Below, piece by piece: positions 1 to 64,000 of a DNA stretch of 64,000 nt (within the stretch, counting starts at the first letter, position 1; every line of letters begins with the position of its first letter). The stretch lies in NCBI GenBank assembly GCA_041483195.1, contig JBGPFC010000017.1, forward strand, positions 20,310 to 84,309. The letters are read 5' to 3'. This DNA is from Candidatus Eiseniibacteriota bacterium. GTDB taxonomy: Bacteria; Eisenbacteria; RBG-16-71-46. The position numbers and the translations under genes are program-made. Under the pieces are notes generated by a model. It ran no database searches. It saw nothing but the letters and a program-made list of their open reading frames with translations, and was not told the DNA's origin.

Positions 1-930
1 CGCCTCGTCCACGGTGGGCGGACCGCTCTGCCCGTGATCGAGGCCCAGCCCCTCGCGCACCACCTTCACGAAGATGTCCTCGAGCGGAAGCGTGGCGTGC
101 GAGAACTGCTCGATGGCGACGTCCGCCGCGAGCAGCGCCTGCAGCACCGCGCGGGGCGCGACCCCGGGTTCGAGCGTGAGCTTGTGGTCGCCGTTGAACG
201 CCTCGATGCTGTGGACTCCGGCCACGCGCGCCGGCATGGTGTTCGACCGCACCAGCAGCGCGTCGTCGGAGTACTGGCGGCGGATGTCGCGCACTGTCCC
301 GTACAGCACCATGTGGCCGCGGTTGATCATCAGCGCGCGGTCGCACTGCTCTTCGACCTTGTTCATCTGGTGGGTCGAGAGCAGGACGGTGGCGCCCGCC
401 GCCCGGCGCTCGCGCAGGATTTCCTCGAGCAGATCCACGTTGAGCGGATCGAGGCCGCTGAACGGCTCGTCCAGGATCATGAGGCGCGGGCTGCCGATCA
501 GCGCGGTGCAGAGCTGCACCTTCTGCTGCATGCCCTTCGACAGCGCCTGCACCTGCTTCGCGCTCCAGTCCTTGAGACCCACGCGATCCAGCAGCGCCAT
601 CCCTTCGTCGTGCGCCGCGCGACCGCTCATCCCCTTCAGCGTTCCGAAGTAGGCGAGCGCCTCGATCACGCGCACGCGGCGATAGAGCCCGCGCTCCTCC
701 GGGAGGTAGCTGATCTCGTTGCGGCGCAGGCCGCCGATCGGGCGTCCGTCGAGCATGATGGTGCCGGAGTCGGGCCGCAGGATGTCGGTGATCATCCGGA
801 TCAGCGTGGTCTTGCCCGCTCCGTTGGGCCCGAGCAGCGCGAAGATCTCGCCGGGATGAACGTCGAACGAGACGCGGTGGACCACCGCGCGCTGGTCGTA
901 GGTCTTGACGACGTCACGGACTTCGAGCAT
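1..930 (-). CDS. ABC transporter ATP-binding protein (ABC-2/NatA-like), 3' end runs off the window
   Basis: Absent from the ORF track (no stop in window). Manual translation from ATG at 930, with GGAGG upstream: MLEVRDVVKTY..., Walker A GPNGAGKT, signature LSKGMQQK, Walker B LMILDEP, H-loop LSTH. Confidence 0.93.
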   Translation of the reverse strand, partial: MLEVRDVVKTYDQRAVVHRVSFDVHPGEIFALLGPNGAGKTTLIRMITDILRPDSGTIMLDGRPIGGLRRNEISYLPEERGLYRRVRVIEALAYFGTLKGMSGRAAHDEGMALLDRVGLKDWSAKQVQALSKGMQQKVQLCTALIGSPRLMILDEPFSGLDPLNVDLLEEILRERRAAGATVLLSTHQMNKVEEQCDRALMINRGHMVLYGTVRDIRRQYSDDALLVRSNTMPARVAGVHSIEAFNGDHKLTLEPGVAPRAVLQALLAADVAIEQFSHATLPLEDIFVKVVREGLGLDHGQSGPPTVDEA

Positions 931-1165
931 GAACCCCTCCCGGATGGCCGGCGCGTCGCGTCGCTTCGGGGCGAGCCGAGTACGGAGCGTGCGAGCGCGC
1001 AGACACTAGGAGAATCGCCGCATCGTCTCAAGGCTTCGTCGGCCGATGGCGACCAGCGCGGACCGGGCGCCGACCGGCGCGGGCCGGACGGGGCGCCGCC
1101 CGCGGACCCCCTGGCCTCCGGCTCGGCGCGCCCACCGCGGCCGCGACGATCCGCGAAGAATCCCG

Positions 1166-1193
1166 TCAACCGAACCCCCCGCGAGGCCGATAG
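1166..1193 (+). promoter_or_regulatory. sigma28/FliA-like promoter candidate (TCAAC-N15-GCCGATAG)
   Basis: Resembles TAAA-N15-GCCGATAA; about 100 nt upstream of the 1294 gene. Confidence 0.4.
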
Positions 1194-1293
1194 ATAGTCC
1201 TAGAATTACCGTGCGCTCCGCCGTACCGATCGCCCGGATCCGGGCGCCATCAAGGACCCGCGATCGTCACCTCAGCCCAGGAAGAACGCGTTC

Positions 1294-2580
1294 ATGGCCT
1301 CGAATCGAGATTCCGGTCTGCCGCGTGCCGTCCGCGCGGCTTCGGCGTTCGTGTCGCTGCTCGCGATGTTCGCCGCCGCCGGCTGCGGCACCAAGAAGCT
1401 GCTCGCCCCGATCGTGCTGCCCCCGCTGTCGCGCGTCGTCATCTCCGTTGGGAGCGACACCACCGTGGTCGCCGACACCGTCAAGTCGAACGGCTCGATC
1501 CAGTTCTCGGCCACCGCGTTCGACACCGGCGGCGCGCCGGTGGCGGCCGCCGCGGCGTCCTGGATCAGCACCAACACCGCGGTCTTCACGGTGGATGGCG
1601 GCGGCCGGGTCCTCGGCAAATCCGAAGGCACGGCGCTGCTCATCGCGCACGCGTCCGACAAGACCGACAGCGTCGCGATCCTGGTGCTGCCCGCGACCGG
1701 CGGGTGGCTGATGCAGGTCAGCAACTCGGCCCGCCAGCTCAACGGCGTGTTCTTCGACGCCGATGGCCGTCACGGATGGGTCGTCGGCGGCGGCGGAGAG
1801 ATCCTCGCCACGACCGACGCGGGTGCGACGTGGGCGCGTCAGATCAGCAACACGATCTTCAACCTGAACGCCGTGTGGTTCACCGACGCCGACAGCGGAT
1901 GGGCCGTCGGCAACGGGGGAACCGCGCTGCACACCACCGACGGCGGCAACACCTGGCGCCTGATCCCGACCGGAGCCGGCGAAAATCTGATGGGCGTCAC
2001 CTTCGCGTTCGCGGACACCGGGTGGATCGTCGGCAGCTCGGGGGCGATCTTGCGCACCAACAACTGGGGCGCGACGTGGTCGAAGCAGAATCCCACGAGC
2101 TTCGCGCTGCGCGGCGTCTCGTTCGCCGGCACGCGCCGAGGCTGGGCGGTTGGCGACAACGGCACCATTCTCGGCACCGTGGATCGCGGATTGAGCTGGA
2201 CCCTCGAGTCCCCGGTCACCGCTCAATCGCTCCGTGCCGTGAAGCGGCGCTCGGAATTCGTCGCGCTCGCCGCGGGACTGCAGGGCGTGACGCCGCGCAC
2301 CAGCGACGTGGCGAACCTGCCGGTCTGGTCGCTTCAGAACAGCGGCGCGACGAATCAGCTCGGAGGCGTGGCCTGCCCCGGCGACTCGCTGTGCTTCGCG
2401 GTGGGGTTCGACGGCAGCGGCCTGGTGCTGCGGACCGACGATGCCGGCGCGACCTGGCAATCGCAGGCGGTCCCCGCCACGAATCCGCTGAACGCCGTGT
2501 TCTTCGTGGACGCGCTCCGCGGCTGGGCGGTGGGAGACAACGGCCGCATCGTTCACACCGGGAGCGGCGGGAAGCCCTGA
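1294..2580 (+). CDS. Lipoprotein with Ig-like domain and YCF48/BNR-type beta-propeller repeats
   Basis: Lipobox AAGC; Ig-like segment; repeated GWAVG-x-x-G-x-IL-x-T-x-D-x-G-x-TW units. Confidence 0.85.
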   Translation: MASNRDSGLPRAVRAASAFVSLLAMFAAAGCGTKKLLAPIVLPPLSRVVISVGSDTTVVADTVKSNGSIQFSATAFDTGGAPVAAAAASWISTNTAVFTVDGGGRVLGKSEGTALLIAHASDKTDSVAILVLPATGGWLMQVSNSARQLNGVFFDADGRHGWVVGGGGEILATTDAGATWARQISNTIFNLNAVWFTDADSGWAVGNGGTALHTTDGGNTWRLIPTGAGENLMGVTFAFADTGWIVGSSGAILRTNNWGATWSKQNPTSFALRGVSFAGTRRGWAVGDNGTILGTVDRGLSWTLESPVTAQSLRAVKRRSEFVALAAGLQGVTPRTSDVANLPVWSLQNSGATNQLGGVACPGDSLCFAVGFDGSGLVLRTDDAGATWQSQAVPATNPLNAVFFVDALRGWAVGDNGRIVHTGSGGKP

Positions 2581-2654
2581 CCGGCCTTCCACCCGTGCTA
2601 GACTGCGGCGCGCCTCGCGAGCGGCGCGCCGCAGTCATGTCCCCGGGAGGCCCG

Positions 2655-3158
2655 ATGTCGAAGCGGCTCGTCGTGGTGGACGCCTACAACCTCATTCTGC
2701 GCACGCCCGCGCTCAAGCCGGGCGAGGGACGCACGCTGCGCGAGTCGCGCGAGAAGCTGCTCAATCTGCTGGCGTGGAGCATGGGGCGGGATGCGGACTT
2801 CATCGTCGTCTTCGACGGGGCGGCCGTCCGGGGGCACGACCAGCGGCACGGCGAGGTCGAGGAGCGCTACTCCGTGCCCCCCGACAAGGCCGACGATCTC
2901 ATCCGGAAGATCGTCGAAGAGCGCATCGACCGGGTGGAACACCTCACGGTGGTGACGTCCGATCTCGAGGTGGCGCGCCACGCCCGCGGGATGGGGGCCG
3001 ACATCGCGCTCGCGGATCTGTTCCTCGCCAGCGTGCTGGGGCCGGCATCCAGCGGCGAGCCCGAGAAGCCGTCCACCCTCACGAAGAAAGATCTCGAGGC
3101 GTGGGTGGAATTGTTCCGCGCCCGCCGCGGCGCCGACGCTCCCGAAGACGAAGCCTGA
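2655..3158 (+). CDS. NYN/YacP (Rae1)-like PIN-fold ribonuclease
   Basis: ATG 2655 after GGAGG; motifs VVVDAYNL, IVVFDG, ADDLI, VVTSD. Confidence 0.8.
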   Translation: MSKRLVVVDAYNLILRTPALKPGEGRTLRESREKLLNLLAWSMGRDADFIVVFDGAAVRGHDQRHGEVEERYSVPPDKADDLIRKIVEERIDRVEHLTVVTSDLEVARHARGMGADIALADLFLASVLGPASSGEPEKPSTLTKKDLEAWVELFRARRGADAPEDEA

Positions 3159-3169
3159 CCGGGCGCGAC

Positions 3170-3207
3170 GCGAAGGGCGGCCCGCCCGCAGGCAAGCCGC
3201 CCCTTCG
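3170..3207. terminator. Hairpin between convergent genes
   Basis: GCGAAGGGCGGC ... GCCGCCCCTTCGC imperfect inverted repeat. Confidence 0.55.
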
Positions 3208-3233
3208 CTTCGGGACTCTCGTCCCCTGGATTC

Positions 3234-4193
3234 CTAGGGAATGAAGTTGGCCAGCATGGTCGGCCGCACGACGAACGGCAGGATCCAGGCCTGCGAGTCG
3301 TACGGGAGCGTGTCGTCGAACAGCGTGCCGTGCGAGAACGCGTTCACGCCGAGATGGTTCACGCCCCTCCAGAACGGCGAGCGCCAGACGCCGGTGTAGG
3401 TGTTGTCGCCGTTGTTGTGGAACATCGCGCGCAGCCCGCGCGACATCAGCACCACGACATCGTCGTTGCGCCCCGTCGTCACCGTGAGCCGAACGCTGTC
3501 GCCGGCGTCGAACGCCATGAACTGACGCAACCGGAAGAACGCGAGCGGATCGGTGACGGTGGTCTCGCGATCGGCCGTCGCGATCTTGAGGCTCAGGATC
3601 TTCGTGGTGGCGCTCCGCGACGTGACCTCGACGCCGGACGACGCCGCGATCCGCCAGCGGCGGTTGCGGTCGTCGTTGTCGCCGTCACCGCGCACGCGCT
3701 TCAGGAGCACGCGGCGCACCCAGTGGTCGGCGAGCGGCTTGCGCACGATCAGCAGGCGCATGCTGTCGCTCGCGGCGACTTCGGGCCGGGGGCCGGTCGC
3801 GATGTTGAACGTGCCCTTCAGGAGCTTGTGGAAGGTGACGATCGCGGTCGTCGGCCGGCCGGTCGTGTCGGTGTCCGCGAACGCGAACTCGAAGCTGCGG
3901 TCGACGCTCGTGATGTTCCGCCAGTACATGAGCGGTCGGATCGCCGCGAACCCGCCGGGGCCGGACGGGAGCGTGCCCTGGTCCGGGCTCTCGAACACGC
4001 CGTCTTCGATCAGCTCGGGCGCCGCGGCCATTGCGGATGAGGCCTCGGCCTGATCGTTGGCGGGAGTGCCTGACGAGCCGCCGCTCGAAGAGGCGCCCAC
4101 CGGCGAAAGCGGAGTGCTGGTTTTCTTGCCGCAGCCGCTCGACAACCCGGCCACGATGAAGAGCGCGATGGCGAAGCGGAACGTTGCCTTCAT
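3234..4193 (-). CDS. Hypothetical lipoprotein
   Basis: Start MKATFRFAIALFIVAGLSSG-C (lipobox) after GGAGG; Ser/Gly linker then a beta-rich domain. Confidence 0.75.
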   Translation of the reverse strand: MKATFRFAIALFIVAGLSSGCGKKTSTPLSPVGASSSGGSSGTPANDQAEASSAMAAAPELIEDGVFESPDQGTLPSGPGGFAAIRPLMYWRNITSVDRSFEFAFADTDTTGRPTTAIVTFHKLLKGTFNIATGPRPEVAASDSMRLLIVRKPLADHWVRRVLLKRVRGDGDNDDRNRRWRIAASSGVEVTSRSATTKILSLKIATADRETTVTDPLAFFRLRQFMAFDAGDSVRLTVTTGRNDDVVVLMSRGLRAMFHNNGDNTYTGVWRSPFWRGVNHLGVNAFSHGTLFDDTLPYDSQAWILPFVVRPTMLANFIP

Positions 4194-4279
4194 GTGATTC
4201 CGTCCTCCTCTGGACCGCCGGATCGAGAACCGGCCGGGAACATCAGGGCAAGGAATGCGATGGGGACGGGGCAGCGCAC

Positions 4280-4295
4280 TGCACTCCCCATGCCA
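4280..4295 (-). promoter_or_regulatory. sigma54 -24/-12 promoter
   Basis: TGGCATGGGGAGTGCA (GG-N10-GC); IHF-like CAACGGCTTG just upstream (4311-4320). Confidence 0.6.
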
Positions 4296-4521
4296 CGCGC
4301 GGCCGCGCGCCAAGCCGTTGCCGCGCAACGCGGGCGCGTCGAAACCGGGCCGGAGCGTGTACCCATGCGGCCACCGCCGTGAACGCGGTCGGCCCGAACG
4401 GGGACACCACGCGAACGGGGCGGAAGCCCGAAGGACTCCGCCCCGTCGCGATTCCACACGGCGCCGGCGCCATGCGACACCGCGCGGATGGGCGCGGCGC
4501 GCCGGCGGATTCCGGCGAAGC

Positions 4522-5295
4522 TCACTTCATGACGATCACGTCGTTGGTGTTGAACACCAGCTCGGTGCCTTCCTTGATGACGACCTGATAGCCCTTGCTC
4601 TTCGCGACGGCGCCGGTTCCGGCCGCCGCCCCGATCAGGCCTCCGATCAGCGCGCCCTTGTTGCTCCCGCCCACCGCCTTGCCGATGAGCGCGCCGGCCG
4701 CCGCGCTGCCCGCGATCGCGCCGAGGTTCCGCGCGCGCGTCGAGCCCGCGATGATGCTGTCGGCGGTCGCGTGAACCGCGTGGCTGGTTCCCCCGACGTC
4801 GATGGAGCGCACGCCCAGCACGAGGAAGGCGCGCGAGCCTTTCTCCGCGCCCTCCGAGGCGAGCACCACACCCGAGACCGTGCTGCCCGCCGGAATCGGC
4901 GCGGCCATTCCGATCACGACCGGAGCCGACACCGTTCCGGTCCACGCATCGCCCGGCTTCGCGGTCTCGGAGGAGATCTGCGCGTTCACCGTGATCTTGA
5001 TTCCCGTTCCCGCCGGCATCGCGACGCCGGGATTCGAGGGGGCGGTCGCCTGCGGCGCCGGCTTCGACTTCGGCTTCGAAGCCGGGGCGGCCGCTGGCGC
5101 GGGCGGAGCCTGCGCTTGCGGCTTGGGTTCCTGATACTGCGACTGCGGGGTGATGTCGCCCTGCGGGGTCTCGACCGGGTTCGCGGAGAGCAGGCTGTCG
5201 CTGCTGGTCGCCGCGGCCTGTTCGGACTTCTTGGCGCAACCTGCAAGCGTCACCACCATCAGCGTGATGCCCAGCATCCATGCCATTCGACGCAT
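4522..5295 (-). CDS. Lipoprotein with Pro-rich linker and glycine-zipper C-terminal region
   Basis: Lipobox LAGC; PAGT-x-I beta segment; GAIAGSAAAGALIG...GALIGGLIGAAAG. Confidence 0.8.
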   Translation of the reverse strand: MRRMAWMLGITLMVVTLAGCAKKSEQAAATSSDSLLSANPVETPQGDITPQSQYQEPKPQAQAPPAPAAAPASKPKSKPAPQATAPSNPGVAMPAGTGIKITVNAQISSETAKPGDAWTGTVSAPVVIGMAAPIPAGSTVSGVVLASEGAEKGSRAFLVLGVRSIDVGGTSHAVHATADSIIAGSTRARNLGAIAGSAAAGALIGKAVGGSNKGALIGGLIGAAAGTGAVAKSKGYQVVIKEGTELVFNTNDVIVMK

Positions 5296-5589
5296 AAGAG
5301 TGATCCTCCTCGTGATTCCGGCGTTGGCGCCGGCCTGGCGGCCTGGTTCGCCGCGTCGTCATCGTCGAAGCCCGTCTCAAGTCTCGTGGAGCGCGCGCGG
5401 GAGCGGTGCGCGTCCGGTCACCCGGCCCCGGCCACCGCGACGGGGTATCGGTAGCGAGGCCCGCGCAGGCTAACACGTTTTCGCGCCGGCGATGCGTCCG
5501 GATCGGACGGCTTGGGCGAATCGCGGGCATCCGTTACGCTCGCGCGCGCAATCGGCCTCACGCGCGTACGACTCCTCCGGAGGTGGCGC

Positions 5590-7107
5590 ATGGATGTGGT
5601 GCTTCGTCGCGGCAACGTCACCGCCCGGCGCGCGGGTGCGCTCGCGCTCGGGATTCTCGAAGGCGAGCGCGAATTGAGCGGCGCCTCGGCGGCCGTGGAC
5701 CGCGCCACGCGCGGGGCGATCCGCGCGATCCGCAAGCGCGGCGATTTCACGGGACGCTTCCTCGATGTGGCCGTGCTCTACCCGCCGGGCCTCAAGGCGG
5801 CGCGACTCATCCTGGTCGGCCTCGGGCCGCGCGCGGAGCTCACGGCGCACCGCGTGCGGCAGGCCGCGGGCCGCGCCGCTCGGCGCGCGCGGGAGCTGGG
5901 CGCCCGATCGCTGACCACCGTCGTGCACGGCGCGGGGCGCGGGGGGCTCGACCCCGAGCGCGCGGCGCAGGCGGTGGCCGAGGGCTCGGTCCTTGGGCAC
6001 TACCGCTTCACAGCGTACCGCAGCGAGGCCGCGGCCGCTCCACTCGGGAGCGTCGAGATCTTCGAGCAGGATCCGGCGCTCGCGAAACGGCTCGCACCCG
6101 CCGTGGAGCGCGGCGCGCGCATCGCGGAAGGCGCGTGCCTCGCGCGCGATCTCGCGAACACGCCCGGACAGGACCTCACTCCCGAAGGACTCGCCGACCG
6201 GGCGCGCGAGATCGGCCGCCAGTGCGGCGCCCGCGTCGAGGTGCTGGGCGTGCCGCAGCTCGAGCGGTTGGGCATGGGCGCGCTGCTCGGGGTCGGCCGC
6301 GGCAGCATCCATCCGCCGCGCTTCATCGTGCTCGAGCGCGCTCCGCGCGCCGTGCGCGGCGCGAAGCCGCCGACCATCGTGCTGATCGGCAAGGGCGTGA
6401 CGTTCGACACCGGCGGCATCTCGCTCAAGCCGCGCGAGAACATGCAGAAGATGAAGTACGACATGTCGGGGGCCGCGGCGGTGCTCGGCACGTTCGCCGC
6501 GCTTCCCACGATCGATCCTCGCGCGCGCGTGATCGGACTCATCCCCTCCGCCGAGAACATGCCGGGCGGCCGCGCGCTCAAGCCCGGCGACGTGGTGCGC
6601 GCGCTGAACGGCGTCACCATCGAGGTGACGAACACCGACGCGGAGGGCCGCCTGCTGCTCGCGGACGCGCTGAGTTACGCGCAGCGCCTCGAGGCTGACG
6701 TCGTGGTGGATCTCGCGACGCTGACCGGCGCGATCTCGATCGCGCTGGGCCATCTCGCGGCGGGGCTGTTCACAGACGACGACGCGCTGGCGGCCGAGCT
6801 GACGGCCGCGGGGGAGGCCACCGGGGAGCGGCTGTGGCGCATGCCGGTGTGGGACGAGTACGCCGAAGAGATGAAGGGCGACACCGCCGATCTCGTGAAC
6901 TCTTCGGTGCGCGAAGGCGGCGCGATCCTGGGCGCCGTGTTCCTCAAGCGCTTCGCGCGCGGGCTCAAATGGGCGCATCTCGACATCGCGAGCACGGCGT
7001 GGACGGTGGCGGACCGCCCGCACGAGCCGAAGGGTCCGACCGGATTCGGCGTGCGATTGCTGCTGGAGTGGATCAATTCCCGCGCGGGGGCTTCGCGGCC
7101 GGCTTGA
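5590..7107 (+). CDS. pepA: Leucyl aminopeptidase (M17)
   Basis: GKGVTFDTGG, MKYDMSG, NTDAEGRL, WAHLDIA; ATG 5590 after GGAGG. Confidence 0.96.
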   Translation: MDVVLRRGNVTARRAGALALGILEGERELSGASAAVDRATRGAIRAIRKRGDFTGRFLDVAVLYPPGLKAARLILVGLGPRAELTAHRVRQAAGRAARRARELGARSLTTVVHGAGRGGLDPERAAQAVAEGSVLGHYRFTAYRSEAAAAPLGSVEIFEQDPALAKRLAPAVERGARIAEGACLARDLANTPGQDLTPEGLADRAREIGRQCGARVEVLGVPQLERLGMGALLGVGRGSIHPPRFIVLERAPRAVRGAKPPTIVLIGKGVTFDTGGISLKPRENMQKMKYDMSGAAAVLGTFAALPTIDPRARVIGLIPSAENMPGGRALKPGDVVRALNGVTIEVTNTDAEGRLLLADALSYAQRLEADVVVDLATLTGAISIALGHLAAGLFTDDDALAAELTAAGEATGERLWRMPVWDEYAEEMKGDTADLVNSSVREGGAILGAVFLKRFARGLKWAHLDIASTAWTVADRPHEPKGPTGFGVRLLLEWINSRAGASRPA

Positions 7108-7831
7108 CCGGCGGCGCGTCGCGCTCGACGCGCAATTCGTTCGCCGGCTGCGCGAGCCGCAGCATGTGCCCATCGGGTCCGATCCACGCGAGATATTCGG
7201 TCCGCGCGTCCGCGAAGCGGAGCTTGCGGGTGACGACCGGCTTCGCGCCCCAGCGGAGGGTCTCCTTCCCGAGGTCGGTGGCGGTGATCTCCATGACGCT
7301 GTCGCGGTCGCCCAGCACCACCACCTGCAGCGGGCGGCTGTCGAAGACGCGGTCGTACAGGTTCCGGCACATGATGTCGAACAGCACGAACACCTGCGAA
7401 TCCACGACGAACATGCGCCCGGGCGGGCGCACCAGCCGGTCGCCCTCGCCGTGGCCGCCGCCTTCGCGATACGAGGTGAACGCCGTGTCGTTGACCCAGA
7501 GCCCGCGCACGAGCTCGCGGCCGCCGATCTTGAGACGGGACTGGTAGAACTTGAGGTCGTAGTCGAGAGGCCTCACGACCACCGCGACCTGCTTGTCGAT
7601 GGGCAGGTCGCCGTCGGGGCCCTGCAGGGTCTGAGCCACGTGCGAGATGATCATCAGGCTGTCGCCGTGATTCTCGAACGAGAAGGTCTCGGTGCCGAGC
7701 GCGCGATCGCCCTGGTAGACGCGGTAGCCGCCGCTGTCGATGACGCCGCCGGGCGGAGCGGGGGCCGCGCCCACCAGCCCGACCAGCAGCGCGAGCGGCC
7801 ACATGAGACGGGACAGCATTCGGAGATTCAT
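7073..7831 (-). CDS. Hypothetical exported beta-rich protein
   Basis: Signal-like N-terminus and natural amino-acid composition; convergent 35-nt overlap with pepA. Confidence 0.7.
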   Translation of the reverse strand: MNLRMLSRLMWPLALLVGLVGAAPAPPGGVIDSGGYRVYQGDRALGTETFSFENHGDSLMIISHVAQTLQGPDGDLPIDKQVAVVVRPLDYDLKFYQSRLKIGGRELVRGLWVNDTAFTSYREGGGHGEGDRLVRPPGRMFVVDSQVFVLFDIMCRNLYDRVFDSRPLQVVVLGDRDSVMEITATDLGKETLRWGAKPVVTRKLRFADARTEYLAWIGPDGHMLRLAQPANELRVERDAPPVKPAAKPPRGN

Positions 7832-7864
7832 GTGGGAAACGGTAGCACAGCGAGGGAGGCGTCC

Positions 7865-8308
7865 ATGTCAGGCACTTTGCAATGGTGGGGCCCGCCGCTG
7901 GCGCTGGTCCTGATGGCGGGCTGCGCCAGCCCGCGACCGGGCGGCGCCGTGGCGGAGACCCCGGGGGCGGGCGCAGAGGCCGTTCCGGGGGCGAGGGTGG
8001 GGCATCTGCGGGCCGCGGAGGTGAGAGGCTTCCTCGGCGCGCATCCCGACGCGCTGGTGCTCGACGTCCGGAACCCGGATGAATGGAACGACGACCTGGG
8101 TCACATCGACGGCGCGCGCCAGATCCCGCTCCCCGAGCTCGACCACCGCCTCGTGGAGATCGAGGCATGGAAGGACCGGCCCGTGGTCGCGGTGTGCCGG
8201 GTCGGAGCCCGCAGCGCCCGCGCGGCCGACGCGCTCGCGGCCGCGGGATTCCGGCAGGTGTTCAATCTCGATGGCGGGATGGCGGCCTACCGCCGCGCGG
8301 GGAACTAG
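7865..8308 (+). CDS. Rhodanese-like domain lipoprotein
   Basis: Lipobox MAGC; LDVRNPDEW, GHIDGA, active loop VCRVGARS, NLDGGM. Confidence 0.88.
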   Translation: MSGTLQWWGPPLALVLMAGCASPRPGGAVAETPGAGAEAVPGARVGHLRAAEVRGFLGAHPDALVLDVRNPDEWNDDLGHIDGARQIPLPELDHRLVEIEAWKDRPVVAVCRVGARSARAADALAAAGFRQVFNLDGGMAAYRRAGN

Positions 8309-8351
8309 CCGGGCGACGCGGCCGGCCGCGCGCGCCGGAGCGCGAGCCGCA

Positions 8352-9731
8352 TCAGCCCGTGCGCGCCGGCTCGAGACGCGCGACGCACTCGATGTGCGGC
8401 GTGTGCGGGAAGAGATCGAACGGCGTGACCTCGTCGAGGGCGTAGCCCCCGGCCGCGAAATCCTTGAGATCGCGCGCGAGCGTCCCCGGATTGCACGACA
8501 CGTATACCACGCGCCGCGGATGCAGCTCGGTGACGCGCGCCACCACGCGCGGGTGAAGCCCGGAGCGTGGCGGATCCACCACCACCACCTGCGGCCGGGG
8601 CGCGTCCGGACGCTCGCCTCGCGCCCACTCGCGGAGCACGGCGCGCGCCTCGCCCTCGACGAAGCGCGCGTTCGCGATGCCGTTGCGCGCGGCGTTGCGT
8701 CGCGCGAGCGCGATCGCGTCCGGGACGCTCTCGACGCCGATCGCCTCGCGCGCGGCGCGCGCGAACAGCAGCGTGAGCGTTCCGGTGCCGCAGTACAGGT
8801 CGAGCAGGGTCTCGCCCTCCGTGATTCCCGCGGCCTCGAGCGCCGCGCGGTAGAGCGCCTCGGCCTGGCGGCTGTTGGTCTGCAGGAACGCGTTCGCCGA
8901 AACCTCGAAGTCGAGATCGAGCAGGCGCTCGCGGATCACGCCGTCGCCGATCAGCGCGCGCTCCCGCTCGCCGAACGCGACGTTGGCGCGCGAGTCGTTG
9001 ATGAGCAGCGTCACGGTCTTCACCGCCTTCGAGAGCGCGGCCACCGCGCGCGCCCATTCCTCGAGCCCCGCCATCTCGCCGGCCGCGGCCACCAGGTGCA
9101 CGGCGCACTCGTCGGTGAGCGGCAGATGGCGCACCGTGAGAAAGCGCACGTCGCCATGGTGCTGGCGCGGGTGGTACGCGCGCCACGCGCGATCGCGCGC
9201 GAAGCGCTGCGTGAGGCGCACGATCTCGACCGTGAGCGCGCTGGGCAGCAGGCAGTCCTCGAGCTCGAACACGCTGTCGAACGCGCCGCGATCGTGGAGC
9301 CCGAGCCGCGCGACCCCCCCGGCATCCGGCGCGAAGCTGAACTCCATCTTGTTGCGATAGCGAAACACCTCGGGCGCGCCGACGATGGCGCGCACCCGGG
9401 GCTCGGCGATGCCGCCGAGATGCACGAGCGTTTCGCGCACCTGCCGCTCCTTCGCCTCGAGCTGCCGCGCGTAATCCAGCTCCTGAAACCGGCAGCCGCC
9501 GCAGCGCGCGACGTGCGGGCAGCGCGGCTCGATGCGATCGGGAGCGGCGCGCTCGATCCGCTCGAGGCGAGCCTCCGCGAAGCTGCGCTTGACCCTCGTG
9601 ATCCGGGCCTCGATGCGGTCGCCAGGCAGACCGCGGTCCACGAAGACCACGCGGCCGTCCTGCCGGGCGATCGCCTTGCCACCGAGCGCGAGGTCCTGAA
9701 TGTCGAGGATTGACAGCTCGTTGACGCGCAT
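8352..9731 (-). CDS. rlmD: 23S rRNA (uracil-5)-methyltransferase with TRAM domain and 4Fe-4S motif
   Basis: CPHVARCGGC, FLQTN, LDLYCGTG, VDPPRSG, YVSCNP, DLFPHTPHIE. Confidence 0.95.
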   Translation of the reverse strand: MRVNELSILDIQDLALGGKAIARQDGRVVFVDRGLPGDRIEARITRVKRSFAEARLERIERAAPDRIEPRCPHVARCGGCRFQELDYARQLEAKERQVRETLVHLGGIAEPRVRAIVGAPEVFRYRNKMEFSFAPDAGGVARLGLHDRGAFDSVFELEDCLLPSALTVEIVRLTQRFARDRAWRAYHPRQHHGDVRFLTVRHLPLTDECAVHLVAAAGEMAGLEEWARAVAALSKAVKTVTLLINDSRANVAFGERERALIGDGVIRERLLDLDFEVSANAFLQTNSRQAEALYRAALEAAGITEGETLLDLYCGTGTLTLLFARAAREAIGVESVPDAIALARRNAARNGIANARFVEGEARAVLREWARGERPDAPRPQVVVVDPPRSGLHPRVVARVTELHPRRVVYVSCNPGTLARDLKDFAAGGYALDEVTPFDLFPHTPHIECVARLEPARTG

Positions 9732-9755
9732 GGCGGGACCGGGGAGGGCGGGTGG

Positions 9756-9784
9756 GCAACTTCCGGGAACCGGCAACCGTCCAA
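9756..9784 (+). promoter_or_regulatory. ECF-sigma-type promoter candidate
   Basis: GCAAC-N17-CGTCCAA upstream of the PDZ gene. Confidence 0.5.
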
Positions 9785-9855
9785 TGCTGTTGTAACTGGA
9801 GGCGCCGGGGGTCTCACGACTCCCGGCCGACCACGCTAGCACAGGGAGAACCTCA

Positions 9856-10875
9856 ATGCGCAGGCAGTCAGGATTCTGGGTGGCCGCAGTGAGCGCGCTC
9901 GCGCTCGGATCGCTCGTCGTCTCGGCGACCCGCTCATCCGCAGATGACGATTCACCGGCGTGGCTCGGGGTGTACTCGCAGACGCTCACCCCCGAGTTGC
10001 GCGAAGGCCTGGGATACAACGGCGACGGAGCGATCGTGACGAGCGTCGTGCCCGACAGCCCCGCCGATCGCGCGGGATTGAAGCAGGGCGACGTCATCGT
10101 CGGCTTCAACTCCACCACGATCGCTTCATCCAGCGGTCTCGCTCGCGCGGTGAGCGCGGAGGCGGCAGGAAAATCGGTATCGCTGCGCATCGTTCGCGAC
10201 AAGACGCGACGCACGCTCACCGCGACGCTCGCGGCGCGGCCCGAGGACGATGAAACGCCCGAATGGAACGAGGCGCCCGAGACGCCGGAGCCTCCCGACG
10301 CACCCGCCGCGCCCGCGGCGCCGCGCGCGCCGCGGATCCGGGAGTTCACTTTCAAGAACGGCGACGGGAATTTCTCGTTCGAGGGTCTCGGGAGAGGGCT
10401 CGGCATGCTGGGCATGGGCCGCGGCCGGCTGGGCGTCCGCGTCGAGAGCCTGAATCCCGATCTGGGCGGCTACTTCGGCGTGAAGGACGGCAAGGGCGTG
10501 CTCGTGATCGAGGTGCTCAAGGACACGCCCGCCGAACGCGCCGGGCTGAAGTCGGGCGACGTCATCACGCGCGTCGGTGACAAGGCGGTCTACGACGCCG
10601 ACGATCTCGTGAGCGCCCTGCGCGACGCAGACAAGCAGGCCACGCTCACCGTGATGCACAAGGGCGCATCGCGCACCGTCACGACCGAGCTGGCCGAGGC
10701 GCCTCACGTGATGCGGATCGATCGCTCGGGACCGCTCGGCATGCGCGACGGCGAGCTGCGGTGGCATTCCACGGACGGCGCGGGCGATCAGGGCGACGTA
10801 CGGCGGCAGCTCGATGATTTGCGCCGCGAGTTGCGCGAGCTGCGCGATCAGATCAAGGAGATGAACCACAACTGA
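9856..10875 (+). CDS. Exported double-PDZ protein with Pro-rich linker and C-terminal coiled coil (no protease domain)
   Basis: WLGV and RLGV starts; SPADRAGLKQGDVI and TPAERAGLKSGDVI; C-terminal LDDLRRELRELRDQIKEM. Confidence 0.88.
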   Translation: MRRQSGFWVAAVSALALGSLVVSATRSSADDDSPAWLGVYSQTLTPELREGLGYNGDGAIVTSVVPDSPADRAGLKQGDVIVGFNSTTIASSSGLARAVSAEAAGKSVSLRIVRDKTRRTLTATLAARPEDDETPEWNEAPETPEPPDAPAAPAAPRAPRIREFTFKNGDGNFSFEGLGRGLGMLGMGRGRLGVRVESLNPDLGGYFGVKDGKGVLVIEVLKDTPAERAGLKSGDVITRVGDKAVYDADDLVSALRDADKQATLTVMHKGASRTVTTELAEAPHVMRIDRSGPLGMRDGELRWHSTDGAGDQGDVRRQLDDLRRELRELRDQIKEMNHN

Positions 10876-11006
10876 GCGAGGCAGGCAGGCTCGCCGCCGC
10901 CTCGGGGGGGCGCCGTCCAACTCGATCCGCAATATCAGGCTTCTGCAAGGGGCGATGCGGCGGACGGGAAGGAGCAGCGCGGCGCTCCCTCCAGCGGCGG
11001 CGAGCG

Positions 11007-11045
11007 GGAGGCCCGGCCGGGCGACGACGGCCGGGCTCTCCTTTT
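11007..11045 (+). terminator. Intrinsic terminator
   Basis: GCCCGGCCG / CGGCCGGGC stem followed by TCTCCTTTT. Confidence 0.65.
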
Positions 11046-11130
11046 GCCATCCGCGGCGCGATGAGCCGCCGCGGATCGCTCCGGTCCGGGCTTGCGCGCA
11101 TCCCGAGCGCAGCTTAGCCTCACGGGCCCG

Positions 11131-11637
11131 ATGCCCGCGCCCCGTCCCGTTCGCTTCTGCCCGCGCTGCGCGACGCGCCTCGTCAGGCGCGACGATCACG
11201 GCAGCCCGCGCCCATCCTGCCCCGGCTGCGGATTCATCTACTATCGCAATCCCGCCCCCGCGGCGGGCGTGATTCTCGCGCCGGATCGCAACGTGCTGCT
11301 GGTGAAGCGGCGTTATGCGCCGCGTCCCGGCGCCTGGTGCCTGCCCGCCGGCTTCATCGAGTACGGCGAGACCCCGGAGCGCTGCGCGCGGCGCGAGCTG
11401 TTCGAGGAAACCGGGATCCGCGTGCGGCTCACGGGATTGTTCGGCGTGTACGCCGGTCTCGACGATCCGCGCGTGCGCTCCGTGCTCATTCTCTACACCG
11501 CGGATCGCGCGAACGGAACGCTCGTGCCCGGCGACGACGCGACGGCGGCGCGCTATTTTTCGCTGGACCGGCTGCCGAAGCGGATCGCCTTCGAATCGCA
11601 CCGCAGAGCGCTCGCGCGATTCTCCGCGAACGGCTGA
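11131..11637 (+). CDS. NUDIX hydrolase with N-terminal zinc ribbon
   Basis: FCPRC...CPGC, YxNP, Nudix box GFIEYGETPERCARRELFEETG. Confidence 0.92.
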   Translation: MPAPRPVRFCPRCATRLVRRDDHGSPRPSCPGCGFIYYRNPAPAAGVILAPDRNVLLVKRRYAPRPGAWCLPAGFIEYGETPERCARRELFEETGIRVRLTGLFGVYAGLDDPRVRSVLILYTADRANGTLVPGDDATAARYFSLDRLPKRIAFESHRRALARFSANG

Positions 11638-11753
11638 CCGGGCGTACCGCGCATCACCCGCTTCTGGCCCGGTCCTTGCGGTTCTACCGCCGCACCCCTC
11701 ACCATAGCGGCACCCCGCGCCCGGTTCGGCGCATCGCCTGGAGTCTCAAAACC

Positions 11754-13088
11754 GTGCAGCGCTACTGGTTTGCCACGCTGATCGTGCTGCTGCTCGCGCC
11801 ATCGGGAAGCGCGCGCGCGCAGATGGTCAGTGCACGGCGCACTGCCATGGGTGGCGTGATTCTGACCGGGGGTGGCAGTGGGTTCAGCGGACGCAATGTC
11901 GCGTATCGCGCCGTGCCCGCCGCGCCCGCGACCGAGCGCACGTTCTCGCTGCCGATCGGGCTCATTCCGTTCCTGGCCGATCTGCCCACCTTCGATTCCA
12001 ATGATCCGGACTTCAACGTCTTCGAGCTCACGAACCTCCTCTACAATCCCCCCTGGAACCTCCCGCTGGTCCAGCCGAAGACGCCATCGAGCGACATCAC
12101 GGTCGCGGTGAGCAAGAACAGCCTCTCCGCGGACCTCGGCGACATCGCCGCCATCTTCCCGAAGGACCACAGCCGGATCGCTGCCGTCGCCGAGGCGCCC
12201 GCGGTCACGTTCGGAGCGAAGCGGATCTTCTTCGGGCTCGCGCCGCTCGTCGAATACGACAACGATCTGCACCTCAACGACGCGCTGCACGCGGCCCTGG
12301 CCGAGGGCGCGGCGTTCACGCCGCGCACCGAGTACGCGCTGTTCGACAAGGCGCACGGCCAGGTCGCGGCGGGCGCGCAGCTCGGCTGGGCCGCCCCGGT
12401 CATGGAGCGGGGCGACCCGCGCGGCGACGGCGCGGGGCTCTATGCCGGCGTGCGATTCAAGCTGCTCCGCGGCCTCGCGTACGGCGACGCCGACAACGTC
12501 GCGGTCTTCACCACCACCGACACGCTGTTCGGGACCGATCCGGTCGACGTGAGCTATACGGGACGCATGCGCAGCGCCGGGCCGTCGGACGGGGGCATCG
12601 GCGAAGGGTTCGACCTCGGTCTGGTGTGGCTCGCGGGGGGACTCGAGCTGGGCGTTGGCGTCGAGAACGTCGCGACCCGCATCCACTGGCGCGTGCGGGA
12701 GACCCTCGCGTACAGCGACAGCGCGACGGGCGAATACGTCGACAGCACGCTGAGCAAGGGCACGGCCTTCACGAGCCGGGTGCCGACCACCGTCACCGTG
12801 AGCGCGGAAGAGCGCATCGGCCGCGTGCTGGTCGCGGCCGACGTCCTGAGCGGCCTCCATCAGGTCCAGGCGCACCTCGGCGCCGAGCTGTGGGCCGGCC
12901 GGGTCGCGTGGCGGGCGGGGCTCTCGAACGACGCGAACCGCGAGATCCAGTACGCGGGCGGCATCGGGCTGCGCATGGGAGGCGTGGGGCTCGATCTCGC
13001 GGTCGCCTCGCAGAGCCGGAATCTCTCGCGCGAGCGCGGGATCGATCTCGGAGCGGGGCTCACGTTCTACCGAGGGGAAAATCCATGA
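11754..13088 (+). CDS. Putative outer-membrane beta-barrel protein (DUF5723/TraF-like appearance)
   Basis: GTG start after GGAG; signal peptide; ARRTAMGG N-terminal motif; GEGFDLG; amphipathic strands ending DLGAGLTF. Confidence 0.65.
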   Translation: MQRYWFATLIVLLLAPSGSARAQMVSARRTAMGGVILTGGGSGFSGRNVAYRAVPAAPATERTFSLPIGLIPFLADLPTFDSNDPDFNVFELTNLLYNPPWNLPLVQPKTPSSDITVAVSKNSLSADLGDIAAIFPKDHSRIAAVAEAPAVTFGAKRIFFGLAPLVEYDNDLHLNDALHAALAEGAAFTPRTEYALFDKAHGQVAAGAQLGWAAPVMERGDPRGDGAGLYAGVRFKLLRGLAYGDADNVAVFTTTDTLFGTDPVDVSYTGRMRSAGPSDGGIGEGFDLGLVWLAGGLELGVGVENVATRIHWRVRETLAYSDSATGEYVDSTLSKGTAFTSRVPTTVTVSAEERIGRVLVAADVLSGLHQVQAHLGAELWAGRVAWRAGLSNDANREIQYAGGIGLRMGGVGLDLAVASQSRNLSRERGIDLGAGLTFYRGENP

Positions 13089-13642
13089 ACCTCCGGCGCC
13101 TCGTCCTATGCTGCGGCCTGGCCGCGATGCTGGCCGGCTGCGGCAATCACCGGCTCGTGCTGCGCGTGGACGTGCTCAGCTTCCTGAGCCCGGCCCAGGC
13201 CGGCCAGACGTTCGGGCCGTTGCCGCCGTCGCCCTTCCCCGTGACCTCGGTCCTGGTGAACGACCTCGATGTGAATCTGCTCGAAGGCCTGAGCGGCGCC
13301 GCCGTCGTCCAGAGCGTGACGATCACGACGCGCGCGACCTTCACCGACCTGACCGGATCGGGCGCGGACACGCTGCGCGTCTACCTGAGCGACGAGAACA
13401 CGGATCCGCTCACCACGCCGGCCGCGCTGGTGCTGCCCGTGACGCTGTCCCCCGGGGTCAGCGACACCGTGACCGCGACGCTCGGCGACGATCCCCGTGT
13501 CGCCGACCTGTTCACGAAGAAGCGCATGCGGATGAGCATCACGACCACGCTGCGCCCGCCCGCGAGCGGGCCCGCCCTGACGGGAAGCCGGCGGTTGCTC
13601 GCGCTCGACGCCGTGGCGATCGCGCGGCGCAAGGACTTCTAG
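13085..13642 (+). CDS. Hypothetical lipoprotein, translationally coupled to the OMP gene
   Basis: ATGA overlap; lipobox LAGC. Confidence 0.75.
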   Translation: MNLRRLVLCCGLAAMLAGCGNHRLVLRVDVLSFLSPAQAGQTFGPLPPSPFPVTSVLVNDLDVNLLEGLSGAAVVQSVTITTRATFTDLTGSGADTLRVYLSDENTDPLTTPAALVLPVTLSPGVSDTVTATLGDDPRVADLFTKKRMRMSITTTLRPPASGPALTGSRRLLALDAVAIARRKDF

Positions 13643-13754
13643 CCGATCGCGCGGCCCACGCGAGACGCGCCGCCGGATCGCTCCAGCGGCGCGTTTCGCG
13701 TGGCGGCGGCTTCCCGTGTGGGGTCGATGCCTGGATGCGGCGCCCGGGTCCGCC

Positions 13755-15119
13755 TCAGGCCCACGCCTCGGTGCGGCGCGCGCGGTCCTGATCGGCGAGC
13801 GAGATCGCGAGCAGCGATCCCGCGAGCAGCGCGCGATCCAGGTCGTAGTCCTCGAACGGCATCCCGCTGCGCTTGTTGCTCAGGTTCATCACGCCGCACA
13901 GCCGGTTGTTGTGGATCAGCGGGACGCAGATGAACGAGTCCGAGTTGTAGGCGTCCTGCCCGGTGTGGTGGACGCCGTTCGCGTCGTCCTTGACCCGCAC
14001 GAACAGGGGCTTGCGGTTGTGGGCCACCCAGCCGGCGATGCCCTGGCCGATGCGGACCCTCACCTGCGAGGCCACGGACGGCTCGATGCCGCGCTGCGCG
14101 GCGATGTGGAGCGACTCGCGTGCGTCGTCGAGCAGCATCAGGCTGCAGCGCTCGACGCCGAAGTGGTCGCAGAACCAAGAGACCAGCGTGCGCGTGAACT
14201 CCTCGCGGTCGTGTTCCTGTGACAGCACCTGGCAGACCTCCTTCATGAAGCCCACGGTCTGCTGGAGCGCCTGGAGGCGTTCCTCGGCCGCGCCGAGACG
14301 GGAGTAGGCCTCGTTGAGGTGCTGGGTCGCTGCGGTCGACTGCTCCTCGAGCGCGAACAGCTGGGACTTCACCCGCTCGACCTCGTGCTTGTACTGCGTC
14401 GAATTCTTGTCGAGCAACTCGATCTCGCCCGCCAGCGCCTGCAGCCGGTCGGACTTGGTTCGATTCTCGTTCTCGAGCTGCGCGGCGTGCGCGCCGAGCC
14501 GGCGGATGTGCTCCTGAAATTCCGCGGCCGCCGCGCCCGGCTTCGCGACCGGGGCCCGGCCCGGCGCGCTCTGCGCGCCGCGGTAGAGGTGCTGCGAGAG
14601 CGCGAGCGCCGCGATCGCCTTGAGCGGGATGAGCTCGCCGATCGCCTTGCTGCCGATCGCGTTCTTCTTGTCGCTCGCGATGATCAGCATCGCGAGCATG
14701 TCCTCCTGGTCGGCGAGTGGAACGCAGACGCAGGAGGTCCAGTTCAGGAGCGCACAGAGCGGGCGCAGCGCCTGGGCCTCGACCGCGGGCACGTCGTATG
14801 AGGGCGAGGACTGCAGCAGCTGGGACAGCAGCGAGCGGCGGTCGGCGTGATTGAAAAATGCACTGGGGTGGAAGAACTTTCGCACGAGGCGGGCCGGGAG
14901 GGAGTCCACCGGCACCCGGACGTCCTTGCGGGACAACCGGCGGCCCTCACGCGAGTAAACGTTGACCAGCGCGTCCTGGCTGACCTCGTAGAAGGCCAGC
15001 GACGCGCGCCAATCCGACCGCACTGCTTGAAGATACCCGAGGAACTCGAACACGACCGCCTCGGTATCCCGTGAGGCGGCAAGGCGCTCGGAGATGTCAC
15101 GCAGATCGAATTTCGACAC
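13755..15119 (-). CDS. GAF - coiled coil - GAF protein with no output domain
   Basis: C-terminal GAF (ERCSLML, GQGIAGWVA, SFICVPL, GVMNL); N-terminal GAF-like segment (SCVCVPL); central heptads. Confidence 0.82.
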   Translation of the reverse strand: MSKFDLRDISERLAASRDTEAVVFEFLGYLQAVRSDWRASLAFYEVSQDALVNVYSREGRRLSRKDVRVPVDSLPARLVRKFFHPSAFFNHADRRSLLSQLLQSSPSYDVPAVEAQALRPLCALLNWTSCVCVPLADQEDMLAMLIIASDKKNAIGSKAIGELIPLKAIAALALSQHLYRGAQSAPGRAPVAKPGAAAAEFQEHIRRLGAHAAQLENENRTKSDRLQALAGEIELLDKNSTQYKHEVERVKSQLFALEEQSTAATQHLNEAYSRLGAAEERLQALQQTVGFMKEVCQVLSQEHDREEFTRTLVSWFCDHFGVERCSLMLLDDARESLHIAAQRGIEPSVASQVRVRIGQGIAGWVAHNRKPLFVRVKDDANGVHHTGQDAYNSDSFICVPLIHNNRLCGVMNLSNKRSGMPFEDYDLDRALLAGSLLAISLADQDRARRTEAWA

Positions 15120-15167
15120 GGTCGCAGCCTCCCTGGAGGAAGTCGGAAGCGAGGTCCACGGTTCAAG

Positions 15168-15182
15168 GCAAGGCGTGTGCCG
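15168..15182 (-). promoter_or_regulatory. sigma54 -24/-12 promoter
   Basis: CGGCACACGCCTTGC, near-consensus, about 50 nt upstream of the GAF gene. Confidence 0.7.
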
Positions 15183-15264
15183 CGCGAGCCCGGCCGTGCC
15201 GAATGCACGAGTCGCGTGCTAGAGTCCGATCTCGCGAACATCGCTTCCACCGCGGGAGAGCGCC

Positions 15265-16485
15265 ATGCCGAAGCTGATTGCCGACCGTCCGATCCTCAGC
15301 ATGAGTTCCGAGCTCGGCCAGGTGATGGCCGCCGCGCGCGCGCGCGAGCAGGCGGGGGAGCGAGTGCTACACCTCGAGCGCGGCGAGCCCGACTTCGACA
15401 CCCCGCCGCACATCGTGGAAGCGCTCGCGGCGGCGGCGCGCGCCGGCGAGACGCACTATCCCGACCCGCGCGGCTCGATGCCGCTCCGCGAGGCGCTGGT
15501 CGAAAAGCTCGCGCGCGAGAACGGCATCCGGTGCGAGCCCGACGACATCGTCATGACGCTGGGCGGGACGCTTGGGTTGTGCCTCGCGTTCCCGGGCCTG
15601 CGCGGCGCCGGCGACGAGCTGCTGGTGCTCTCCCCGCACTGGATGGCGATTCCCAAGCTGGTGGGGTTCGCGGAAGGCGCGCGCTATCGGACGCTGCCCG
15701 CGTACCTCGAGTTGCTGGAGGGAACGCTGAGCCCGGCCGCACTCGCGGACCGCGTGCGTGCCGCGCTGGGACCCAGGACCCGCGGGATCTATCTCAACTC
15801 GCCGAACAATCCGACCGGCGCGCTGCTCGATGGTCCGACGCTCGAAGCGCTCGCGTCGGTCGCGATCGAGCGCGATCTGTGGGTGGTGAGCGACGAGGCT
15901 TACGAGCACCTGCTGTTCGACGGCGCGCGCCACGCGAGCATCGCGTCGCTGCCCGGCATGGCGGAGCGCACGCTCAGCGTGTACACGTTCTCGAAGTCGT
16001 ATGCGATGACCGGCTGGCGCGTGGGGTACGTCGTCTCGCCCCGGGCGCTGCGTCCGGTCATGGGCCCGCTGCTTTCGTTCTACACCACCCACGGCGTGTT
16101 TCCGGCGGTGCAGAGCGCGGCGCGCGCGGCGGTCGTCGGACCGCAGGACGCCGTCGAGACCATGCGCCGCGCCTATCAGGAACGCCGCGATCTGCTGATC
16201 GAGGGGCTTCGCGACCAGAGCGCGGTGCGCATCCCGTCGCCCCGCGGCGCGTTCTACGTGTTCGCCGATGTCTCCGCGGCCCGCGCGGGGCGCGACATCT
16301 GGGATCTGGTACGCGAGTGGATCGCGCTCGGGGTCGCGGTACTGCCCGGCACGGCGTTCGGCCCGGAATGCGGCGACTGGGTGCGGCTCTCGCTCGCGAC
16401 GCGGCGCGAAGACATCGTCGAAGCCGCGCGGCGGCTGCGCGAGCACGTGACCGTCACCGCCGGCCCGCGCGCCGCCGGTCGCTGA
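15265..16485 (+). CDS. PLP-dependent aminotransferase class I/II
   Basis: GEPDFDTP, NSPNNPTG, SDEAY, FSKSYAMTGWRVG. Confidence 0.95.
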   Translation: MPKLIADRPILSMSSELGQVMAAARAREQAGERVLHLERGEPDFDTPPHIVEALAAAARAGETHYPDPRGSMPLREALVEKLARENGIRCEPDDIVMTLGGTLGLCLAFPGLRGAGDELLVLSPHWMAIPKLVGFAEGARYRTLPAYLELLEGTLSPAALADRVRAALGPRTRGIYLNSPNNPTGALLDGPTLEALASVAIERDLWVVSDEAYEHLLFDGARHASIASLPGMAERTLSVYTFSKSYAMTGWRVGYVVSPRALRPVMGPLLSFYTTHGVFPAVQSAARAAVVGPQDAVETMRRAYQERRDLLIEGLRDQSAVRIPSPRGAFYVFADVSAARAGRDIWDLVREWIALGVAVLPGTAFGPECGDWVRLSLATRREDIVEAARRLREHVTVTAGPRAAGR

Positions 16486-16497
16486 GCGGGCGCGGCG

Positions 16498-16875
16498 ATG
16501 GGCTACTGCCCGGAATGCGGCGCGTCGTACCCGCCGGCGGTGGCCGCCTGTCCGCGCTGCCGCGTCGTGTTGAGCGCGGACCCGCCGCGCGGCACGGGCG
16601 AGCCGGCGATCGTCCATCGCGTGCCCGACGCGGCGGCCGGAGCCCTGCTCTCCGGCGTGCTCGAGCATCAAGGCATCCACGTGGTGCTGCGCAGCGCGAT
16701 GCTGCCCGGCTACGGAGCGGTGCGCCGCGACTGGTCCACGACGGCGTGGGGCGAGATCCTGGTGCCGAGCACGGAGGCCGACGAGGCGCGCGCGATCATC
16801 GCGGACTACCTGGGCGCGCTCGAACGGGGCGGCCAGGTGCGTGACGAAGACGTCGAGGGCGCGGAGCCGGGCTGA
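16498..16875 (+). CDS. Zinc ribbon + DUF2007-like small protein
   Basis: YCPECG...CPRC; LEHQGI...EILVP...EARAII. Confidence 0.75.
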   Translation: MGYCPECGASYPPAVAACPRCRVVLSADPPRGTGEPAIVHRVPDAAAGALLSGVLEHQGIHVVLRSAMLPGYGAVRRDWSTTAWGEILVPSTEADEARAIIADYLGALERGGQVRDEDVEGAEPG

Positions 16876-16910
16876 GGCGAGTCCGCGCGCGGCGCGGCGT
16901 CAGCTCCGCT

Positions 16911-18707
16911 TCACTTCGGCCGCTGCGCCCGCGCCGATCGCATGGTCTGCTGCGCGGGAGCGTCGGCCTCGGCCGTCTCGTCTTCCTCGACCTCGATGAC
17001 GAAGCCGCCCGCCGTCCGCTGCGGCAGGATCACGCGATGGAGCGCGATCGCGAACACGTCGTCCATGGTCTCGACCGGGATCATCTCGAGCGACTGCCGC
17101 ACGTCCTCTGGAACGTCGTCGAGATCCTTGAGGTTCGCCGCCGGGAACAGCATCGCACGGAATCCCGCGCGATACGCCGCGAGCGCCTTCTCGCGCATCC
17201 CGCCCACGATCAGCACACGGCCACGCAGGCTGACCTCGCCGGTCATCGCGACGTCGTGACGGATCGGGCGATCGCTCAGCACCGATGCGATCACGAGACC
17301 CACGGTGATGCCCGCCGATGGGCCGTCCTTGGGCACGCCCGCCGCCGGGAAATGGATGTGAATGTCGTAGTTCGCGAACGTGTCGGCGTCGATCTCGAGC
17401 ATCTCGGCGCGCGAGCGAACGTACGAGTGCGCGGCCTGCACCGATTCCTTCATGACCTCGCCAAGCTGGCCGGTGGTCGTGACGCGTCCGGCGCCCGGCA
17501 TCTTGAGCGCCTCGACCACCAGCACCTCCCCGCCGGCCGCCGTCCACGCCAGCCCCGCCGCCACCCCGACCTCGTCGTTCTTGCCCACCATCTCGGGCGT
17601 GAACACGCGGTGACCCAGGTAGCGCTCGAGCCTCGCGGGGGTCACCCGATGCCGGCGCCCGTCCCCGGTCGCGCGCGCGCGCGCCACCTTGCGGCACACC
17701 GTCGCGATCTGGCGCGACAGGCTGCGCACGCCGGCCTCGAGCGTGTAGTGCCTCACCATGGCGCGCAACGCGTCCTCGGGCAGCGTCACGTCGCGCTGCG
17801 AGAGGCCGTGATCGTGGAGCAGGCGCGGGATGAGGAAGCGCCTCGCGATCTCCAGCTTTTCGTCCTCGCTGTAGCCCGGCACCTCGATGACCTCGAGGCG
17901 TTCGAGCAGCGCGTCGGGCACCATGTCGACCGAGTTCGCGCACAACAGGAGCACCGCGTGCGAGAGGTCGAACGGGAGCCCGACGTAGTGGTCGACGAAG
18001 TGCGCGTTGCTGTCGGGATCGAGCAGCTCGAGCAGCACCTCGATCACGCCGAGCCCGCCCTCGCCCACGAGGCGATCGACGCCGTCGATCATGAGCACCG
18101 GATTGCGAACGCCGGCCTCGCGCACCGCGCGCACGATCTTGCCGGGCTGCGCGCCGGGGAGCGTGCGCTCCACGCCTTTGAGATCGCTGGCGTCGCTGGT
18201 GCCCGACACGCTGATGCGGACGAACGGACGCTGCAGCGCCCGCGCCACGGTGGCGCCCAGCGACGACTTGCCGGTGCCGGGCGGACCGATCAGGCAGAGC
18301 GCGGGGCCGGGCAGGTCCGGCTTGAGCCGCCGCACGGCCAGGTACTCGACGACCCGCTCCTTCGCCTTGTCGAGGGCGAGATGGTCGCGCTCCAGCACCT
18401 TCTCGACCTGCTTGAGGTCCGCGTCCTCGGGGGCGCCGCGCTCCCAGGGCAGGGACCAGAGCCATTGCAGGTACGCGCGGATGTGCCCGGACTCCGGCGT
18501 GCCGGTGGGCAGGCGACGCAACCGGTCCATCTCACGCTGCGCCTGGCGCGTGACATCGACCGGCAGCCGGCTGGGCGGCAGCGATGCAGGCATGGAGTCC
18601 GCGGCGCCGTTGGTGCCGTTCAGCGGCTCGGTCACGGCGCTCCCCGCGCGCAGGCTCCGCTCTGACTTTCGGGTTCGAAGCGATCGCGTCCGCAGTGAGC
18701 GAGGCAT
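16911..18707 (-). CDS. lon: Lon protease homolog lacking the N-domain, with degenerate AAA+ motifs
   Basis: Walker A GPPGTGKS, ELLDPDSN, YTLEAGVR, GLAWTAAGG, PKDGPSAG (catalytic Ser), GGMREKALAA (Lys); ATG 18707 after GGAG. Confidence 0.9.
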   Translation of the reverse strand: MPRSLRTRSLRTRKSERSLRAGSAVTEPLNGTNGAADSMPASLPPSRLPVDVTRQAQREMDRLRRLPTGTPESGHIRAYLQWLWSLPWERGAPEDADLKQVEKVLERDHLALDKAKERVVEYLAVRRLKPDLPGPALCLIGPPGTGKSSLGATVARALQRPFVRISVSGTSDASDLKGVERTLPGAQPGKIVRAVREAGVRNPVLMIDGVDRLVGEGGLGVIEVLLELLDPDSNAHFVDHYVGLPFDLSHAVLLLCANSVDMVPDALLERLEVIEVPGYSEDEKLEIARRFLIPRLLHDHGLSQRDVTLPEDALRAMVRHYTLEAGVRSLSRQIATVCRKVARARATGDGRRHRVTPARLERYLGHRVFTPEMVGKNDEVGVAAGLAWTAAGGEVLVVEALKMPGAGRVTTTGQLGEVMKESVQAAHSYVRSRAEMLEIDADTFANYDIHIHFPAAGVPKDGPSAGITVGLVIASVLSDRPIRHDVAMTGEVSLRGRVLIVGGMREKALAAYRAGFRAMLFPAANLKDLDDVPEDVRQSLEMIPVETMDDVFAIALHRVILPQRTAGGFVIEVEEDETAEADAPAQQTMRSARAQRPK

Positions 18708-18801
18708 GTGATTCTCCAACCGTTCGGGTGAGTTCGAGCGCATCGTTCGGAGGGGAACCAGTGGCCGGAGGGAGCCCGGCCACGCCTACACCATTGCGAT
18801 A

Positions 18802-18817
18802 AGCAAAATCGCGGCCG
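18802..18817 (-). promoter_or_regulatory. sigma54 -24/-12 promoter for the lon homolog
   Basis: CGGCCGCGATTTTGCT (GG-N10-GC, TTGCT at -12). Confidence 0.6.
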
Positions 18818-19061
18818 GGTCCTGGGGATTTTTCCGCGCACGCCCTCCGCTCGACCCACCGCCTTGTCGCGCAGCGGATTGCGCGACCGACCCGGGGCCG
18901 CGCGTGGCGCGAGCTCTCGGGCCCGGGTGTGGCGACGTGGGTGACGGTCCCTTGACGGCGGGGCGTTTTTTTCCCGCCGTCACGTGCGAGGCGGAACGAT
19001 TGCGAACGCCGTGCAAATTGCACGGCGCAGGGCAGCGCGCCCGCGCGCCGCGCCCGCTTCG

Positions 19062-21167
19062 CTAGTGCTCGAAGTGGAACGGCCTGCCGGCGCGATAGCG
19101 CGCGAGCTGCTGCCCGAATCGCGCGGCTTCCTCCGCGCGGCCGTCGGCCTTCGCGATCCGAATCGCGCGTTCGCAGGTCGTGACCGCCTCCGGGAAGCGC
19201 CCCGCCTCGGCGTAAGCTGCTGCGAGCGTGCTGAAGATCACCGCCACCGGCTCGGGACTCCTGTCGCGCGCGCGCTCGGCCATGCGGACCGCGACGGCGG
19301 CGTCGCGATGCATCGCTTCCGCGTGCGTCGCGCGAATCCACGCCACGTTGTTGAGCGCATCGAGGTCGTCGGGGTTCGAATTCAAGATCTCGCCGTACTC
19401 GACGATCGCGTGTTCGACGCGGCCGCTGCGGGTGAGCGTGACCGCCAGCGCCCGGTGAGCCTCCGCGTCTCCGGTCATGAGCGCCACCGCGTGCCGCAGC
19501 AGGCGCTCGGATTCGGCGAGCTCGCCGCGCGCCCCGATGGCCGCTCCGAGATTGAGCACCGACGAATAGAAATCGGGGTCGAGCCGGAGCGCTTCGCGGT
19601 ACTCGCGGATCGCATCGTCCATGCGGCTCTCGTGCGCGTATGCGAATCCCAGATTGTGGTGCGCCTGCGCCGTGGGTGCGAGCCGGATGGCCTCGCGAAG
19701 CTGCTCGATCGCCTCGTCGTAGCGGCCCAGCGCGCCGAGCACCCCGCCGAGGGTGTTGTGGACCTCCGCGAAATCGGGGGCGATGCGCAGCGCGGACTCG
19801 TAGTGAGGAACAGCGAGTTCCAATCGGCCCTCGCGGACGAGATCATCCCCCAGGTACTGGTGCGCGATGGGGTTCAAGGGGGTCACCGCGAGTGCGTGCG
19901 CGAACAGCGTGCGCGTATCCTTCCACACCGCAACCTGCCGCGCGGTCGTCGCGGCGAGCGCGGCCAGCACGACGATCGAGGCGCTCGCCGCCGCGATCCG
20001 GCCGGCACGCGAGCGCGCGACCAGATCGCCCACGCCCCACACCGCGGCGATGAGCAGGCCGATGGTGGGAAGGTAGGTGTAGCGATCCGCGTAAGCCTGC
20101 CCCCCCACCTGGATCAGCCCGATCACCGGAAGCGCCATCCCCAGGTACCAGAACCAACCCACCGCGAGATACGGGCGCGACTTTCGCCATCTCAGTGCCG
20201 CCCAGGTGACGAGCGCAAGTCCAAGCGCCGACGCGATGGCGCCGCCGAAATCGGCCGTCCGCGCGTTGGGGTAGAACACCGACAGATCGACCGGCCAGAT
20301 CGATTTTCCGACGTACCGCCAGTACGAGATCAGCGCGTTGCAGATGCGCCGCTCGATCGACATGTATCCGGTCGATGCGACCGCGCCCGAATTGCGCTGG
20401 ACGATGAAGGTCACGACCGAAGCGGCCACGGCGAGCGCGATCATCGGCCATTTCTCGGCGAGCAACCCCGCGAGCGGGCGGATCCTGGCGCGCCCACCGG
20501 AGGGCCGGCCCGGCGCACGGCTGTCGCCTGACAACCGCCCCAGTGGCCAGACGTCGAGCAGCACGAGCACGAACGGCAGCGTCACCAGCATGGGCTTCGA
20601 CATGAGGCCGAGCGCGAAGGCCGCGATCAGCAGCGCGTAGCGGCCGGCGCCCGGCCGCTCCACCCAGCGCCGGTAGGCTTCGATCGCGAGCAGGAAGAAG
20701 AGCGCGCTGGCCACATCCTTCCGCTCCGAGATCCACGCCACGGACTCGACGCGCAGCGGATGTATCGAGAAAAAGGCTGAGACCATCACGCTGCGCCACC
20801 ACGCCCCCGTCAACCGGAACAGGACACCGACGAGCAGCAGCGCGTTCAGCACATGAAACACGAGGCTCATGGCGTGGTGGCCCGCCGGATTCAACCCGAA
20901 CAACTGCACGTCGAGCATGTGCAGGATGGAGGTGAGCGGGTGCCAGTTGCCACTGTGGGGCTCGTGCAGGAACCAGCGCACGCCATCGAGAGTCAGACCC
21001 CGGATGACGTGCGGGTTCTCGTAGACGTAGCGGGGATCGTCGAACTGCACCCAGTCGTTCTGCACCACGCCGGCAAACGCGGCCACGATCGCCGCGCCGA
21101 GCAGCGCGAGCAGCAGCGGCCTCGAGGCGCGACGCCGAAGCGGGCCCGCTGAAGTCTCACCACTCAC
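19062..21167 (-). CDS. TMTC-like GT-C membrane glycosyltransferase with C-terminal TPRs
   Basis: FDDPRYV, WHPLT, HPLRVESVAWISERKD, ADRYTYLP, WKD then TPR repeats. Confidence 0.85.
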   Translation of the reverse strand: MSGETSAGPLRRRASRPLLLALLGAAIVAAFAGVVQNDWVQFDDPRYVYENPHVIRGLTLDGVRWFLHEPHSGNWHPLTSILHMLDVQLFGLNPAGHHAMSLVFHVLNALLLVGVLFRLTGAWWRSVMVSAFFSIHPLRVESVAWISERKDVASALFFLLAIEAYRRWVERPGAGRYALLIAAFALGLMSKPMLVTLPFVLVLLDVWPLGRLSGDSRAPGRPSGGRARIRPLAGLLAEKWPMIALAVAASVVTFIVQRNSGAVASTGYMSIERRICNALISYWRYVGKSIWPVDLSVFYPNARTADFGGAIASALGLALVTWAALRWRKSRPYLAVGWFWYLGMALPVIGLIQVGGQAYADRYTYLPTIGLLIAAVWGVGDLVARSRAGRIAAASASIVVLAALAATTARQVAVWKDTRTLFAHALAVTPLNPIAHQYLGDDLVREGRLELAVPHYESALRIAPDFAEVHNTLGGVLGALGRYDEAIEQLREAIRLAPTAQAHHNLGFAYAHESRMDDAIREYREALRLDPDFYSSVLNLGAAIGARGELAESERLLRHAVALMTGDAEAHRALAVTLTRSGRVEHAIVEYGEILNSNPDDLDALNNVAWIRATHAEAMHRDAAVAVRMAERARDRSPEPVAVIFSTLAAAYAEAGRFPEAVTTCERAIRIAKADGRAEEAARFGQQLARYRAGRPFHFEH

Positions 21168-21199
21168 CGTCTTGCTCGACGTGCTCCGCTCCTAACGAA

Positions 21200-21228
21200 G
21201 CGGCCACCCTCGACTCGAGGGTGGCCGC
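21200..21228 (-). terminator. Terminator-like hairpin after the LTD gene
   Basis: Perfect 14-bp IR GCGGCCACCCTCGA-C-TCGAGGGTGGCCGC, followed by TTCGTT on the minus strand. Confidence 0.7.
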
Positions 21229-21261
21229 CGTGATGCCGTGTTGGGCACGGCAATGTTCGAA

Positions 21262-21960
21262 CTAGCGGTACAGCACCTTCAGTGTTCCCCACGTCGTCGA
21301 ATGCGCCGGGGTCGCGAGACAGGCCGTGCTCGCGGGACTCGCCGAGTTGCGGAACGGCGTAGAGGCGGTGGCCGCCACGGAGAAGTCCGTGCTGTTGTTG
21401 TCCGTGTCCGTGATGCCGGCACCATTGCGAACGAGGCTCTGCGCGTTGGTCAGCACCGACGCCGGGGCGGTCTCGAAACAGTTGGCCGTGGGGCCGTAGC
21501 CAACGATGTCGATGAAAACCGGCGGGTTGCTGCACAGGTTGTTCAGGTTGGTGTTGTTGACCAGCGCGATCTTGCCCGTCGTCGCCGACATGCTGATGTT
21601 AAGGGTGGTGTAGTCTGGCACCACAGGCTGCGGCGCACCGTTCGTGCCGAGCGCGCCGAGCTCGATGAGCATGTAGTGGCATGGGCCGATGGAGGCGCCG
21701 GCCGGGAAGACGAACATGTTGCCCGCCACACTGCCGAAGCTGGTACCGGTCGCCGAGCCATACGCGAGCGCCCAGCCGAACAGGCTCACGGCCGAGCCGC
21801 TATCGTTGAACAATTCGACGTAGTCCTTGTTGTAGGTGCCGGTGCTGCCGCCGCCGCCGCCGTACACCTGGCTGATGCGGACAGCGCTCGACGCGAACGC
21901 CGCTGACGCCATCGCGAGACAGAGCGCGGTGGCAAGAAGACTGGTAGCGACCTTTTTCAT
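21262..21960 (-). CDS. Secreted lamin-tail-domain (LTD) protein with C-terminal TWGTLKVLYR tag
   Basis: Signal peptide ...AAFA; VRISQVYGGGG, DYVELFN, DTDNNSTDF. Confidence 0.85.
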   Translation of the reverse strand: MKKVATSLLATALCLAMASAAFASSAVRISQVYGGGGGSTGTYNKDYVELFNDSGSAVSLFGWALAYGSATGTSFGSVAGNMFVFPAGASIGPCHYMLIELGALGTNGAPQPVVPDYTTLNISMSATTGKIALVNNTNLNNLCSNPPVFIDIVGYGPTANCFETAPASVLTNAQSLVRNGAGITDTDNNSTDFSVAATASTPFRNSASPASTACLATPAHSTTWGTLKVLYR

Positions 21961-22300
21961 CGGGGTCCCCTCTCGGTTGTGGAAACTGTGGTGCGTGGAT
22001 TGCCGAGCGTCGCGCGCGATCACTTCGCGCTGGCTTGTCTCCGCAAGACCCCGATGCGGCCCTTCCCCGGAATCGTCCCGGCGCGCCTCACGGGGGCGCC
22101 GGCTGAAGGGGTGGGGGGGGACCGGATGCGCGACGAACTTGCCTTGGCACCTTCAAAGCCACAATGACGATAGCGAGTTTCGGGCTCGGTCGGCAAGCGA
22201 AAACGCGGGAGGGATGGGGAGATCGCGGCCGCGCGCGCTCAGCCCGAACTCCGGAACCCGTGGGCGGGCACCGGGTTGAATACCCGGGGCGATCTTTCGT

Positions 22301-23122
22301 TCAGTGGCTTGAAACTCCACGCGAGACTTCTGACCCGGCCGGAGCCCCCGGCCCCCGCCCGCGGCGTCGCGCGCGGAGGAAAGTGAGCCCCACGTTCGCG
22401 AGGAGAAAGAGGGCGAAGCCCCTCCTGAGCACGTCGCCCGGCGCCTTCTGCACCAGCGCCGAAGCCCCGGCCGCGCCCGCGGCCGCACCCAGCGCCAGCC
22501 ATCCGACGATGCGCCTCAGCATGTTTCCGTGCCGCGCGTGCTCGATCGCACCCACCGGCGCGGTCACCAGGATGACGGCGAGCGATGTGCCCTGGGCGAT
22601 CTGTTGTGGCATGCCGAGCAGGAGCGTGAAGGCAGGCACCGCGATGATGCCGCCGCCCACGCCCATGTAGCCCGCGAGCACGCCGACCGCGACGCCGAGC
22701 GCCAGGTCCAACGCGACGGCGGCGAGCCCGTGGGGAAGCGCGACGAGCGGAGCGGTGGGGAGCTTGAGCATCAGGCGCACCGCCACCAGCAGCAGGAATA
22801 TCGCGAACCCGAGCGTGAGATTGCGCGAGGACGTGCGGGTGGCGAGGCGCGCGCCGAGGCGCGCCGCGAAGACGCTCGATGCCCCGACGATGATCGCGGT
22901 CAGCCAGTCGACGTTCGAGTGCGATCCGTAAATGACGAGCGATGCCAGCGCGGTGGCGCCCACCACCGCGAGCGAGGTGCCGTGCGCCTCGTGCTGGGTC
23001 GCATGGAACCAGGCGGTCAGCATCGGGACCAGCAGGATTCCCCCGCCCACGCCGAACAGGCCACCGGCGATTCCCGCGACCAGCCCGGCAGTCAGCGCGC
23101 GCGCGCGATCGCCGGCGGTCAT
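22301..23122 (-). CDS. TauE/SafE family membrane transporter (two repeats)
   Basis: GLFGVGGGILLVP...AHGTSL and GYMGVGGGIIAVP...AQGTSL. Confidence 0.9.
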   Translation of the reverse strand: MTAGDRARALTAGLVAGIAGGLFGVGGGILLVPMLTAWFHATQHEAHGTSLAVVGATALASLVIYGSHSNVDWLTAIIVGASSVFAARLGARLATRTSSRNLTLGFAIFLLLVAVRLMLKLPTAPLVALPHGLAAVALDLALGVAVGVLAGYMGVGGGIIAVPAFTLLLGMPQQIAQGTSLAVILVTAPVGAIEHARHGNMLRRIVGWLALGAAAGAAGASALVQKAPGDVLRRGFALFLLANVGLTFLRARRRGRGPGAPAGSEVSRGVSSH

Positions 23123-23129
23123 CGCGCCG

Positions 23130-24044
23130 TCAGGGCTGGGGCGTCGCGATGCTGGCCGCGAGCGTGCGCTGGACGAGACGCGTCACGTCCGCGAAACGAG
23201 TCGCGTTGGTCGGGGCCCCGAGCACGACCGCGATCATGTCGCGGCCTTCGGTGTGCACCCAGGTGGCCAGACAGTAGCCGGCCTCGCTGATGAAGCCGGT
23301 CTTGCCGCCCATGATCTCGTAACGGCCGTACAGCATGCGATTCGTGTTCGCGATCTGATGCGGCCGCGTCGCGCTGCGAAACGCGTAGGACCGCGTGGTG
23401 CTGATCGGCTGGATCACCGGGTTGTTCGCGGCCACGCGGAGCAGGCGTGCCACGTCGGCGGCGGTCGAGACGTTGCGTTCGTCGAGACCCGTGAACTCGA
23501 CGTAGCGGGTATGCGTGAGCCCGAGCTCGAGCGCCTTCTGATTCATGCGCGCCAGGTAATTCTCGGGCGAGAGCCCCGATTCTCGGGCGAGCACCCGGGT
23601 GGCCACGTTGTCGGAACACATGAGGCTCATGTGCAGCAGGTCGCCGAGCGCGACCCGCTCGCGATTGCGCAGCTGGGAGTGGCCCGCCCCGTAGAGCTCC
23701 GTGCGCGTGACCTCGGCCATCCGATCGAGCTCGGGGCTCTGCTCGAGGAACACGAGCGCGGTCATGAGCTTCGTGAGGCTCGCGATCGGCACCGAGAGGC
23801 CCGAGTTCTTTTCGTACAGAACTTCGTCGGTCGCGGGGTCGAGCACGATCGCGTTGCGGGCGTAGCATCCGCCGGGAGGTGCGCGCCGCGCCCGCCGGCC
23901 CAGGTGACGGCGGTGTCCCGCCTGGCCAACCGAAGCCGTGTAGGTCTGAGTCGTCGAGACGGAAGCGGCGGCCGTCATGGCCGGGCACGCGATCAGGGCC
24001 AACAACAGCGCGGCCCCGACGCGTCGTACGGGGTGAAGCGACAT
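23130..24044 (-). CDS. D-alanyl-D-alanine endo/carboxypeptidase (S11, PBP7-like)
   Basis: SxxK ASLTK, SDN, KTG (GGKTGF); signal peptide. Confidence 0.92.
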   Translation of the reverse strand: MSLHPVRRVGAALLLALIACPAMTAAASVSTTQTYTASVGQAGHRRHLGRRARRAPPGGCYARNAIVLDPATDEVLYEKNSGLSVPIASLTKLMTALVFLEQSPELDRMAEVTRTELYGAGHSQLRNRERVALGDLLHMSLMCSDNVATRVLARESGLSPENYLARMNQKALELGLTHTRYVEFTGLDERNVSTAADVARLLRVAANNPVIQPISTTRSYAFRSATRPHQIANTNRMLYGRYEIMGGKTGFISEAGYCLATWVHTEGRDMIAVVLGAPTNATRFADVTRLVQRTLAASIATPQP

Positions 24045-24096
24045 GATCCCTCCAGAGCGCCCTCGTCGCGAGGGCTCGGGGCCGGTACCCTCCATG

Positions 24097-24125
24097 GTAT
24101 CGGTATCTGCGAGGAAATCACTTTA
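24097..24125 (-). promoter_or_regulatory. sigma28-like promoter candidate (TAAAG-N16-ACCGATAC)
   Basis: About 50 nt upstream of the S11 peptidase start. Confidence 0.45.
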
Positions 24126-24187
24126 GCGGCGTCTGCCGCGAGCCGTCAACGAAAACCCTGCCCACCCGCGGCTGGGTGGGATGCCCC

Positions 24188-24574
24188 TCAGTGGATCAGG
24201 GTGGAACGCAGGTGCGGATAGACGGGCTGGCGGACCGCGCCGCGCTGCCAGTCCCCGAGGCGGCAGAAGCCATCGACGCTCAGGTCCTCGACTTCTTCGG
24301 AGAACGCGTCGAGCCTTCCCTCGTGCAACGCCACCACCATGGTCTCGCCGCGAGCACGATTGAGGATCCTCACGATCTCGGGATTGAGGCAGGGCCCATA
24401 CACCAGGTCGACGAGCACGAGGCCCGGCAGCGAGCGCAGCAGGCGCAATGCCTCGCGAGGTCTTGCAGCGATCCGCACGCTGGTCCCGCGACCGCGGAGC
24501 GCGTTCATGTGTGCGGCATGCAGGCTGGGTGCTGCGCTGAGCAGCAGAACTTCACATGATCGAGGGGGGTTCAT
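24188..24574 (-). CDS. Atypical single-domain receiver (REC)-like protein
   Basis: EVLLLS..., EALRLL, PGLVLVDL, MVVAL, VDGF pattern; ATGA overlap with the upstream gene. Confidence 0.6.
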   Translation of the reverse strand: MNPPRSCEVLLLSAAPSLHAAHMNALRGRGTSVRIAARPREALRLLRSLPGLVLVDLVYGPCLNPEIVRILNRARGETMVVALHEGRLDAFSEEVEDLSVDGFCRLGDWQRGAVRQPVYPHLRSTLIH

Positions 24575-25119
24575 GAGAGAGATCCTCGTGGGCTGGGATC
24601 CAGGCCGAGGTCGACCCGGATCTTGTCCAGGCTGTCGTACAGGGATGGAAGGAATCGCCCCGCCGAAACCTCCGTGTCGAGGTCGAGGTTGCTTCCCACC
24701 GCGAGCCGACCCGCCCATGCCGAAGCCTCGTCGGCATCCCCAGCTGGGGCGAGCCGTCTCAGAAAACGGAGCAGCAGGCGCTGTGAATCCAGCGACAGCC
24801 GCTCCACGAAATCGATCAGCAACGTGCCGCCGTCCGTCGCACGCAGCAGGCTCCGGCCGGGCTCGGGGTCCGCGTTCGACAGCCAGCCCCGGAGCCCGGC
24901 CTGCACCGAAGCTTCGTCATGATCCGCGCGTACCGCGACGAACGCTCCGTAGCGCACCGGGCTCTCGCGATGGAATGCGATCGCGACCTCGGCCCGCTCG
25001 GAAGGCGTTCCCCGCAGCAACAGCAGGTGAATGAGGCTATGCCGGTGCATGCGGATGAGCTCGGCGGCCCGCGGCGCCGCCCTTCCGGGGAACAGATTCT
25101 GTTCGAGTGCGCGAGGCAT
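24571..25119 (-). CDS. Degenerate stand-alone sigma54-activator AAA+ domain
   Basis: LLLRGTPSERAEVAIAFH, AFVAV, DGGTLLIDFVERLSLDSQRLLLRFL, RLAVGSNLDL, GRFLPSLYDSL follow the bEBP motif order with catalytic residues lost. Confidence 0.75.
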   Translation of the reverse strand: MPRALEQNLFPGRAAPRAAELIRMHRHSLIHLLLLRGTPSERAEVAIAFHRESPVRYGAFVAVRADHDEASVQAGLRGWLSNADPEPGRSLLRATDGGTLLIDFVERLSLDSQRLLLRFLRRLAPAGDADEASAWAGRLAVGSNLDLDTEVSAGRFLPSLYDSLDKIRVDLGLDPSPRGSLS

Positions 25120-25125
25120 CGCCCG

Positions 25126-25437
25126 TCAGATCTTCGGTCGCCGCGCAGTCGCGGTGCTGACCGGGGTCGTGGCCCGGATCACGCGCGCCGCGGACTGACG
25201 GGGAGCGAAGCGGGCGCGCAGGTAGTCGCGGATCAGCGCGGCCTGGTATTCGAGCAGGGCGGTCGGCGCGAGCGTCGGGGTTGCCGCACCCTCCGAAGCG
25301 CCGCTCATGAGGGCGCTCGTGCCTCCGGTCGGGACGACGCCCGATCCCTGAGCGCTGGCGGGTCCGGCGAGAAGGCTGAGAGCGCAGGAAAGAATCGCGG
25401 CCAGGGCGATCGCAGCCAGCAAACGGGCGGCACGCAT
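25126..25437 (-). CDS. Small secreted hypothetical protein (103 aa)
   Basis: AGGAGG RBS; signal peptide ending ASA|Q. Confidence 0.7.
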   Translation of the reverse strand: MRAARLLAAIALAAILSCALSLLAGPASAQGSGVVPTGGTSALMSGASEGAATPTLAPTALLEYQAALIRDYLRARFAPRQSAARVIRATTPVSTATARRPKI

Positions 25438-25491
25438 GAAACGCCTCCTTCGAAACAGTGGTGAAACGCGGGGGGACCGCGACGCCACTTG

Positions 25492-25507
25492 GCGAGGACC
25501 GTGCCAG
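25492..25507 (-). promoter_or_regulatory. sigma54 -24/-12 promoter
   Basis: CTGGCACGGTCCTCGC, 55 nt upstream of the 25437 start. Confidence 0.7.
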
Positions 25508-25607
25508 CTGCCGTCCATCGATGATCCGTGCTCGCATCGTGCTTCCCGACAGAGACTTAGTGCGCTTCCGATCGGAAGAAGTAGCACGTCGTCGCATGGA
25601 GTCAAAT

Positions 25608-25713
25608 TCGCCGAAACCAGCGAAATGACGACATCGCCATTTATATAATCTGTTGTCTGTATTTTAGTTCAAGTTAATTTCAGCGATTTCGGCGAGTCCG
25701 CCGTTTATGGCGA
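25608..25713. promoter_or_regulatory. Candidate enhancer: repeated 16-bp boxes ending GCGA around an AT-rich IHF-like tract
   Basis: TCGC-N8-GCGA (25608), TCAG-N8-GCGA (25680), CCGC-N8-GCGA (25698); AT-rich tract 25639-25680 with CAACAGATTA on the minus strand. Confidence 0.45.
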
Positions 25714-28700
25714 GTCGAATCGAGGGTGTACTTGCGGATGCGGTAACGAAGAGACTGCTCCGTGAGCCCCAGATGGCGGGCGGCGAGGCTCTGGTTGCCC
25801 GATGCGAGTTCGAGCGCTTCCGCGATCGCGCGGCGCTCGAGCTTCTCGACCAGCTCCTTGAGGGTGCCGCCGCGCGGGATCTGGTCCGGGCGTTCTTCGA
25901 GGTCGCGCGGCGGAGGCGTGGGATGCAGCGCATCGCCGGGCGTCATGGCCAGCACGCGCTCGATGTAGTTCTGCAGCTCGCGCACGTTCCCCGGCCAATC
26001 GCTCTGCATCAGAGCCGGGACGAATTCCCGGGTGAGCCGCGGCACGGGACGTTCCTGCTGGCCGGCGTAGATCCGAACGAAATGCGCCGCGAGCGCCGGG
26101 ATGTCCGCCTTGCGCTCGCGGAGCGGAGGCACCTCGATCGGGATGACGTTCAGGCGGTAGAAGAGATCCTCGCGAAACGTGCCCCGCTCCACCGACTGGC
26201 GCAGGTCGCGATTCGACGCCGCGATGATGCGCACGTCCACCGGGATGGGTTTTCCTCCACCCACCGGGGTGATCTCGCGATTGGCGATCGCCGAGAGCAG
26301 GGCGACCTGCTGCTTGAGCGGCATCTCGCCGACTTCGTCCAGGAAGAGCGTGCCCCCGTCCGCCTGGACGAATCGCCCGTCGCGCCCGCCCACCTCGGTC
26401 GCGATGCGCGACAGGATTCCGAACAACTCGCTCTCGAGCAGCGTCTCGGGAATCGCCCCGCAGTTGACCGCGACGAACGGCTTGAGCCGCCGCTTGCCGC
26501 TGTGGTGCAGGACGCGGGCGATGAGCTCCTTGCCCGTGCCGTTCTCGCCGGTGAGCAGCACCGTGGCATTGACCCGCGCGGCGCGATCGACCACGGCGAG
26601 CACGCGTTGCATGGCGGAGCTCGTCCCGATCAGATTTTCCGCACGGAAGCGCGAGCTCACCTCGCGGCGCAACGAGAGGTTTTCTCCGACCAGCTGCTCG
26701 TTCACGCGCAGCACTTCCTGGTGGCCGCGGCTGTTCTCGATGGCGACGGCCATGAGCTGGGCGAAGCCTTCGAGCAGGGCGCGGTCCGCGTCGCTGAAGA
26801 CGTCGGGGCGGCGCGAGTCGTCGAGATAGACCGCCCCCACCACGCGTCCGCCGAGGTAGAGGGGGACGCAGAGGATGGACCGGAGACGCATGTCCATCAC
26901 GCTCTCCGAGCGGGCCTGCGGATCGGTCGGCGCGTCGGCGATCAGCAGGCTGCCCCCGCTCTCGGCCACGCGCTGCACGACCCTCCGGCTGTACCCGACC
27001 GCCGCGTTTCGGGTCTTCGCGTCCACCGCGCCGAAATCGGCCACCGGGGTGAGCTGCCCGGTCTCGGGGTCGGCCAGCAACAGCACGCCACGCTCGGCGT
27101 CGAGCTGTTCGACGGCGAGCCTCATCGCGCGCCGCGTGAGCTCCCCGAAGTCGGACATCGAATTGAGCAGCCGGCTCACCGCCTCGATCAGGTCGCGCTC
27201 GCGTCCCGCCGACGGGACGCCCGCGGCGCCCCGGCGGAGCCATTCCACGGTGAGCGCGAGGGTGGCGGCTCGACCGCGCGAATCGCCGAGCCGCTCGAAC
27301 GCGCCGGCCGCCACATCGAGCCAGCGCCCGACCGCGATGGTCGCCTCGCGGTCGGCCGCGAGCGCGAGCCGCGAGAAATCGAGCGCGGCGTGCGCGCGAT
27401 CGGCCGGCGCGGGAAGGGCACCCAGCCGATCGAGCACGGCCCTGGCGCCCTCTTCGTTCTCCGAATTCCGCGCTCGCGCGAGCGCGAGCTCGGACCGCAG
27501 CTGGTCCACGGTCGCTGCGGCATATGGTGCGTCGTGTCCGGCGAGCCAGGATCGCGACTCCTCGACCCGCGCCTTCGCGAGGTCGATCGCGCCGGCGCGG
27601 AGCGCGGCACGGCCCGCGAGGGCCAGCAGGACCGTGCGTCCCACCGATCCGGAGGGCCGCGGGCTCGCGAGCGCGCCGTCCCAGAGTTCGCCAGCTTCCT
27701 TCCAGCGGCCGGCGGCGATCAGCGATCGGCCCAGCTCGATACGGCACCAATCGATCTCGTCGGGCCTCGACAGCTTCATGCCCAGCGCGAGCGCGCGCTG
27801 CGCGATGCGGGCCGCTCGCGAATAGCGGCCCGCGATCCGATGCGCCTGGGCCAGCGAGCGCATGGCGAACGGCGTCTGCTGCGGCAGGTAGACCCGGCAC
27901 ATGCGCACCGCGGCCCGCGCCTGCGCGAGCGCGCCGGCTCGATCGCCCGTGAGCCCGTCGGCCTGCGCGAGATTCGCGATCGCGATCGCGGCGCCGTGCG
28001 GGCGTCCGTCCTCCAGCGCGAGCCGCGCCGCTTCCGCGACGGAGCGGCGCGCGTCCGGCCAGCGGCCGGCCTCGATCAGGATGACCGACCAGTTGAGCAG
28101 CAGCTCCTCGAGCGGCAGCCGCAACCCGTGCGCGCGCGCGCGCGCGATGGCATCGAGATAGAGACGCTCGGCCTCGGCGGCGCCCTGACGGGATTGCGCG
28201 ATGACCGCGCACAATCCCGTGGCCCGCAGCTCTCCCGGGAGATCGCCCGCGCGCGCGAACGCCTCAACGGCCCGAGCGGCCGTCGCCGCAGCTTCCTCGG
28301 CGAGGGTATCTTCCGCACGCCCGCTGATCATCGCGCCGGCGAGCGTCTGCGCCGCGACCCCGATCGCCAGCTCGTCGGTCGCGGACTCGCCGAGGGCCAG
28401 CGCATTCCGCGCCAGCTCGAGCGCGCCGGGCCGGTCGCCATCGAACAAGAGCCGCGCGGCCTCGTTGCTGAGAATGCGCGAGCGCGAAGCTTCGGGGAGG
28501 GACGCCGCGAGCGCCGTGGCGGCGACCCGCGCGGCGTCCGCGAGCTTCCCCGCGCGCAGGCATGCGGTCGACAGCTGCACCCAGCGCGCGGGGCGGTGAT
28601 CGGGCGCGGCATCCAGCGACAGGGCGCGCTCGATGTGCGGAATCGCCGAACCGTAGCGGCCGCGCGCCGCCCACTCGCGCGCGGCCCGCTCGTGCCACGT

Positions 28701-30791
28701 CGCGGCCGCGGCGTGTCCCTGCGATTCCGCGAGGGCCGCGGCGTCGGCGGCCAGCCGCGCGTCGGGCCGCGCCGCAAACGCCGCCGCCGCCGCTTCGAGC
28801 GCCGCGGCCGCATCGCCCGCGGCGCGCAGGTGAACGAAGCGCTCCTCATGCGAGAGCGGGCCGCTCTCGACCACGGCGCGGTGGAGCGCGCGCCGCGCAT
28901 CGGCATCGAGCCGCTCGAGCAACGCGGGCCCGAGCGCGGGCGGCGTGAGCGCGACGTCGCCGTTCTCCTCGCGGCGCGCGAGGCCGGCGGTCACCAGCGT
29001 GGCGGCGGCGTCATCGCCGGCCGCCGGCGCGATCGCGCGCATGCGCTCTGCGGAGGCCGGATGGCCGAACGCCGCGATCGCATGCGCCGCCTCCCGCGCC
29101 GGAGTGGGCAGCGCCAGGAGGCGTTCGAGCACCGCGGCCTCGAAGCCTAAGGCCTTGGGCAGGGCATCGAGCCGCTCCGCAACCAGCAGGAGCCCGGCAT
29201 CGCTGTCGCGCAGCGCGCCCCGCGCGGCGGCGGTGCGCAGCCGCTCGATGGCGAGCCCGGGGTGGCCGCCACTCTCGCGACGGAGGAACGCGAGCAGCGC
29301 ATCCGGCGCCGGCTCGCCGAGCCGCGCGGCGACGAGGCGGGCCAGACCCTCGTCGTCGAGCGGGCCCAGCGTCATCGTCTCCGCGTAGCCCGCCTCGAGC
29401 AGCATGCGCACGTCGTCGGGAGGCACGGGGGATTCCGCGCGGCGCGCCCACACCCACAACATGCGCGCGGCATCCGGATGCACGATCAGGCGCCTGGCGA
29501 ACGCGCGGGAGAGCGAGTCGAGGTGCCGCGTGTCGTCGAGCAGCATCAGCGGCGCGCCGCGCCGTGCCGCCGCGGCGCGACTCCAGCGGGCCGCGGCGTC
29601 GACCAGCGCGGAGAGCTCGTGTTCATCCAGCCCGACCGGATCCCCCGCGAGCGCCGCGCGGGTGCGTGGCGCCAGCTCGATCGCGAGGCTCGGATCGGCG
29701 CCGGCCTCTGCGGCGAGGCGGCGTGCGATGCGCAGCGCGACGTCGCCCCGGCGCTCGGCTCCGGCGCACGACAGCGAAACGACGCTGACCCCGGAGAGCG
29801 CGGCGCGCCCCGCGAGCTCCGAGAGCAGCGCGGACTTGCCGACGCCCGCCTCGCCGGTGAGCCAGACGAGGTGGGAGCGCGACGTGAGCGATCCGCGGCG
29901 CGCCTCGATCCTCGCGAATTCCCGCTCGCGCCCCGCGACCACCAACGCTTCCATGCGCGCTTCGAGCGGCCGCCGGGCCGCGGGGTGGATTCTCTCGAGC
30001 TCGCGCCGCACCTCGCGCGCATCGACCGGTCGTTCGGCGGGCGAGGGCGCGAGCAGCCGCAGCACCAGGCGTGCGAGCGCGGGCGGAGCACCGGATTCCT
30101 CGAGCGGACGGGTGGACGGCGGCCCCGCCTGCTGACGCCTCAGGATCGCCGATGGCCGATCGCCTTCGAAGGGCGGGGAGCCCGCGATCAAAGCATAGAG
30201 CGTCGCGCCCAGACCGTAGAGGTCCGACGCCGCGCCGGGCGCCTCGCCGCGGATCACCTCGGGCGCGGCGAATCCCGGCGTCCCGCGATGTCCGGCGCCG
30301 CGGGCGTCCCGCAGCCCCGCGAGCCCGAAATCGAGCAGGCGCACGGCGGCCGGAAGCGCGCCGGCGGCCGCCGCGTGCACCACCAGCAGGTTCGAAGGCT
30401 TGAGATCCCCGTGCACGACGCCCGCCGCGTGCAGCGCCTCGAGACCGGACGCGACCTCGGCCGCGACGAAGCAGAGCGCGGCCCAGTCGCCGCGGGTGAG
30501 CGCCCGATCGGGCGGCACGCCCGGCACGAACTCCATCGTGTAGTAGGGCGAGCCGTCGAAGTCGAATCCGAGCTCGTGCACAGCGATGATCGTCGGATGC
30601 CGCACGCGGGTGAGCGCCTCGAACTCGTGGCGCATGAGCTCGGGCGTCGCGAGCGGGGTCCGCCGTCCCAGCCGCTTGAGCGCGCACTCCGCGCCGGTCG
30701 TCTGATCGAGCGCGAGGAACACCTCGCCCATGCCACCGCGTCCCAGCGGCTTGAGGAGGAGGTAACGGCCGGCGACGCGCTCCCGCATCAT
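25680..30791 (-). CDS. Ser/Thr kinase - STAND-like P-loop - TPR - GAF - sigma54 AAA+ - Fis HTH regulator (1703 aa)
   Basis: GRGGMG, ALK, HGDLKPSN, DFG, APE; GEAGVGKS; GAF SILCVPL; GENGTGKE, FLDEVG, FREDLFYRL, WPGNVREL; GNQSLAARHLGL. ATGA overlap with the DUF885 stop. Confidence 0.93.
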   Translation of the reverse strand: MMRERVAGRYLLLKPLGRGGMGEVFLALDQTTGAECALKRLGRRTPLATPELMRHEFEALTRVRHPTIIAVHELGFDFDGSPYYTMEFVPGVPPDRALTRGDWAALCFVAAEVASGLEALHAAGVVHGDLKPSNLLVVHAAAAGALPAAVRLLDFGLAGLRDARGAGHRGTPGFAAPEVIRGEAPGAASDLYGLGATLYALIAGSPPFEGDRPSAILRRQQAGPPSTRPLEESGAPPALARLVLRLLAPSPAERPVDAREVRRELERIHPAARRPLEARMEALVVAGREREFARIEARRGSLTSRSHLVWLTGEAGVGKSALLSELAGRAALSGVSVVSLSCAGAERRGDVALRIARRLAAEAGADPSLAIELAPRTRAALAGDPVGLDEHELSALVDAAARWSRAAAARRGAPLMLLDDTRHLDSLSRAFARRLIVHPDAARMLWVWARRAESPVPPDDVRMLLEAGYAETMTLGPLDDEGLARLVAARLGEPAPDALLAFLRRESGGHPGLAIERLRTAAARGALRDSDAGLLLVAERLDALPKALGFEAAVLERLLALPTPAREAAHAIAAFGHPASAERMRAIAPAAGDDAAATLVTAGLARREENGDVALTPPALGPALLERLDADARRALHRAVVESGPLSHEERFVHLRAAGDAAAALEAAAAAFAARPDARLAADAAALAESQGHAAAATWHERAAREWAARGRYGSAIPHIERALSLDAAPDHRPARWVQLSTACLRAGKLADAARVAATALAASLPEASRSRILSNEAARLLFDGDRPGALELARNALALGESATDELAIGVAAQTLAGAMISGRAEDTLAEEAAATAARAVEAFARAGDLPGELRATGLCAVIAQSRQGAAEAERLYLDAIARARAHGLRLPLEELLLNWSVILIEAGRWPDARRSVAEAARLALEDGRPHGAAIAIANLAQADGLTGDRAGALAQARAAVRMCRVYLPQQTPFAMRSLAQAHRIAGRYSRAARIAQRALALGMKLSRPDEIDWCRIELGRSLIAAGRWKEAGELWDGALASPRPSGSVGRTVLLALAGRAALRAGAIDLAKARVEESRSWLAGHDAPYAAATVDQLRSELALARARNSENEEGARAVLDRLGALPAPADRAHAALDFSRLALAADREATIAVGRWLDVAAGAFERLGDSRGRAATLALTVEWLRRGAAGVPSAGRERDLIEAVSRLLNSMSDFGELTRRAMRLAVEQLDAERGVLLLADPETGQLTPVADFGAVDAKTRNAAVGYSRRVVQRVAESGGSLLIADAPTDPQARSESVMDMRLRSILCVPLYLGGRVVGAVYLDDSRRPDVFSDADRALLEGFAQLMAVAIENSRGHQEVLRVNEQLVGENLSLRREVSSRFRAENLIGTSSAMQRVLAVVDRAARVNATVLLTGENGTGKELIARVLHHSGKRRLKPFVAVNCGAIPETLLESELFGILSRIATEVGGRDGRFVQADGGTLFLDEVGEMPLKQQVALLSAIANREITPVGGGKPIPVDVRIIAASNRDLRQSVERGTFREDLFYRLNVIPIEVPPLRERKADIPALAAHFVRIYAGQQERPVPRLTREFVPALMQSDWPGNVRELQNYIERVLAMTPGDALHPTPPPRDLEERPDQIPRGGTLKELVEKLERRAIAEALELASGNQSLAARHLGLTEQSLRYRIRKYTLDSTRHKRRTRRNR

Positions 30792-32548
30792 TTCGCTCCC
30801 GCTCGCGATCCGTTCCTGCGGACCAGCTGCCGGAGCACGCCCTCGCGGGCCAGCGGAAGCGGCACGCCTCCCTGTCGCAGCAGCGCGTCGTGAAACGCGC
30901 GCAGATCGAACCGATCCCCCAGCGCGCGGCGCGCCTCCTCGCGCAGCGCGAGGATCCGCCACTTGCCGAGCGTGTACACCAGGTAGGTCGGATCGAGCGC
31001 GCCGCGCCGCGCCTCGCGGGCCGCGTTCACCGGGGCGAGATAGCAGCGTTCTTCGAACAGCCGCTCCGCCTGTTCCAGGGTCATGCCCTGCGTGTGCAGC
31101 GAGATGCCGACGATCAGTCGCCCGATGCGGCTCAGGGCGAGCGCGAGCTGGGCCAGCTCGATGCGGGGATCGCCGCGGCCGAAGCCCTCCTCCACCATCA
31201 TCTGCTCGCAGTAGTGGGCCCAGCCTTCGGAGTTGCTCGCGCAGCGCAATGCCTGCCGCACGCGCGAGGGCACCCGCTGCAGTTCGAGGAATTGGGCGTA
31301 GTGACCGGGCAGCGCCTCGTGCACGGTCACGAGCGCGGCCGCGCTGCGATTGAAGAACGCGAGGTGGTCGCGCCGCTGCCGCTCGGTCCATTGCGGTTCC
31401 GGTGGGGTGACGTTGAACCAGGCGCGGGTCGCGCGTCGCTCCCACACGCCCGGGGCATCCATCGACGCGAATGAGAGGCTCCGCTGAAACGGCGGGGTCT
31501 CGCGCACCACCAGGTCTTCGCGCGCCGGCAGGGTGAGCACACGGTGGGCGCCGAGGAACGCGCGAATGCTGTCGAGCCCGGCCGCGACGAACGGCACCAA
31601 CCCCGAGTCGGACGGCGCGTCGACCTCGAGCGATTCGAGCGCGGCGGCCACGCCCAGGCCGGGCGCGATGCGATCGGCGACCCGCTCCATCTGCGCGCGC
31701 GTCGTGTCGAGCGCCGCCATGCCCTGCGCGAGCAGGGACTCGACCGGCGCCGTCTCCATCTCGTCGGCCGCGAGTTTGCGCTGATAGAGGTCGCGGCCCA
31801 GCGCGAAGCCGCCGGTCGCGTGGGGGAGGACGTCCTCGCGCAGCTGCTGCACGAATCGTTCGACCGCGAGCACCGCCGCCGAATCCGCCTCGGCGAGATC
31901 GGCCTGCACGCGCGGTTCGCGGCAGCCGCCGCTCAGCGCGGGGATCCCGCGGCGGTAGTAGTCGAGCACCCCCTGGAATTGGGCGATCGCGACCTCGACG
32001 TAGAGCCGCGGCGGATCGCGAAGGTTCACGCGCGCCGCGCGAAGCACCTCCGGCACCAGGCGCAGGCGACGGGTCGCGAGCAACGCGCGTTCGCACGGCG
32101 GCGCGATGTCGCGCTCGAGCAGGGACTGGATCGAGCCCGCCACCAGGTCGAGGTACGCGTTCGGATTGCGCTCGAACGACCGGACTTCCGCGAGCTCGAT
32201 CCGCTCGCGTTCGATGCGGGCGGAGAGCAGGTCGTACTCCTGAGCGCGCTCGAACGAGAGCGCATCGCGCGGGATCGCGTCCAGCGAGGCGCGCATGCCG
32301 GCCAGCCAGTCGAGATCGGACGCGACCGAGGCCGCGGTGATCGGCTCCAGCCGGCCGTCCCAGGCGTGGATCCCGAGCCGGGTCGCGAGCTGCGGACGGC
32401 GTGCGAGCCAGCCGTCGAGAAACGCGTCCGCGACCCGCAGCAGGCGCGCGTCAGAAGACTGGGCCACGGCGGCGCCCGCGAGCCAGAGCCCGAGAAACGC
32501 GGCGATCAGCAGACGGCGCAGAACGACTTTCATCATGTCCTGGCTCAC
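30788..32548 (-). CDS. DUF885 family exported protein (metallopeptidase-like)
   Basis: ATRLGIH, HEALPGHYAQ, SEGWAHYCE, YTLGK, FHDALL. Confidence 0.9.
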   Translation of the reverse strand: MSQDMMKVVLRRLLIAAFLGLWLAGAAVAQSSDARLLRVADAFLDGWLARRPQLATRLGIHAWDGRLEPITAASVASDLDWLAGMRASLDAIPRDALSFERAQEYDLLSARIERERIELAEVRSFERNPNAYLDLVAGSIQSLLERDIAPPCERALLATRRLRLVPEVLRAARVNLRDPPRLYVEVAIAQFQGVLDYYRRGIPALSGGCREPRVQADLAEADSAAVLAVERFVQQLREDVLPHATGGFALGRDLYQRKLAADEMETAPVESLLAQGMAALDTTRAQMERVADRIAPGLGVAAALESLEVDAPSDSGLVPFVAAGLDSIRAFLGAHRVLTLPAREDLVVRETPPFQRSLSFASMDAPGVWERRATRAWFNVTPPEPQWTERQRRDHLAFFNRSAAALVTVHEALPGHYAQFLELQRVPSRVRQALRCASNSEGWAHYCEQMMVEEGFGRGDPRIELAQLALALSRIGRLIVGISLHTQGMTLEQAERLFEERCYLAPVNAAREARRGALDPTYLVYTLGKWRILALREEARRALGDRFDLRAFHDALLRQGGVPLPLAREGVLRQLVRRNGSRAGAK

Positions 32549-32576
32549 GCGCGCGCGACCCCGCGTCGCGCGCGTA

Positions 32577-33305
32577 TCAGGGACGCGGGACGACGTCGTG
32601 CACCAGCACCATCGGGTCCCCGATCTTGAGCGGCGAGGAGGAGAGGTATGCCTGTGCGTACTTCGCGCCGATCTGCCAGCCCCAGTAGCTGGCGAACGAC
32701 GCGAACACCTCGCGCACCGGCGGCAGGTGCGCGGGTCGCGGCTTCTCGGGGTTGTAGAACTGACTCTGGTGGCAGTCGAGCGCCGCCATCCACTCGTCGA
32801 AGACCTCGCTGATGTCGACCAGAAAGGTGGGCTGTGTTCCGGGCGGAAGGAAGTAGTAGAAGATGGCCTTCGCCTGATGCACCTCGCCCGGAATCGGGGC
32901 CTTGCGCAGGTGCGCCAGATTGTAGGCGTTCGAGACGATCTGACCGGTCTTGTAGTGATCGTTGTGGCCGAGCCCGCGCCCGATCGGCAGGTTGTAGTAT
33001 GGCGCGAGCACGATCTGCGCGCGGTGCTTGCGGATCATCGCCGCGGCCTTGCAGCGGTTCTCGAACGTGTCCTCCACCCGGCAATCGCCGAGGTCGAGGT
33101 TCTCGCGAACGTCGAGCCCGAGAATGGTCCCCGCCTTCCGGCTTTCCTCGGCGCGGATCTCGGGCGTTCCCCAGCCCATGTCGCCGGTCGTCATGTCGAC
33201 GATTCCGGTGCTGTGACCGAGATTCTTCATCTTGCGAAGCAGGCCGCCGGCGCCGATCTCGGCATCGTCGGGGTGGGGACCGAACGCGAGAAAATCGACC
33301 GCCAT
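32577..33305 (-). CDS. bshB1: PIG-L family deacetylase, BshB1-like
   Basis: GPHPDDAE, TTGD, HNDH, CHQSQF. Confidence 0.75.
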   Translation of the reverse strand: MAVDFLAFGPHPDDAEIGAGGLLRKMKNLGHSTGIVDMTTGDMGWGTPEIRAEESRKAGTILGLDVRENLDLGDCRVEDTFENRCKAAAMIRKHRAQIVLAPYYNLPIGRGLGHNDHYKTGQIVSNAYNLAHLRKAPIPGEVHQAKAIFYYFLPPGTQPTFLVDISEVFDEWMAALDCHQSQFYNPEKPRPAHLPPVREVFASFASYWGWQIGAKYAQAYLSSSPLKIGDPMVLVHDVVPRP

Positions 33306-33508
33306 GGACGGGCTCTCCAGAAGTCGCACGAGGGGTGGGAACGATGCGCGCGGCGCAAGCGCGCGGGTCATCATAGCCAGCGTTCCCGGGCGAGACAACC
33401 GTACGGGGCCGGGCGCGCGGCGGGCGGCGGACCTGCGGGACGCGTGCGCGCCTTTGGAGTATGCTGCGCCCGGATGACCGCACCGCGCGCGCTCCCTCCG
33501 GAGGCCTC

Positions 33509-34009
33509 GTGCTGTACTTCGCCTATGGATCGAATCTCGATCCTCAACAGATGCGTGCCCGCTGTCCGGGCGAGAAGCTCGTGGGCCTCGCCGCGCTGCG
33601 GGACCATCGCCTCGCGTTTCCGCTCTATTCGAACCGCTGGGGCGGCTGCGTCTCCAGCGTCCAGCCCGCGCACGCCGACACCGTGTGGGGCGTCCTCTAC
33701 GAGCTGACCGAGAGCGATCTCCGCGCGCTCGACGAGTACGAGGGATTTCGCGCTCCCGGCGATCAGCACAACGTGTACGACCGCGAGCAGATCACGGTCG
33801 AGCTGGTGCGGCCCGACGATGGATCCATCCCGCGGCGCGTGCGCGCGGCCGCGTACGTCGCCCGGCCCTCCAATCCCTCGCCGCCCTCGCGCCGCTACCT
33901 CGACGCCATCCTGGCCGGCGCGCGCCACCACCGGCTTCCCGAGGAGTACGTCGCGAAGCTGAGCGCGATCGCGGCGGTGCCGGAGATCGAGACGTCCGGA
34001 CCCGCATGA
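33509..34009 (+). CDS. Gamma-glutamylcyclotransferase (AIG2-like)
   Basis: LYFAYGSNL, VWGVLY, LDEYEG; GTG start after GGAGG (alternative ATG 33461). Confidence 0.88.
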   Translation: MLYFAYGSNLDPQQMRARCPGEKLVGLAALRDHRLAFPLYSNRWGGCVSSVQPAHADTVWGVLYELTESDLRALDEYEGFRAPGDQHNVYDREQITVELVRPDDGSIPRRVRAAAYVARPSNPSPPSRRYLDAILAGARHHRLPEEYVAKLSAIAAVPEIETSGPA

Positions 34010-35229
34010 GCGGCGCGGCCGAAGCGCGTCCCGGGGTTCGAACCGGGATCACGCGCGCGCGCGGCTTCACGGCCGCGGCGGTCGCCGCCGGCATCAAACC
34101 CGACCGCCTCGATCTCGCCGTGGTCGCCGCCGATCGGGTCTGCGCGGCCGCCGGCGTGTTCACCACGAATCGCGTCCAGGCGGCGCCGGTGCGGGTCTCC
34201 CGCGCTCACCTCGCGCAGGGCCGCGCGCGCGCGATCGTCGCGAACGCCGGCTGCGCCAACGCAGCGACCGGAGCGCGCGGGCTCGAGGATGCGCGGCGCA
34301 TGGCGGCGTGCGCGGCGAACGCGCTCGGCTGTCCGCCGTCCGAGATCGTCGTCGCTTCCACCGGCGTGATCGGCGTGCACCTGCCGATCGACCGCGTGAC
34401 CGCCGGCATCGCGCGCGCGATGGCCGAACGGAGCGAGGCGGGCGGGGCCGACGCCGCGCGCGCGATCCTCACCACCGACACGCGGCCCAAGGAGACGGCC
34501 GTCGAATTCGCGATCGCGGGAGGCCCGGCCGTGGTGGGCGCGATGGCCAAGGGCGCGGGGATGATCGCGCCCCACATGGCGACCATGCTCGCGTTCTTCA
34601 CCACCGACGCGGCGATCGAGGCCGCCCCGCTGCGCGCCGCGCTGGCCGAGGCGGTCGGCGAGAGCTTCAACCGCATTACCGTGGACGGCGACACCTCGAC
34701 CAACGACATGGCCGTGATCCTGGCGAGCGGCGCCGCGAGCGCCGCGCCGATCCGCGGGCCGGGGCGCGACTACGACGCCTTTCGGGCGGCGCTCGCCGAG
34801 GCCTCGCGGCGCATCGCCGAGATGCTGGTGCGCGACGGCGAAGGCGTGACCCGCATCGCCGAGGTGCGGGTCGAAGGCGCGCGCGAAGCGGGGGATGCCG
34901 ACCGCATCGCGCGCGCCGTCGCCGAGTCGCTGCTGGTCAAGACCGCCCTCCACGGCGGCGATCCGAACTGGGGGCGCGTGCTCGCGGCGGTCGGCCGCTC
35001 CGGCGTCGCGGTGGACGTGGACCGCGTCGACATCTTTCTCGGCGAGGTGTGGGTGTGCGAGGGCGGATGCGCGCGCGAGTACGACGAGGCCCGCGCCCAC
35101 CGGGCGCTGACCGTCGACGACCCGGTTCGCATCCTCGTGCGCATGCGCGAGGGAAAAGCGGCCGGCTGGATGTGGACGGCCGACCTCAGCAAGGCCTACG
35201 TCGACATCAACGCCAGCTATCGCAGCTGA
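34006..35229 (+). CDS. argJ: Ornithine acetyltransferase ArgJ
   Basis: ASTGVIG, ILTTDT, KGAGMIAPHMATML, DGDTSTND, DPNWGR, YVDINASYRS. Confidence 0.97.
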   Translation: MSGAAEARPGVRTGITRARGFTAAAVAAGIKPDRLDLAVVAADRVCAAAGVFTTNRVQAAPVRVSRAHLAQGRARAIVANAGCANAATGARGLEDARRMAACAANALGCPPSEIVVASTGVIGVHLPIDRVTAGIARAMAERSEAGGADAARAILTTDTRPKETAVEFAIAGGPAVVGAMAKGAGMIAPHMATMLAFFTTDAAIEAAPLRAALAEAVGESFNRITVDGDTSTNDMAVILASGAASAAPIRGPGRDYDAFRAALAEASRRIAEMLVRDGEGVTRIAEVRVEGAREAGDADRIARAVAESLLVKTALHGGDPNWGRVLAAVGRSGVAVDVDRVDIFLGEVWVCEGGCAREYDEARAHRALTVDDPVRILVRMREGKAAGWMWTADLSKAYVDINASYRS

Positions 35230-35245
35230 GCCCCGGCGCGACGCG

Positions 35246-36451
35246 TCACGCCGCGCCCGGCCCGGCGCCGAGCTTCGCGATCCGCCGCTCGATCACCCGC
35301 CGCAGCGCGCGCCACGCCGCGGCGATCTCGCGGCGATTGGCGCGGCAGTACGCGAGCGCCACCCGCGGATCGCTCGCCGCGAGCCGCGTCATCCCGCGGA
35401 ATCCCGGTCCGGCCAATCCCCGGCGCGCGGCCCCGCGTCCCGTCTCCTCGATCGCGCACGCGATCAGATACGGGAGGTGGCTGGTGCGGCCGAGCGCGCG
35501 GTCGTGCGCGGCGGGGCCGACGCGCAGCGGGCGCGCGCCCAGATCGCGAACCAGGGCCGCGATCACGCCCGGCACCGCGCCGCGCACCGGCATCAGCGCG
35601 AACGCCGCGTCCTCGAACAGATCGGCGCGCGCGGCATCGAAGCCGCGGCCCTCGCCGCCGGCGATCGGATGTCCGCCCACCGCGCGCACCCCGGCCGCCG
35701 CGGCCCGCTCCAGTGCGCGGGTGAGCGTCGCGCGCGCGCTCCCGGTGTCCAGCAGCGCAGCGCCGCGCGGAAGATGGCGCGCGGCGCGCGTGATGAGCGC
35801 GGGCAGCGCGTCCACCGGCGTCGCGATCACGGCGAGCGCGGCCGAGGCGCAGGCCGCCGCGAGCGACGGCGCGACCTCGTCGATCGCGCCGGCCTCGAGC
35901 GCCCGCGCGAGCACCGCGCGGTCCCGATCCCACCCGATCCGGCGCCACCCGCCCCGCCGCGCGAGCGCGAGCCCGATCGATCCGCCGATCTGGCCGAGCC
36001 CGATCAGCGCGACGCGCTTCGAGTGCTTCAGCGCGCCCGCCGCGCCGCGAGTGCGACCGCGTGGCGCGGGAGCGAGGTCGGGCCGCAGCGCGGCCGCGGC
36101 GTCGAGATAGACCGGCCGGAGCCGCGCCCCCGCCCGTACGCCGCTCACCGTGAGCAGCACGCGCACCACGCGGGGCATCGCGCCCGGGACGCCCATCTCG
36201 CGCGCGCCCAGCAGCGGCACGTCGGTCCAGCCCAGCCGCCGCGCGGCGTGCGCCGGAAAGTCGGCGTCGAGATCGGGTGTCGCCGTGAACACGGCGCTCA
36301 CGATCCGCGATGGCGCGATGCGATTCGCGTCGAGCAGCGCCAGCAGCAGGCGCGCCGTCGCGGCGTGGATCTCCTCCGCCCGGTTCGAAGCCACCTGCAC
36401 CGCGCCGCGCACGGCCGCGATGCCGCTTCCGGCGCCAGGGGTACGAGGCAT
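35246..36451 (-). CDS. aroH-tyrA: AroH-class chorismate mutase fused to prephenate/arogenate dehydrogenase
   Basis: VRGA, TPDLDADFPA, YL...LRPDL; then IGLGQIGGS, DTGS, GGHPIAG, HD...SHLP, GFRGMTRLA. Confidence 0.9.
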   Translation of the reverse strand: MPRTPGAGSGIAAVRGAVQVASNRAEEIHAATARLLLALLDANRIAPSRIVSAVFTATPDLDADFPAHAARRLGWTDVPLLGAREMGVPGAMPRVVRVLLTVSGVRAGARLRPVYLDAAAALRPDLAPAPRGRTRGAAGALKHSKRVALIGLGQIGGSIGLALARRGGWRRIGWDRDRAVLARALEAGAIDEVAPSLAAACASAALAVIATPVDALPALITRAARHLPRGAALLDTGSARATLTRALERAAAAGVRAVGGHPIAGGEGRGFDAARADLFEDAAFALMPVRGAVPGVIAALVRDLGARPLRVGPAAHDRALGRTSHLPYLIACAIEETGRGAARRGLAGPGFRGMTRLAASDPRVALAYCRANRREIAAAWRALRRVIERRIAKLGAGPGAA

Positions 36452-36536
36452 GAGCCCTCCGTTGGTCGCGGCGGGGGTCGCGAGACCGGCCCCGCGCGCG
36501 ATTTCCAGGGCGGCGCGCGACGCGCGCGCCGCACGA

Positions 36537-38153
36537 TCAGGCGCCGGGCGTGACGAGCGCGGCCGGGACGCTCGCGTCGTACAGCCGCTCGAAATATTCG
36601 CGCACCATGCGCTGCGCCGAGAACCGCGTCTCGCCCATCTGCACGCTCGCCGCCATCATGCGCTGCCAGCGCGCGCGGTCGCGCCACGCCGGCAGCACCT
36701 CGCGCTCGAGCGCATCGTAGAGCGCGCGCAGGTCGCGCTCGTCGTTTCCGGGCGTGCCGTCTGCGATCGCCCATCCGTTCACGCCGTGCTCGCAGCCCTC
36801 CGGCCACCAGCCGTCGAGGATGCTCAGGTTGAGCACGCCGTTCATCGCCGCCTTCATGCCCGAGGTGCCGCAGGCCTCGAGCGGCAGGATGGGATTGTTG
36901 AGCCACAGATCGCAACCGCGCACCATGGTGCGGGCCACGGCCATGTCGTAGTCCTCGAGGAACGCGACGCGCCCCGGATGCTCGCGCTGGGCGCGCGCGA
37001 GGCGCGCGATGATCGCCTTCCCGTGCTTGTCGTCGGGGTGCGACTTGCCGGAGAACACGATGTTCACGCCCTCGGTCTCGAGCAGCCGCGTGAGGCGCTC
37101 CTCGTCGCGCAGGATCAGGTCGCCGCGCTTGTAGGCGGCGGCGCGGCGCGCGAAGCCGATCCACAGCGCGTCAGGATCGAGCGAGACCCCGCTCGCACGC
37201 TCCACCCCGAGGCGCAGCGACGTGCGCTCCTTCTGGTGCGCCGCCCAGAGCTGCTCGGGATCGCCGTTCGCCGAGCGGATCGCGACGGACTGCCAGGTCC
37301 CGCGGTGCACCCCGTTGGTGATCGACGTGATCGGCGCGGCGTCCGTGACGTGCCCCCACATCGCGCGCGCGGTGCGCCCGTGCATCTCCGAGACCGCGTT
37401 CGCGGCGCGTGCGAGCCGCAGCCCGGCTGCCGTCATGCTGAATGGATCGCCTCCCAGCGCGCGCATCTCGGCCCCGGAGAGCTCGAGGCACGCGCCCATG
37501 CGCCTCAAGTCCTTGATCGAGTGCTCCTCGTTGCCCGCCTTGACCGGCGTGTGGGTGGTGAACACGATGCGCTGCCGCGTCTGGGCCCACGCCTCCTCGA
37601 ACGCCACGCCGGTCTCCATGCGTTCCGCGATCATCTCGACCCCGGCGAACACCGCGTGACCCTCGTTGAAATGGTAGGTCGAGATCGGAATGCCGAGCCA
37701 GTTCAGCGCGCGCAGGCCGCCGATGCCGAGCAGCATCTCCTGCGCGATCCGCACGTCGCTCCCCGCCTCGTAGAGACGGTGCGTGATCCACCGGTCCTCG
37801 CCGCGCACCGGCTCGATCAGGTAGAGCGGCACGTGGCCGTAGCGATCGGTGACCCACACCATGCACGGGACCTCACGGCCCCGGACCCGCACCCGCACCC
37901 GCACGCGCGTGTCGCGGAGGAAGCTCGAGTCGTAGCCGGGGAATTCCTCGAACGGTTCGCCGTCTTCGCCGATGCGCTGCACGCAGTAGCCGCGATCCCA
38001 GCGCAGCCCGACCGCCACCAGCGGCAGATCGAGGTCGCGCGCCGACTTGATGAAGTCGCCGGCCAGGATCCCGAGCCCCCCGGAGTAGATGGGGAACGAG
38101 TCGTCGAGGCCAAATTCCATGCAGAGGAAGGCGACGTGCGGGGTGCGCGACAT
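36537..38153 (-). CDS. glgP: Compact alpha-glucan phosphorylase (GT35)
   Basis: YSGGLGILAGD, FNEGH, FTTHTP, ARRAAAYKR, EACGTSGMKAAMNG. Confidence 0.95.
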   Translation of the reverse strand: MSRTPHVAFLCMEFGLDDSFPIYSGGLGILAGDFIKSARDLDLPLVAVGLRWDRGYCVQRIGEDGEPFEEFPGYDSSFLRDTRVRVRVRVRGREVPCMVWVTDRYGHVPLYLIEPVRGEDRWITHRLYEAGSDVRIAQEMLLGIGGLRALNWLGIPISTYHFNEGHAVFAGVEMIAERMETGVAFEEAWAQTRQRIVFTTHTPVKAGNEEHSIKDLRRMGACLELSGAEMRALGGDPFSMTAAGLRLARAANAVSEMHGRTARAMWGHVTDAAPITSITNGVHRGTWQSVAIRSANGDPEQLWAAHQKERTSLRLGVERASGVSLDPDALWIGFARRAAAYKRGDLILRDEERLTRLLETEGVNIVFSGKSHPDDKHGKAIIARLARAQREHPGRVAFLEDYDMAVARTMVRGCDLWLNNPILPLEACGTSGMKAAMNGVLNLSILDGWWPEGCEHGVNGWAIADGTPGNDERDLRALYDALEREVLPAWRDRARWQRMMAASVQMGETRFSAQRMVREYFERLYDASVPAALVTPGA

Positions 38154-38340
38154 GCGTGCTCCGAAAGGGAATCGTGAGTGCGTGGTCTCGTGCCGATGCG
38201 CAGGGCCGGGGATCATACGAACCCGGGCTCCGGCTGTCACGCGCGGCCGGGCCCTGAGTGCGAGAGCGGTATCGGCAGGCAGGCGCTTCGAACGCACGAC
38301 TCCGGGTGCGTCTTCGCGGCGCGGCGCGCGCGTTTCGGGC

Positions 38341-38691
38341 TTACGCCTTCCACCACATCTGCGCGGCGACCAGCACCAGGAACACGGCGAACACGCGTTG
38401 CAGCACGCGCGGCCGCAGGTCCAGCCCGATGCGGGCGCCCAGCCACGCGCCGAGCAGCAATCCCAGCGCGATCAGCATCGCGCCGCGGATCTCGACGGAG
38501 CCCTGGCGGTAGTACTGCCACGCGCCGAGCGCCCCGACCGGGAGCAGCAGCGCGGCGAGCGAGGTCCCGGTCGCGCTCTGGGGCTTCAGTCCCGCGATCA
38601 TGATGAGCGCGGGCACGATCACCACGCCGCCGCCGATTCCAAAGAGCCCGGCCAGGACTCCGGCGCACAGGCCGATCGTGAGATAGATCAC
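38341..38691 (-). CDS. Half-size (single repeat) TauE/SafE membrane protein
   Basis: GLFGIGGGVVIVP...ATGTSL; 116 aa. Confidence 0.85.
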   Translation of the reverse strand: MIYLTIGLCAGVLAGLFGIGGGVVIVPALIMIAGLKPQSATGTSLAALLLPVGALGAWQYYRQGSVEIRGAMLIALGLLLGAWLGARIGLDLRPRVLQRVFAVFLVLVAAQMWWKA

Positions 38692-38739
38692 GGAACGTCC
38701 TCCGATCCCCGACCGCGACGCGGCCGGCGCGCACGCACG

Positions 38740-40077
38740 CTACGTCGCCGCGGTGTGCGCCTGGTCGGCCGCAGAGCCTTCCATCACCCACCGCACGCCC
38801 TTCGAGCAGGGGCAGGTGCCCCCGACCCGTTTGAGCTTGGGCATCTTCATGATAGCGTCCTTCACGCTCAGCGCACCGGACGCCACGCCGCGCAACGCCT
38901 CCGCGTAGTTCCGCATGTCGCGGCTCGCGACGTAGCCTTCGTTGAGGTTGTGCGCCAGGTGCCGCAGGTATTCCTCGGCGTCGGTGTACGCCTCGCCGTC
39001 CACGCCCACCATGCTGAACGCGGACTCGCCCTTGCGGCGGAAGAAGCGAGGATCCGGCACGCGCAGCAGGTCTTCGTGCCGCACCCCGCGGTGGGTCCCG
39101 CGGGTCTGCTCGAGCGCCTCGAGCGCGGCCTCGGCCTTGTCCGGGGCGTCTTCCGGGAAGCGCGCGCGGATGAATCGCGCGTTGATGTCGCGGATCATCT
39201 TGCGCACTTCCTCGATGTAGCGATCCTGCGCCTCGCGGTTCTTCATGTCCTTGAAGCCGAAGCGCACGTTGGTGTCACCGCCGCGCTCGTCGCCGAACAT
39301 CTCGAGGGCGCGCGGGAACCACTTGTTCACGGCGTGCTGGATCGCGGTCATCGTGATGAACGGGTCGCCCTGCGCCGCCTTCTGCGCCCAGCGCCGGAGC
39401 GGGATCACGCCCGCCGCGAGATGGAACGCCTCCTCACGCAACATGGGCGGCATGCTGTCGGCCATCGGCTTGTACGCGCACACCTTCTGCATCGTGAGCT
39501 GGTACTTGCCGACGCGGTCCACCAGCGCCGCGAACGCGATGTTGTCGATGAAGGAGTCGTAATCGAGGTTGAACGCGTCGAGGACGTGATTGCCCGTCTG
39601 CATCGACAGGATCTCCTCGACCATCTGCTCGCCCGTCACGCCGCCCGAGACGTGAGTCCAGTCGCTCGACAGCAGCAGGTGGAGCATCTGGTAGCCGTGG
39701 CGCAGCTCCTCCGCCATCACGCGCAGCACCCAGTAGCGGTCCTGGTCGTCGGTCGCGCGCTCGAGCGTGCCCGCGTGCTGCTGGATCGAGCCGAACTCGG
39801 TGGACGCCTGCGCGCGGATGATCGCGAGCAGATGCTGCGCCTCTTCCTGGGTGAGCTCGTCGGGCTTCATGCGCTTCTTCTCGCCCGCGTGGTCGCCGAT
39901 CTGGATCAGGTCGCTGGTGCCGAGCTCCAACTTCGCGCACAGACAGAACTCCTCGTCCTTCGGGAAGTACCTCTGCCAGTGCTCGAGGAGCGAGCCGTAG
40001 TCCTTGAAGTTGTGCCGGCGCCAGTGTTCGACGGCGTCGTGGTATTTCTTGTCCAGCGAGATGTTCTCGACTTTCAT
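38740..40077 (-). CDS. BoxB/PaaA-like ferritin-like di-iron oxygenase
   Basis: QASTE, EELRH, DRVGKYQL, EEAFH, WFPRALEMFG. Confidence 0.85.
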   Translation of the reverse strand: MKVENISLDKKYHDAVEHWRRHNFKDYGSLLEHWQRYFPKDEEFCLCAKLELGTSDLIQIGDHAGEKKRMKPDELTQEEAQHLLAIIRAQASTEFGSIQQHAGTLERATDDQDRYWVLRVMAEELRHGYQMLHLLLSSDWTHVSGGVTGEQMVEEILSMQTGNHVLDAFNLDYDSFIDNIAFAALVDRVGKYQLTMQKVCAYKPMADSMPPMLREEAFHLAAGVIPLRRWAQKAAQGDPFITMTAIQHAVNKWFPRALEMFGDERGGDTNVRFGFKDMKNREAQDRYIEEVRKMIRDINARFIRARFPEDAPDKAEAALEALEQTRGTHRGVRHEDLLRVPDPRFFRRKGESAFSMVGVDGEAYTDAEEYLRHLAHNLNEGYVASRDMRNYAEALRGVASGALSVKDAIMKMPKLKRVGGTCPCSKGVRWVMEGSAADQAHTAAT

Positions 40078-40087
40078 CGGCTGCTCC

Positions 40088-40549
40088 TCAAGAACCAGGC
40101 GCGAGAGCGATTTCCAATGCCTGCAGCGGCGAAGGCGTGAACCCCAGCGCGTTCAGGAACCCGGAGATCGCGGGATCGCGGCGATCCACCAGCGTGCGCA
40201 CCGAGGTCGCGCCCGCCGCGCGGAAGTGGGCGCAGATCGCATCGAACATCTGCTTGCCCAGATCGCGCCCGCGGTGGTCGGGGTCGATGCCGAAGCGCTC
40301 GATCCAGCCGCTCGGCTCCTCGATCCCGAACTCCCCGGCCCGCACGTCGCCGAGCAGGAACCCCACCACCTTGCCGCCGATCTCCGCGACCTGCGATGCC
40401 CCGGGATCGCGGCGCAGGTAGTACCCGACGCGCTGCTCCCAGACGTCCGGCCGGTACACGCCCGTGATGCGCTCGTCGATGCGTACGATGCTTCCAATAT
40501 CGAGCTCGTCGAGCGGCCGGATGCGGGCCGTGGACTGCACTTCGGGCAT
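40088..40549 (-). CDS. GNAT acetyltransferase (BadL-like subfamily)
   Basis: IVRIDERITG, GEFG, GIDPDHRGRDLG, FLNALGF. Confidence 0.85.
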   Translation of the reverse strand: MPEVQSTARIRPLDELDIGSIVRIDERITGVYRPDVWEQRVGYYLRRDPGASQVAEIGGKVVGFLLGDVRAGEFGIEEPSGWIERFGIDPDHRGRDLGKQMFDAICAHFRAAGATSVRTLVDRRDPAISGFLNALGFTPSPLQALEIALAPGS

Positions 40550-40642
40550 GAAAGGCTCCGATCGGAGGTGGGCTGCGACACGGAATCGGCGGGAGATTAA
40601 CAGGTTTACCGCGAAAACTGCACGTCGAGGCGCCCGCGACGG

Positions 40643-40667
40643 CGTGGTTTGGTGACACAAAACCACG
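40643..40667. promoter_or_regulatory. Palindromic operator candidate
   Basis: CGTGGTTTGGTG-A-CACAAAACCACG (one mismatch) in a divergent intergenic region. Confidence 0.5.
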
Positions 40668-40899
40668 AAAACGCCCGGGAATTCCAAGCTCGACGCGGGT
40701 TTTGCCTTGCGTGCGGGTGGCCGAACGTTCACCATTGTCAGGTCAATTTCAAGTGACGGAACCCCCCGCTTCGATATGAGTGCGCGCGCTCGCGTGTCAC
40801 CGCGAGGACATCGACGCCCCTCATACGCCGCGCCCGTCGGCCTGACCCTGGAACGATTTCTCCTGGCATCGCAACCGTCATGACCGGAGGCACCTTCAT

Positions 40900-41835
40900 A
40901 TGACCGCACGATACTCCGCGCTTCTACTTGCCGGGGCTCTGCTCGCGGCGGGCGTGCAGGGCACCGCGATCGCGCAGTCGGCGCTCGACTCGCCCGCGAT
41001 CACACCCGTCAGCTCGGGCACCGCCAAGGCCACGCTGACCATCACCGCCGGACCCAGCGGCGCGCCGTACGGGTTCACCATCTTCTGGATGACCCAGGCC
41101 GACTTCGACGCGAACGGCAGCCAGTGGTGGTCGTATGGCAACGCCGTTCAGGGCGAAGCCAACTACTGGGGAACCCCGACGCTCAATACCTGGGACGGCA
41201 CGCTCACCAGCTTCGTGCTGGGTCCGAACGAGTCGGCGACCGTCGAGATCGGCGACCTGTTCGACGAGACCGGCGTCACGACCAACAACGCGAACGAGCT
41301 GGACTACGCGGGGGACTACGTCTTCTGCGCTTTCGCGAACGGGCCGAGCCCGCCGGAAAACAGCGAGTACTCGAAGAATCACAAGCCGCCGCCCCCGCCG
41401 CCCCGTCAGTGCAAGTTCACGCAGGGCTACTGGAAGAACCACCCGGGCGCATGGCCGGTGCTGCCGGATTGCGGCGGCGGATTCCTGAAGCTCGGCACGG
41501 TCTGTTACACCAAGGCCCAGTTGCTGTTGATCTTCAATCATCCGGCCGGCGGCAACGGCCTCGTCTCGCTCGCGCACCAGCTGATCGCGGCGAAGCTGAA
41601 CATCCTGAACGGCGCCGACGGCTCGCTCGTGGCCGCGACCATCGCCGCCGCCGACCTCCAGATCGGCGGGCTCGTCGTTCCGCCGATCGGGGGTGGCTAC
41701 CTTTCGCCATCGAGCACGTCGCACAAGACCGACATTCTCGACGACTTCAACCAGGGCAAGCTCGGCTCGAATCAGTGCAACCCGACGGCGGCGCGGGTGA
41801 GCACCTGGGGCACGATCAAGGCCCTCTACCGCTAG
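40900..41835 (+). CDS. Secreted two-domain protein with C-terminal TWGTIKALYR tag
   Basis: GGAGG RBS; signal peptide; beta domain; poly-Pro linker; FTQGYWKNH...LAHQLIAAKLN domain. Confidence 0.85.
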   Translation: MTARYSALLLAGALLAAGVQGTAIAQSALDSPAITPVSSGTAKATLTITAGPSGAPYGFTIFWMTQADFDANGSQWWSYGNAVQGEANYWGTPTLNTWDGTLTSFVLGPNESATVEIGDLFDETGVTTNNANELDYAGDYVFCAFANGPSPPENSEYSKNHKPPPPPPRQCKFTQGYWKNHPGAWPVLPDCGGGFLKLGTVCYTKAQLLLIFNHPAGGNGLVSLAHQLIAAKLNILNGADGSLVAATIAAADLQIGGLVVPPIGGGYLSPSSTSHKTDILDDFNQGKLGSNQCNPTAARVSTWGTIKALYR

Positions 41836-41864
41836 TCGCAACCGCCCCTCGCGGCGGCCAGCCA

Positions 41865-41897
41865 GAAGGGCGGGGACGCGGAGCGTCCCCGCCCTTC
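41865..41897. terminator. Hairpin between convergent genes
   Basis: Perfect 15-bp stem GAAGGGCGGGGACGC-GGA-GCGTCCCCGCCCTTC. Confidence 0.75.
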
Positions 41898-41925
41898 GTA
41901 TGTGGCGGCGTTGGTGTCCGGCGCG

Positions 41926-43335
41926 CTACGCCGGCGCCACGCTCGCGGCGACCACCGCGCGGCTCTCGCCCGGCGCGAGCCGCCGCACCACCTCGATGCG
42001 CTCGTGATCGGGCGAGTGCCACCACCAGCGCCAGCGCGCGGGAATGCCGCGCGCGTCGGTCTGGTGCCACTGGATGCGCTCGACGTCGCCGCTCAGCTCG
42101 TCCGCGAAGTCGTCGTCCACCGCCTCGGCGGCGCCCCATCCCGATCCGGGCTCGACGGTGACCCGCCGGCTCACGCGAGCCGCCGCATGATGCCGCTCGA
42201 GCTGGCGTGCGAGCCAGCCCACCATGCGCGGCCTCAGGTCGGCGATCACGTTGAAGCAGTCGTGTGCGCCGCGCGGGTAGAACACCAGCTCGCGCTCGCA
42301 ACGCGCGTCCTCGAAGATGTGGTAGGCCTCGCTGCCGGGCGTGATGAGATCGTGTCCCCCGCCCGAGATTATGAGCGGACATCGAAGCGCGGGCAGCACG
42401 TGGGCGAGCGTGATCCGGTCGATCGCGGCGCCCATCTCGCGCTCGCTGGTGTCGTACAGGGCGGCCAGCTCGCGCCGCATGCTGACGAGGGTCACGTTCC
42501 AGTAGATGTCGGCGGAGTAGGGCGGGCTCACCGCCGCCACCGCGCGCACGCGGGGATCATGCGAGGCCATGCGGATCGCGAGGTAACCGCCGAGGCTCAT
42601 GCCGAAGAAGGCGACCGCCTCCGGATCGAGCTCGGGACGGGTCTCGATCTGGTTCAGGATCGCGACCCCCACCGGGCGCGGCTCCGCGACCATCGACAAC
42701 CGGTGGAACGTCTCGCCCAGCCCCGGCCCGTCGAAGTAGATGGTCGCGATCCCGCGCTCGAGCAGCGCGTCCGACCACCAGTGGAGTTCCTCCTTGACCG
42801 CGTTGGTGCCGTTGAACATCACGACCACCGGCACCGGGCCGCCGCCCGGCGGCACGCGCAGGTATCCCTTCATCGCGCGCCGGCGATAGATCACCTCGAA
42901 CGGCACGGCCGGCGGATCGAACAGCGGCGCCGCCAGCGCGTAAGCACGCGTGCATGAGTCGTGCAGCGTGCGCTTGCGGTTCTTGTCCATGAAGATCACG
43001 TACTGCGAGAAATTGTAAGCGGCCGAGGCCGCGAGGAAGCGCCGGGCGGCGTCGGCGGGCCTGCCGAGCGCGAGCGCGTCGCGTGCCGCCTGCTCGTGCG
43101 CGCGGCCCAGGCTCTCCCATTCGTCCACCCACGATGTGAGCCCGGTGATGCGGCCGAGCACGTGCTCGAGGTCTTCGGACGATACCCCCGCGTTCGTGAA
43201 CTGGAGCTTGGCCCACGGCGGCATCTGCTGCGCGAAGCCGAGCTTGAGGCTCATGCTCACGAAGCCCGGACGGAGGAGCTGGCTGCGCAGCATGTGCGGC
43301 ACCAGGAACTCGAGCCGTCCGCCTTTGAGCGTCAT
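41926..43335 (-). CDS. Alpha/beta hydrolase (FrsA / dihydroxypseudooxynicotine hydrolase-like)
   Basis: GYLRVP, KEE, FDGPGLGE, GMSLGG, HD...GAHDC. Confidence 0.85.
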   Translation of the reverse strand: MTLKGGRLEFLVPHMLRSQLLRPGFVSMSLKLGFAQQMPPWAKLQFTNAGVSSEDLEHVLGRITGLTSWVDEWESLGRAHEQAARDALALGRPADAARRFLAASAAYNFSQYVIFMDKNRKRTLHDSCTRAYALAAPLFDPPAVPFEVIYRRRAMKGYLRVPPGGGPVPVVVMFNGTNAVKEELHWWSDALLERGIATIYFDGPGLGETFHRLSMVAEPRPVGVAILNQIETRPELDPEAVAFFGMSLGGYLAIRMASHDPRVRAVAAVSPPYSADIYWNVTLVSMRRELAALYDTSEREMGAAIDRITLAHVLPALRCPLIISGGGHDLITPGSEAYHIFEDARCERELVFYPRGAHDCFNVIADLRPRMVGWLARQLERHHAAARVSRRVTVEPGSGWGAAEAVDDDFADELSGDVERIQWHQTDARGIPARWRWWWHSPDHERIEVVRRLAPGESRAVVAASVAPA

Positions 43336-43457
43336 CGCGTGCCCCTCGCCGAGGGCGATCTGTGACCGATACCGCAGGATGGGTCGGGGCGGCACGTCAG
43401 TGGGCGCCGCCCCGCGGGTAGCCGCGAGCGCATGCGCGCTCGCCACCTCCGTTGGAG

Positions 43458-43473
43458 TGCATCGCATGTGCCA
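43458..43473 (-). promoter_or_regulatory. sigma54 -24/-12 promoter
   Basis: TGGCACATGCGATGCA. Confidence 0.7.
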
Positions 43474-43701
43474 CCGATGCGAAATGCTTTCGCGCGCGGC
43501 CGGGGCGGGCCCGGATCGCCGGTTGGTCGCGGCCACCATGGCGATTCCCGAATCCGCGATGCGCCCCCGCCGTGCAGCGTGAGGTGCGGAATCGTGCGAG
43601 ATCCCCGGAGTGTGGGTGATCGCGCCCCGTCTGTGGGCGAGCGCCCACAGCCCGGCCGCCGCGACTGCTGGCGCTCGGGCCGCGGCGCCCGGCCACGGGT
43701 C

Positions 43702-44595
43702 TCACCCCGCGGAGGCGGTCTCCACCGCGGCGCGATATGCGTCGCGCAGGCGAAGCCCCACTTCGCGGGCGGGGAGCGCGCGCTCGCCGATCGCGGCGAC
43801 CGGAACCACCTCCTGCACCGAGTTCGTGAGAAAGATTTCGTCCGCCGCGAGCAGCGCCTCGCGGGTGAGCGGCGCCTCGCGGACGGCGACGCCCAGCGAA
43901 GGGCCCGCCGCGATCACCCACGCGCGCACGATCCCCGGCAGGATCCCGCGCGCGAGCGGCGGCGTGAGCGTCTCGCCCCCGACCACCGCGAACACGTTGC
44001 TGGTCGCGCCCTCGAACACCTCGCCATCCGCGCCGCACATCAGCGCCTCGTCGGCCCCGGCGGGACGCAGCTCTTCGCGCGCGAGCGCGTACGCGAGCCG
44101 GCTCGTGGTCTTGTGCCGCCCGAGCGCGCCCGGGTGAAACGGACGCTTCGAGAAGATGACGCGCGCCTCCGAGGTGCGCGCGCCCTTCCAGATCCGCGCC
44201 GCGATCGGCTCGACGTCCACCCACGCCCCGCTGCGGGTCGGCCGCCCGCCCGGGATGCCGCGCGTGACGGTGATGCGCGCGACCGCGTCGGAGAGGCCGT
44301 CGGCGGCGAGCACCTGCGCGAGGCCGTGGCGCAGGCGCGCGGGGGCGGGCGGCACCGGGAATCCCAGCTCGGCCGCCGAGAGCACCAGCCGCTCCATGTG
44401 CCGCTCCCACGCGAAGGGCTGGCCGCGATAGATGCGGAGGGTCTCGAACACGCCCTCGCCGTCGCGCGCCCCGCGATCGAAGAGCGAGAGCATGACGTCC
44501 TCGCCCCGCACCAGCGCCCCGTTGATCCACACCGCACGCTCGGGCAGGCGCGGCGCGCGTTCGCGCGCGGTGGCGGGCACCGGGACGTTCTTCAC
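43702..44595 (-). CDS. pabC: Class IV PLP enzyme, probable aminodeoxychorismate lyase
   Basis: GEGVFETLR, HMERL, HKTTS, EGATSN, LPGIVR, FLTNS; GTGA overlap with pabB. Confidence 0.78.
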   Translation of the reverse strand: MKNVPVPATARERAPRLPERAVWINGALVRGEDVMLSLFDRGARDGEGVFETLRIYRGQPFAWERHMERLVLSAAELGFPVPPAPARLRHGLAQVLAADGLSDAVARITVTRGIPGGRPTRSGAWVDVEPIAARIWKGARTSEARVIFSKRPFHPGALGRHKTTSRLAYALAREELRPAGADEALMCGADGEVFEGATSNVFAVVGGETLTPPLARGILPGIVRAWVIAAGPSLGVAVREAPLTREALLAADEIFLTNSVQEVVPVAAIGERALPAREVGLRLRDAYRAAVETASAG

Positions 44596-46013
44596 GCGTG
44601 GACCGGTCCGGGATCGAGCGCCACGTCCGATCCCAGCGTCGCGCTCAGCGCGCGGCGCAGGCCCTCGGCCTTGTGCAGCGTCTCCAAGTACTCCGCTTCC
44701 GGATCGGAATCGGCGGTGATGCCGCCGCCCGCTGCGAAGTGGATCGCCTCCCGGGTGACGAGCGCGGTGCGGATCGCGATGTTCCAGTCGGCGTCGCCGC
44801 GCCAGTCCACGTAGCCCAGGCTCCCGGTGTAGACGTGGCGCCGCACCGGCTCGAGCGCGTCGAGGATCTCCATCGCGCGAATCTTGGGCGCGCCGGTGAT
44901 CGATCCCCCCGGAAAGCAGGCGTGCAGCAGATCGAATGCGTCGAGTTCCTCGCGCAGCGTTCCGGTCACCGCGGAGGTCAGGTGAAATACCTGCGGAAAC
45001 GCCTCGAGCTCGCAGAGCGCGGTGGCGCTCACAGAGCCCAGCTCGCAGGCGCGGCCGAGGTCGTTCCGCAGCACGTCCACGATCATCACGTTCTCGGCGC
45101 GGTCCTTGGCGCTCGCGAGCAGCTCGGCCCGCAGCGCGGCATCCTCGACCGGGTCCGCGCCGCGCGGACGCGTGCCCTTGATGGGACGGGTCTGCACCTG
45201 GCGGCCGCGCAGCTCGAGGAACCGCTCGGGGCTCGAGGAGGCGATCGCGTGATCGCCCGCGCCGAAGTAGAACGCGAACGGCGCGGGCGAGCAGTCGGCC
45301 AGCGCTGCCTGAATCGCGATCGCGCGCGTGCCCGGCTGCGCGGGTTCGACCGGCAGCGTCCAGCGCTGGGAGAGGTTGGCCTGGAAGATGTCGCCGCGCC
45401 GGATATGGTCCCGCACCCTCTCCACCGCGCGGCGGTAGTCGTCTGGATGAAACGTGGAGGTCGCATGCAGACCCGGCACCGGGGCGATCGCGTCGGGCCG
45501 GCCGCGATGCGAATCGATGAGCCACGCGATCTCGTCGAGCCGGCCGCGCGCATGCGAGAGGCGCGCATCGCCATCGAGCGGGAGTCCGCTCGAGAACAGC
45601 CACGCCTGTCGCGTCCAGTGATCGTACGCCCCGACCACGTCGTAGAACCCGAGCACGAAATCGGGGAGCCCGAGATCGTCGCGCGCGACCGAGGGCAGCG
45701 ATTCGAGCCGCCTTCCGAAATCGTACGCCCAGTAGCCCACCGCGCCCCCGGTGAATGGAATCGCGGTCGGCGCCGGATCCTCGGCGCGAACCCGCCGCGC
45801 GAGCGCGCGCCACGTCGCCAGCGCCTCTTCGTATCGCGTGCCGCGGTGGATCGCGAACGGATCCGCGCCGAAGAACGACCAGCGCCCGCGGTCGTCCTCG
45901 AGCGATGAGTGGATCAGGAACGGATACGGCAGCCGCGCGAGCGCATGCAGCGCATCGATCGGATCGGAGAGCGTCACCGGCCGGGTGAGCGGGAGGTCGT
46001 GAGCGATGGACAT
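44592..46013 (-). CDS. pabB: Aminodeoxychorismate synthase component I
   Basis: SSSPERF, PIKGT, KDRAENVMIVDVLRND, FPGGSITGAPK, NIAIRT. Confidence 0.92.
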   Translation of the reverse strand: MSIAHDLPLTRPVTLSDPIDALHALARLPYPFLIHSSLEDDRGRWSFFGADPFAIHRGTRYEEALATWRALARRVRAEDPAPTAIPFTGGAVGYWAYDFGRRLESLPSVARDDLGLPDFVLGFYDVVGAYDHWTRQAWLFSSGLPLDGDARLSHARGRLDEIAWLIDSHRGRPDAIAPVPGLHATSTFHPDDYRRAVERVRDHIRRGDIFQANLSQRWTLPVEPAQPGTRAIAIQAALADCSPAPFAFYFGAGDHAIASSSPERFLELRGRQVQTRPIKGTRPRGADPVEDAALRAELLASAKDRAENVMIVDVLRNDLGRACELGSVSATALCELEAFPQVFHLTSAVTGTLREELDAFDLLHACFPGGSITGAPKIRAMEILDALEPVRRHVYTGSLGYVDWRGDADWNIAIRTALVTREAIHFAAGGGITADSDPEAEYLETLHKAEGLRRALSATLGSDVALDPGPVHA

Positions 46014-46227
46014 GCCGGAAAGGGTAGGAGCGCCCGGGAGGGAGCGTCAATCGCGGCTGCGTGCCGCCACCGCGCGCCACGTGAGACGCGCGCACCTCTT
46101 GACACCCCTTCCGCGCGGTGCCAACGTCGCGGCCGATCGAAATCCGCTCCGAACGCTGGGCCTGAAGCTCGCGTTGCGCGCCGGCAAGGAAGCCGGGCGC
46201 GCGCCGTGATCGCACGGAGGCGCCCTC

Positions 46228-47601
46228 CTGAGCACCTGCCTCATCCATTCCGGGACCCTGGTCCGCATGGACGCCGCGTACACCGTGGCGCCCGGCGACC
46301 TGCTCGTCTCCGACGGCCTCATCGCCGCGCTGGGCGCCGCCGTGAAGGATGCGCTCGCCGCTCTGCCCGGCGGCCGCGCGGACGAAACGCTCGACGCGAG
46401 CGGGGCGTTCGTGATTCCCGGCCTCGTGCACGGCCACCTTCATCTGTGCCAGACGTTGTTTCGCGGCCTCGCCGAGCAGAGCGATCTGCTGCGCTGGCTG
46501 CGCGAGAGCGTCTGGCCGCTCGAGGCCGCGCACACGGCGGCATCGATCGCGGCGTCCGCGCGTCTCGGCCTCGCCGAGCTGATCGCGGGCGGCGTGACCT
46601 GCGTGAACGACATGGGCTCGGTCCGTCACACCGAAGCGATCGGCGAGACGCTCGAGCGCAGCGGCATCCGCGCGGTGTTCGGCAAGGCGCTCATGGACCA
46701 GGGCGATGGCGTGCCGGCCGCGCTGCTCGATCCGCCGCGCGCCGCGCTCGACGACGCGCTCGCGGTGGCGGCGCGCTTTCACGGAGCGGACGGCGGCAGG
46801 CTGGGCGTCTCGCTCGCGCCGCGGTTCATCCTCTCGTGCAGCGAGGGGTTGTGGCGCGACGCGGCCGCGGCCGCCGCCGATCGCGGCCTGCTGGTGCACA
46901 CCCATCTCGCCGAGAGCCCTGGCGAGGCGCGCGAGGTGGAGCGCGCGGTGTCGACCAGCGCGGCACGCTACTTCGCGGCGCGCGGCGTGCTCGGCCCGCG
47001 CTTCGTCGGCGCGCACGGCGTGTGGCTCGAAGCCGACGAGATCGCGCTGCTCCGGCAGGCCGACGCCGCGCTCGTGCACTGCCCGGGCTCGAACCTGAAG
47101 CTCGGCTCGGGACTCGCCGACGTGCGCCGCTGGCGCGACGCCGGCCTGCGCTGCGGGATCGGGTCGGATGGGGCGGCGTGCGACAACCGCCTCGACAGCT
47201 TTCACGAGATGAGCCTCGCGGCCGGGATCGGCCGGGTGCTCCACCCCGAACGGCCGCTCGCCGCGCGCGAGGTGTTCGCGCTCGCGACCATCGACGGCGC
47301 GCGCGCGCTGGGGCTTGGCGATCGCATCGGCTCGCTCGAGCCGGGCAAGCAGGCCGACCTCGCGATCGTGGGGGTCGGCGCGCTTCACCAGTCGCCCAAC
47401 GCGGAGCGCGATCCATACGCCACGATCGTGCACGCCACGCGCGCCTCCGACGTGCGTCTCACGATGGTGGCGGGCCGCGTGCTCTACCGGGACGGCGCGT
47501 GGACCACGCTCGATGGCGCGCGGGTCGCGGCGGACGCGCGGGAGGAGGCGCGCGCGTTGCTCACGCGGGTCGGGCCCGGCGCGTCGCGGAGCGCGGCATG
47601 A
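46228..47601 (+). CDS. Amidohydrolase, 5'-deoxyadenosine deaminase / TRZ-ATZ-like
   Basis: HLH, HTHLAE, AHGV, GSDG; probable CTG start at 46228 (first ATG is 46267). Confidence 0.88.
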   Translation: MSTCLIHSGTLVRMDAAYTVAPGDLLVSDGLIAALGAAVKDALAALPGGRADETLDASGAFVIPGLVHGHLHLCQTLFRGLAEQSDLLRWLRESVWPLEAAHTAASIAASARLGLAELIAGGVTCVNDMGSVRHTEAIGETLERSGIRAVFGKALMDQGDGVPAALLDPPRAALDDALAVAARFHGADGGRLGVSLAPRFILSCSEGLWRDAAAAAADRGLLVHTHLAESPGEAREVERAVSTSAARYFAARGVLGPRFVGAHGVWLEADEIALLRQADAALVHCPGSNLKLGSGLADVRRWRDAGLRCGIGSDGAACDNRLDSFHEMSLAAGIGRVLHPERPLAAREVFALATIDGARALGLGDRIGSLEPGKQADLAIVGVGALHQSPNAERDPYATIVHATRASDVRLTMVAGRVLYRDGAWTTLDGARVAADAREEARALLTRVGPGASRSAA

Positions 47602-48818
47602 TCATCGCGCCATGCACGGTCGTCACCGGCGGGCCCGCTCCGCGCGTCATCGACAACGCGGCGGTGCGGGTGGTGGGCGCGCACATCGCGGCGGTCGGAT
47701 CGGCGGGCAACATCGCCGCCGCGCATCGCGAAGACACGTTGTGGCCGGCTCGCGGCCGCGTTCTGATGCCGGGGTTCGTGAACACCCATGCCCATCTCGC
47801 ACGCCACCTGGCGCGCGGCCTCGCGCTGCGCGGGCCGGCCGCCTGGCGGCGCTACGATCGCGCACTCTCGCCGGAGGACGTGCAGTGGGCGGTGACCGCC
47901 GCGCTGGTCGAAGGCGTGCGGCACGGGGTCACCACCGTGTGCGACTTCCACCGCTCGGAGGCATGCGTCGAGCTCTCGCTCGCGGAGGTGGTCGCGGCCG
48001 CGCGGCGCGTTGGCGTGAGGGTCGCGACCTGCTACGGCGCGGCCGAGGACGACGCGCCGGCCGCGCGCCGGACCGCGTTCGAGGAGTGCGCCGGGCTCGC
48101 CGCCGACCTCGCCCGCCAGCGCGACGGCAAGCTGCGGGCGATGGTGGGGGTGCAGGCCACGTCGCTCGCCGGCGTCGACGCGCTGATCGCGAGCGCGCTC
48201 GAAGCCGCGGGCGACGCGCTCGCCGTGCACGTGGACCTGGCGCTCGACATCACGCCCTCCGAGCGCTGGCAGGGGACGCGCGTGTGGCGCACCGGCGGCC
48301 CGCCCTCGCTCTGGGCGCACGCCGAGGCCGCGCCGCGCGGACTGCTCGGGGCGGCGCAGGAGCGCGGCGACGCGCTGTCGGCGATCGGATCCGGCTCGAC
48401 CGCCGCGCTGGTGCGTGACGCCGACGTCGCTTGGGGCAGCGACGCCTCGGTCAACGCGCCGCCGCTCGCGGATTCGGCCGGCGGCTGGGCCACCGGCGCG
48501 CGCGCCGAGATGCACTACCGCCGGCTGTTCGTGAACGGTCCGCGCTGGGCCGAGGGCGTGTTCGGCGAGGGGCTCGGCACCGTCATGCCGGGCGCGCCCG
48601 CCGATCTGGTGCTGGTGGACTACCGCCCCGCGACCGAGTTCTCTTCGCGCACGCTGGTGGACCACCTGTGGTCGGGGCTGCTGCGCGCGCCGATCTCGGG
48701 CGTGATGGTGGCGGGTGAACCCCTGATGGACAACGGGGTCATGCTCGCCGCCGACGAGCGCGAGGTCGCGGAGCGCGCGCGCGAGTGCGCGGCTCGCGTG
48801 TGGGGACGGATCGGGTAG
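47598..48818 (+). CDS. Divergent SsnA-like amidohydrolase
   Basis: MPGFVNTHAH, GVTTVCDFH, WAHA, WGSD, GAPADLV; ATGA overlap. Confidence 0.8.
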   Translation: MIIAPCTVVTGGPAPRVIDNAAVRVVGAHIAAVGSAGNIAAAHREDTLWPARGRVLMPGFVNTHAHLARHLARGLALRGPAAWRRYDRALSPEDVQWAVTAALVEGVRHGVTTVCDFHRSEACVELSLAEVVAAARRVGVRVATCYGAAEDDAPAARRTAFEECAGLAADLARQRDGKLRAMVGVQATSLAGVDALIASALEAAGDALAVHVDLALDITPSERWQGTRVWRTGGPPSLWAHAEAAPRGLLGAAQERGDALSAIGSGSTAALVRDADVAWGSDASVNAPPLADSAGGWATGARAEMHYRRLFVNGPRWAEGVFGEGLGTVMPGAPADLVLVDYRPATEFSSRTLVDHLWSGLLRAPISGVMVAGEPLMDNGVMLAADEREVAERARECAARVWGRIG

Positions 48819-48845
48819 GGCCCGGGGCGCGCGATCGCCCGGGCG

Positions 48846-49208
48846 TCAGCGCTCGCGGCGGTAGGCGCGCTCCACTTTCGCGATGCGCACTTCGAAGTGC
48901 GAGTACCAGCTCCGGTCGCGCGAGGCCTGCTGCACCGCGCGGTGCTCGTCCACCATCTTCCACGCGCGAATCGCTTCCTCGCTCTCCCAGTACGAGACGG
49001 TGATGCCCAGTCCGTCCTCGCCGCGAGTGCTCTCCACGCCCAGGAAGCCGGGCTGAGCCGCCACCATCCGCAGCATCTGTTCGGAAGCCTCGGCGTATCC
49101 CGCGGTGTTCGGGCCATGCGCCGATGTGAAGATCACGACGTAGTAGGGCGGCTCCGGCGTGCGCGCGAAAAGGCCGGGGCGCGGGTCGGCGGAAGGCTCG
49201 TTCGACAT
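48846..49208 (-). CDS. Antibiotic biosynthesis monooxygenase (ABM) family protein
   Basis: PPYYVVIFTS, QPGFLGVES, ITVSYWES, H...Q, WY. Confidence 0.9.
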   Translation of the reverse strand: MSNEPSADPRPGLFARTPEPPYYVVIFTSAHGPNTAGYAEASEQMLRMVAAQPGFLGVESTRGEDGLGITVSYWESEEAIRAWKMVDEHRAVQQASRDRSWYSHFEVRIAKVERAYRRER

Positions 49209-49377
49209 GACGTTCCTCGGGCGAGGGGGCCGGCGCGCGGCGTCGCCGGATCGAAGCTCGAGCGCACTGTAAGACGCGCCGGCAGATTTCGGCTAGTCTG
49301 ATCGCGGCCGCAGTTCCGATTCGCGCTCGCGCCCCGTCCGCCCACGCCTCCGAACGACTCCATCGGATCACGCGCCC

Positions 49378-49842
49378 ATGCTCCATATCGTCCCCGCCGC
49401 GACCCCAGGCGACCTCGTCCAGGTCCGCGCGCTATTTCGCGAGTACGCGGAGTCGCTCGGCATCGATCTCTCGTTCCAGGATTTCGAGCGCGAGCTCGAG
49501 AACCTGCCTGGCGACTACGCGCCGCCCTCCGGCCGGCTGCTCATCGCGCGCGTGGACGAAGCGCCGGCCGGCTGCGTCGCGTTGCGCGCGCTGGCCCCCG
49601 GCATCTGCGAGATGAAGCGGCTCTACGCGCGCCCCGCGTTTCGCGGGCAGGGCGTGGGGCGCTCGCTCGCCGGGGCGATCATCGAAGCGGCGCGCGAGGT
49701 GGGCTACGCGCGCATGCGGCTCGACACGCTGCCCACCATGACGCCCGCGATTGCGCTCTATCGGGGGCTGGGGTTTCATCCCATCGAGCCCTATCGTTTC
49801 AACCCGGTCGAAGGTACGAAGTTCATGGAGCTGAGGCTGTGA
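49378..49842 (+). CDS. GNAT N-acetyltransferase
   Basis: CEMKRLY, RGQGVG, LDTL, LYRGLGF. Confidence 0.92.
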
Positions 49843-49894
49843 TCTCGCGAAGCATCGTCCCCACCGGTCGCGCGCGCCACGCGCGGAGGCACTC

Positions 49895-50677
49895 ATGAAG
49901 ATCCCGATCTACCAGATCGACGCGTTCACCAGCCGCGTGTTCGCGGGCAATCCCGCCGCGGTGTGCCCGCTCGACCGCTGGCTCGACGAAGCGGTGATGC
50001 AGTCGATCGCCGCAGAGAACAACCTCGCGGAAACCGCCTTCATCGTCCGGGACGGCAGCGAGTGGGCGATTCGCTGGTTCACCCCGGAGCTGGAGGTGGA
50101 GCTCTGCGGCCACGCGACGCTGGCGTCCGGGTTCCTCATGCTCAACCGCCTCGAGCCGCTGCGCGATTCCGTCACGTTCTTCTCGAAGAGCGGGCCGCTC
50201 ACGGTGAAGCGCGCCGGCGAGCGGCTCGAGCTGGACCTTCCCACCCGCGCGCCGGCCTCCTGCGAGTGGCCGGCCGAGCTGGAGGAAGGACTGGGCGCCG
50301 CGCCGCGCGAGGTGCTGCGCGCCCCCCGCGACTACCTCGCGGTGTTCGACGACGAGGCCGCGGTGCGCACGCTCCGTCCGCGGATGGACCTGCTCGCCAC
50401 GCTCGACGCGCTGGGCGTGATCGCGACCGCGCCCGGCGCGTCGTGCGACTTCGTCTCGCGCTTCTTCGCGCCGCGCGCCGGCGTTCCCGAGGATCCGGTC
50501 ACCGGATCGGCGCACTGCACGCTGGTTCCCTACTGGTCGGCGCGCCTCGGCAGGCCCCGGCTTCACGCTCGCCAGATCTCGGCGCGCGGCGGCGAGCTAT
50601 GGTGCGAGCACCGCGGCGATCGCGTGATGATGGCCGGGATGGCCGTGCAGTTCCTCGAGGGCACGATCGAGGTCTGA
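49895..50677 (+). CDS. PhzF family isomerase
   Basis: DAFT, GNPAAV, ETAF, LCGHATLA, EDPVTGSAH. Confidence 0.94.
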   Translation: MKIPIYQIDAFTSRVFAGNPAAVCPLDRWLDEAVMQSIAAENNLAETAFIVRDGSEWAIRWFTPELEVELCGHATLASGFLMLNRLEPLRDSVTFFSKSGPLTVKRAGERLELDLPTRAPASCEWPAELEEGLGAAPREVLRAPRDYLAVFDDEAAVRTLRPRMDLLATLDALGVIATAPGASCDFVSRFFAPRAGVPEDPVTGSAHCTLVPYWSARLGRPRLHARQISARGGELWCEHRGDRVMMAGMAVQFLEGTIEV

Positions 50678-50781
50678 GGCCTGCGCGCGGGGCGCGGTTC
50701 CGCGCTTGTGACTTCCATGACCTTCGGCTGCCCGCCGGCTGCCCGCGGGCGGCCACACGCGCGTGCGATGGTGAACTATCT

Positions 50782-50798
50782 TGCACACGCATCGTGCA
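50782..50798. promoter_or_regulatory. NtrC-type enhancer palindrome
   Basis: TGCAC-N7-GTGCA about 80 nt upstream of a sigma54 motif. Confidence 0.5.
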
Positions 50799-50874
50799 CG
50801 AACGCCATCGAGCGGTGGCGGTCGGCGGGTGCAACTCGCTGCGATTCAACGGGGGCATACCCCACCTCGGCGCG

Positions 50875-50890
50875 CGGCACGCCGCCTGCT
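50875..50890 (+). promoter_or_regulatory. sigma54 -24/-12 promoter
   Basis: CGGCACGCCGCCTGCT. Confidence 0.6.
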
Positions 50891-50984
50891 CATGACCTCC
50901 CCCGAAGCATGCGTGCCGCGACCCGTCTGGCGCGGATCACGCGGAGGATTCGAACCGGGTGCTCCCCACAGACCGGAGGATGGC

Positions 50985-51308
50985 ATGAAGCGCATCGTGA
51001 TGTTGTGCGTGGCCGCCGCGCTGGCGGCGATGACGGTGTCGGTGGCGTCGGCGAACACGGCGACGCCGCGGGTGGAGCGCCGCGAGGCGCGTCAGCACGC
51101 CCGCATTCATCAGGGCGTCCGGAGCGGCGAGCTGACGCCGGGCGAGGCCGCGCGGCTTCGCGCCGGGCAGCGTCACGTCGATCGCGTGGAAGACCGCGCG
51201 AAGGCGGACGGACGCGTGACGCCCCGCGAGCGTGCGCGCCTCAATCACGCGCAGAACCACCAGAGCCGCACGATCTACCGCCTGAAGCACAACGCGCGCA
51301 CGCGCTGA
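50985..51308 (+). CDS. Small secreted helical repeat protein
   Basis: GGAGG RBS; signal peptide; RIHQGVRSGELT / KADGRVT repeats; IYRLKHN. Confidence 0.85.
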   Translation: MKRIVMLCVAAALAAMTVSVASANTATPRVERREARQHARIHQGVRSGELTPGEAARLRAGQRHVDRVEDRAKADGRVTPRERARLNHAQNHQSRTIYRLKHNARTR

Positions 51309-51371
51309 GCAGTCGCCGCGCCGGCTCGTCACGGTGCCAGGGCAAGGAAACGAGCACGGTGCGGCGTACGG

Positions 51372-51400
51372 CCCCCGGCGGAGCGATCCGCCGGGGGTTT
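51372..51400 (+). terminator. Intrinsic terminator
   Basis: CCCCCGGCGGA-GCGA-TCCGCCGGGGG-TTT. Confidence 0.75.
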
Positions 51401-51536
51401 CATGTTGGGCGCGATCGTCGAACGCGCGCGGCGGTCGCGCCGCAGCCCGCGCTCGTCGCGCGGGGCTTGCGCCGCGCTCACCCGCTCGCCATTCTCCCCT
51501 CGCTCCCCGAGCATCCGCTCCCCAGCGGAGATCGCC

Positions 51537-52511
51537 GTGACCCCGAGAGTGATGGTCGTCCTGCTGCTCGCGCTCCTCCGTGCCGCGCCCGCGCGCGCGG
51601 CCGAGCCCCCCGCCGTCGAGCAGGGCGTCCGCCTGTTCGAGCAGGGCCGTTTCGACGAAGCGCAGAAGACGCTCGCGCCCGCCGCGAGCGCGAAGCCGCC
51701 CAGCGCGACCGCGGCGTTCTATCTCGGCCGCATCGCGATGCGGACCGACGACGCGAAGCAGGCCGAGCGCTGGTTCGAGGCCGCGATCGGGCAGGACGAA
51801 GCCAACGCCGCGTATCACCTGTGGCTCGGCCGCGCGTACGGCACGCAGGCGGAGCACGCGGGCAAGCTCTCGCAGTTCGGGCTCGCGAAGAAGGTGAAGG
51901 CCGAGTTCGAGCGCGCGGTCGCGCTCGACGCGAACAACCTCGAAGCGCGCGAGGGCCTGATCGATTACTACCTCGAGGCGCCCGGGTTCATGGGGGGCAG
52001 CCCCGAGAAGGCGAAGCAGCAGGCCGGGGAGATCGCCCGTCGCGACCCGCTGCGCGGCACGCTCGCGAGCGCGCGGATCGCCGAGGACCAGAAGGATCTG
52101 GCCGGCGCCGAGCGCGCGTACCAGTCCGCGGCGCACGCCGCGCCCGACAGCATGGGCCCGCGCTACGCGCTCGGCCTCTTCTACGCGCGCACGAAGCAGT
52201 TCGACCAGGCCTTCGCGACCTTCGAGGACATGCTCAAGGCGAAACCCGGCGAGCTGGGCGCGCTCTACCAGGTGGGCCGTACCGGCGCGCTGTCGGGCCA
52301 GCGGCTCGACCGCGCGGAGGCCGCGCTCCAGCAATTCCTCGCCGCGCCGCCGGCACCCAGCACGCCCAACCCCGCAGCAGCGCACTGGCGGCTCGGCATG
52401 GTGTACGACAAGGGCGGGAAGAAGGACCTCGCGCGGCAGGAGTACCAGCGCTCGCTCGCGCTCGACCCGCAGCAGGCCGAGGCGAAGAAGGCGCTCGCCG
52501 CGCTGAAGTGA
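51537..52511 (+). CDS. Exported TPR protein
   Basis: GTG start; signal ...ARA; TPRs; APGFMGG motif. Confidence 0.85.
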   Translation: MTPRVMVVLLLALLRAAPARAAEPPAVEQGVRLFEQGRFDEAQKTLAPAASAKPPSATAAFYLGRIAMRTDDAKQAERWFEAAIGQDEANAAYHLWLGRAYGTQAEHAGKLSQFGLAKKVKAEFERAVALDANNLEAREGLIDYYLEAPGFMGGSPEKAKQQAGEIARRDPLRGTLASARIAEDQKDLAGAERAYQSAAHAAPDSMGPRYALGLFYARTKQFDQAFATFEDMLKAKPGELGALYQVGRTGALSGQRLDRAEAALQQFLAAPPAPSTPNPAAAHWRLGMVYDKGGKKDLARQEYQRSLALDPQQAEAKKALAALK

Positions 52512-52530
52512 TCGCGTCGCGTGGCTGCGG

Positions 52531-53865
52531 CTACTGCGCGCGCATCATGCGCTCGATCGCGTCGGGGTCACGCGGCAGCGCGCCGGTGAGGAGGCGGTGC
52601 CCGCTCTTCGTCACCAGCACGTCGTCCTCGATCCGCACCCCGAGCCGCTTCGCGAGCAGGTAGACGCCCGGTTCGATGGTGAGCACCATGCCGGGCTCGA
52701 GCGCGCGCCCGCGGTCGCCGGCGTCGTGCACGTCGAGCCCCACCCAGTGCCCGAGCCCATGGATGAAATCGTCGCGGTAGCCCGCCTCGCGGAACATCTG
52801 CTCGGCGTGGCGGTGGATGTCCTCGTAGAAGACCCCCGGCTTCACCATGTCGATGCACGCGTTCTGCACCTTCAGCACCAGCTCGTAGACCGCGCGCTGC
52901 TCCGGCGTCCACCTTCCGTCGGCGGGATAGGTGCGCGTGATGTCGGCCGCGTAGTGGTCGTACTCGGCGCCGATGTCGACGACGACCAGCGAACCCGCCG
53001 CGATGGTGTGGCTGTGCGACGGGTAGTGCAGCACGCAGGAGTTGAGCCCGGAGCCCACGATCGACGGGAACGCCGCGCGCACGCTGCCGCCGCGGCGATA
53101 CTCGAGGTCGATGACTCCGCCCACCCAGTTCTCCTCGGCCGCCGGGCGGATCGCGAGCGCCGCGGCATGCTGGGCCGCGATGGTGTTCGCGATCGCCTTT
53201 TCCATGAGCGCCAGCTCCTCGTCGCTCTTCACCTGCCGCATCGCGGCGATCGCGCCCTGCGCGTTCTTCACGGCGAGGCCCGGGATGCGCGCCTGCAGCT
53301 TCGAGTAGAGGTCGCTCTCCGGGGGGAGCGGCGCGCCCGGTGCGACCGCCGGCGCGATCATGTGGAGCACCGGGGCGTGCGCGAGGTCGCGCAGCAGCAC
53401 GCCGTCGAGCGCGCCCGCCCGCGCGACGAGCTCGAAGCCGAGCGCCGCTCGCAGCGAGTCGCCGATCAGTCCGCGGATGCCGGTCCAGCGCTCCGCCTCG
53501 GAGTCCACCGACTTGAGGAATAGCGCCTCGCGATACACGCGCTCGCCCGGCGCGAGCACCAGGATCGCGCCCTCTTCGTCGACGCCCGTGAGGTAGTAGA
53601 AGTTGGGATCGGACTTGAAGCCGGCGTCGTCATCGCCGCCCTTGCCGTAGAGCACAGCGACGCCCGGGCCGAGCTGCTTCATGAGCCGCTCGCGTCGTGC
53701 CTTGAAAACGGAGGGCGGGAGTGGCGACGGCACGCGCTCGGCGACCTGAAGCCGGAGCGGGGCGCTGCGCTCGGCGGCACCGCCCGCGGGTTGCGCATGG
53801 GGGGGCGTGCTGGTCGCGAGCACGGTCAGAATGATGGTGGCGACGGCGGCGAATGCGCGCTTCAT
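52531..53865 (-). CDS. pepP: Xaa-Pro aminopeptidase (M24B) with signal peptide
   Basis: FYYLTG, LHY, DIGAE, ADITRT, HGLGHWVGLDVHD, IEPG, RIEDD. Confidence 0.9.
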   Translation of the reverse strand: MKRAFAAVATIILTVLATSTPPHAQPAGGAAERSAPLRLQVAERVPSPLPPSVFKARRERLMKQLGPGVAVLYGKGGDDDAGFKSDPNFYYLTGVDEEGAILVLAPGERVYREALFLKSVDSEAERWTGIRGLIGDSLRAALGFELVARAGALDGVLLRDLAHAPVLHMIAPAVAPGAPLPPESDLYSKLQARIPGLAVKNAQGAIAAMRQVKSDEELALMEKAIANTIAAQHAAALAIRPAAEENWVGGVIDLEYRRGGSVRAAFPSIVGSGLNSCVLHYPSHSHTIAAGSLVVVDIGAEYDHYAADITRTYPADGRWTPEQRAVYELVLKVQNACIDMVKPGVFYEDIHRHAEQMFREAGYRDDFIHGLGHWVGLDVHDAGDRGRALEPGMVLTIEPGVYLLAKRLGVRIEDDVLVTKSGHRLLTGALPRDPDAIERMMRAQ

Positions 53866-53955
53866 GGCGGCTCTCCTCGCGGTGGGTCCTACGGTGGAGC
53901 GGGGAGTATACGCAACGATGCGGGACGGCGAAGCGTCGCAGCAGGCTGGCGAAAG

Positions 53956-55338
53956 CTAGTCCCCGAGCGGCCGCAGCAGATCCATCGCGCGCGTGTACGA
54001 CACGGTGAATCGCGCCTGCTCGATGGTCGGGCCGAGCGGCCACGCGTAGTTGAGGCGCACGAATCCGGTGGGATCGGGAATCCCGGGGCGATAGAGCAGC
54101 GCGATGCCGGCCTCGCTCACCCAGTGCTCCTGATCCGGCCAGTCCACGCCGCCGCGCGCCGGGCCGCCGTAGGGATCCGCGCCCCACACCGCTCCCGCGC
54201 CCGCGAACACGCCGGCCTGGAGCGGGAACATCGCGGGGTGCGGAATACGCGCCAACTCGAGCAGGTCGGGCGCCTCGATGAGATCGAGCCGCGCGAGCGC
54301 CATGCCGGTGCCGCCACGCGATCCGCCCTCGACGCTGCGCAGGGTGTGCGAGCCGCCGAGGTAGAACTCTTCCTGCGGCACGGCCCCTTGCGTGAGGCGC
54401 CCGTACGCGAGCTGCGGCACGATCGCGATTCGGTGCCCGATCGCGAAATCGCCGGCGAGCCCGAGGCGAACGCGGCGGTACTCGAGCGCGCTCCCCGCCG
54501 CGTGGCTCGCGCTCGCCCAGCGCGCCTCGCCGGTGAGCGGGACCAGCGGGAGCCGGGCCGCGCCCTCCAGATCGAACTCGTGCGTTCGCCCCAGCCGGGC
54601 GGGAAGATTGTCGATCACCTTCGGCGTCGCGTTCGCGAGGTTCCAGGTCGTGGTGGTCGCGAGCGGGGATTCGAGCATGTCGCGGAACGCCGCGATCGCG
54701 CGCCAGGTCGCCGCCTCGCGCTCGAGTGCCGCCTGGAATCCGTCGCGTCTGAGATATTGCTTGCGGTCGTTGCCCGACACGAACGCGCGCAGCATCGCGA
54801 GGCGCACGTCTGCGAAGTCGCGGTCCATGCCCTCGGTGTAGCGCCCGGCGAGCACGCGCAGCGCCCAGTAACTCTCGTCGTCGATCCGCAGCGTCTTCGT
54901 ATAGGTGCCGCCGCCCAGCCAGTCGTTCGGTCCGGCGGCGTAATGCAGCGAGCCATCGAGATTGCCGAGCTGGCGCGCGCGCCCGACGCTCAGGCCCCCG
55001 CCGTAGCGCGGGCCGTCGACGCGATTGAATCCGAGGTCGCCACTCAGCGAAGGCTTGAGCCGCAACTTCTCCTTCGCGTGCGGGTGCGCGAGCTGGTAGG
55101 CGAGGGCGCTGTCCTGGCCGGCGGTGTCTGGCGCCGCGGCCGCGACGCCGAAATAGGCGTCGGTCGAGTCGGAGAGCGTGCGGAAAAAGTTCTCGAGCGT
55201 GTCGGGCGCGGCTTCGGCCGCCCGCGACACGCTGGCGGCGAGCGGCGTCGCCGAGAGCGCCGAGAGCGCCGCGAGCGCCCACGCGGCGGCGCGGGCGAAG
55301 CCTCGGATCCGTGCGCGCTCCGCGCGGGCCCGCCTCAC
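53956..55338 (-). CDS. Putative outer-membrane beta-barrel protein
   Basis: Signal peptide; FNRVDG; LGGSHTLRS; EAGI; amphipathic strands; GTGA overlap with the upstream gene. Confidence 0.7.
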   Translation of the reverse strand: MRRARAERARIRGFARAAAWALAALSALSATPLAASVSRAAEAAPDTLENFFRTLSDSTDAYFGVAAAAPDTAGQDSALAYQLAHPHAKEKLRLKPSLSGDLGFNRVDGPRYGGGLSVGRARQLGNLDGSLHYAAGPNDWLGGGTYTKTLRIDDESYWALRVLAGRYTEGMDRDFADVRLAMLRAFVSGNDRKQYLRRDGFQAALEREAATWRAIAAFRDMLESPLATTTTWNLANATPKVIDNLPARLGRTHEFDLEGAARLPLVPLTGEARWASASHAAGSALEYRRVRLGLAGDFAIGHRIAIVPQLAYGRLTQGAVPQEEFYLGGSHTLRSVEGGSRGGTGMALARLDLIEAPDLLELARIPHPAMFPLQAGVFAGAGAVWGADPYGGPARGGVDWPDQEHWVSEAGIALLYRPGIPDPTGFVRLNYAWPLGPTIEQARFTVSYTRAMDLLRPLGD

Positions 55339-56180
55339 CGCGCCCTCCCCGGTTTCACGAACAGCGAGTCGTCGATGCCGGCGTTGATCGCGTACTGGTC
55401 GAACTGGAGCGCGACGTCGAACGAGCGCCCGATCGTGGGGATCGGCATCGAGAGCTGGACGCGCACCAGCACGCGCCTCAGCACCCAGTAGCCGTCCACG
55501 CGCTGCCGCTCGATCACCATGCGGTCCATGCTCTTGAGAATGAGCGGCACCGGCGAGCGCGGGAAGCTCACCTCCTGTCGCACGATCACGAAGTCGTTGG
55601 TGTCCACCCACACCAGCCCGCTCGGGATCGACGGGTCGAGCGCGGAGCGCGGCTCGAACGCGATGCGGTAGATCAGGTGACTGCCCAGCAGGTCGCGTCC
55701 CACGATGCGGTAGCGGAACGCGCGCCGCGCGCTCGGGCGGAACGCGAAGTTCACGATCTCCTCGTCCATGTCCGCGCGGAAGTTGACCTCGACGTTGTCG
55801 CCCTTGCCGCCCTTGTCGTCCTTGCCGCCCTTCTCCGGCTTCTTCTGCCAGTGGTGCAGCAGCACGGTGCGCGCCTTGTCGGGCTTCTTCTTGTAAACGC
55901 GCGAGACGGTCTCCTCGAGCAGCTGCGGAGGCTTCTTCGTCTCGGCGACGTCGCGCACCACGCGCACCGTGGAGGTGAACGCCTGGTCGTGCAGCAGCGA
56001 ATCGCGATGCGCCTCGCCGCGCGCCACGCGGTCGAGGATCTCGTCGAGCGTCACCCGCGGCGCGCGCACCAGCACCTCGGAGACGGTGGTGCGCATGGTG
56101 TCCTCGACGGCGACGGTGGGCCCGGAGGACGGGGGCGCGGCGAGCGCGATCAGGACTGCCAGGGCCGGAAGCGTGGGCAT
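55335..56180 (-). CDS. Exported protein resembling the DUF5686 N-terminal region
   Basis: Signal peptide; EVLVRA; YRIAFEPR...GLVWVD...FVIVR; F-x-x-Y-x-IN-x-GIDDSLF. Confidence 0.7.
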   Translation of the reverse strand: MPTLPALAVLIALAAPPSSGPTVAVEDTMRTTVSEVLVRAPRVTLDEILDRVARGEAHRDSLLHDQAFTSTVRVVRDVAETKKPPQLLEETVSRVYKKKPDKARTVLLHHWQKKPEKGGKDDKGGKGDNVEVNFRADMDEEIVNFAFRPSARRAFRYRIVGRDLLGSHLIYRIAFEPRSALDPSIPSGLVWVDTNDFVIVRQEVSFPRSPVPLILKSMDRMVIERQRVDGYWVLRRVLVRVQLSMPIPTIGRSFDVALQFDQYAINAGIDDSLFVKPGRAR

Positions 56181-56373
56181 GCGTGCCTCGGGTGGGACGG
56201 GGGTATGGCCAGGCGCCGCGGAACGGCCGCGACGCGTGGGGTGGCGGACGCTAACAGCCGGTGCGGCGCGGCCGCAACAGGTCGCGACGCCTCCGCCACG
56301 CCCCGGGCCTGCGAGGGGCGGGCGTTTCCGGCGAGTTGCGCTATTCTGTCTTCCGCTCTAGCAAGAACGCCAC

Positions 56374-56389
56374 CGGCACGCCGCGTGCG
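56374..56389 (+). promoter_or_regulatory. sigma54 -24/-12 promoter
   Basis: CGGCACGCCGCGTGCG, 57 nt upstream of the OMP start. Confidence 0.55.
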
Positions 56390-56445
56390 AGGGACCGCAC
56401 GCGTGGATGGGCCGCGCGGGACTTCGTTCCAGCAGGGAGGACGTC

Positions 56446-57225
56446 ATGAACCATCGCCGAATCTGGATCACCGCGCTCGCCGGCCTCGCGGCCGTGGCGG
56501 GCGCCGCTCGCGCGGAGGGCTTTTCCGCGGCGAACACGGGCGCCGCGGCGCCCGCGGAATTCGCGTACACCGGCGCGCCATCGGGAGCGCGCTTCGATGC
56601 CGTGCGCTACCAGCCGCGCTCCCATCGCGGGGGATTCGACAGCGGCCGGGCCGCGGGCGAGAGCCCCACGCAGATCCACATCGGGTTCTTCGAGCCCGAC
56701 GGAAACGGGGCGACCAGCTTCGCGTTCGGGATCCGCGGCGGGCCGCAGGTCGACGAGCACGTGCAGATCGGCGTCGGCGCGGACTGGTACCACAAGTCCG
56801 AGAGCCAGCGGGTCGTGGTGGGCGACCCCTACGTTGTGAACGGGAACATCGTGCGCCCGACCCGCGTGCTGTCGCGGGCGTCGAGCGACCTGATCCCGCT
56901 CGAGCTGTTCATGCAGCTGAGCGGCTCGCAGGACATGCAGGTGATCCCCTACGGCGGCATCGCGGGCGGCTATCAGTACCTGTTGCTCTCTGCGACCGAC
57001 TACCAGACGCGCAACGACTTCAACGCGACGTACGGCGGCTGGGGCTGGCAGGCATGGGGCGGCGCGGCGCTGCCGCTCTCGGGACGCTCGCGGCTGTTCG
57101 GCGAGGTGTTCGTGAACCAGGGCGACGTCGAGCGCGACGTCACAGACAGCGCCGGGAACGACTACCGCGAAGGCGTGAGCGCGGACGGCGTGGGCATGCG
57201 CTTCGGGGTGAGCTGGGGCTTCTAG
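56446..57225 (+). CDS. Small outer-membrane beta-barrel protein
   Basis: GGAGG RBS; signal ARA; PYGG strand; C-terminal GVSWGF. Confidence 0.82.
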   Translation: MNHRRIWITALAGLAAVAGAARAEGFSAANTGAAAPAEFAYTGAPSGARFDAVRYQPRSHRGGFDSGRAAGESPTQIHIGFFEPDGNGATSFAFGIRGGPQVDEHVQIGVGADWYHKSESQRVVVGDPYVVNGNIVRPTRVLSRASSDLIPLELFMQLSGSQDMQVIPYGGIAGGYQYLLLSATDYQTRNDFNATYGGWGWQAWGGAALPLSGRSRLFGEVFVNQGDVERDVTDSAGNDYREGVSADGVGMRFGVSWGF

Positions 57226-57317
57226 CCGACGGCGCGACGGGGTGAGGCGCGGGCGGAACCGCACGGGCCTTCGCGGCCTTGCCGCGCACCAACCCCTCCT
57301 ATAGGCTCGCTCGCGCC

Positions 57318-58238
57318 ATGCCACGCAAGTCCCCTCGCGCGCGAAAGAAGCCCGATCCGCCGCGGATCCGCGGCACGGGCCGGCCGCGCGCGAAGCCGGG
57401 ACGCGGGCGCTCGAGCGCCGCGCGTTCGATCGCCCGCGCCGCGCAATCGGCCCACGCGCCGAAGGGCGCGCGCCCCGCGTCGAAGCACACCCGCGCCGGG
57501 ACGCGCCCGCGCGCCGCGCGCCCGCGCGCCGCGCGCCCGCGCGCGGTCCCCCGCCCGCCGAAGCTGCGCGCCGCGCGGCCGCGCTCGCGCCCGACGCCCC
57601 CCGATCCCGCGCGCGTCGCCGACCTCATCGAGCGCCTCGAGCGCGCGTTTCCCGCGCCGGCCACCGCGCTCGACTTTCACGATCCGCTTCAGCTCCTGAT
57701 CGCGACCATCCTGTCCGCGCAGTGCACGGACGCGCGGGTGAACATGGTGACGCCCGCGCTGTTCGCGAAGTATCCAGACGCGCGCGCGTTCGCGGCCGCG
57801 CCCCAGGCCGACGTCGAGGCGTTGATCCGCTCGACGGGATTCTTCAGGAACAAGGCACGCTCCATCCGCGAATGTTGCGGGGACATCGTCGCGCGGCACG
57901 GCGGAGAAGTGCCCCGCACGCTCGAAGCGCTCACCGCGCTGCGCGGCGTCGGCCGCAAGACCGCGAACGTCGTGCTCGGGAACGCCTACGGGATCCCGGG
58001 TCTCGTGGTGGACACCCACGTCGCGCGGCTCTCGAACCGGCTCGGGCTCACCCGCGAAACGGATCCGGTCAAGATCGAGTTCGCGCTGATGCCGATCGTG
58101 CCCCGCGAGCGGTGGACGGCGTTTTCACACTGGCTCATCCTGCACGGGCGGGCGACCTGCATCGCGCGCAAGCCGCGCTGCTCGGCCTGCTCGCTCGCGA
58201 CGTGCTGCCCGCGCGTCGGAGTGACGGCGTCGCAGTAG
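57318..58238 (+). CDS. nth: Endonuclease III with basic low-complexity N-terminal extension
   Basis: LSAQCTD, GVGRKTA, VDTH, C-x6-C-x2-C-x5-C. Confidence 0.95.
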   Translation: MPRKSPRARKKPDPPRIRGTGRPRAKPGRGRSSAARSIARAAQSAHAPKGARPASKHTRAGTRPRAARPRAARPRAVPRPPKLRAARPRSRPTPPDPARVADLIERLERAFPAPATALDFHDPLQLLIATILSAQCTDARVNMVTPALFAKYPDARAFAAAPQADVEALIRSTGFFRNKARSIRECCGDIVARHGGEVPRTLEALTALRGVGRKTANVVLGNAYGIPGLVVDTHVARLSNRLGLTRETDPVKIEFALMPIVPRERWTAFSHWLILHGRATCIARKPRCSACSLATCCPRVGVTASQ

Positions 58239-58270
58239 CGGCATCGCCTCCCGCCCGCGCCGCCGATGGA

Positions 58271-60130
58271 ATGAAGAGGAAACGGCAAGAGCCCGCCGCG
58301 GTGCCCGCGCGCGCCTCGTCGCGCGCGCGCGCGGCATCCGCGCGCACCGCGCCCGATCGTCTCCCCGACGAGGTCGCGCGCCGCGCGGCGACGGCGCTCG
58401 CGGTCACGCTCGCGCTGCTGGTGCTCGCGCGCGCGGCGTTCGCGCTCGTCCCATCGATGACGCTCTGGGGCCTCGGCCTCTCGCGGTTCGTCGCGCCGGT
58501 GCCTGCCTGGTCGCTGCTCGCGCTTGCGGCGCTCTCGCTGGTTCCGGCGTTCGCGGCGCGCGTGAGCCCCGCGATCGAGCGCGCGGGGGAGACCATCGCC
58601 CGCTCGCCGGGCGTCGCATATACGGTCGCCGCGCTCTTCATCGCGATCGCGGTGCTCGCGCTGCCGGACCGGCTCCAGCTGGTTGGCGATTACCTCATGC
58701 GGCTCGGCACCGCGCGCGGCAAGATCCCCACCCAGGTCGTGTTTCCGCAGGCGCTCCCGCTCGACCTCGCGTTGCATCACGGGCTGCAGACCGCGTTGCG
58801 GCGGGCGATCGCGCTGGACGCGAACGACACGTCGCGCGCCCTGGGCGCGATCGAGGCCGGCGCGCTCGCGATCCTCGGGGTGATGTTCGCGCGGGCGCTG
58901 CGCCTGCGCGGCGCCGCGGCGTTCGCGGTGGTGGCCGCAGCTGTCCTCACCTCCGCGCTCGGCATGTTCACCGGGTTCGCGAAGGCGTTCAGCGAGCTGT
59001 GCGTGATCTCCGCAGCGGTCGCGGCGCTCGGGATCCTCGCCGTGATCGAGGGCCGCGGCCTGCTGGCGCTGTCGATCGCGGTGAGCGTCGGCTTCATGCT
59101 CCATCGCTCTGCGCTGGTGTTCGCGCCGGCGTTCGCCGTCGTGGCGGTGCTCTGGTTCCGCGCGCACGGCGCGGCGGGGGCCTGGAGGCGGCCGCAGAAT
59201 CTCGCGGCGCTCGCGCTGCCGCCGCTCACGCTGGCGCTCATGCTGCCGCGGATCCGCGCGGCGATGGAGAGCATCGACCGCCTGCACGTGGCGCGCGAGG
59301 GCGCCGATCCCGCGCACGTGCTGGGCGCCGCGTTCCGGCCGCTCCACCTGCTCGACCTCGCGAACATGCTGTTCCAGATGGCGCCGCTCGCGCCGGTCGC
59401 GCTCGCGCTCGCCGCGGTGCTCGCGCCGTCGCTGCGCCGCCGCCGCGAGGCGCTGGTGCTGCTCGCGCTGGTGCTGCCGTTCATCGCGCTCATGCTGTTC
59501 GTGCATCCGCGCCAGGGATTGTTCCGCGACTGGGACGTGTTCGCGGCGGGCGTGGTCGCGATCTCGTTCGCGGCGGCATGGCTGATCGGCGAGACGCTGC
59601 GCGGGCAATCGCGCCACGCGTGGCTCGCGGTCGCGGTCGCGGCGGGCGCCCTCGCGCCCACCGCGCAGTGGCTGCTGCACAATGACGATCCGGCGCGCGG
59701 CCTGCAGCGCATCGAGGCGTATCTCGAGAGCGCGCCGCGCCGGCCGGACGAGGAGCGCGCGCTGCTGCTGGCCTACCTCGGCGTGCGTTATCAGGCGCTG
59801 GATCGAAAGCGCGAGGGCGCGGAGGCCTACGCCCGCGCGGCGGCGCTCGCGCCCAGCCCGCGCATCCTCTTCGAGTGGGCGATGGCGGAATCGGAGCGCG
59901 GCGAGAACGCGAAGGCCCAGGGCATCCTCCGTCGCATGACCGCCGGAACGCCCGACATGGCGAGCGCCTGGCTCGCGCTCGGGGTCGTCTCGATGCAGAT
60001 CGGCGACACGGCCGAATGCCGGCGCGCCGCGCGGCAGGCGCTCGCTTTGCAGCCGGGCCTCGGTCAGGCCGAGACGCTGCTGCGCGAGATCGATCGCTAC
60101 GGGGCCGGCAATGTCCGCGCGCCACGCTGA
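58271..60130 (+). CDS. Polytopic membrane protein + TPR, paralog 1 (GT-C-like)
   Basis: LPDR..VGDYLMR, PQALPLD, FTGFAK, LHRSAL, QGLFRDWD; C-terminal TPRs. Confidence 0.8.
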   Translation: MKRKRQEPAAVPARASSRARAASARTAPDRLPDEVARRAATALAVTLALLVLARAAFALVPSMTLWGLGLSRFVAPVPAWSLLALAALSLVPAFAARVSPAIERAGETIARSPGVAYTVAALFIAIAVLALPDRLQLVGDYLMRLGTARGKIPTQVVFPQALPLDLALHHGLQTALRRAIALDANDTSRALGAIEAGALAILGVMFARALRLRGAAAFAVVAAAVLTSALGMFTGFAKAFSELCVISAAVAALGILAVIEGRGLLALSIAVSVGFMLHRSALVFAPAFAVVAVLWFRAHGAAGAWRRPQNLAALALPPLTLALMLPRIRAAMESIDRLHVAREGADPAHVLGAAFRPLHLLDLANMLFQMAPLAPVALALAAVLAPSLRRRREALVLLALVLPFIALMLFVHPRQGLFRDWDVFAAGVVAISFAAAWLIGETLRGQSRHAWLAVAVAAGALAPTAQWLLHNDDPARGLQRIEAYLESAPRRPDEERALLLAYLGVRYQALDRKREGAEAYARAAALAPSPRILFEWAMAESERGENAKAQGILRRMTAGTPDMASAWLALGVVSMQIGDTAECRRAARQALALQPGLGQAETLLREIDRYGAGNVRAPR

Positions 60131-62015
60131 CCGCGGGCCGGCGCGGCCCGGACCGCGCGACGGAGCGAAGCGCGCACGCCAGGGCGCGGCGCCCGGGTCT
60201 CCGCGTGCGCCCGCGGTTCGCGCGCCGCGCGCCGCGCCGCTCCCGCCGCCCGCCGATCCCGCGCGCGGGGCGCGCGCCGCGGCCGCGCTCTGGACCGCCC
60301 TCGCGCTGCTCGCGGTCATGCGCGCCGCGCTCGCGTTCACGCCAGGCACGTGGGGCTGGAGCCTCGCGCTCAACCGCCATCTCGCGCCGCTGCCGGGCTG
60401 GGGAGCCTGGATCGTGCTCGCGCTCGCGCTGGTGCCGGCGGTCGCAGCGCGCATCGCCCCGCTCGCGGCGCGCGCCGGCGACGCGCTCGTCCGCGCCCCG
60501 GGCCGCGCCGCCACGCTGGGGGCGCTCGCCGCCGCAACGCTGGTGCTGCTGCTGCCCGATCGCGTGGGCTTCGTCGGCGACTTCCTGCTGCGGCGGAACA
60601 CGCTGGCGACCGAGGGGATCTCGCTCGCTCACTGGTACCCACAGGCGCTTCCGCTCGATCTCTTCATCCACGCGCACGCCGCGCACGCGCTGATGGGCGC
60701 GTTCGGGGTGAGCGGCGAAGTCGCCGCGCGGATGATCGGCGCGCTCGATGCCGCGCTGATGGCCGCGCTGGCGGTGCGATTCGCGTGGGCGCTGGGGCTC
60801 GCCGGCGCGGCCGCGCTCGCGGCGGCGGCCGGCGTGTTCTTCACGGGCGCGCTCACGCTCTTCACCGGCTACGACAAGGGCTTCGCCGAGATGACGCTGG
60901 TGGTCGCGGCGACCGGAGTGCTCGGCATGCGCGCGGCGCGCTCTGGGAGCGCGCTGCTGCCGCTCGGCCTGGTCGCGGCGGCGGGGTTCACGCTGCATCG
61001 CTCCGCGCTCGGGCTGCTGCCCGCGCTCGCGATCGCGTGGGGCTTCGCGCTGCGCGCCCGCGGCCGCGCCGCGTGGCGCGAGCCGGTCACCTGGATCGCG
61101 GCGGCGCTGCCGGTCGCGACCCTCGCGGCGATGCTGCCGCGTATCGTGGACATCATGCGGCGCATCGACCCCATCCACTTCACGCCGGCGGAGCCCGGCC
61201 GCGGCGTGCTCGCCTCGGCGTTCGCCGGCGCGCGACCCGCCGACATGCTCAATCTCGCCGTCATGCTCGCGCCGCTCGCGATCGCGATTCCGGCGGCGAT
61301 CCCGCTGGGCCGGGCCGCCTGGCGGCGGCGCGAGTGCGTGCTGCTGCTCGCGCTCGCGCTGCCGTTCGTGGCGCTGGTCCCGTTCATCCACGCGCAGCAG
61401 GGGCTGTTCCGCGACTGGGACGACTTCGCGGCCGCGGGGGTGGGCGTCGCGCTGCTCGCGGCGTTCCTCGCCGCGGAGACGCTGCGCGCCACGCCGAGGC
61501 ACGCGTGGCTCGCGGTACCGGTCGCGCTCGCGGCGATCGTGCCGAGCGCGCAGTGGCTCGCGCACGACGCGGATCTCGCGCGCGGCCTCGCGCGCGTTCG
61601 CGCGTTCGTCGAGGAGCGGCCCGCGCGCACGCCGTTCGAGCGCGCGATGACCTGGCAGTACCTGGGGCAGGTGAACGTGGAGGCGCGACACCCCGCGGCG
61701 GCGGCCGACGCCTACGCGCACGCCGCCCGGCTGCTCCCGAGCCCGCACATCCTTCGCCAGTGGGGCGCGGCCGAGACCATGGCGGGTCACGCGGACTCCG
61801 CGCGCCGCGTGTTCCGCACGCTGCTCGACCGGCTGCCGCACGACGAGATCGCGCTGCGCGGGGTCGCCGTGCTCTCGATGCACCTGCGCGACACCGCGCA
61901 GGCGCGCGCGTGCGCCGAGACGCTGCTGAGCGTTTCGCCAGGCGACCCCACCGCGCTCAAGGTGATCGAGCGCATCGCGAGCGGACACCCGTTCGATGTC
62001 GCGCCCCGGCCGTAA
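60111..62015 (+). CDS. Polytopic membrane protein + TPR, paralog 2
   Basis: Same motif series (VGDFLLR, PQALPLD, FTGYDK, LHRSAL, QGLFRDWD). Confidence 0.8.
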   Translation: MSARHADRGPARPGPRDGAKRARQGAAPGSPRAPAVRAPRAAPLPPPADPARGARAAAALWTALALLAVMRAALAFTPGTWGWSLALNRHLAPLPGWGAWIVLALALVPAVAARIAPLAARAGDALVRAPGRAATLGALAAATLVLLLPDRVGFVGDFLLRRNTLATEGISLAHWYPQALPLDLFIHAHAAHALMGAFGVSGEVAARMIGALDAALMAALAVRFAWALGLAGAAALAAAAGVFFTGALTLFTGYDKGFAEMTLVVAATGVLGMRAARSGSALLPLGLVAAAGFTLHRSALGLLPALAIAWGFALRARGRAAWREPVTWIAAALPVATLAAMLPRIVDIMRRIDPIHFTPAEPGRGVLASAFAGARPADMLNLAVMLAPLAIAIPAAIPLGRAAWRRRECVLLLALALPFVALVPFIHAQQGLFRDWDDFAAAGVGVALLAAFLAAETLRATPRHAWLAVPVALAAIVPSAQWLAHDADLARGLARVRAFVEERPARTPFERAMTWQYLGQVNVEARHPAAAADAYAHAARLLPSPHILRQWGAAETMAGHADSARRVFRTLLDRLPHDEIALRGVAVLSMHLRDTAQARACAETLLSVSPGDPTALKVIERIASGHPFDVAPRP

Positions 62016-63855
62016 GCCGGCGCACGGCGGCGCGCGAGCGTCCGACCGCGCCGCGTCGCCAGCGTCCGCCCGCGAGCGCGCGCCATCGGTCGCGTGGCCC
62101 GCCGCGGGCGAGGCCGATGCCACGCGCGCGGCGCGGGCGCTGTGGATCACGCTCGCGCTGCTCGCGCTCGCGCGATGCGCGCTCGCGTTCGTACCGTCGA
62201 TGGCGCTCTGGGGCCTGAACCTCTACCGCTTCCTCGCCCCGCCCGCGGCGTGGGGGCCATGGGCGCTGGCCGCGCTCGCGCTGATCCCCGCAGCATCGGC
62301 CTTCGCGACCCCGGCCTGCACACGCGCCGGCGACGCGCTGGTGCGTTCACGCGCGAGCTTGGCGCTCGCCGCGGTGCTCGCCGCGATGCTGGTGGGGGCG
62401 CTGCCGGACCGCGTGCGCTTCGTCGGAGATTTCCTGCTGAGGCAGGGCACGGTCGAGCAGGTGGGGCAGGCGGCCGTGCTCTTCCCGCAGGCGCTGCCGC
62501 TCGACGTGTTGCTGCACGTTCAGCTGCCGCGCGTGCTGACCGCCGCGCACCTGCTCGATGCGAACGGCGCGGCGCGTCTGCTCGGACTGGGCGAGGCCGC
62601 GCTGCTCGCGCTGGCGGCGGTGGCGTTCGCGCGCGCGACAGCGCTCGGGGGCGCGGCCGCCTTCGCCGTCGCGTGCATCGCGTTCTTCGGCGGCACACTC
62701 GGCATGTTCACCGGATTCGGCAAGGCGTTCTCCGAGATGGTGGTGCTGGTCGCGATCATGGGCGTGGCCGGCCTGCGCGTGATCCGCGAGGGGCGCGGGC
62801 TGCTCGCGCTCGGCGTCGCGATCGCGCTCGGATCGACCCTGCATCGCTCGGCGCTCGCGTTGCTGCCGGCCGGGGCCCTGGCCTACGGCTGGTGGTGGCG
62901 CGATCGCGGCGCGCGTGGCGCGTGGAAGCGGCCGGCCGAGGTCGCGGCCCATGTGATCCCGGTCGTGACGCTGATCGTGATGGTGCCCGTGATCGTCGCG
63001 ATCATGCGGCGCTGGGACGCGATCCACATCGTCCCCGAGGAGGTGCGCGCGCAGGGCGGCGTGTTGCGCGCGGCGTTCGCCGGGCCGCGAACGCTCGACC
63101 TCGCGAACCTGATCGTGCTGCTCGCCCCGCTCGCGCCCGCGGTTCCGGTGGTCGCGCTGGCGTTGCGCCGCGTGCCGGGGCGCGGGCGCGAGGCGCTGTT
63201 TCTCGCAGCGCTCGCGGCGCCGTTCATGATCACCATGCCGTTCATTCATCCGGCGCAGGGATTGTTCCGCGACTGGGACGATTTCGCGGCGGGGGGCGAA
63301 GCGCTCACCCTGCTCGCGGCCTGGCTGGTCGGGGAGACGCTGCGTGGGGCGCCGCGCTTCGCGTGGCTGGGCCTCGCGGCCGCGCTCGCGGCGGCCGCGC
63401 CATCGATGCAGTGGCTCGCGCACAACGCCGATCTCGACCGCGGGCTCGCGCGGGTCACGGCGTTCATGCGCGAGCCGCCGGCGCGCAGCGCCGGAGAGCG
63501 CGGCAAGACCTGGGACTACCTCGGCATCCGGAACTTCCGGCTCGCGCGCTGGGACGCGGCCGCCGCGGCGCTGGCGCGTGCGGCCGAAACCTCGCCCAGC
63601 CCGCGCATCCTGCTCGAATGGGCGACCGCCGAGACGCGACGCGGGGATCTCGCGGCAGCAGAGCGGGTGCTGGACCAGGCGGTCCTCCGCAGCCCGGAGG
63701 ACGGGATGGCGTGGACCGCGCTCACCACGGTCGCGGTGCGTCGCGGCGACCGCGACGGGGCGCGGCGCGCGGCGGAGGGGCTGCTGCGCGCGCGGCCCGG
63801 GGACGCCTACGCGCTCAAGATCCTCGCGGAGATCGGGGCGCGGCCCGCGCCCTGA
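61996..63855 (+). CDS. Polytopic membrane protein + TPR, paralog 3
   Basis: Same motif series (VGDFLLR, PQALPLD, FTGFGK, LHRSAL, QGLFRDWD). Confidence 0.8.
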   Translation: MSRPGRKPAHGGARASDRAASPASARERAPSVAWPAAGEADATRAARALWITLALLALARCALAFVPSMALWGLNLYRFLAPPAAWGPWALAALALIPAASAFATPACTRAGDALVRSRASLALAAVLAAMLVGALPDRVRFVGDFLLRQGTVEQVGQAAVLFPQALPLDVLLHVQLPRVLTAAHLLDANGAARLLGLGEAALLALAAVAFARATALGGAAAFAVACIAFFGGTLGMFTGFGKAFSEMVVLVAIMGVAGLRVIREGRGLLALGVAIALGSTLHRSALALLPAGALAYGWWWRDRGARGAWKRPAEVAAHVIPVVTLIVMVPVIVAIMRRWDAIHIVPEEVRAQGGVLRAAFAGPRTLDLANLIVLLAPLAPAVPVVALALRRVPGRGREALFLAALAAPFMITMPFIHPAQGLFRDWDDFAAGGEALTLLAAWLVGETLRGAPRFAWLGLAAALAAAAPSMQWLAHNADLDRGLARVTAFMREPPARSAGERGKTWDYLGIRNFRLARWDAAAAALARAAETSPSPRILLEWATAETRRGDLAAAERVLDQAVLRSPEDGMAWTALTTVAVRRGDRDGARRAAEGLLRARPGDAYALKILAEIGARPAP

Positions 63856-64000
63856 CCCTTAGGTTGTGCTGCGAGGAATGGGTCCGCGGTGGGAACTCGC
63901 GGTCGCGAGCGGGCGTCCACCGCTTCAATCGGCGTAGCGCAGGCGGTGGGTGCGGCCGCGCGGGATGCGGCGGGTGGGGATCGCTCCCCGGTAGTAGCGC

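Follow-up and report, generated by a model that had tools for sequence, protein, structure and literature searches.

A portable C-terminal tag on small exported proteins of Candidatus Eisenbacteria that stands in for type IX secretion domains and may be read by T9SS-linked machinery

Results

Two unrelated exported proteins end in the same peptide

The window analysed here, a 64-kb stretch of the genome (4.17 Mb) of an uncultured soil bacterium of Candidatus Eisenbacteria, contains two genes for exported proteins that share a C-terminal tag (Table 1). The LTD protein probably starts at MKKVATS, with a longer GTG-initiated frame extending to 22023, and its 232 residues end in ...CLATPAHSTTWGTLKVLYR, whilst the 311-residue protein ends in ...CNPTAARVSTWGTIKALYR. 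As an earlier note on this DNA had observed, the final 16 residues of the two match at 10 positions, the terminal TWGT[LI]KxLYR runs into the stop codon in the same register, and a Cys precedes the tag; it stands 13-14 residues ahead of the W in each case. Without their tails, the proteins showed no mutual similarity at E<1e-5.

Table 1. Positions of the tag-bearing genes and their tags in the window
Feature	Position	Strand	Details
LTD protein gene, 232 aa, exported	21262..21960	-	PF00932 LTD, 42 bits; signal-peptide-like N-terminus
LTD protein tag TPAHSTTWGTLKVLYR	21265..21312	-	stop codon 21262-21264; tail HMM 39.0 bits
311-aa exported protein gene, tag-bearing	40900..41835	+	FN3-like sandwich + helical domain
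311-aa protein tag TAARVSTWGTIKALYR	41785..41832	+	stop codon 41833-41835; tail HMM 40.0 bits

The 311-residue protein has no Pfam family, and belongs to a group of more than 1783 homologues, every one of them named 'hypothetical'. Its AF2 model (pLDDT 87) finds its best PDB matches among FN3 folds. The tag is under purifying selection. Among the 120 best homologues, 100 keep a terminal WG.[LIVMF]K..[YFW] and a further 15 end in WGxLKVLHR; the tail is conserved over more than 100 homologues of 47-70% overall identity, and W303 and K307 are invariant in an alignment of 50 sequences.

The tag recurs at or near the C-terminus of 35 proteins in one genome

A six-frame search of the genome with the regular expression WG.[LIVM]K..[YFW] returned 35 matches. 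Almost every copy sits at the very end of its protein, with exactly R and a stop codon after the pattern in 31 of the 35, and 2, 3, 4 and 13 residues in the other four. Its consensus reads [VT]-P-[AVT]-[RE]-x-x-[ST]-W-G-x-[LIV]-K-x-x-[YF]-R-stop, with a conserved part of 16-20 residues that terminates nine residues past the W. A tail HMM 20 residues long, run against 3391 predicted proteins, separated 34 proteins at 24.7 bits or more and one at 14 bits from noise at 8 bits or below, and a reversed-pattern DNA control gave 2 matches in 201 genomes, where the real pattern gave thousands. Tandem copies occur in a few proteins (P0369, P0412 and P0480), and a P-x-[R/E] motif that is a candidate cleavage site is conserved 4-5 residues upstream.

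The 35 carriers are small (147-344 aa) and fall into 24 unrelated families. The tag is modular and portable, as the earlier note had supposed, and is found on unrelated passenger domains. Pfam domains on 11 of 34 carriers comprise F5/8 type C, GEVED, LTD, plastocyanin, DUF7450, phosphoesterase and NHL propellers; one carrier is a choice-of-anchor V protein, and the passengers are soluble folds (FN3, LTD, propellers, cupredoxin). Signal-peptide-like N-termini, called with a crude heuristic made for this analysis, are present on 29/34 carriers and 260/1389 size-matched controls (Fisher p=3e-16), the enrichment for signal peptides that the earlier note's reading calls for.

Two further suggestions concerned the shape of the tag. 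Its lack of a transmembrane helix is borne out, with zero transmembrane-like windows beyond residue 45 in 32/34 carriers. The proposed amphipathic helix fares less well: AF2 does model the tail of the 311-residue protein as a free helix (residues 303-310) beyond the well-folded domain, albeit at a pLDDT of 51-70, but the last 10 residues of carriers are more amphipathic as a strand (moment 0.54, compared with 0.32 in other proteins) than as a helix (0.42 compared with 0.33).

The tail falls outside described families, as had been anticipated. No match to the tail was seen in any of the 34 carriers at E up to 0.1 with NCBIfam or 0.01 with Pfam models, and the tails of the two window proteins went unmatched by both even at E up to 1-10. 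We found no published description of the tag in the openly accessible literature covered. The tag is likely to be a protein address label not yet catalogued. That the likeness between tails arose by chance or by shared descent of the carriers, with no function of its own, we regard as practically excluded. Some carriers are indeed paralogous, forming six multi-member families, but this reading is already refuted by the 24 families that stay unrelated once the tail is removed, the single register to the stop codon, the near-empty reversed-pattern controls and the retention of the tail across diverged homologues.

Distribution among phyla

Carriers proved to be many rather than few: the pattern occurs in 190 of 201 genomes of the Eisenbacteria phylum, typically in 10-60 copies, marking about 1% of genes in a typical member. 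Further occurrences are in genomes labelled Krumholzibacteriota, Latescibacterota, Fibrobacteraceae and Gemmatimonadota, so that the record labels support the occurrence in Latescibacteria given in the earlier note. One Bacteroidota subgroup has a single copy, borne by a conserved small FN3-like protein. At least 2034 protein clusters (50% identity) carry the tag, a lower bound obtained with a 30-position profile. Several soil and sediment phyla that are abundant and scarcely represented in culture carry the tag, and the proteins that bear it are nearly all annotated as 'hypothetical'.

The tag replaces the T9SS C-terminal domain in paralogues

In the same genome, 137 proteins end in a FlgD_ig/Por_Secre_tail-type domain, and none of these has the tag. 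In paralogues, the tag replaces this 70-100-residue type IX secretion system (T9SS) C-terminal domain at the same boundary. The tagged protein g2851 (222 aa) is 51-53% identical to g2852 and g1637 (291 and 307 aa), which carry the T9SS domain, and its tag begins exactly where their linker and domain start. A second swap involves two choice_anch_V proteins (NF041895), g1643 (L015) with the tag and g2403 (L251) with TIGR04183, one passenger domain thus being joined to differing C-terminal sorting signals, as in other choice-of-anchor proteins. Furthermore, two GEVED and three NHL carriers are matched by one GEVED and three NHL paralogues that bear the domain, four altogether.

The genome has genes for the T9SS core proteins SprA (403 bits, C8:53808-57326), PorU (461 bits) and PorV, the last two adjoining on C33, together with seven PorV/PorQ paralogues. 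SprA is present in 195/201 genomes of the Eisenbacteria phylum, in 5/5 tag-rich genomes labelled as other phyla, and in 29/29 pattern-positive Bacteroidota genomes compared with 96/121 overall. Two tag-rich genomes (G117 and G129; 91-92% complete, 43-47 tags) gave no SprA match. T9SS-domain genes are immediate neighbours of tag genes more frequently than expected (6 observed, 2.2 expected, p=0.02), although within five genes the excess is not significant (10 compared with 8.2). In 68% of this genome's T9SS domains, hydrophobic residues and two basic residues lead up to a terminal R; the tag finishes with [LI]-[YF]-R, and its K at -5 is invariant. No alignment was obtained with hhalign between the tails and T9SS domains.

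Comparison with known C-terminal signals

The tag and the T9SS type A domain (TIGR04183/PF18962, scored here as FlgD_ig PF13860) both occupy the extreme C-terminus of unrelated Sec-exported proteins, are modular and interchangeable at one boundary in paralogues, have a conserved basic residue near the end, finish with hydrophobic residues and then a basic one, and are confined, in the lineages examined, to those that possess T9SS. They differ in size (16-20 residues compared with 45-100) and in the small size of all carriers, T9SS-domain proteins having a median length of 686 aa (p=4e-14). The tag has its own invariant W-G, and the number of its copies in a genome does not follow the presence of T9SS. 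Type A domains form an Ig-like sandwich of about 45-100 residues with seven, five or at least three strands and motifs B, D (GxY) and E; the tag has no such fold and, of these motifs, only an E-like basic residue. Type A HMMs matched none of the 34 carrier tails, whereas the positive controls g2852, g1637 and g2403 were all matched.

Type B C-terminal domains are an alternative signal class served by an outer-membrane partner of their own from the PorP/PorV superfamily, a cognate PorP/SprF carrier as in the SprB-SprF pair, and the carrier gene usually follows that of its partner. The tag could represent a comparable class, and this genome has the seven PorV/PorQ paralogues. However, it is a peptide rather than a domain, such carrier adjacency was not seen in this genome, and TIGR03519 (PorP family) had no match above cut-off.

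The outer-membrane beta-signal is likewise a short conserved free C-terminal peptide with strand-like amphipathicity, and is read at the outer membrane. Its last residue is aromatic and it is part of a beta-barrel, whereas the tag sits on soluble domains and 31/35 tails end in Arg in place of an aromatic closing a barrel.

The tripartite signals LPXTG/sortase, PEP-CTERM/exosortase, GlyGly-CTERM/rhombosortase and MYXO-CTERM/myxosortase (bioRxiv 10.1101/2023.06.07.544157) resemble the tag in being short, portable and C-terminal on functionally diverse exported proteins, including the same 'choice-of-anchor' passenger families. They consist of a signature motif, a transmembrane helix and a basic cluster forming a cytoplasmic tail, and the tag lacks both the helix and the basic tail. 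Without a transmembrane helix it cannot stay in the inner membrane for an enzyme of the sortase type to act on, and an exosortase (XrtH) was rejected as reader on the same ground.

Discussion

Genome annotation relies on C-terminal sorting signals to recognise proteins that are secreted or displayed at the surface, and the discovery of each has brought a new enzyme or machine to light, as with sortase, exosortase, rhombosortase and T9SS itself. The earlier note's statement that no described machinery serves this tag may be too strong. The examined lineages that use the tag have T9SS, and the tag can trade places with the C-terminal domain of that system; the reader could therefore be a known machine.

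We tentatively favour, with a confidence that stays just below even, the explanation that this is a portable C-terminal sorting tag replacing the T9SS domain and probably read by T9SS-linked machinery, the link to T9SS being correlative. In this model, small single-domain proteins would cross the inner membrane via Sec bearing a short Pro-containing linker, [VT]-P-[AVT]-[R/E], followed by x-x-[ST]-W-G-x-[LIV]-K-x-x-[YF]-R at the free C-terminus. A receptor protein that is part of T9SS or coupled to it may then recognise the W-G...K...[YF]-R peptide, perhaps as an edge beta-strand, either while still in the periplasm or once at the outer membrane, and deliver the cargo to the cell surface or release it into the medium. 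SprA (the translocon), a PorV/PorQ-family shuttle and the PorU attachment complex are candidates, and the P-x-[R/E] linker may serve for cleavage or attachment. So read, the tag would lie at the extreme end of a known shrinkage of T9SS signals from seven strands to five to three. In two reports, the signal of HBP35 maps to its last 22 residues, with a conserved Lys in strand beta7 and tolerance of a C-terminal extension (PMC11285876), and the three-strand 'short' domains of Prevotella intermedia are functional T9SS signals (PMC11969387). If T9SS does read the tag, a peptide of fewer than 20 residues would be able to replace a folded domain as a secretion signal, which would change the picture of how the translocon chooses its cargo and offer a very compact export tag for engineering; if it does not, another envelope machine remains to be found.

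Several observations weigh against a T9SS reader. Because T9SS is found almost throughout these phyla, its co-occurrence with the tag has little power to discriminate. The pattern-positive Bacteroidota all fall within one subgroup, and their link with SprA therefore adds no independent evidence. The tail is unmatched by models of T9SS domains, lacks motifs B and D, and is too short for the Ig-like fold regarded as essential. The two tag-rich genomes without a SprA match also sit badly with this reading, as does the absence in this genome of any tag gene adjoining a PorV/PorP-type gene. In family f7 (41 genomes), SprA is present in 39/41 yet each genome has only 0-5 tags, so T9SS alone does not predict tag use.

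This last discrepancy, and the near absence of the tag from most of the 121 sampled Bacteroidota, would fit a dedicated, T9SS-independent machine, for example an outer-membrane receptor, translocon or processing enzyme conserved in FCB-group phyla. Here, interchange with T9SS domains would reflect only alternative routes to the surface, as in Haft's 'choice-of-anchor' families, and choice-of-anchor V and ScyF-like NHL domains do occur with several unrelated anchors. The tag has an architecture unlike every T9SS domain type and is matched by no known sorting-signal model, the strict invariance of W-G and K argues for a specific reader, and the uniformly small size of the carriers suggests a different constraint on the route. 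Conversely, the neighbourhoods of the carriers offer no candidate machine, and the known distribution so far falls within T9SS-possessing phyla, and we consider such a machine rather unlikely, though a serious contender. The related proposal, that the tail addresses proteins to an outer-membrane pathway for export or surface attachment that has so far gone unrecognised, possesses its own reader and is ancient in the FCB superphylum, is a minority possibility to which we give perhaps a little under a third of our confidence. Were it correct, most lineages would address tens of small cargo proteins per genome by this route, and the single conserved FN3-like cargo to which one Bacteroidota subgroup would have reduced it would be a natural entry point to the machine.

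It is improbable, in our view, that the tail is instead a basic, aromatic and amphipathic docking peptide, retaining small periplasmic or surface proteins at the membrane, lipopolysaccharide, peptidoglycan or a common scaffold protein. The free low-confidence helix, the raised strand and helix moments, the typically interfacial W, K, Y and R, and the tandem tags, which would fit avidity, are all consistent with docking. Nine residues are, however, insufficient for a stable in-plane membrane anchor, the invariant W-G and K in a fixed register to the stop point to protein recognition, and a mere anchor in place of a secretion domain would put a paralogue in a different compartment. Objections can also be raised to a signal for a periplasmic tail-specific or PDZ-domain protease, controlling carrier level or activation as a degron or through pro-peptide removal: a degron is not expected to stand in for a secretion domain, and is unlikely on dozens of unrelated conserved proteins per genome. 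The conserved free C-terminus and the possible cleavage site at P-x-[R/E] would suit a protease, but known PDZ proteases favour hydrophobic C-terminal residues and this tail terminates in Arg. We regard the idea as very unlikely.

Profiling of PorV paralogues for the reader gave an ambiguous outcome. Orthologues specific to g1407 occur in 5/5 tag-rich and 1/5 pattern-negative genomes, so that it looked linked to the tag. Across the 201 genomes, however, g1407 is missing from families f4, f5, f7 and f11, of which f4 and f11 nevertheless carry as many as 20 tags, and its orthologue is present in G091, which has no pattern match; with this phyletic mismatch in f4/f11 and G091, g1407 was not accepted as the reader. 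Proteins of the g1057 type in Bacteroidota were not limited to tag-positive genomes. No recurrent non-cargo partner emerged around the 35 carriers, whose only recurrent neighbours are T9SS-domain proteins, common regulators and ABC components. Genomes scored as 'zero-tag' were dropped as negative controls, and absence of the tag as judged by pattern is unreliable, because pattern-negative genomes carry variant tails: a protein of G035 ends in ...TWTRIKRLGR, and G086 has the endings ...SWGAIKKSLNEEGQN and ...SWGRLKQGIQGDN, each directly before the stop codon.

The tag in the window and across the genome

The two window genes whose products share a C-terminal tag (a peptide of about 16-20 residues ending W-G-x-[LIV]-K-x-x-[YF]-R-stop) belong to a 4.17-Mb genome of 70% GC in 93 contigs, assigned to Candidatus Eisenbacteria from the names of close homologues, and are listed below with the other located features. 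Their proteins are identical in 10 of their final 16 residues, have the stop codon in the same register and, with the tails trimmed, show no relationship in sequence comparison; the earlier note, which had described an ending shared by two otherwise unrelated proteins, is right in every checkable detail. The 311-residue protein has more than 1783 homologues, the named ones all called 'hypothetical protein'; among the best 120 the motif is terminal in 100, and a further 15 terminate in WGxLKVLHR. Its AF2 model is confident (pLDDT 87) and comprises an FN3-like sandwich and a helical domain, with the final 20 residues at pLDDT 51-70 and a short helix at W303-Y310.

Located features in the window and on other contigs of the genome
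Feature	Location	Strand	Remarks
674-aa TPR protein	window 19062-21086	-	immediately downstream of the tagged lamin-tail-domain gene
232-aa lamin-tail-domain (LTD) protein	window 21262-21960	-	tagged; terminates ...CLATPAHSTTWGTLKVLYR
TauE/SafE-family protein, 273 aa	window 22301-23122	-	full length
Short sigma-54-activator fragment	window 24571-25119		just upstream of the kinase fusion gene
1703-aa kinase fusion	window 25680-30791	-	Ser/Thr protein kinase, AAA_16, GAF, sigma-54 activator, Fis-type HTH
TauE/SafE-family protein, 116 aa	window 38341-38691	-	just 116 aa
311-aa protein	window 40900-41835	+	tagged; terminates ...CNPTAARVSTWGTIKALYR
PorU-like C25-type protein	contig C11, 80734-85020		own T9SS-type C-terminal domain
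Tandem tagged paralogues	contig C43, 4421-8452		'PxGYxHxxxG' motif; adjoin an ABC_tran_2-type membrane protein and an ABC ATPase

The motif extends far beyond the two window proteins. A six-frame search of the genome for WG.[LIVM]K..[YFW] gave 35 matches, 31 of them followed by exactly Arg and a stop and the remaining four by 2, 3, 4 and 13 residues, one each. When a 20-residue tail HMM was run on the proteins of our gene set (3391 genes, from a custom codon-usage caller), 34 scored at least 24.7 bits and one 14 bits (TFGALKARYR), with noise below. All 31 strict tails share W(-9), G(-8), K(-5), Y(-2) and R(-1); 30 of them have T or S at position -10, and -6 is occupied by L, I, V or M. The motif upstream is T-P-[AT]-R in this genome and [VT]-P-[VTA]-[E/R] in 127 tails of other genomes. 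Treated as a strand, the final ten residues show greater amphipathicity (0.54 vs 0.32 in other proteins) than they do as a helix (0.42 vs 0.33).

Proteins that carry the tag

Carrier length ranges from 147 to 344 aa and, with tails trimmed, the 35 proteins fall into 24 families, six with several members and 18 singletons. Pfam domains were found in 11 of 34 carriers, leaving 23 without any, and comprise F5/8 type C, GEVED (two), LTD (four, one with a cupredoxin fusion), DUF7450, phosphoesterase and NHL propellers (three). NCBIfam additionally identified one choice-of-anchor V domain and gave one NHL carrier a strong match to its ScyF 'PEP-CTERM' model. The enrichment in signal peptides by which the earlier note had proposed to judge its idea was clear: a crude rule, identical for carriers and controls, called 29 of 34 carriers positive vs 260 of the 1389 other proteins in the 150-350 aa range (Fisher p=3e-16). 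A cysteine lies 11-30 residues before the C-terminus in 21 of 35 carriers vs 403 of 3142 other proteins.

Genomes labelled Fibrobacteraceae, as well as several unlabelled MAGs, also have the tandem tagged pair of contig C43, tag included. Contig C2 encodes a paralogue of the 674-aa TPR protein, g0207 (632 aa), four genes away from a tandem tagged pair. Carriers on C2, C17 (the window's contig) and C53 have an aminotransferase paralogue nearby; both recurrences may be coincidence.

Distribution beyond the genome

At the DNA level, 190 of the 201 genomes sampled from the phylum (one of the 201, G014, is unpublished) contain WG-x-[LIVFM]-K-x-x-[YF]-R-stop, mostly in 10-60 copies each; a reversed-pattern control matched twice in total over the same sample. 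At least 131 loci emerged when 185,579 species genomes were scanned, 127 of those listed being real tails. The listed records are mostly labelled Candidatus Eisenbacteria, and also Krumholzibacteriota, Latescibacterota, Fibrobacteraceae / Fibrobacter sp. and Gemmatimonadota; a few further labels, on short contigs, may be binning errors. Five genomes labelled as other phyla contain 23-46 tags each, with zero control matches, and in the phylum of one of these the tag occurs in 55 of 61 genomes, in up to 51 copies. Searched against 1.84 billion cluster representatives, a 30-column tail profile matched 2034 proteins at E<=0.001; among the best 150, all of at most 449 aa, 146 have the motif no more than 3 residues from the end and none has a domain after the tag. 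No description of the tail was found in the open-access papers searched. In sum, this is a genuine, abundant and ancient tag that has gone uncatalogued. Four small metagenomic proteins (P0369, P0412, P0480 and P0408) bear two to four tandem C-terminal copies, representing either a duplicated tag or merged adjacent genes.

The pattern-negative genomes of the phylum are not true negatives, because carrier orthologues there bear variant tails, terminating in ...TWTRIKRLGR, ...SWGAIKKSLNEEGQN or ...SWGRLKQGIQGDN. These lineage-specific variants (L232 and L233 in genome G086, L169 in G035) keep [ST]-W-x-x-[IL]-K and have lost the Y-R-stop ending. What stays conserved is therefore the core [ST]-W-[G]-x-[ILV]-K, followed by a [YF]-R-stop ending that can be replaced or extended, and pattern searches undercount carriers.

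Among 121 sampled genomes of the phylum containing a Bacteroidales MAG, 29 were pattern-positive and six had one control match each. Three of the 30 Bacteroidota matches listed look like chance; the remainder read WG[SM][IL]K[AE][LM]FR-stop, nearly always one per genome. The positives recur at every fourth position of an evenly drawn sample and thus form one subgroup. Five of these loci (L244-L248, from G338, G366, G310, G350 and G378) encode the same conserved protein, 132-139 aa long, which combines a signal peptide with an FN3-like domain, terminates in ...VSHxxSSVKRTWGSIKAMFR and has no family in Pfam or NCBIfam. As the sole tag carrier of its genomes, this protein could be the easiest starting point for tracing the tag's reader. 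A maf-like gene often adjoins its gene.

Relation to type IX secretion

Two sorting readings of the tag were weighed: a portable signal read by machinery linked to type IX secretion (the T9SS), and the signal of a separate, dedicated machine. The genome has its own T9SS, encoding SprA, PorU immediately upstream of PorV, one PorU-like paralogue and seven members of the PorV/PorQ family, together with 137 proteins that have a C-terminal domain of FlgD_ig / Por_Secre_tail type (found by an HMM built from neighbours, and confirmed by Pfam and NCBIfam on three examples). Not one of the 137 carries the tag, and they are much longer, with a median of 686 aa vs 245 aa for carriers (p=4e-14). In the neighbourhoods of 35 carriers no recurrent non-cargo partner was found. 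Individual paralogues connect the two sets. The passenger of tagged g2851 (222 aa) is 51-53% identical to those of two T9SS-domain paralogues, the adjacent g2852 and g1637, and its tag starts at the exact point where their linker and 80-residue domain start. The same pattern relates g1643, the choice-of-anchor V carrier, to T9SS-domain paralogue g2403, and two GEVED and three NHL carriers to a total of four paralogues that have the domain (one GEVED, three NHL). Between these paralogues, tag and T9SS domain are exchanged. T9SS-domain genes directly adjoin tag genes in six instances, where 2.2 would be expected (p=0.02); over a distance of up to five genes the enrichment is not significant.

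SprA was detected in 195 of the 201 phylum genomes, in all five tag-rich genomes labelled as other phyla, and in 29 of 29 Bacteroidota pattern-positives, where the whole sample of 121 has 96 (Fisher p=5e-4), the last not being independent evidence, as the positives are one subgroup. A terminal Arg preceded by four hydrophobic and two basic residues is seen in 68% of T9SS domains vs 17% of other proteins, and loosely resembles the [LI]-K-x-[LI]-Y-R of the tag. According to one report (PMC11285876), the HBP35 signal lies within the last 22 residues, strand beta7 has a conserved Lys, and swapping the last residues stops secretion whereas extension does not, a tolerance with which the variant tag endings agree. 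Long (7-strand) and short (3-strand) C-terminal domains are both in use in Prevotella, and both are cleaved and glycosylated, according to PMC11969387. Taking both sorting readings jointly, the tag is probably a sorting or localisation signal, and comparative evidence supports this well. The T9SS is the best single mechanism for its reader, albeit unproven and, in our judgement, slightly short of an even chance.

Two PorV-family paralogues were weighed as candidate readers; neither was accepted. Orthologues of g1407 occur in five of five tag-rich genomes and one of five pattern-negative genomes; over the 201 genomes this protein is absent from families f4, f5, f7 and f11, yet f4 and f11 have up to 20 tags, and it occurs in one pattern-negative genome. 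Proteins of the g1057 type do not track the tag in Bacteroidota. The second, PorU-like protein of contig C11 scores 127 bits against the PorU model, and its gene shares that contig with five tag carriers and g1407.

Follow-up and report, generated by a model that had tools for sequence, protein, structure and literature searches.

What do three small genes, one for a putative exported protein and two for apparently dead regulatory domains, do beside the gene for a giant activator of the sigma-54 type? The question was raised by an earlier note on a 64,000-nucleotide stretch of the Candidatus Eiseniibacteriota contig JBGPFC010000017.1 (positions 20,310 to 84,309; here, the window). The note placed three tightly linked genes beside a kinase-bEBP gene, and this is the arrangement we find: on the minus strand, a 242-nt spacer separates the giant gene from three tightly packed ORFs, read from 25437 to 25126, 25119 to 24571, and 24574 to 24188. 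These small genes form an operon directly downstream of a giant cytoplasmic regulator.

The giant regulator gene spans 25680-30791 on the minus strand. A program-made ORF list gave it 2138 aa. The first 435 codons of that ORF have a GC3 of 0.49 and are non-coding, so that the true length, with the start placed from codon-position GC, is 1703 codons, for a 1703-aa protein. Pfam matches describe its architecture as a Ser/Thr kinase, a STAND-type NTPase (AAA_16), TPR, GAF, a sigma-54-type AAA+ domain with its lid, and a Fis-type helix-turn-helix (HTH). The kinase, AAA_16 and TPR matches make up the N-terminal two thirds, which resemble kinase–STAND–TPR regulators of the PknK/MalT-like kind; the kinase motifs are intact on direct reading (Gly loop, beta-3 Lys, HGD catalytic loop, DFG and APE). 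The C-terminal third is similar to the GAF–AAA+–HTH regulators of the NifA type; NifA is its top score, yet the 336 bits fall short of the 528.85 bits that the NifA equivalog requires. This part of the protein scores 206.6 bits against Pfam Sigma54_activat (PF00158), also matches AAA_lid_14 and HTH_8, and, as read from the sequence and alignment, retains Walker A, Walker B, both Arg fingers and the HTH. About 115 orthologs, each of about 1690 aa, were found, mostly named Candidatus Eisenbacteria. A literature search, mostly at the abstract level, found no description of a fusion of kinase–STAND–TPR with GAF–AAA+–HTH.

The note had proposed a synteny search in related MAGs and had held that its proposal would fall if the small ORFs lacked conserved orthologs. 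They do not lack them: there are at least 141 representatives of the gene 2 family and 14 homologs of gene 3, and the same gene order recurs beside the same giant regulator at two other MAG loci, relatives of one lineage. In the first of these (L001), the order is giant, exported protein, pseudo-AAA+ and pseudo-receiver. In the second (L002), it is PIG-L, DUF885, giant, exported protein, pseudo-AAA+, pseudo-receiver, DD-carboxypeptidase and TauE. Two further pseudo-receiver matches agree with giant orthologs in the length of their longest contig (22888 and 123515 bp), an indirect hint of linkage. A third candidate locus, from Planctomycetaceae, was treated as spurious, with a 24-residue match and no other gene of the locus matching. 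Loci that are 40-56% identical still agree in reading frames and lengths and in the ATGA overlap between genes 2 and 3. Judged by this conservation, the small genes are under selection and none is a decayed remnant. Among the matches listed for the pseudo-AAA+ family and its receiver partner, the source annotations are 'DNA-binding NtrC family response regulator', 'CheY-like chemotaxis protein' and hypothetical protein.

Gene 2 (24571-25119, minus strand) encodes a 182-aa stand-alone protein, which the note had called a pseudo-bEBP AAA+ domain. Both halves of that name hold. The protein matches Sigma54_activat at 35.5 bits (cut-off 20.2) over profile positions 20-167 of 168, and it ends there, without an AAA_lid_14 or HTH_8 match: it is the bEBP alpha/beta subdomain alone. 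The catalytic motifs are lost. Walker A (GxxxxGK) is replaced by GTPSER, with Arg for the Lys, and Walker B (hhhhDE) by DF; both Arg fingers are gone (FR to F[L/S], YR to D[A/C]), as is GAFTGA. The same substitutions run through a family. In a census of the best 150 profile-search representatives at the 50% identity level, 141 were short and stand-alone (89-263 aa), so the family counts at least 141 members. Arg stands for the Walker A Lys in 123 of the 124 that have a residue there, and the second Walker B position is Glu in just 13 of 141. The family has a motif of its own, DxLDKxRV, together with conserved Ser-containing motifs (HRxS and the Ser of HxxSP). The long proteins among the profile matches, considered as candidates for dead-domain fusions, proved to be bEBPs of ordinary or tandem type. 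The predicted structure (pLDDT 87.4) matches the AAA+ cores of FleQ, FlrC, NtrC1 and PspF, with the FleN–FleQ and NifL–NifA complexes also among the structural matches, and the family profile finds PDB bEBP chains (NifA, ZraR, NtrC and FleQ) at about 1e-22. Is the pseudo-AAA+ a duplicate of the AAA+ domain of its neighbor? This was not supported. The profile gives 76 bits on the giant of the window and no more than 83 on giants overall, within the 62-93 bits seen for ordinary bEBPs; there is therefore no sign that the pseudo-AAA+ arose from its presumed target.

Gene 3 (24188-24574, minus strand) encodes a 128-aa protein, described in the note as an ATGA-coupled atypical receiver. Its start overlaps the stop of gene 2 (ATGA) at all three loci, an arrangement that indicates translational coupling of the pseudo-AAA+ and the pseudo-receiver. 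The protein has no match to PF00072 or any other Pfam or NCBIfam entry at E values up to 1, and the receiver assignment comes from the structural model, an alternating beta/alpha receiver fold of five strands and four helices with the last helix unmodeled (pLDDT 75.3; the other four models, 46-56). In Foldseek every top match is a receiver domain, those of NtrC1 and LuxO among them, with TM about 0.6 and E about 1e-5. In the ESM Atlas the nearest clusters are unnamed small proteins, one of which has Response_reg on 20% of its members, a weak lead. The 14 homologs are about 128 aa long and 48-94% identical. The phospho-acceptor position, Asp56, lies at the end of strand 52-56 of the model and is invariant in all 15 sequences, and His84 is nearly so. 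The remaining pocket residues, placed manually by reference to the strand ends in the model and not by structural alignment, have changed: Ser13-Ala14, Leu83-His84 and Arg105-Leu106 stand where the acidic pair, the Thr/Ser and the Lys would be. As modeled, gene 3 thus encodes a receiver fold without the metal-binding pocket. Complex prediction for the pseudo-AAA+ (6-row alignment) with the pseudo-receiver (15-row alignment) scored 0.01 and 0.00, where the mark is 0.32, and bears on binding in neither direction.

Gene 1 (25126-25437, minus strand) encodes 103 aa with a predicted signal peptide, in agreement with the secreted protein of the note. The N-terminus shows, by eye, the basic/hydrophobic/AxA pattern, with predicted cleavage at ASA|QGS and a mature part of about 74 aa. 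Identity to the positional orthologs is 33% for L001 and 24% for L002, with an AxA-Q-x-S site common to all; going by these alignments, the protein is fast-evolving. Pfam, NCBIfam and the ESM Atlas yielded no protein family for it, the top Atlas scores of 0.85 belonging to unnamed clusters. No conserved short C-terminal peptide is present in the alignment with the two orthologs.

The spacer ahead of gene 1 is where the note had put a sigma-54 promoter and a perfect palindrome, and both are present there on the minus strand. The promoter element, CTGGCACGGTCCTCGC (25507 to 25492), is the sole match to the -24/-12 pattern in the window. It has GG at -24, GC at -12 and the exact spacing, and is close to TGGCAC-N5-TTGC; at the second position of the -12 element, the consensus T gives way to C or G. 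The 5' UTR inferred from it measures 36-44 nt. Upstream lies an enhancer-like inverted repeat, TTCGCT-N6-GGCGAA (25607-25624), with one mismatch to TTCGCC-N6-GGCGAA. The GCGA-ending 16-bp boxes of the note are real as sequence, and are in fact the arms of this inverted repeat. By itself, neither pattern is remarkable in the window. The promoter pattern has 1 match where 0.60 are expected, a count reached by 49 of 100 shuffles, and the enhancer pattern with up to two mismatches has 10 matches where 8.71 are expected. Both rise above chance because they are conserved at the orthologous position in all three loci while the spacer has otherwise diverged. Indeed, in the three-locus alignment they are the only two conserved islands: CTGGCA-N6-TNGC is invariant throughout, L001 and L002 each carry a single exact TTCGCC-N6-GGCGAA at the orthologous place, and the centers of the repeat fall at -135, -130 and -135 from the inferred start sites. 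A conserved inverted repeat at a fixed distance from a -24/-12 element is compatible with control by a DNA-binding bEBP.

Other features of the region are less constant. A second enhancer-like site (25697-25714, two mismatches, centered at about -225) lies within the 3' end of the giant gene; L001 has an equivalent two-mismatch site 89 bp upstream of the main repeat and L002 has none, and the site lends weak support because it overlaps conserved coding sequence. The AT-rich tract (25639-25679), read directly just after the giant stop codon, is real. We rejected its reading as an IHF site because it lies upstream of the enhancer, the wrong position for a bend, and not between the enhancer and the promoter, and because the spacer alignment shows no conservation of it in L002. 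The perfect 14-bp palindrome CTTCCGATCGGAAG (25565-25578, centered at -91) is not conserved in sequence and is at most a candidate for a conserved operator: L001 has a different inverted repeat (9+9) in a similar place and L002 nothing comparable. A ribosome-binding site, GGAGG (25444-25448, minus strand), stands 6 nt before the ATG of gene 1 and is invariant in the three-locus alignment. Directly after the last stop codon, a 7-bp GC hairpin followed by TTTT (24162-24180, minus strand, by direct reading) may be a weak terminator; the terminator scan missed it, and its folding is no better than that of shuffles (z = -0.29). A sigma-70-like site (24149 to 24120) precedes the next gene downstream of the operon.

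Can the giant regulator use such a promoter? By alignment, its L1 loop reads ILSRIATEV at the expected GAFTGA site, so that the sigma-54 contact motif of functional bEBPs is replaced by SRIATEV. The replacement is systematic. Among the matches listed, 115 of 120 relatives carry the loop xVATGV, or [V/T/I]A[T/S]xV, with Ala at the Phe position; the other five are four GAFTGA-like non-orthologs and one without clear assignment. The loop is nearly full length, substituted rather than deleted, and strongly conserved. Our literature search, mostly at the abstract level, found no description of a VATGV loop. According to one preprint, bEBP relatives without GAFTGA work at sigma-70 promoters, and the cases it covers are L1 deletions rather than substitutions (bioRxiv 10.1101/2023.06.06.543975). 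Rhodobacter capsulatus NtrC, Caulobacter NtrC, NtrX and VpsR lack a canonical GAFTGA, as does the giant regulator. These proteins, in the same account, have L1 deletions and sigma-70 promoters, whereas the giant has a near-full-length xVATGV loop beside a conserved -24/-12 element (bioRxiv 10.1101/2023.06.06.543975).

Several known systems share parts of this layout. In the FleQ/FleT system of Rhodobacter sphaeroides, a bEBP ring is modulated by a second AAA+ polypeptide. A likeness is also seen in HrpR/HrpS with HrpV of Pseudomonas syringae, where a further AAA+ polypeptide, or a small protein from a nearby gene, helps to form the AAA+ ring or modulates it (PMC3105312); neither of the paired subunits, HrpR and HrpS, has a sensor domain. 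However, HrpR, HrpS and FleT hydrolyze ATP and carry GAFTGA, while the second AAA+ protein of this locus has no Walker A Lys, Walker B Glu, Arg fingers, GAFTGA, lid or HTH. The layout is also analogous to that of the separate or small anti-activators that restrain a bEBP by binding its AAA+ domain: FleN, described as the anti-activator of FleQ in PMC8528422, NifL with NifA, and PspA with PspF. Some anti-activators are expressed under the control of their own bEBP, which amounts to feedback. Unlike the dead domains here, FleN, NifL and PspA are not AAA+ or receiver homologs; Pfam and NCBIfam gave the small proteins no match to any of the three. Both dead domains instead derive from parts of the REC–AAA+–HTH regulators of the NtrC/NtrC1 type, but as separate polypeptides in reversed order (AAA+ and then receiver), without a DNA-binding domain or lid, and with the catalytic and phosphorylation-pocket residues lost. 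The literature search, mostly at the abstract level, found no description of this layout or of sigma-54 regulation in Eisenbacteria. The module is probably a variant of sigma-54/activator circuitry with an undescribed layout, and probably belongs to Candidatus Eisenbacteria.

Our best explanation, to which we give slightly less than an even chance, is that this is a conserved module in which the neighboring bEBP drives the sigma-54 promoter and the dead domains modulate that bEBP non-enzymatically. The Fis-type HTH of the giant regulator would bind the inverted repeat, and its ATPase ring would open the promoter once the kinase, STAND/TPR and GAF modules permit. The pseudo-AAA+ and pseudo-receiver, made in fixed proportion, would then modulate the AAA+ assembly of the giant, most likely by using what was once a subunit interface to cap or poison the ring, giving feedback; the exported product of gene 1 would be the external output. 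Activation by the adjacent protein and feedback inhibition by the dead domains are what we infer from the arrangement. The self-contained circuit of the note, with an activator that induces a secreted factor and feedback inhibitors, is thus supported in part. Several points count against this explanation of ours. The giant lacks GAFTGA, and GAFTGA-less relatives have been described at sigma-70 promoters; the promoter and enhancer patterns are insignificant in the window alone, which contains no rpoN; the pseudo-AAA+ is no closer to the AAA+ domain of the giant than to unrelated bEBPs; and the synteny comes from just two other loci, in relatives of one lineage. A bolder form of the explanation strikes us as unlikely: across the lineage, pseudo-bEBPs, each with a pseudo-receiver, would be auto-induced ring-capping inhibitors of a kinase-gated giant that would drive a sigma-54 promoter with a VATGV loop where GAFTGA has been considered indispensable, and the exported protein may close an extracellular loop through the TPR or STAND modules.

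The dead domains might have another target altogether. They could be downstream signaling parts, for instance substrates or adaptors of the Ser/Thr kinase of the giant, with Ser/Thr phosphorylation replacing that of Asp. The kept kinase motifs, the Ser-containing motifs of the pseudo-AAA+ family, and the invariant Asp56 and nearly invariant His84, which suggest a preserved functional surface, all agree with this; the promoter layout next to the regulator fits feedback equally well, and we regard such a role as doubtful. Nor need the giant be the activator of this promoter, which may be served by a different, canonical bEBP or be independent of sigma-54, with the giant acting elsewhere, possibly at sigma-70 promoters. 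The collinear block includes housekeeping neighbors, and adjacency alone could therefore be inherited gene order. The substitution of VATGV for GAFTGA points the same way, as does the use of sigma-70 by the known GAFTGA-less relatives (bioRxiv 10.1101/2023.06.06.543975). Against it stand the confinement of conservation in the spacer to the -24/-12 element and the enhancer, the fixed distance of that enhancer, directly after the regulator gene at all three loci, and an L1 loop that is strongly conserved and substituted rather than deleted. We consider this quite unlikely.

The exported protein invites a further reading, as a propeptide sensed by the TPR or STAND module of the giant in an autoinducing receptor–propeptide cassette of RRNPP-like logic, with the dead domains as brakes. 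In cassettes of the RRNPP type, a TPR receptor binds a processed, re-imported peptide that is encoded alongside it, and the likeness here is one of layout only: a signal-peptide gene immediately downstream of a cytoplasmic TPR regulator, with the promoter adjoining the regulator. Signaling peptides are typically fast-evolving, as the exported part is (24-33% identity). However, the window shows neither a peptide importer nor a processing protease, and the length of the mature part and the lack of a conserved C-terminal peptide also tell against this reading, which has a slim chance of being right. Finally, the small ORFs could be the remains of an old, decaying NtrC-like regulator gene. The lost catalytic motifs would fit, as would a GC3 of 0.77-0.81 in the small genes against 0.81-0.98 in neighboring genes. 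But the frames, lengths and overlap have been kept between diverged loci, the 141 or more diverged family representatives share the same substitutions along with new conserved motifs, and the fold predictions are confident. The remnant reading, contradicted by these conservation data, is effectively refuted and retains hardly any probability.

On a cautious reading, the locus brings to light a pseudo-AAA+ family, 141 or more representatives strong when counted at 50% identity, and a receiver partner, both of them uncharacterized and either unnamed or misannotated. If the preferred reading of a bEBP modulated by dead domains is true, the giant would be the first bEBP whose modulator is a catalytically dead ATPase domain of the same kind as its own, acting with a dead receiver, and pseudoenzymes would provide a route to feedback in sigma-54 control. 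It would also mean that a conserved VATGV can replace GAFTGA, which bears on how the loop engages region I of sigma-54. Candidatus Eisenbacteria, an uncultured phylum-level lineage, would gain a defined module, a pair of cis elements and four proteins, that is testable in a heterologous host.

The giant regulator gene (25680-30791, minus strand, as are all genes of the finding in this 71.7% G+C window) was delimited by codon-position G+C and encodes 1703 aa. The mechanical ORF is longer (25680-32096, -, 2138 aa), with GC3 at 0.49 over its first 435 codons and 0.88 over the remainder; this Arg-rich extension (30792-32096, -) overlaps the DUF885 gene in another frame and was rejected as non-coding. 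The ATG of the giant gene overlaps the stop of that upstream DUF885 gene (30788-32548, -), which is preceded by a PIG-L deacetylase gene (32577-33374, -). By Pfam, the domain order is protein kinase, AAA_16/STAND NTPase, TPR repeats, GAF, sigma-54 interaction domain (a full-length match, 206.6 bits), lid and Fis-type HTH. Direct reading of the translation shows that the kinase retains its Gly loop, beta-3 Lys, HGD catalytic loop, DFG and APE, and alignment shows that the enhancer-binding protein (bEBP) module retains Walker A, Walker B and both Arg fingers. About 115 of the best 120 matches are orthologues, each of about 1690 aa and, where named, mostly from Candidatus Eisenbacteria, which makes this the probable lineage of the window; a few are labelled as other phyla (Limnocylindria, Terriglobales, Acidoferrales).

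A 242-nt spacer separates the stop of the giant gene from three ORFs, all backed by codon-position G+C (GC3 = 0.81, 0.77 and 0.78). Gene 1 (25437->25126, -) encodes 103 aa with a signal peptide predicted by eye: basic and then hydrophobic residues, followed by ASA/Q. Gene 2 (25119->24571, -, 182 aa) starts 6 nt past the gene 1 stop, and gene 3 (24574->24188, -, 128 aa) begins in an ATGA that also holds the stop of gene 2. As a group (24188-25437, -), their GC3 of 0.77-0.81 is below the range of about 0.81-0.98 for the other called genes, which is biased upwards because the gene caller required GC3 >0.78; their immediate neighbors lie at 0.84-0.98. The hairpin after gene 3 was unconvincing as a terminator, both in a terminator scan and in folding against shuffles. 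The next gene downstream, a Peptidase_S11 DD-carboxypeptidase (23130-24044, -), is preceded by a sigma-70-like site, TTGACG-18-TAAAGT (24120-24149, -).

Three loci were recovered when species-representative genomes were scanned with the receiver alignment. L002, whose 70% G+C contig bears the label Candidatus Udaeobacter, has eight genes collinear with the window: PIG-L, DUF885 (this block upstream of the giant at 1212-3812), giant, exported protein, pseudo-AAA+, pseudo-receiver, DD-carboxypeptidase and TauE, with identities of 71, 57, 52, 24, 41, 48, 68 and 55%, respectively. Its small genes (9140-10387; GC3 0.74-0.82) are also low relative to their neighbors. The label of this contig, and those of the few oddly assigned giant orthologues, could reflect mis-binning or gene transfer. 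L001, a 4.2-kb Candidatus Eisenbacteria contig, carries the end of the giant together with all three small genes. About 90 codons of the giant AAA+ domain are repeated there with a frame change (1-2123), and the pseudo-receiver frame is broken near 3764; both are probably assembly or sequencing errors. In L001, moreover, 229 nt (2658-2886) separate the exported gene from the pseudo-AAA+ gene, where the window has 6 nt; read in one frame, this interval is heptad-like and runs to a stop codon but lacks an evident ATG. The third hit, L003, was discarded, as just 24 residues match and nothing else. The ATGA overlap is retained in the window, L001 and L002 alike, and two pseudo-receiver homologues, whose longest contigs (22888 and 123515 bp) equal in length those of giant orthologues, indirectly suggest further co-occurrence.

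Gene 2 exceeds the Pfam threshold for Sigma54_activat, with the match spanning profile positions 20-167 of 168, and stops short of the lid and HTH. Aligned with real bEBPs, it has GTPSER for GxxGxGK, DF for DE, no GAFTGA and replacements of both Arg fingers. A word-based search found three short relatives (91, 65 and 52% identity), and an exhaustive profile search against 1.84 billion representatives gave 90 matches at E <= 1e-30. Short proteins that stand alone (89-263 aa) make up 141 of the best 150 profile matches; the remaining 9 are ordinary or tandem bEBPs. The lesions are shared across these 141: the Walker A Lys position is Arg in 123 of the 124 having a residue there, the second Walker B position is Glu in just 13, and F[L/S] and D[A/C] stand where the Arg fingers would be. 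Moreover, they carry a family-specific motif, DxLDKxRV, which places new conserved charged residues at the former subunit interface. The AlphaFold model (pLDDT 87.4, 122-sequence alignment) matches the AAA+ cores of FleQ, FlrC, NtrC1, PspF and VpsR (TM 0.6-0.7, E about 1e-9). The profile matches NifA, CapR, ZraR, NtrC and FleQ chains at about 1e-22 and scores the giant AAA+ no better than unrelated bEBPs. It also returned long proteins (P0116, P0146, P0140, P0153, P0156, P0165 and P0175) that carry the sigma-54 interaction domain two or three times in tandem; among the long matches, one has two FHA matches and three such domains, and one of 800 aa has Clp_N repeats and a Sigma54_activat-like domain.

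Neither Pfam nor NCBIfam gave a match to gene 3 at E <= 1. Its 14 homologues (48-94% identity, mostly about 128 aa) conserve the motifs LVLVDLVYGP, VVALHEG and VDGFCR, and Asp56 is invariant. Five strands and four helices make up the top-scoring model, at pLDDT 75.3 compared with 46-56 for the other four; receiver domains account for all of its best structural matches, those of NtrC1 and LuxO among them. Hand mapping from the strand ends of the model indicates that the phospho-acceptor Asp is retained and that Ser13-Ala14 takes the place of the acidic pair, Leu83-His84 that of the Thr/Ser and Arg105-Leu106 that of the Lys. The earlier note had allowed that the small genes might be decayed remnants. 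That reading is rejected because both regulator-like proteins have conserved homologues, at least 141 with shared lesions for the pseudo-AAA+ and 14 for the pseudo-receiver: both domains are dead but under selection.

When the three spacers (window, L001 and L002) were aligned, conservation was confined to the ribosome-binding site and two islands, the first of them an inverted repeat, TTCGCT-GGTTTC-GGCGAA (25607-25624), present at the orthologous position as one exact TTCGCC-N6-GGCGAA copy each in L001 and L002. The second, CTGGCA-N6-TNGC (25507->25492, -), has GG and GC at sigma-54 spacing, is the single match to the -24/-12 pattern in the window, and bears out the sigma-54-type promoter proposed previously. 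With the start site set 24 nt past the GG, the repeat is centered at -135, -130 and -135 in the three loci, and the 5' UTR is 36-44 nt. Neither pattern is significant within the window alone, so the case for promoter and repeat rests on positional conservation. A weaker repeat copy (2 mismatches) lies 89-90 bp farther upstream in the window and L001, with none in L002; it carries little weight because conserved coding sequence at the end of the giant gene overlaps it. Of the other elements in the earlier note, the palindrome is present, centered at -91, but shows no sequence conservation, and the AT-rich tract lies upstream of the inverted repeat rather than between repeat and promoter, so it does not represent an IHF bend there. 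The operon, its promoter and enhancer geometry, and the translational coupling of the dead domains are thus conserved.

The loop of the giant at the GAFTGA position, the sigma-54 contact (about residues 1443-1452 of 1703), reads SRIATEV in the window, QVATGV in L001 and RVATGV in L002. Because 115 of the 120 best relatives carry [V/T/I]A[T/S]xV (typical form ILPNVATGVRGR), the loop is, on the aligned sequences, a conserved substitution with Ala at the Phe position rather than a deletion; GAFTGA-like loops occur in four, all non-orthologues, and one could not be resolved. This replacement, missed previously, complicates the reading of the giant as a sigma-54 activator. GAFTGA-less bEBP relatives (NtrC of Rhodobacter capsulatus and Caulobacter, NtrX and VpsR) are described as having loop deletions and using sigma-70 promoters (bioRxiv 10.1101/2023.06.06.543975). 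In contrast to the proteins so described, the giant has a substituted loop and its gene lies beside a conserved -24/-12 element with an enhancer. One possibility is that VATGV works as a form of the sigma-54 contact particular to this lineage; the other is that a different bEBP serves the mini-operon promoter. No rpoN lies within the 64-kb window.

In the likeliest reading, the giant would bind the inverted repeat through its HTH and activate this promoter, and the two dead domains, made together, would act on its AAA+ assembly. By reasoning rather than as a result, an alpha/beta subdomain with no Arg fingers, no lid and the charged DxLDKxRV at the former interface has the features expected of a subunit that caps or poisons the ring. 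Alternatively, the dead domains could be substrates or adaptors of the giant's kinase, or the exported protein a signal sensed by its TPR/STAND part.

The nearest known arrangements are the paired subunits HrpR/HrpS, the anti-activators FleN, NifL and PspA, and the NtrC-type receiver–AAA+ regulators, the source of both dead domains. NifL and PspA bind the AAA+ domain. So does FleN (PMC8528422), and HrpR/HrpS are paired bEBP subunits (PMC3105312). As so described, none of these systems brings together separate but coupled genes for a dead AAA+ and a dead receiver, a sigma-54-type promoter in front of them and a kinase-fused bEBP alongside. Full-text literature searches gave no description of this layout. 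Judged from sequence, the layout, not previously described in the literature searched, appears to be a variation on known bEBP circuitry.
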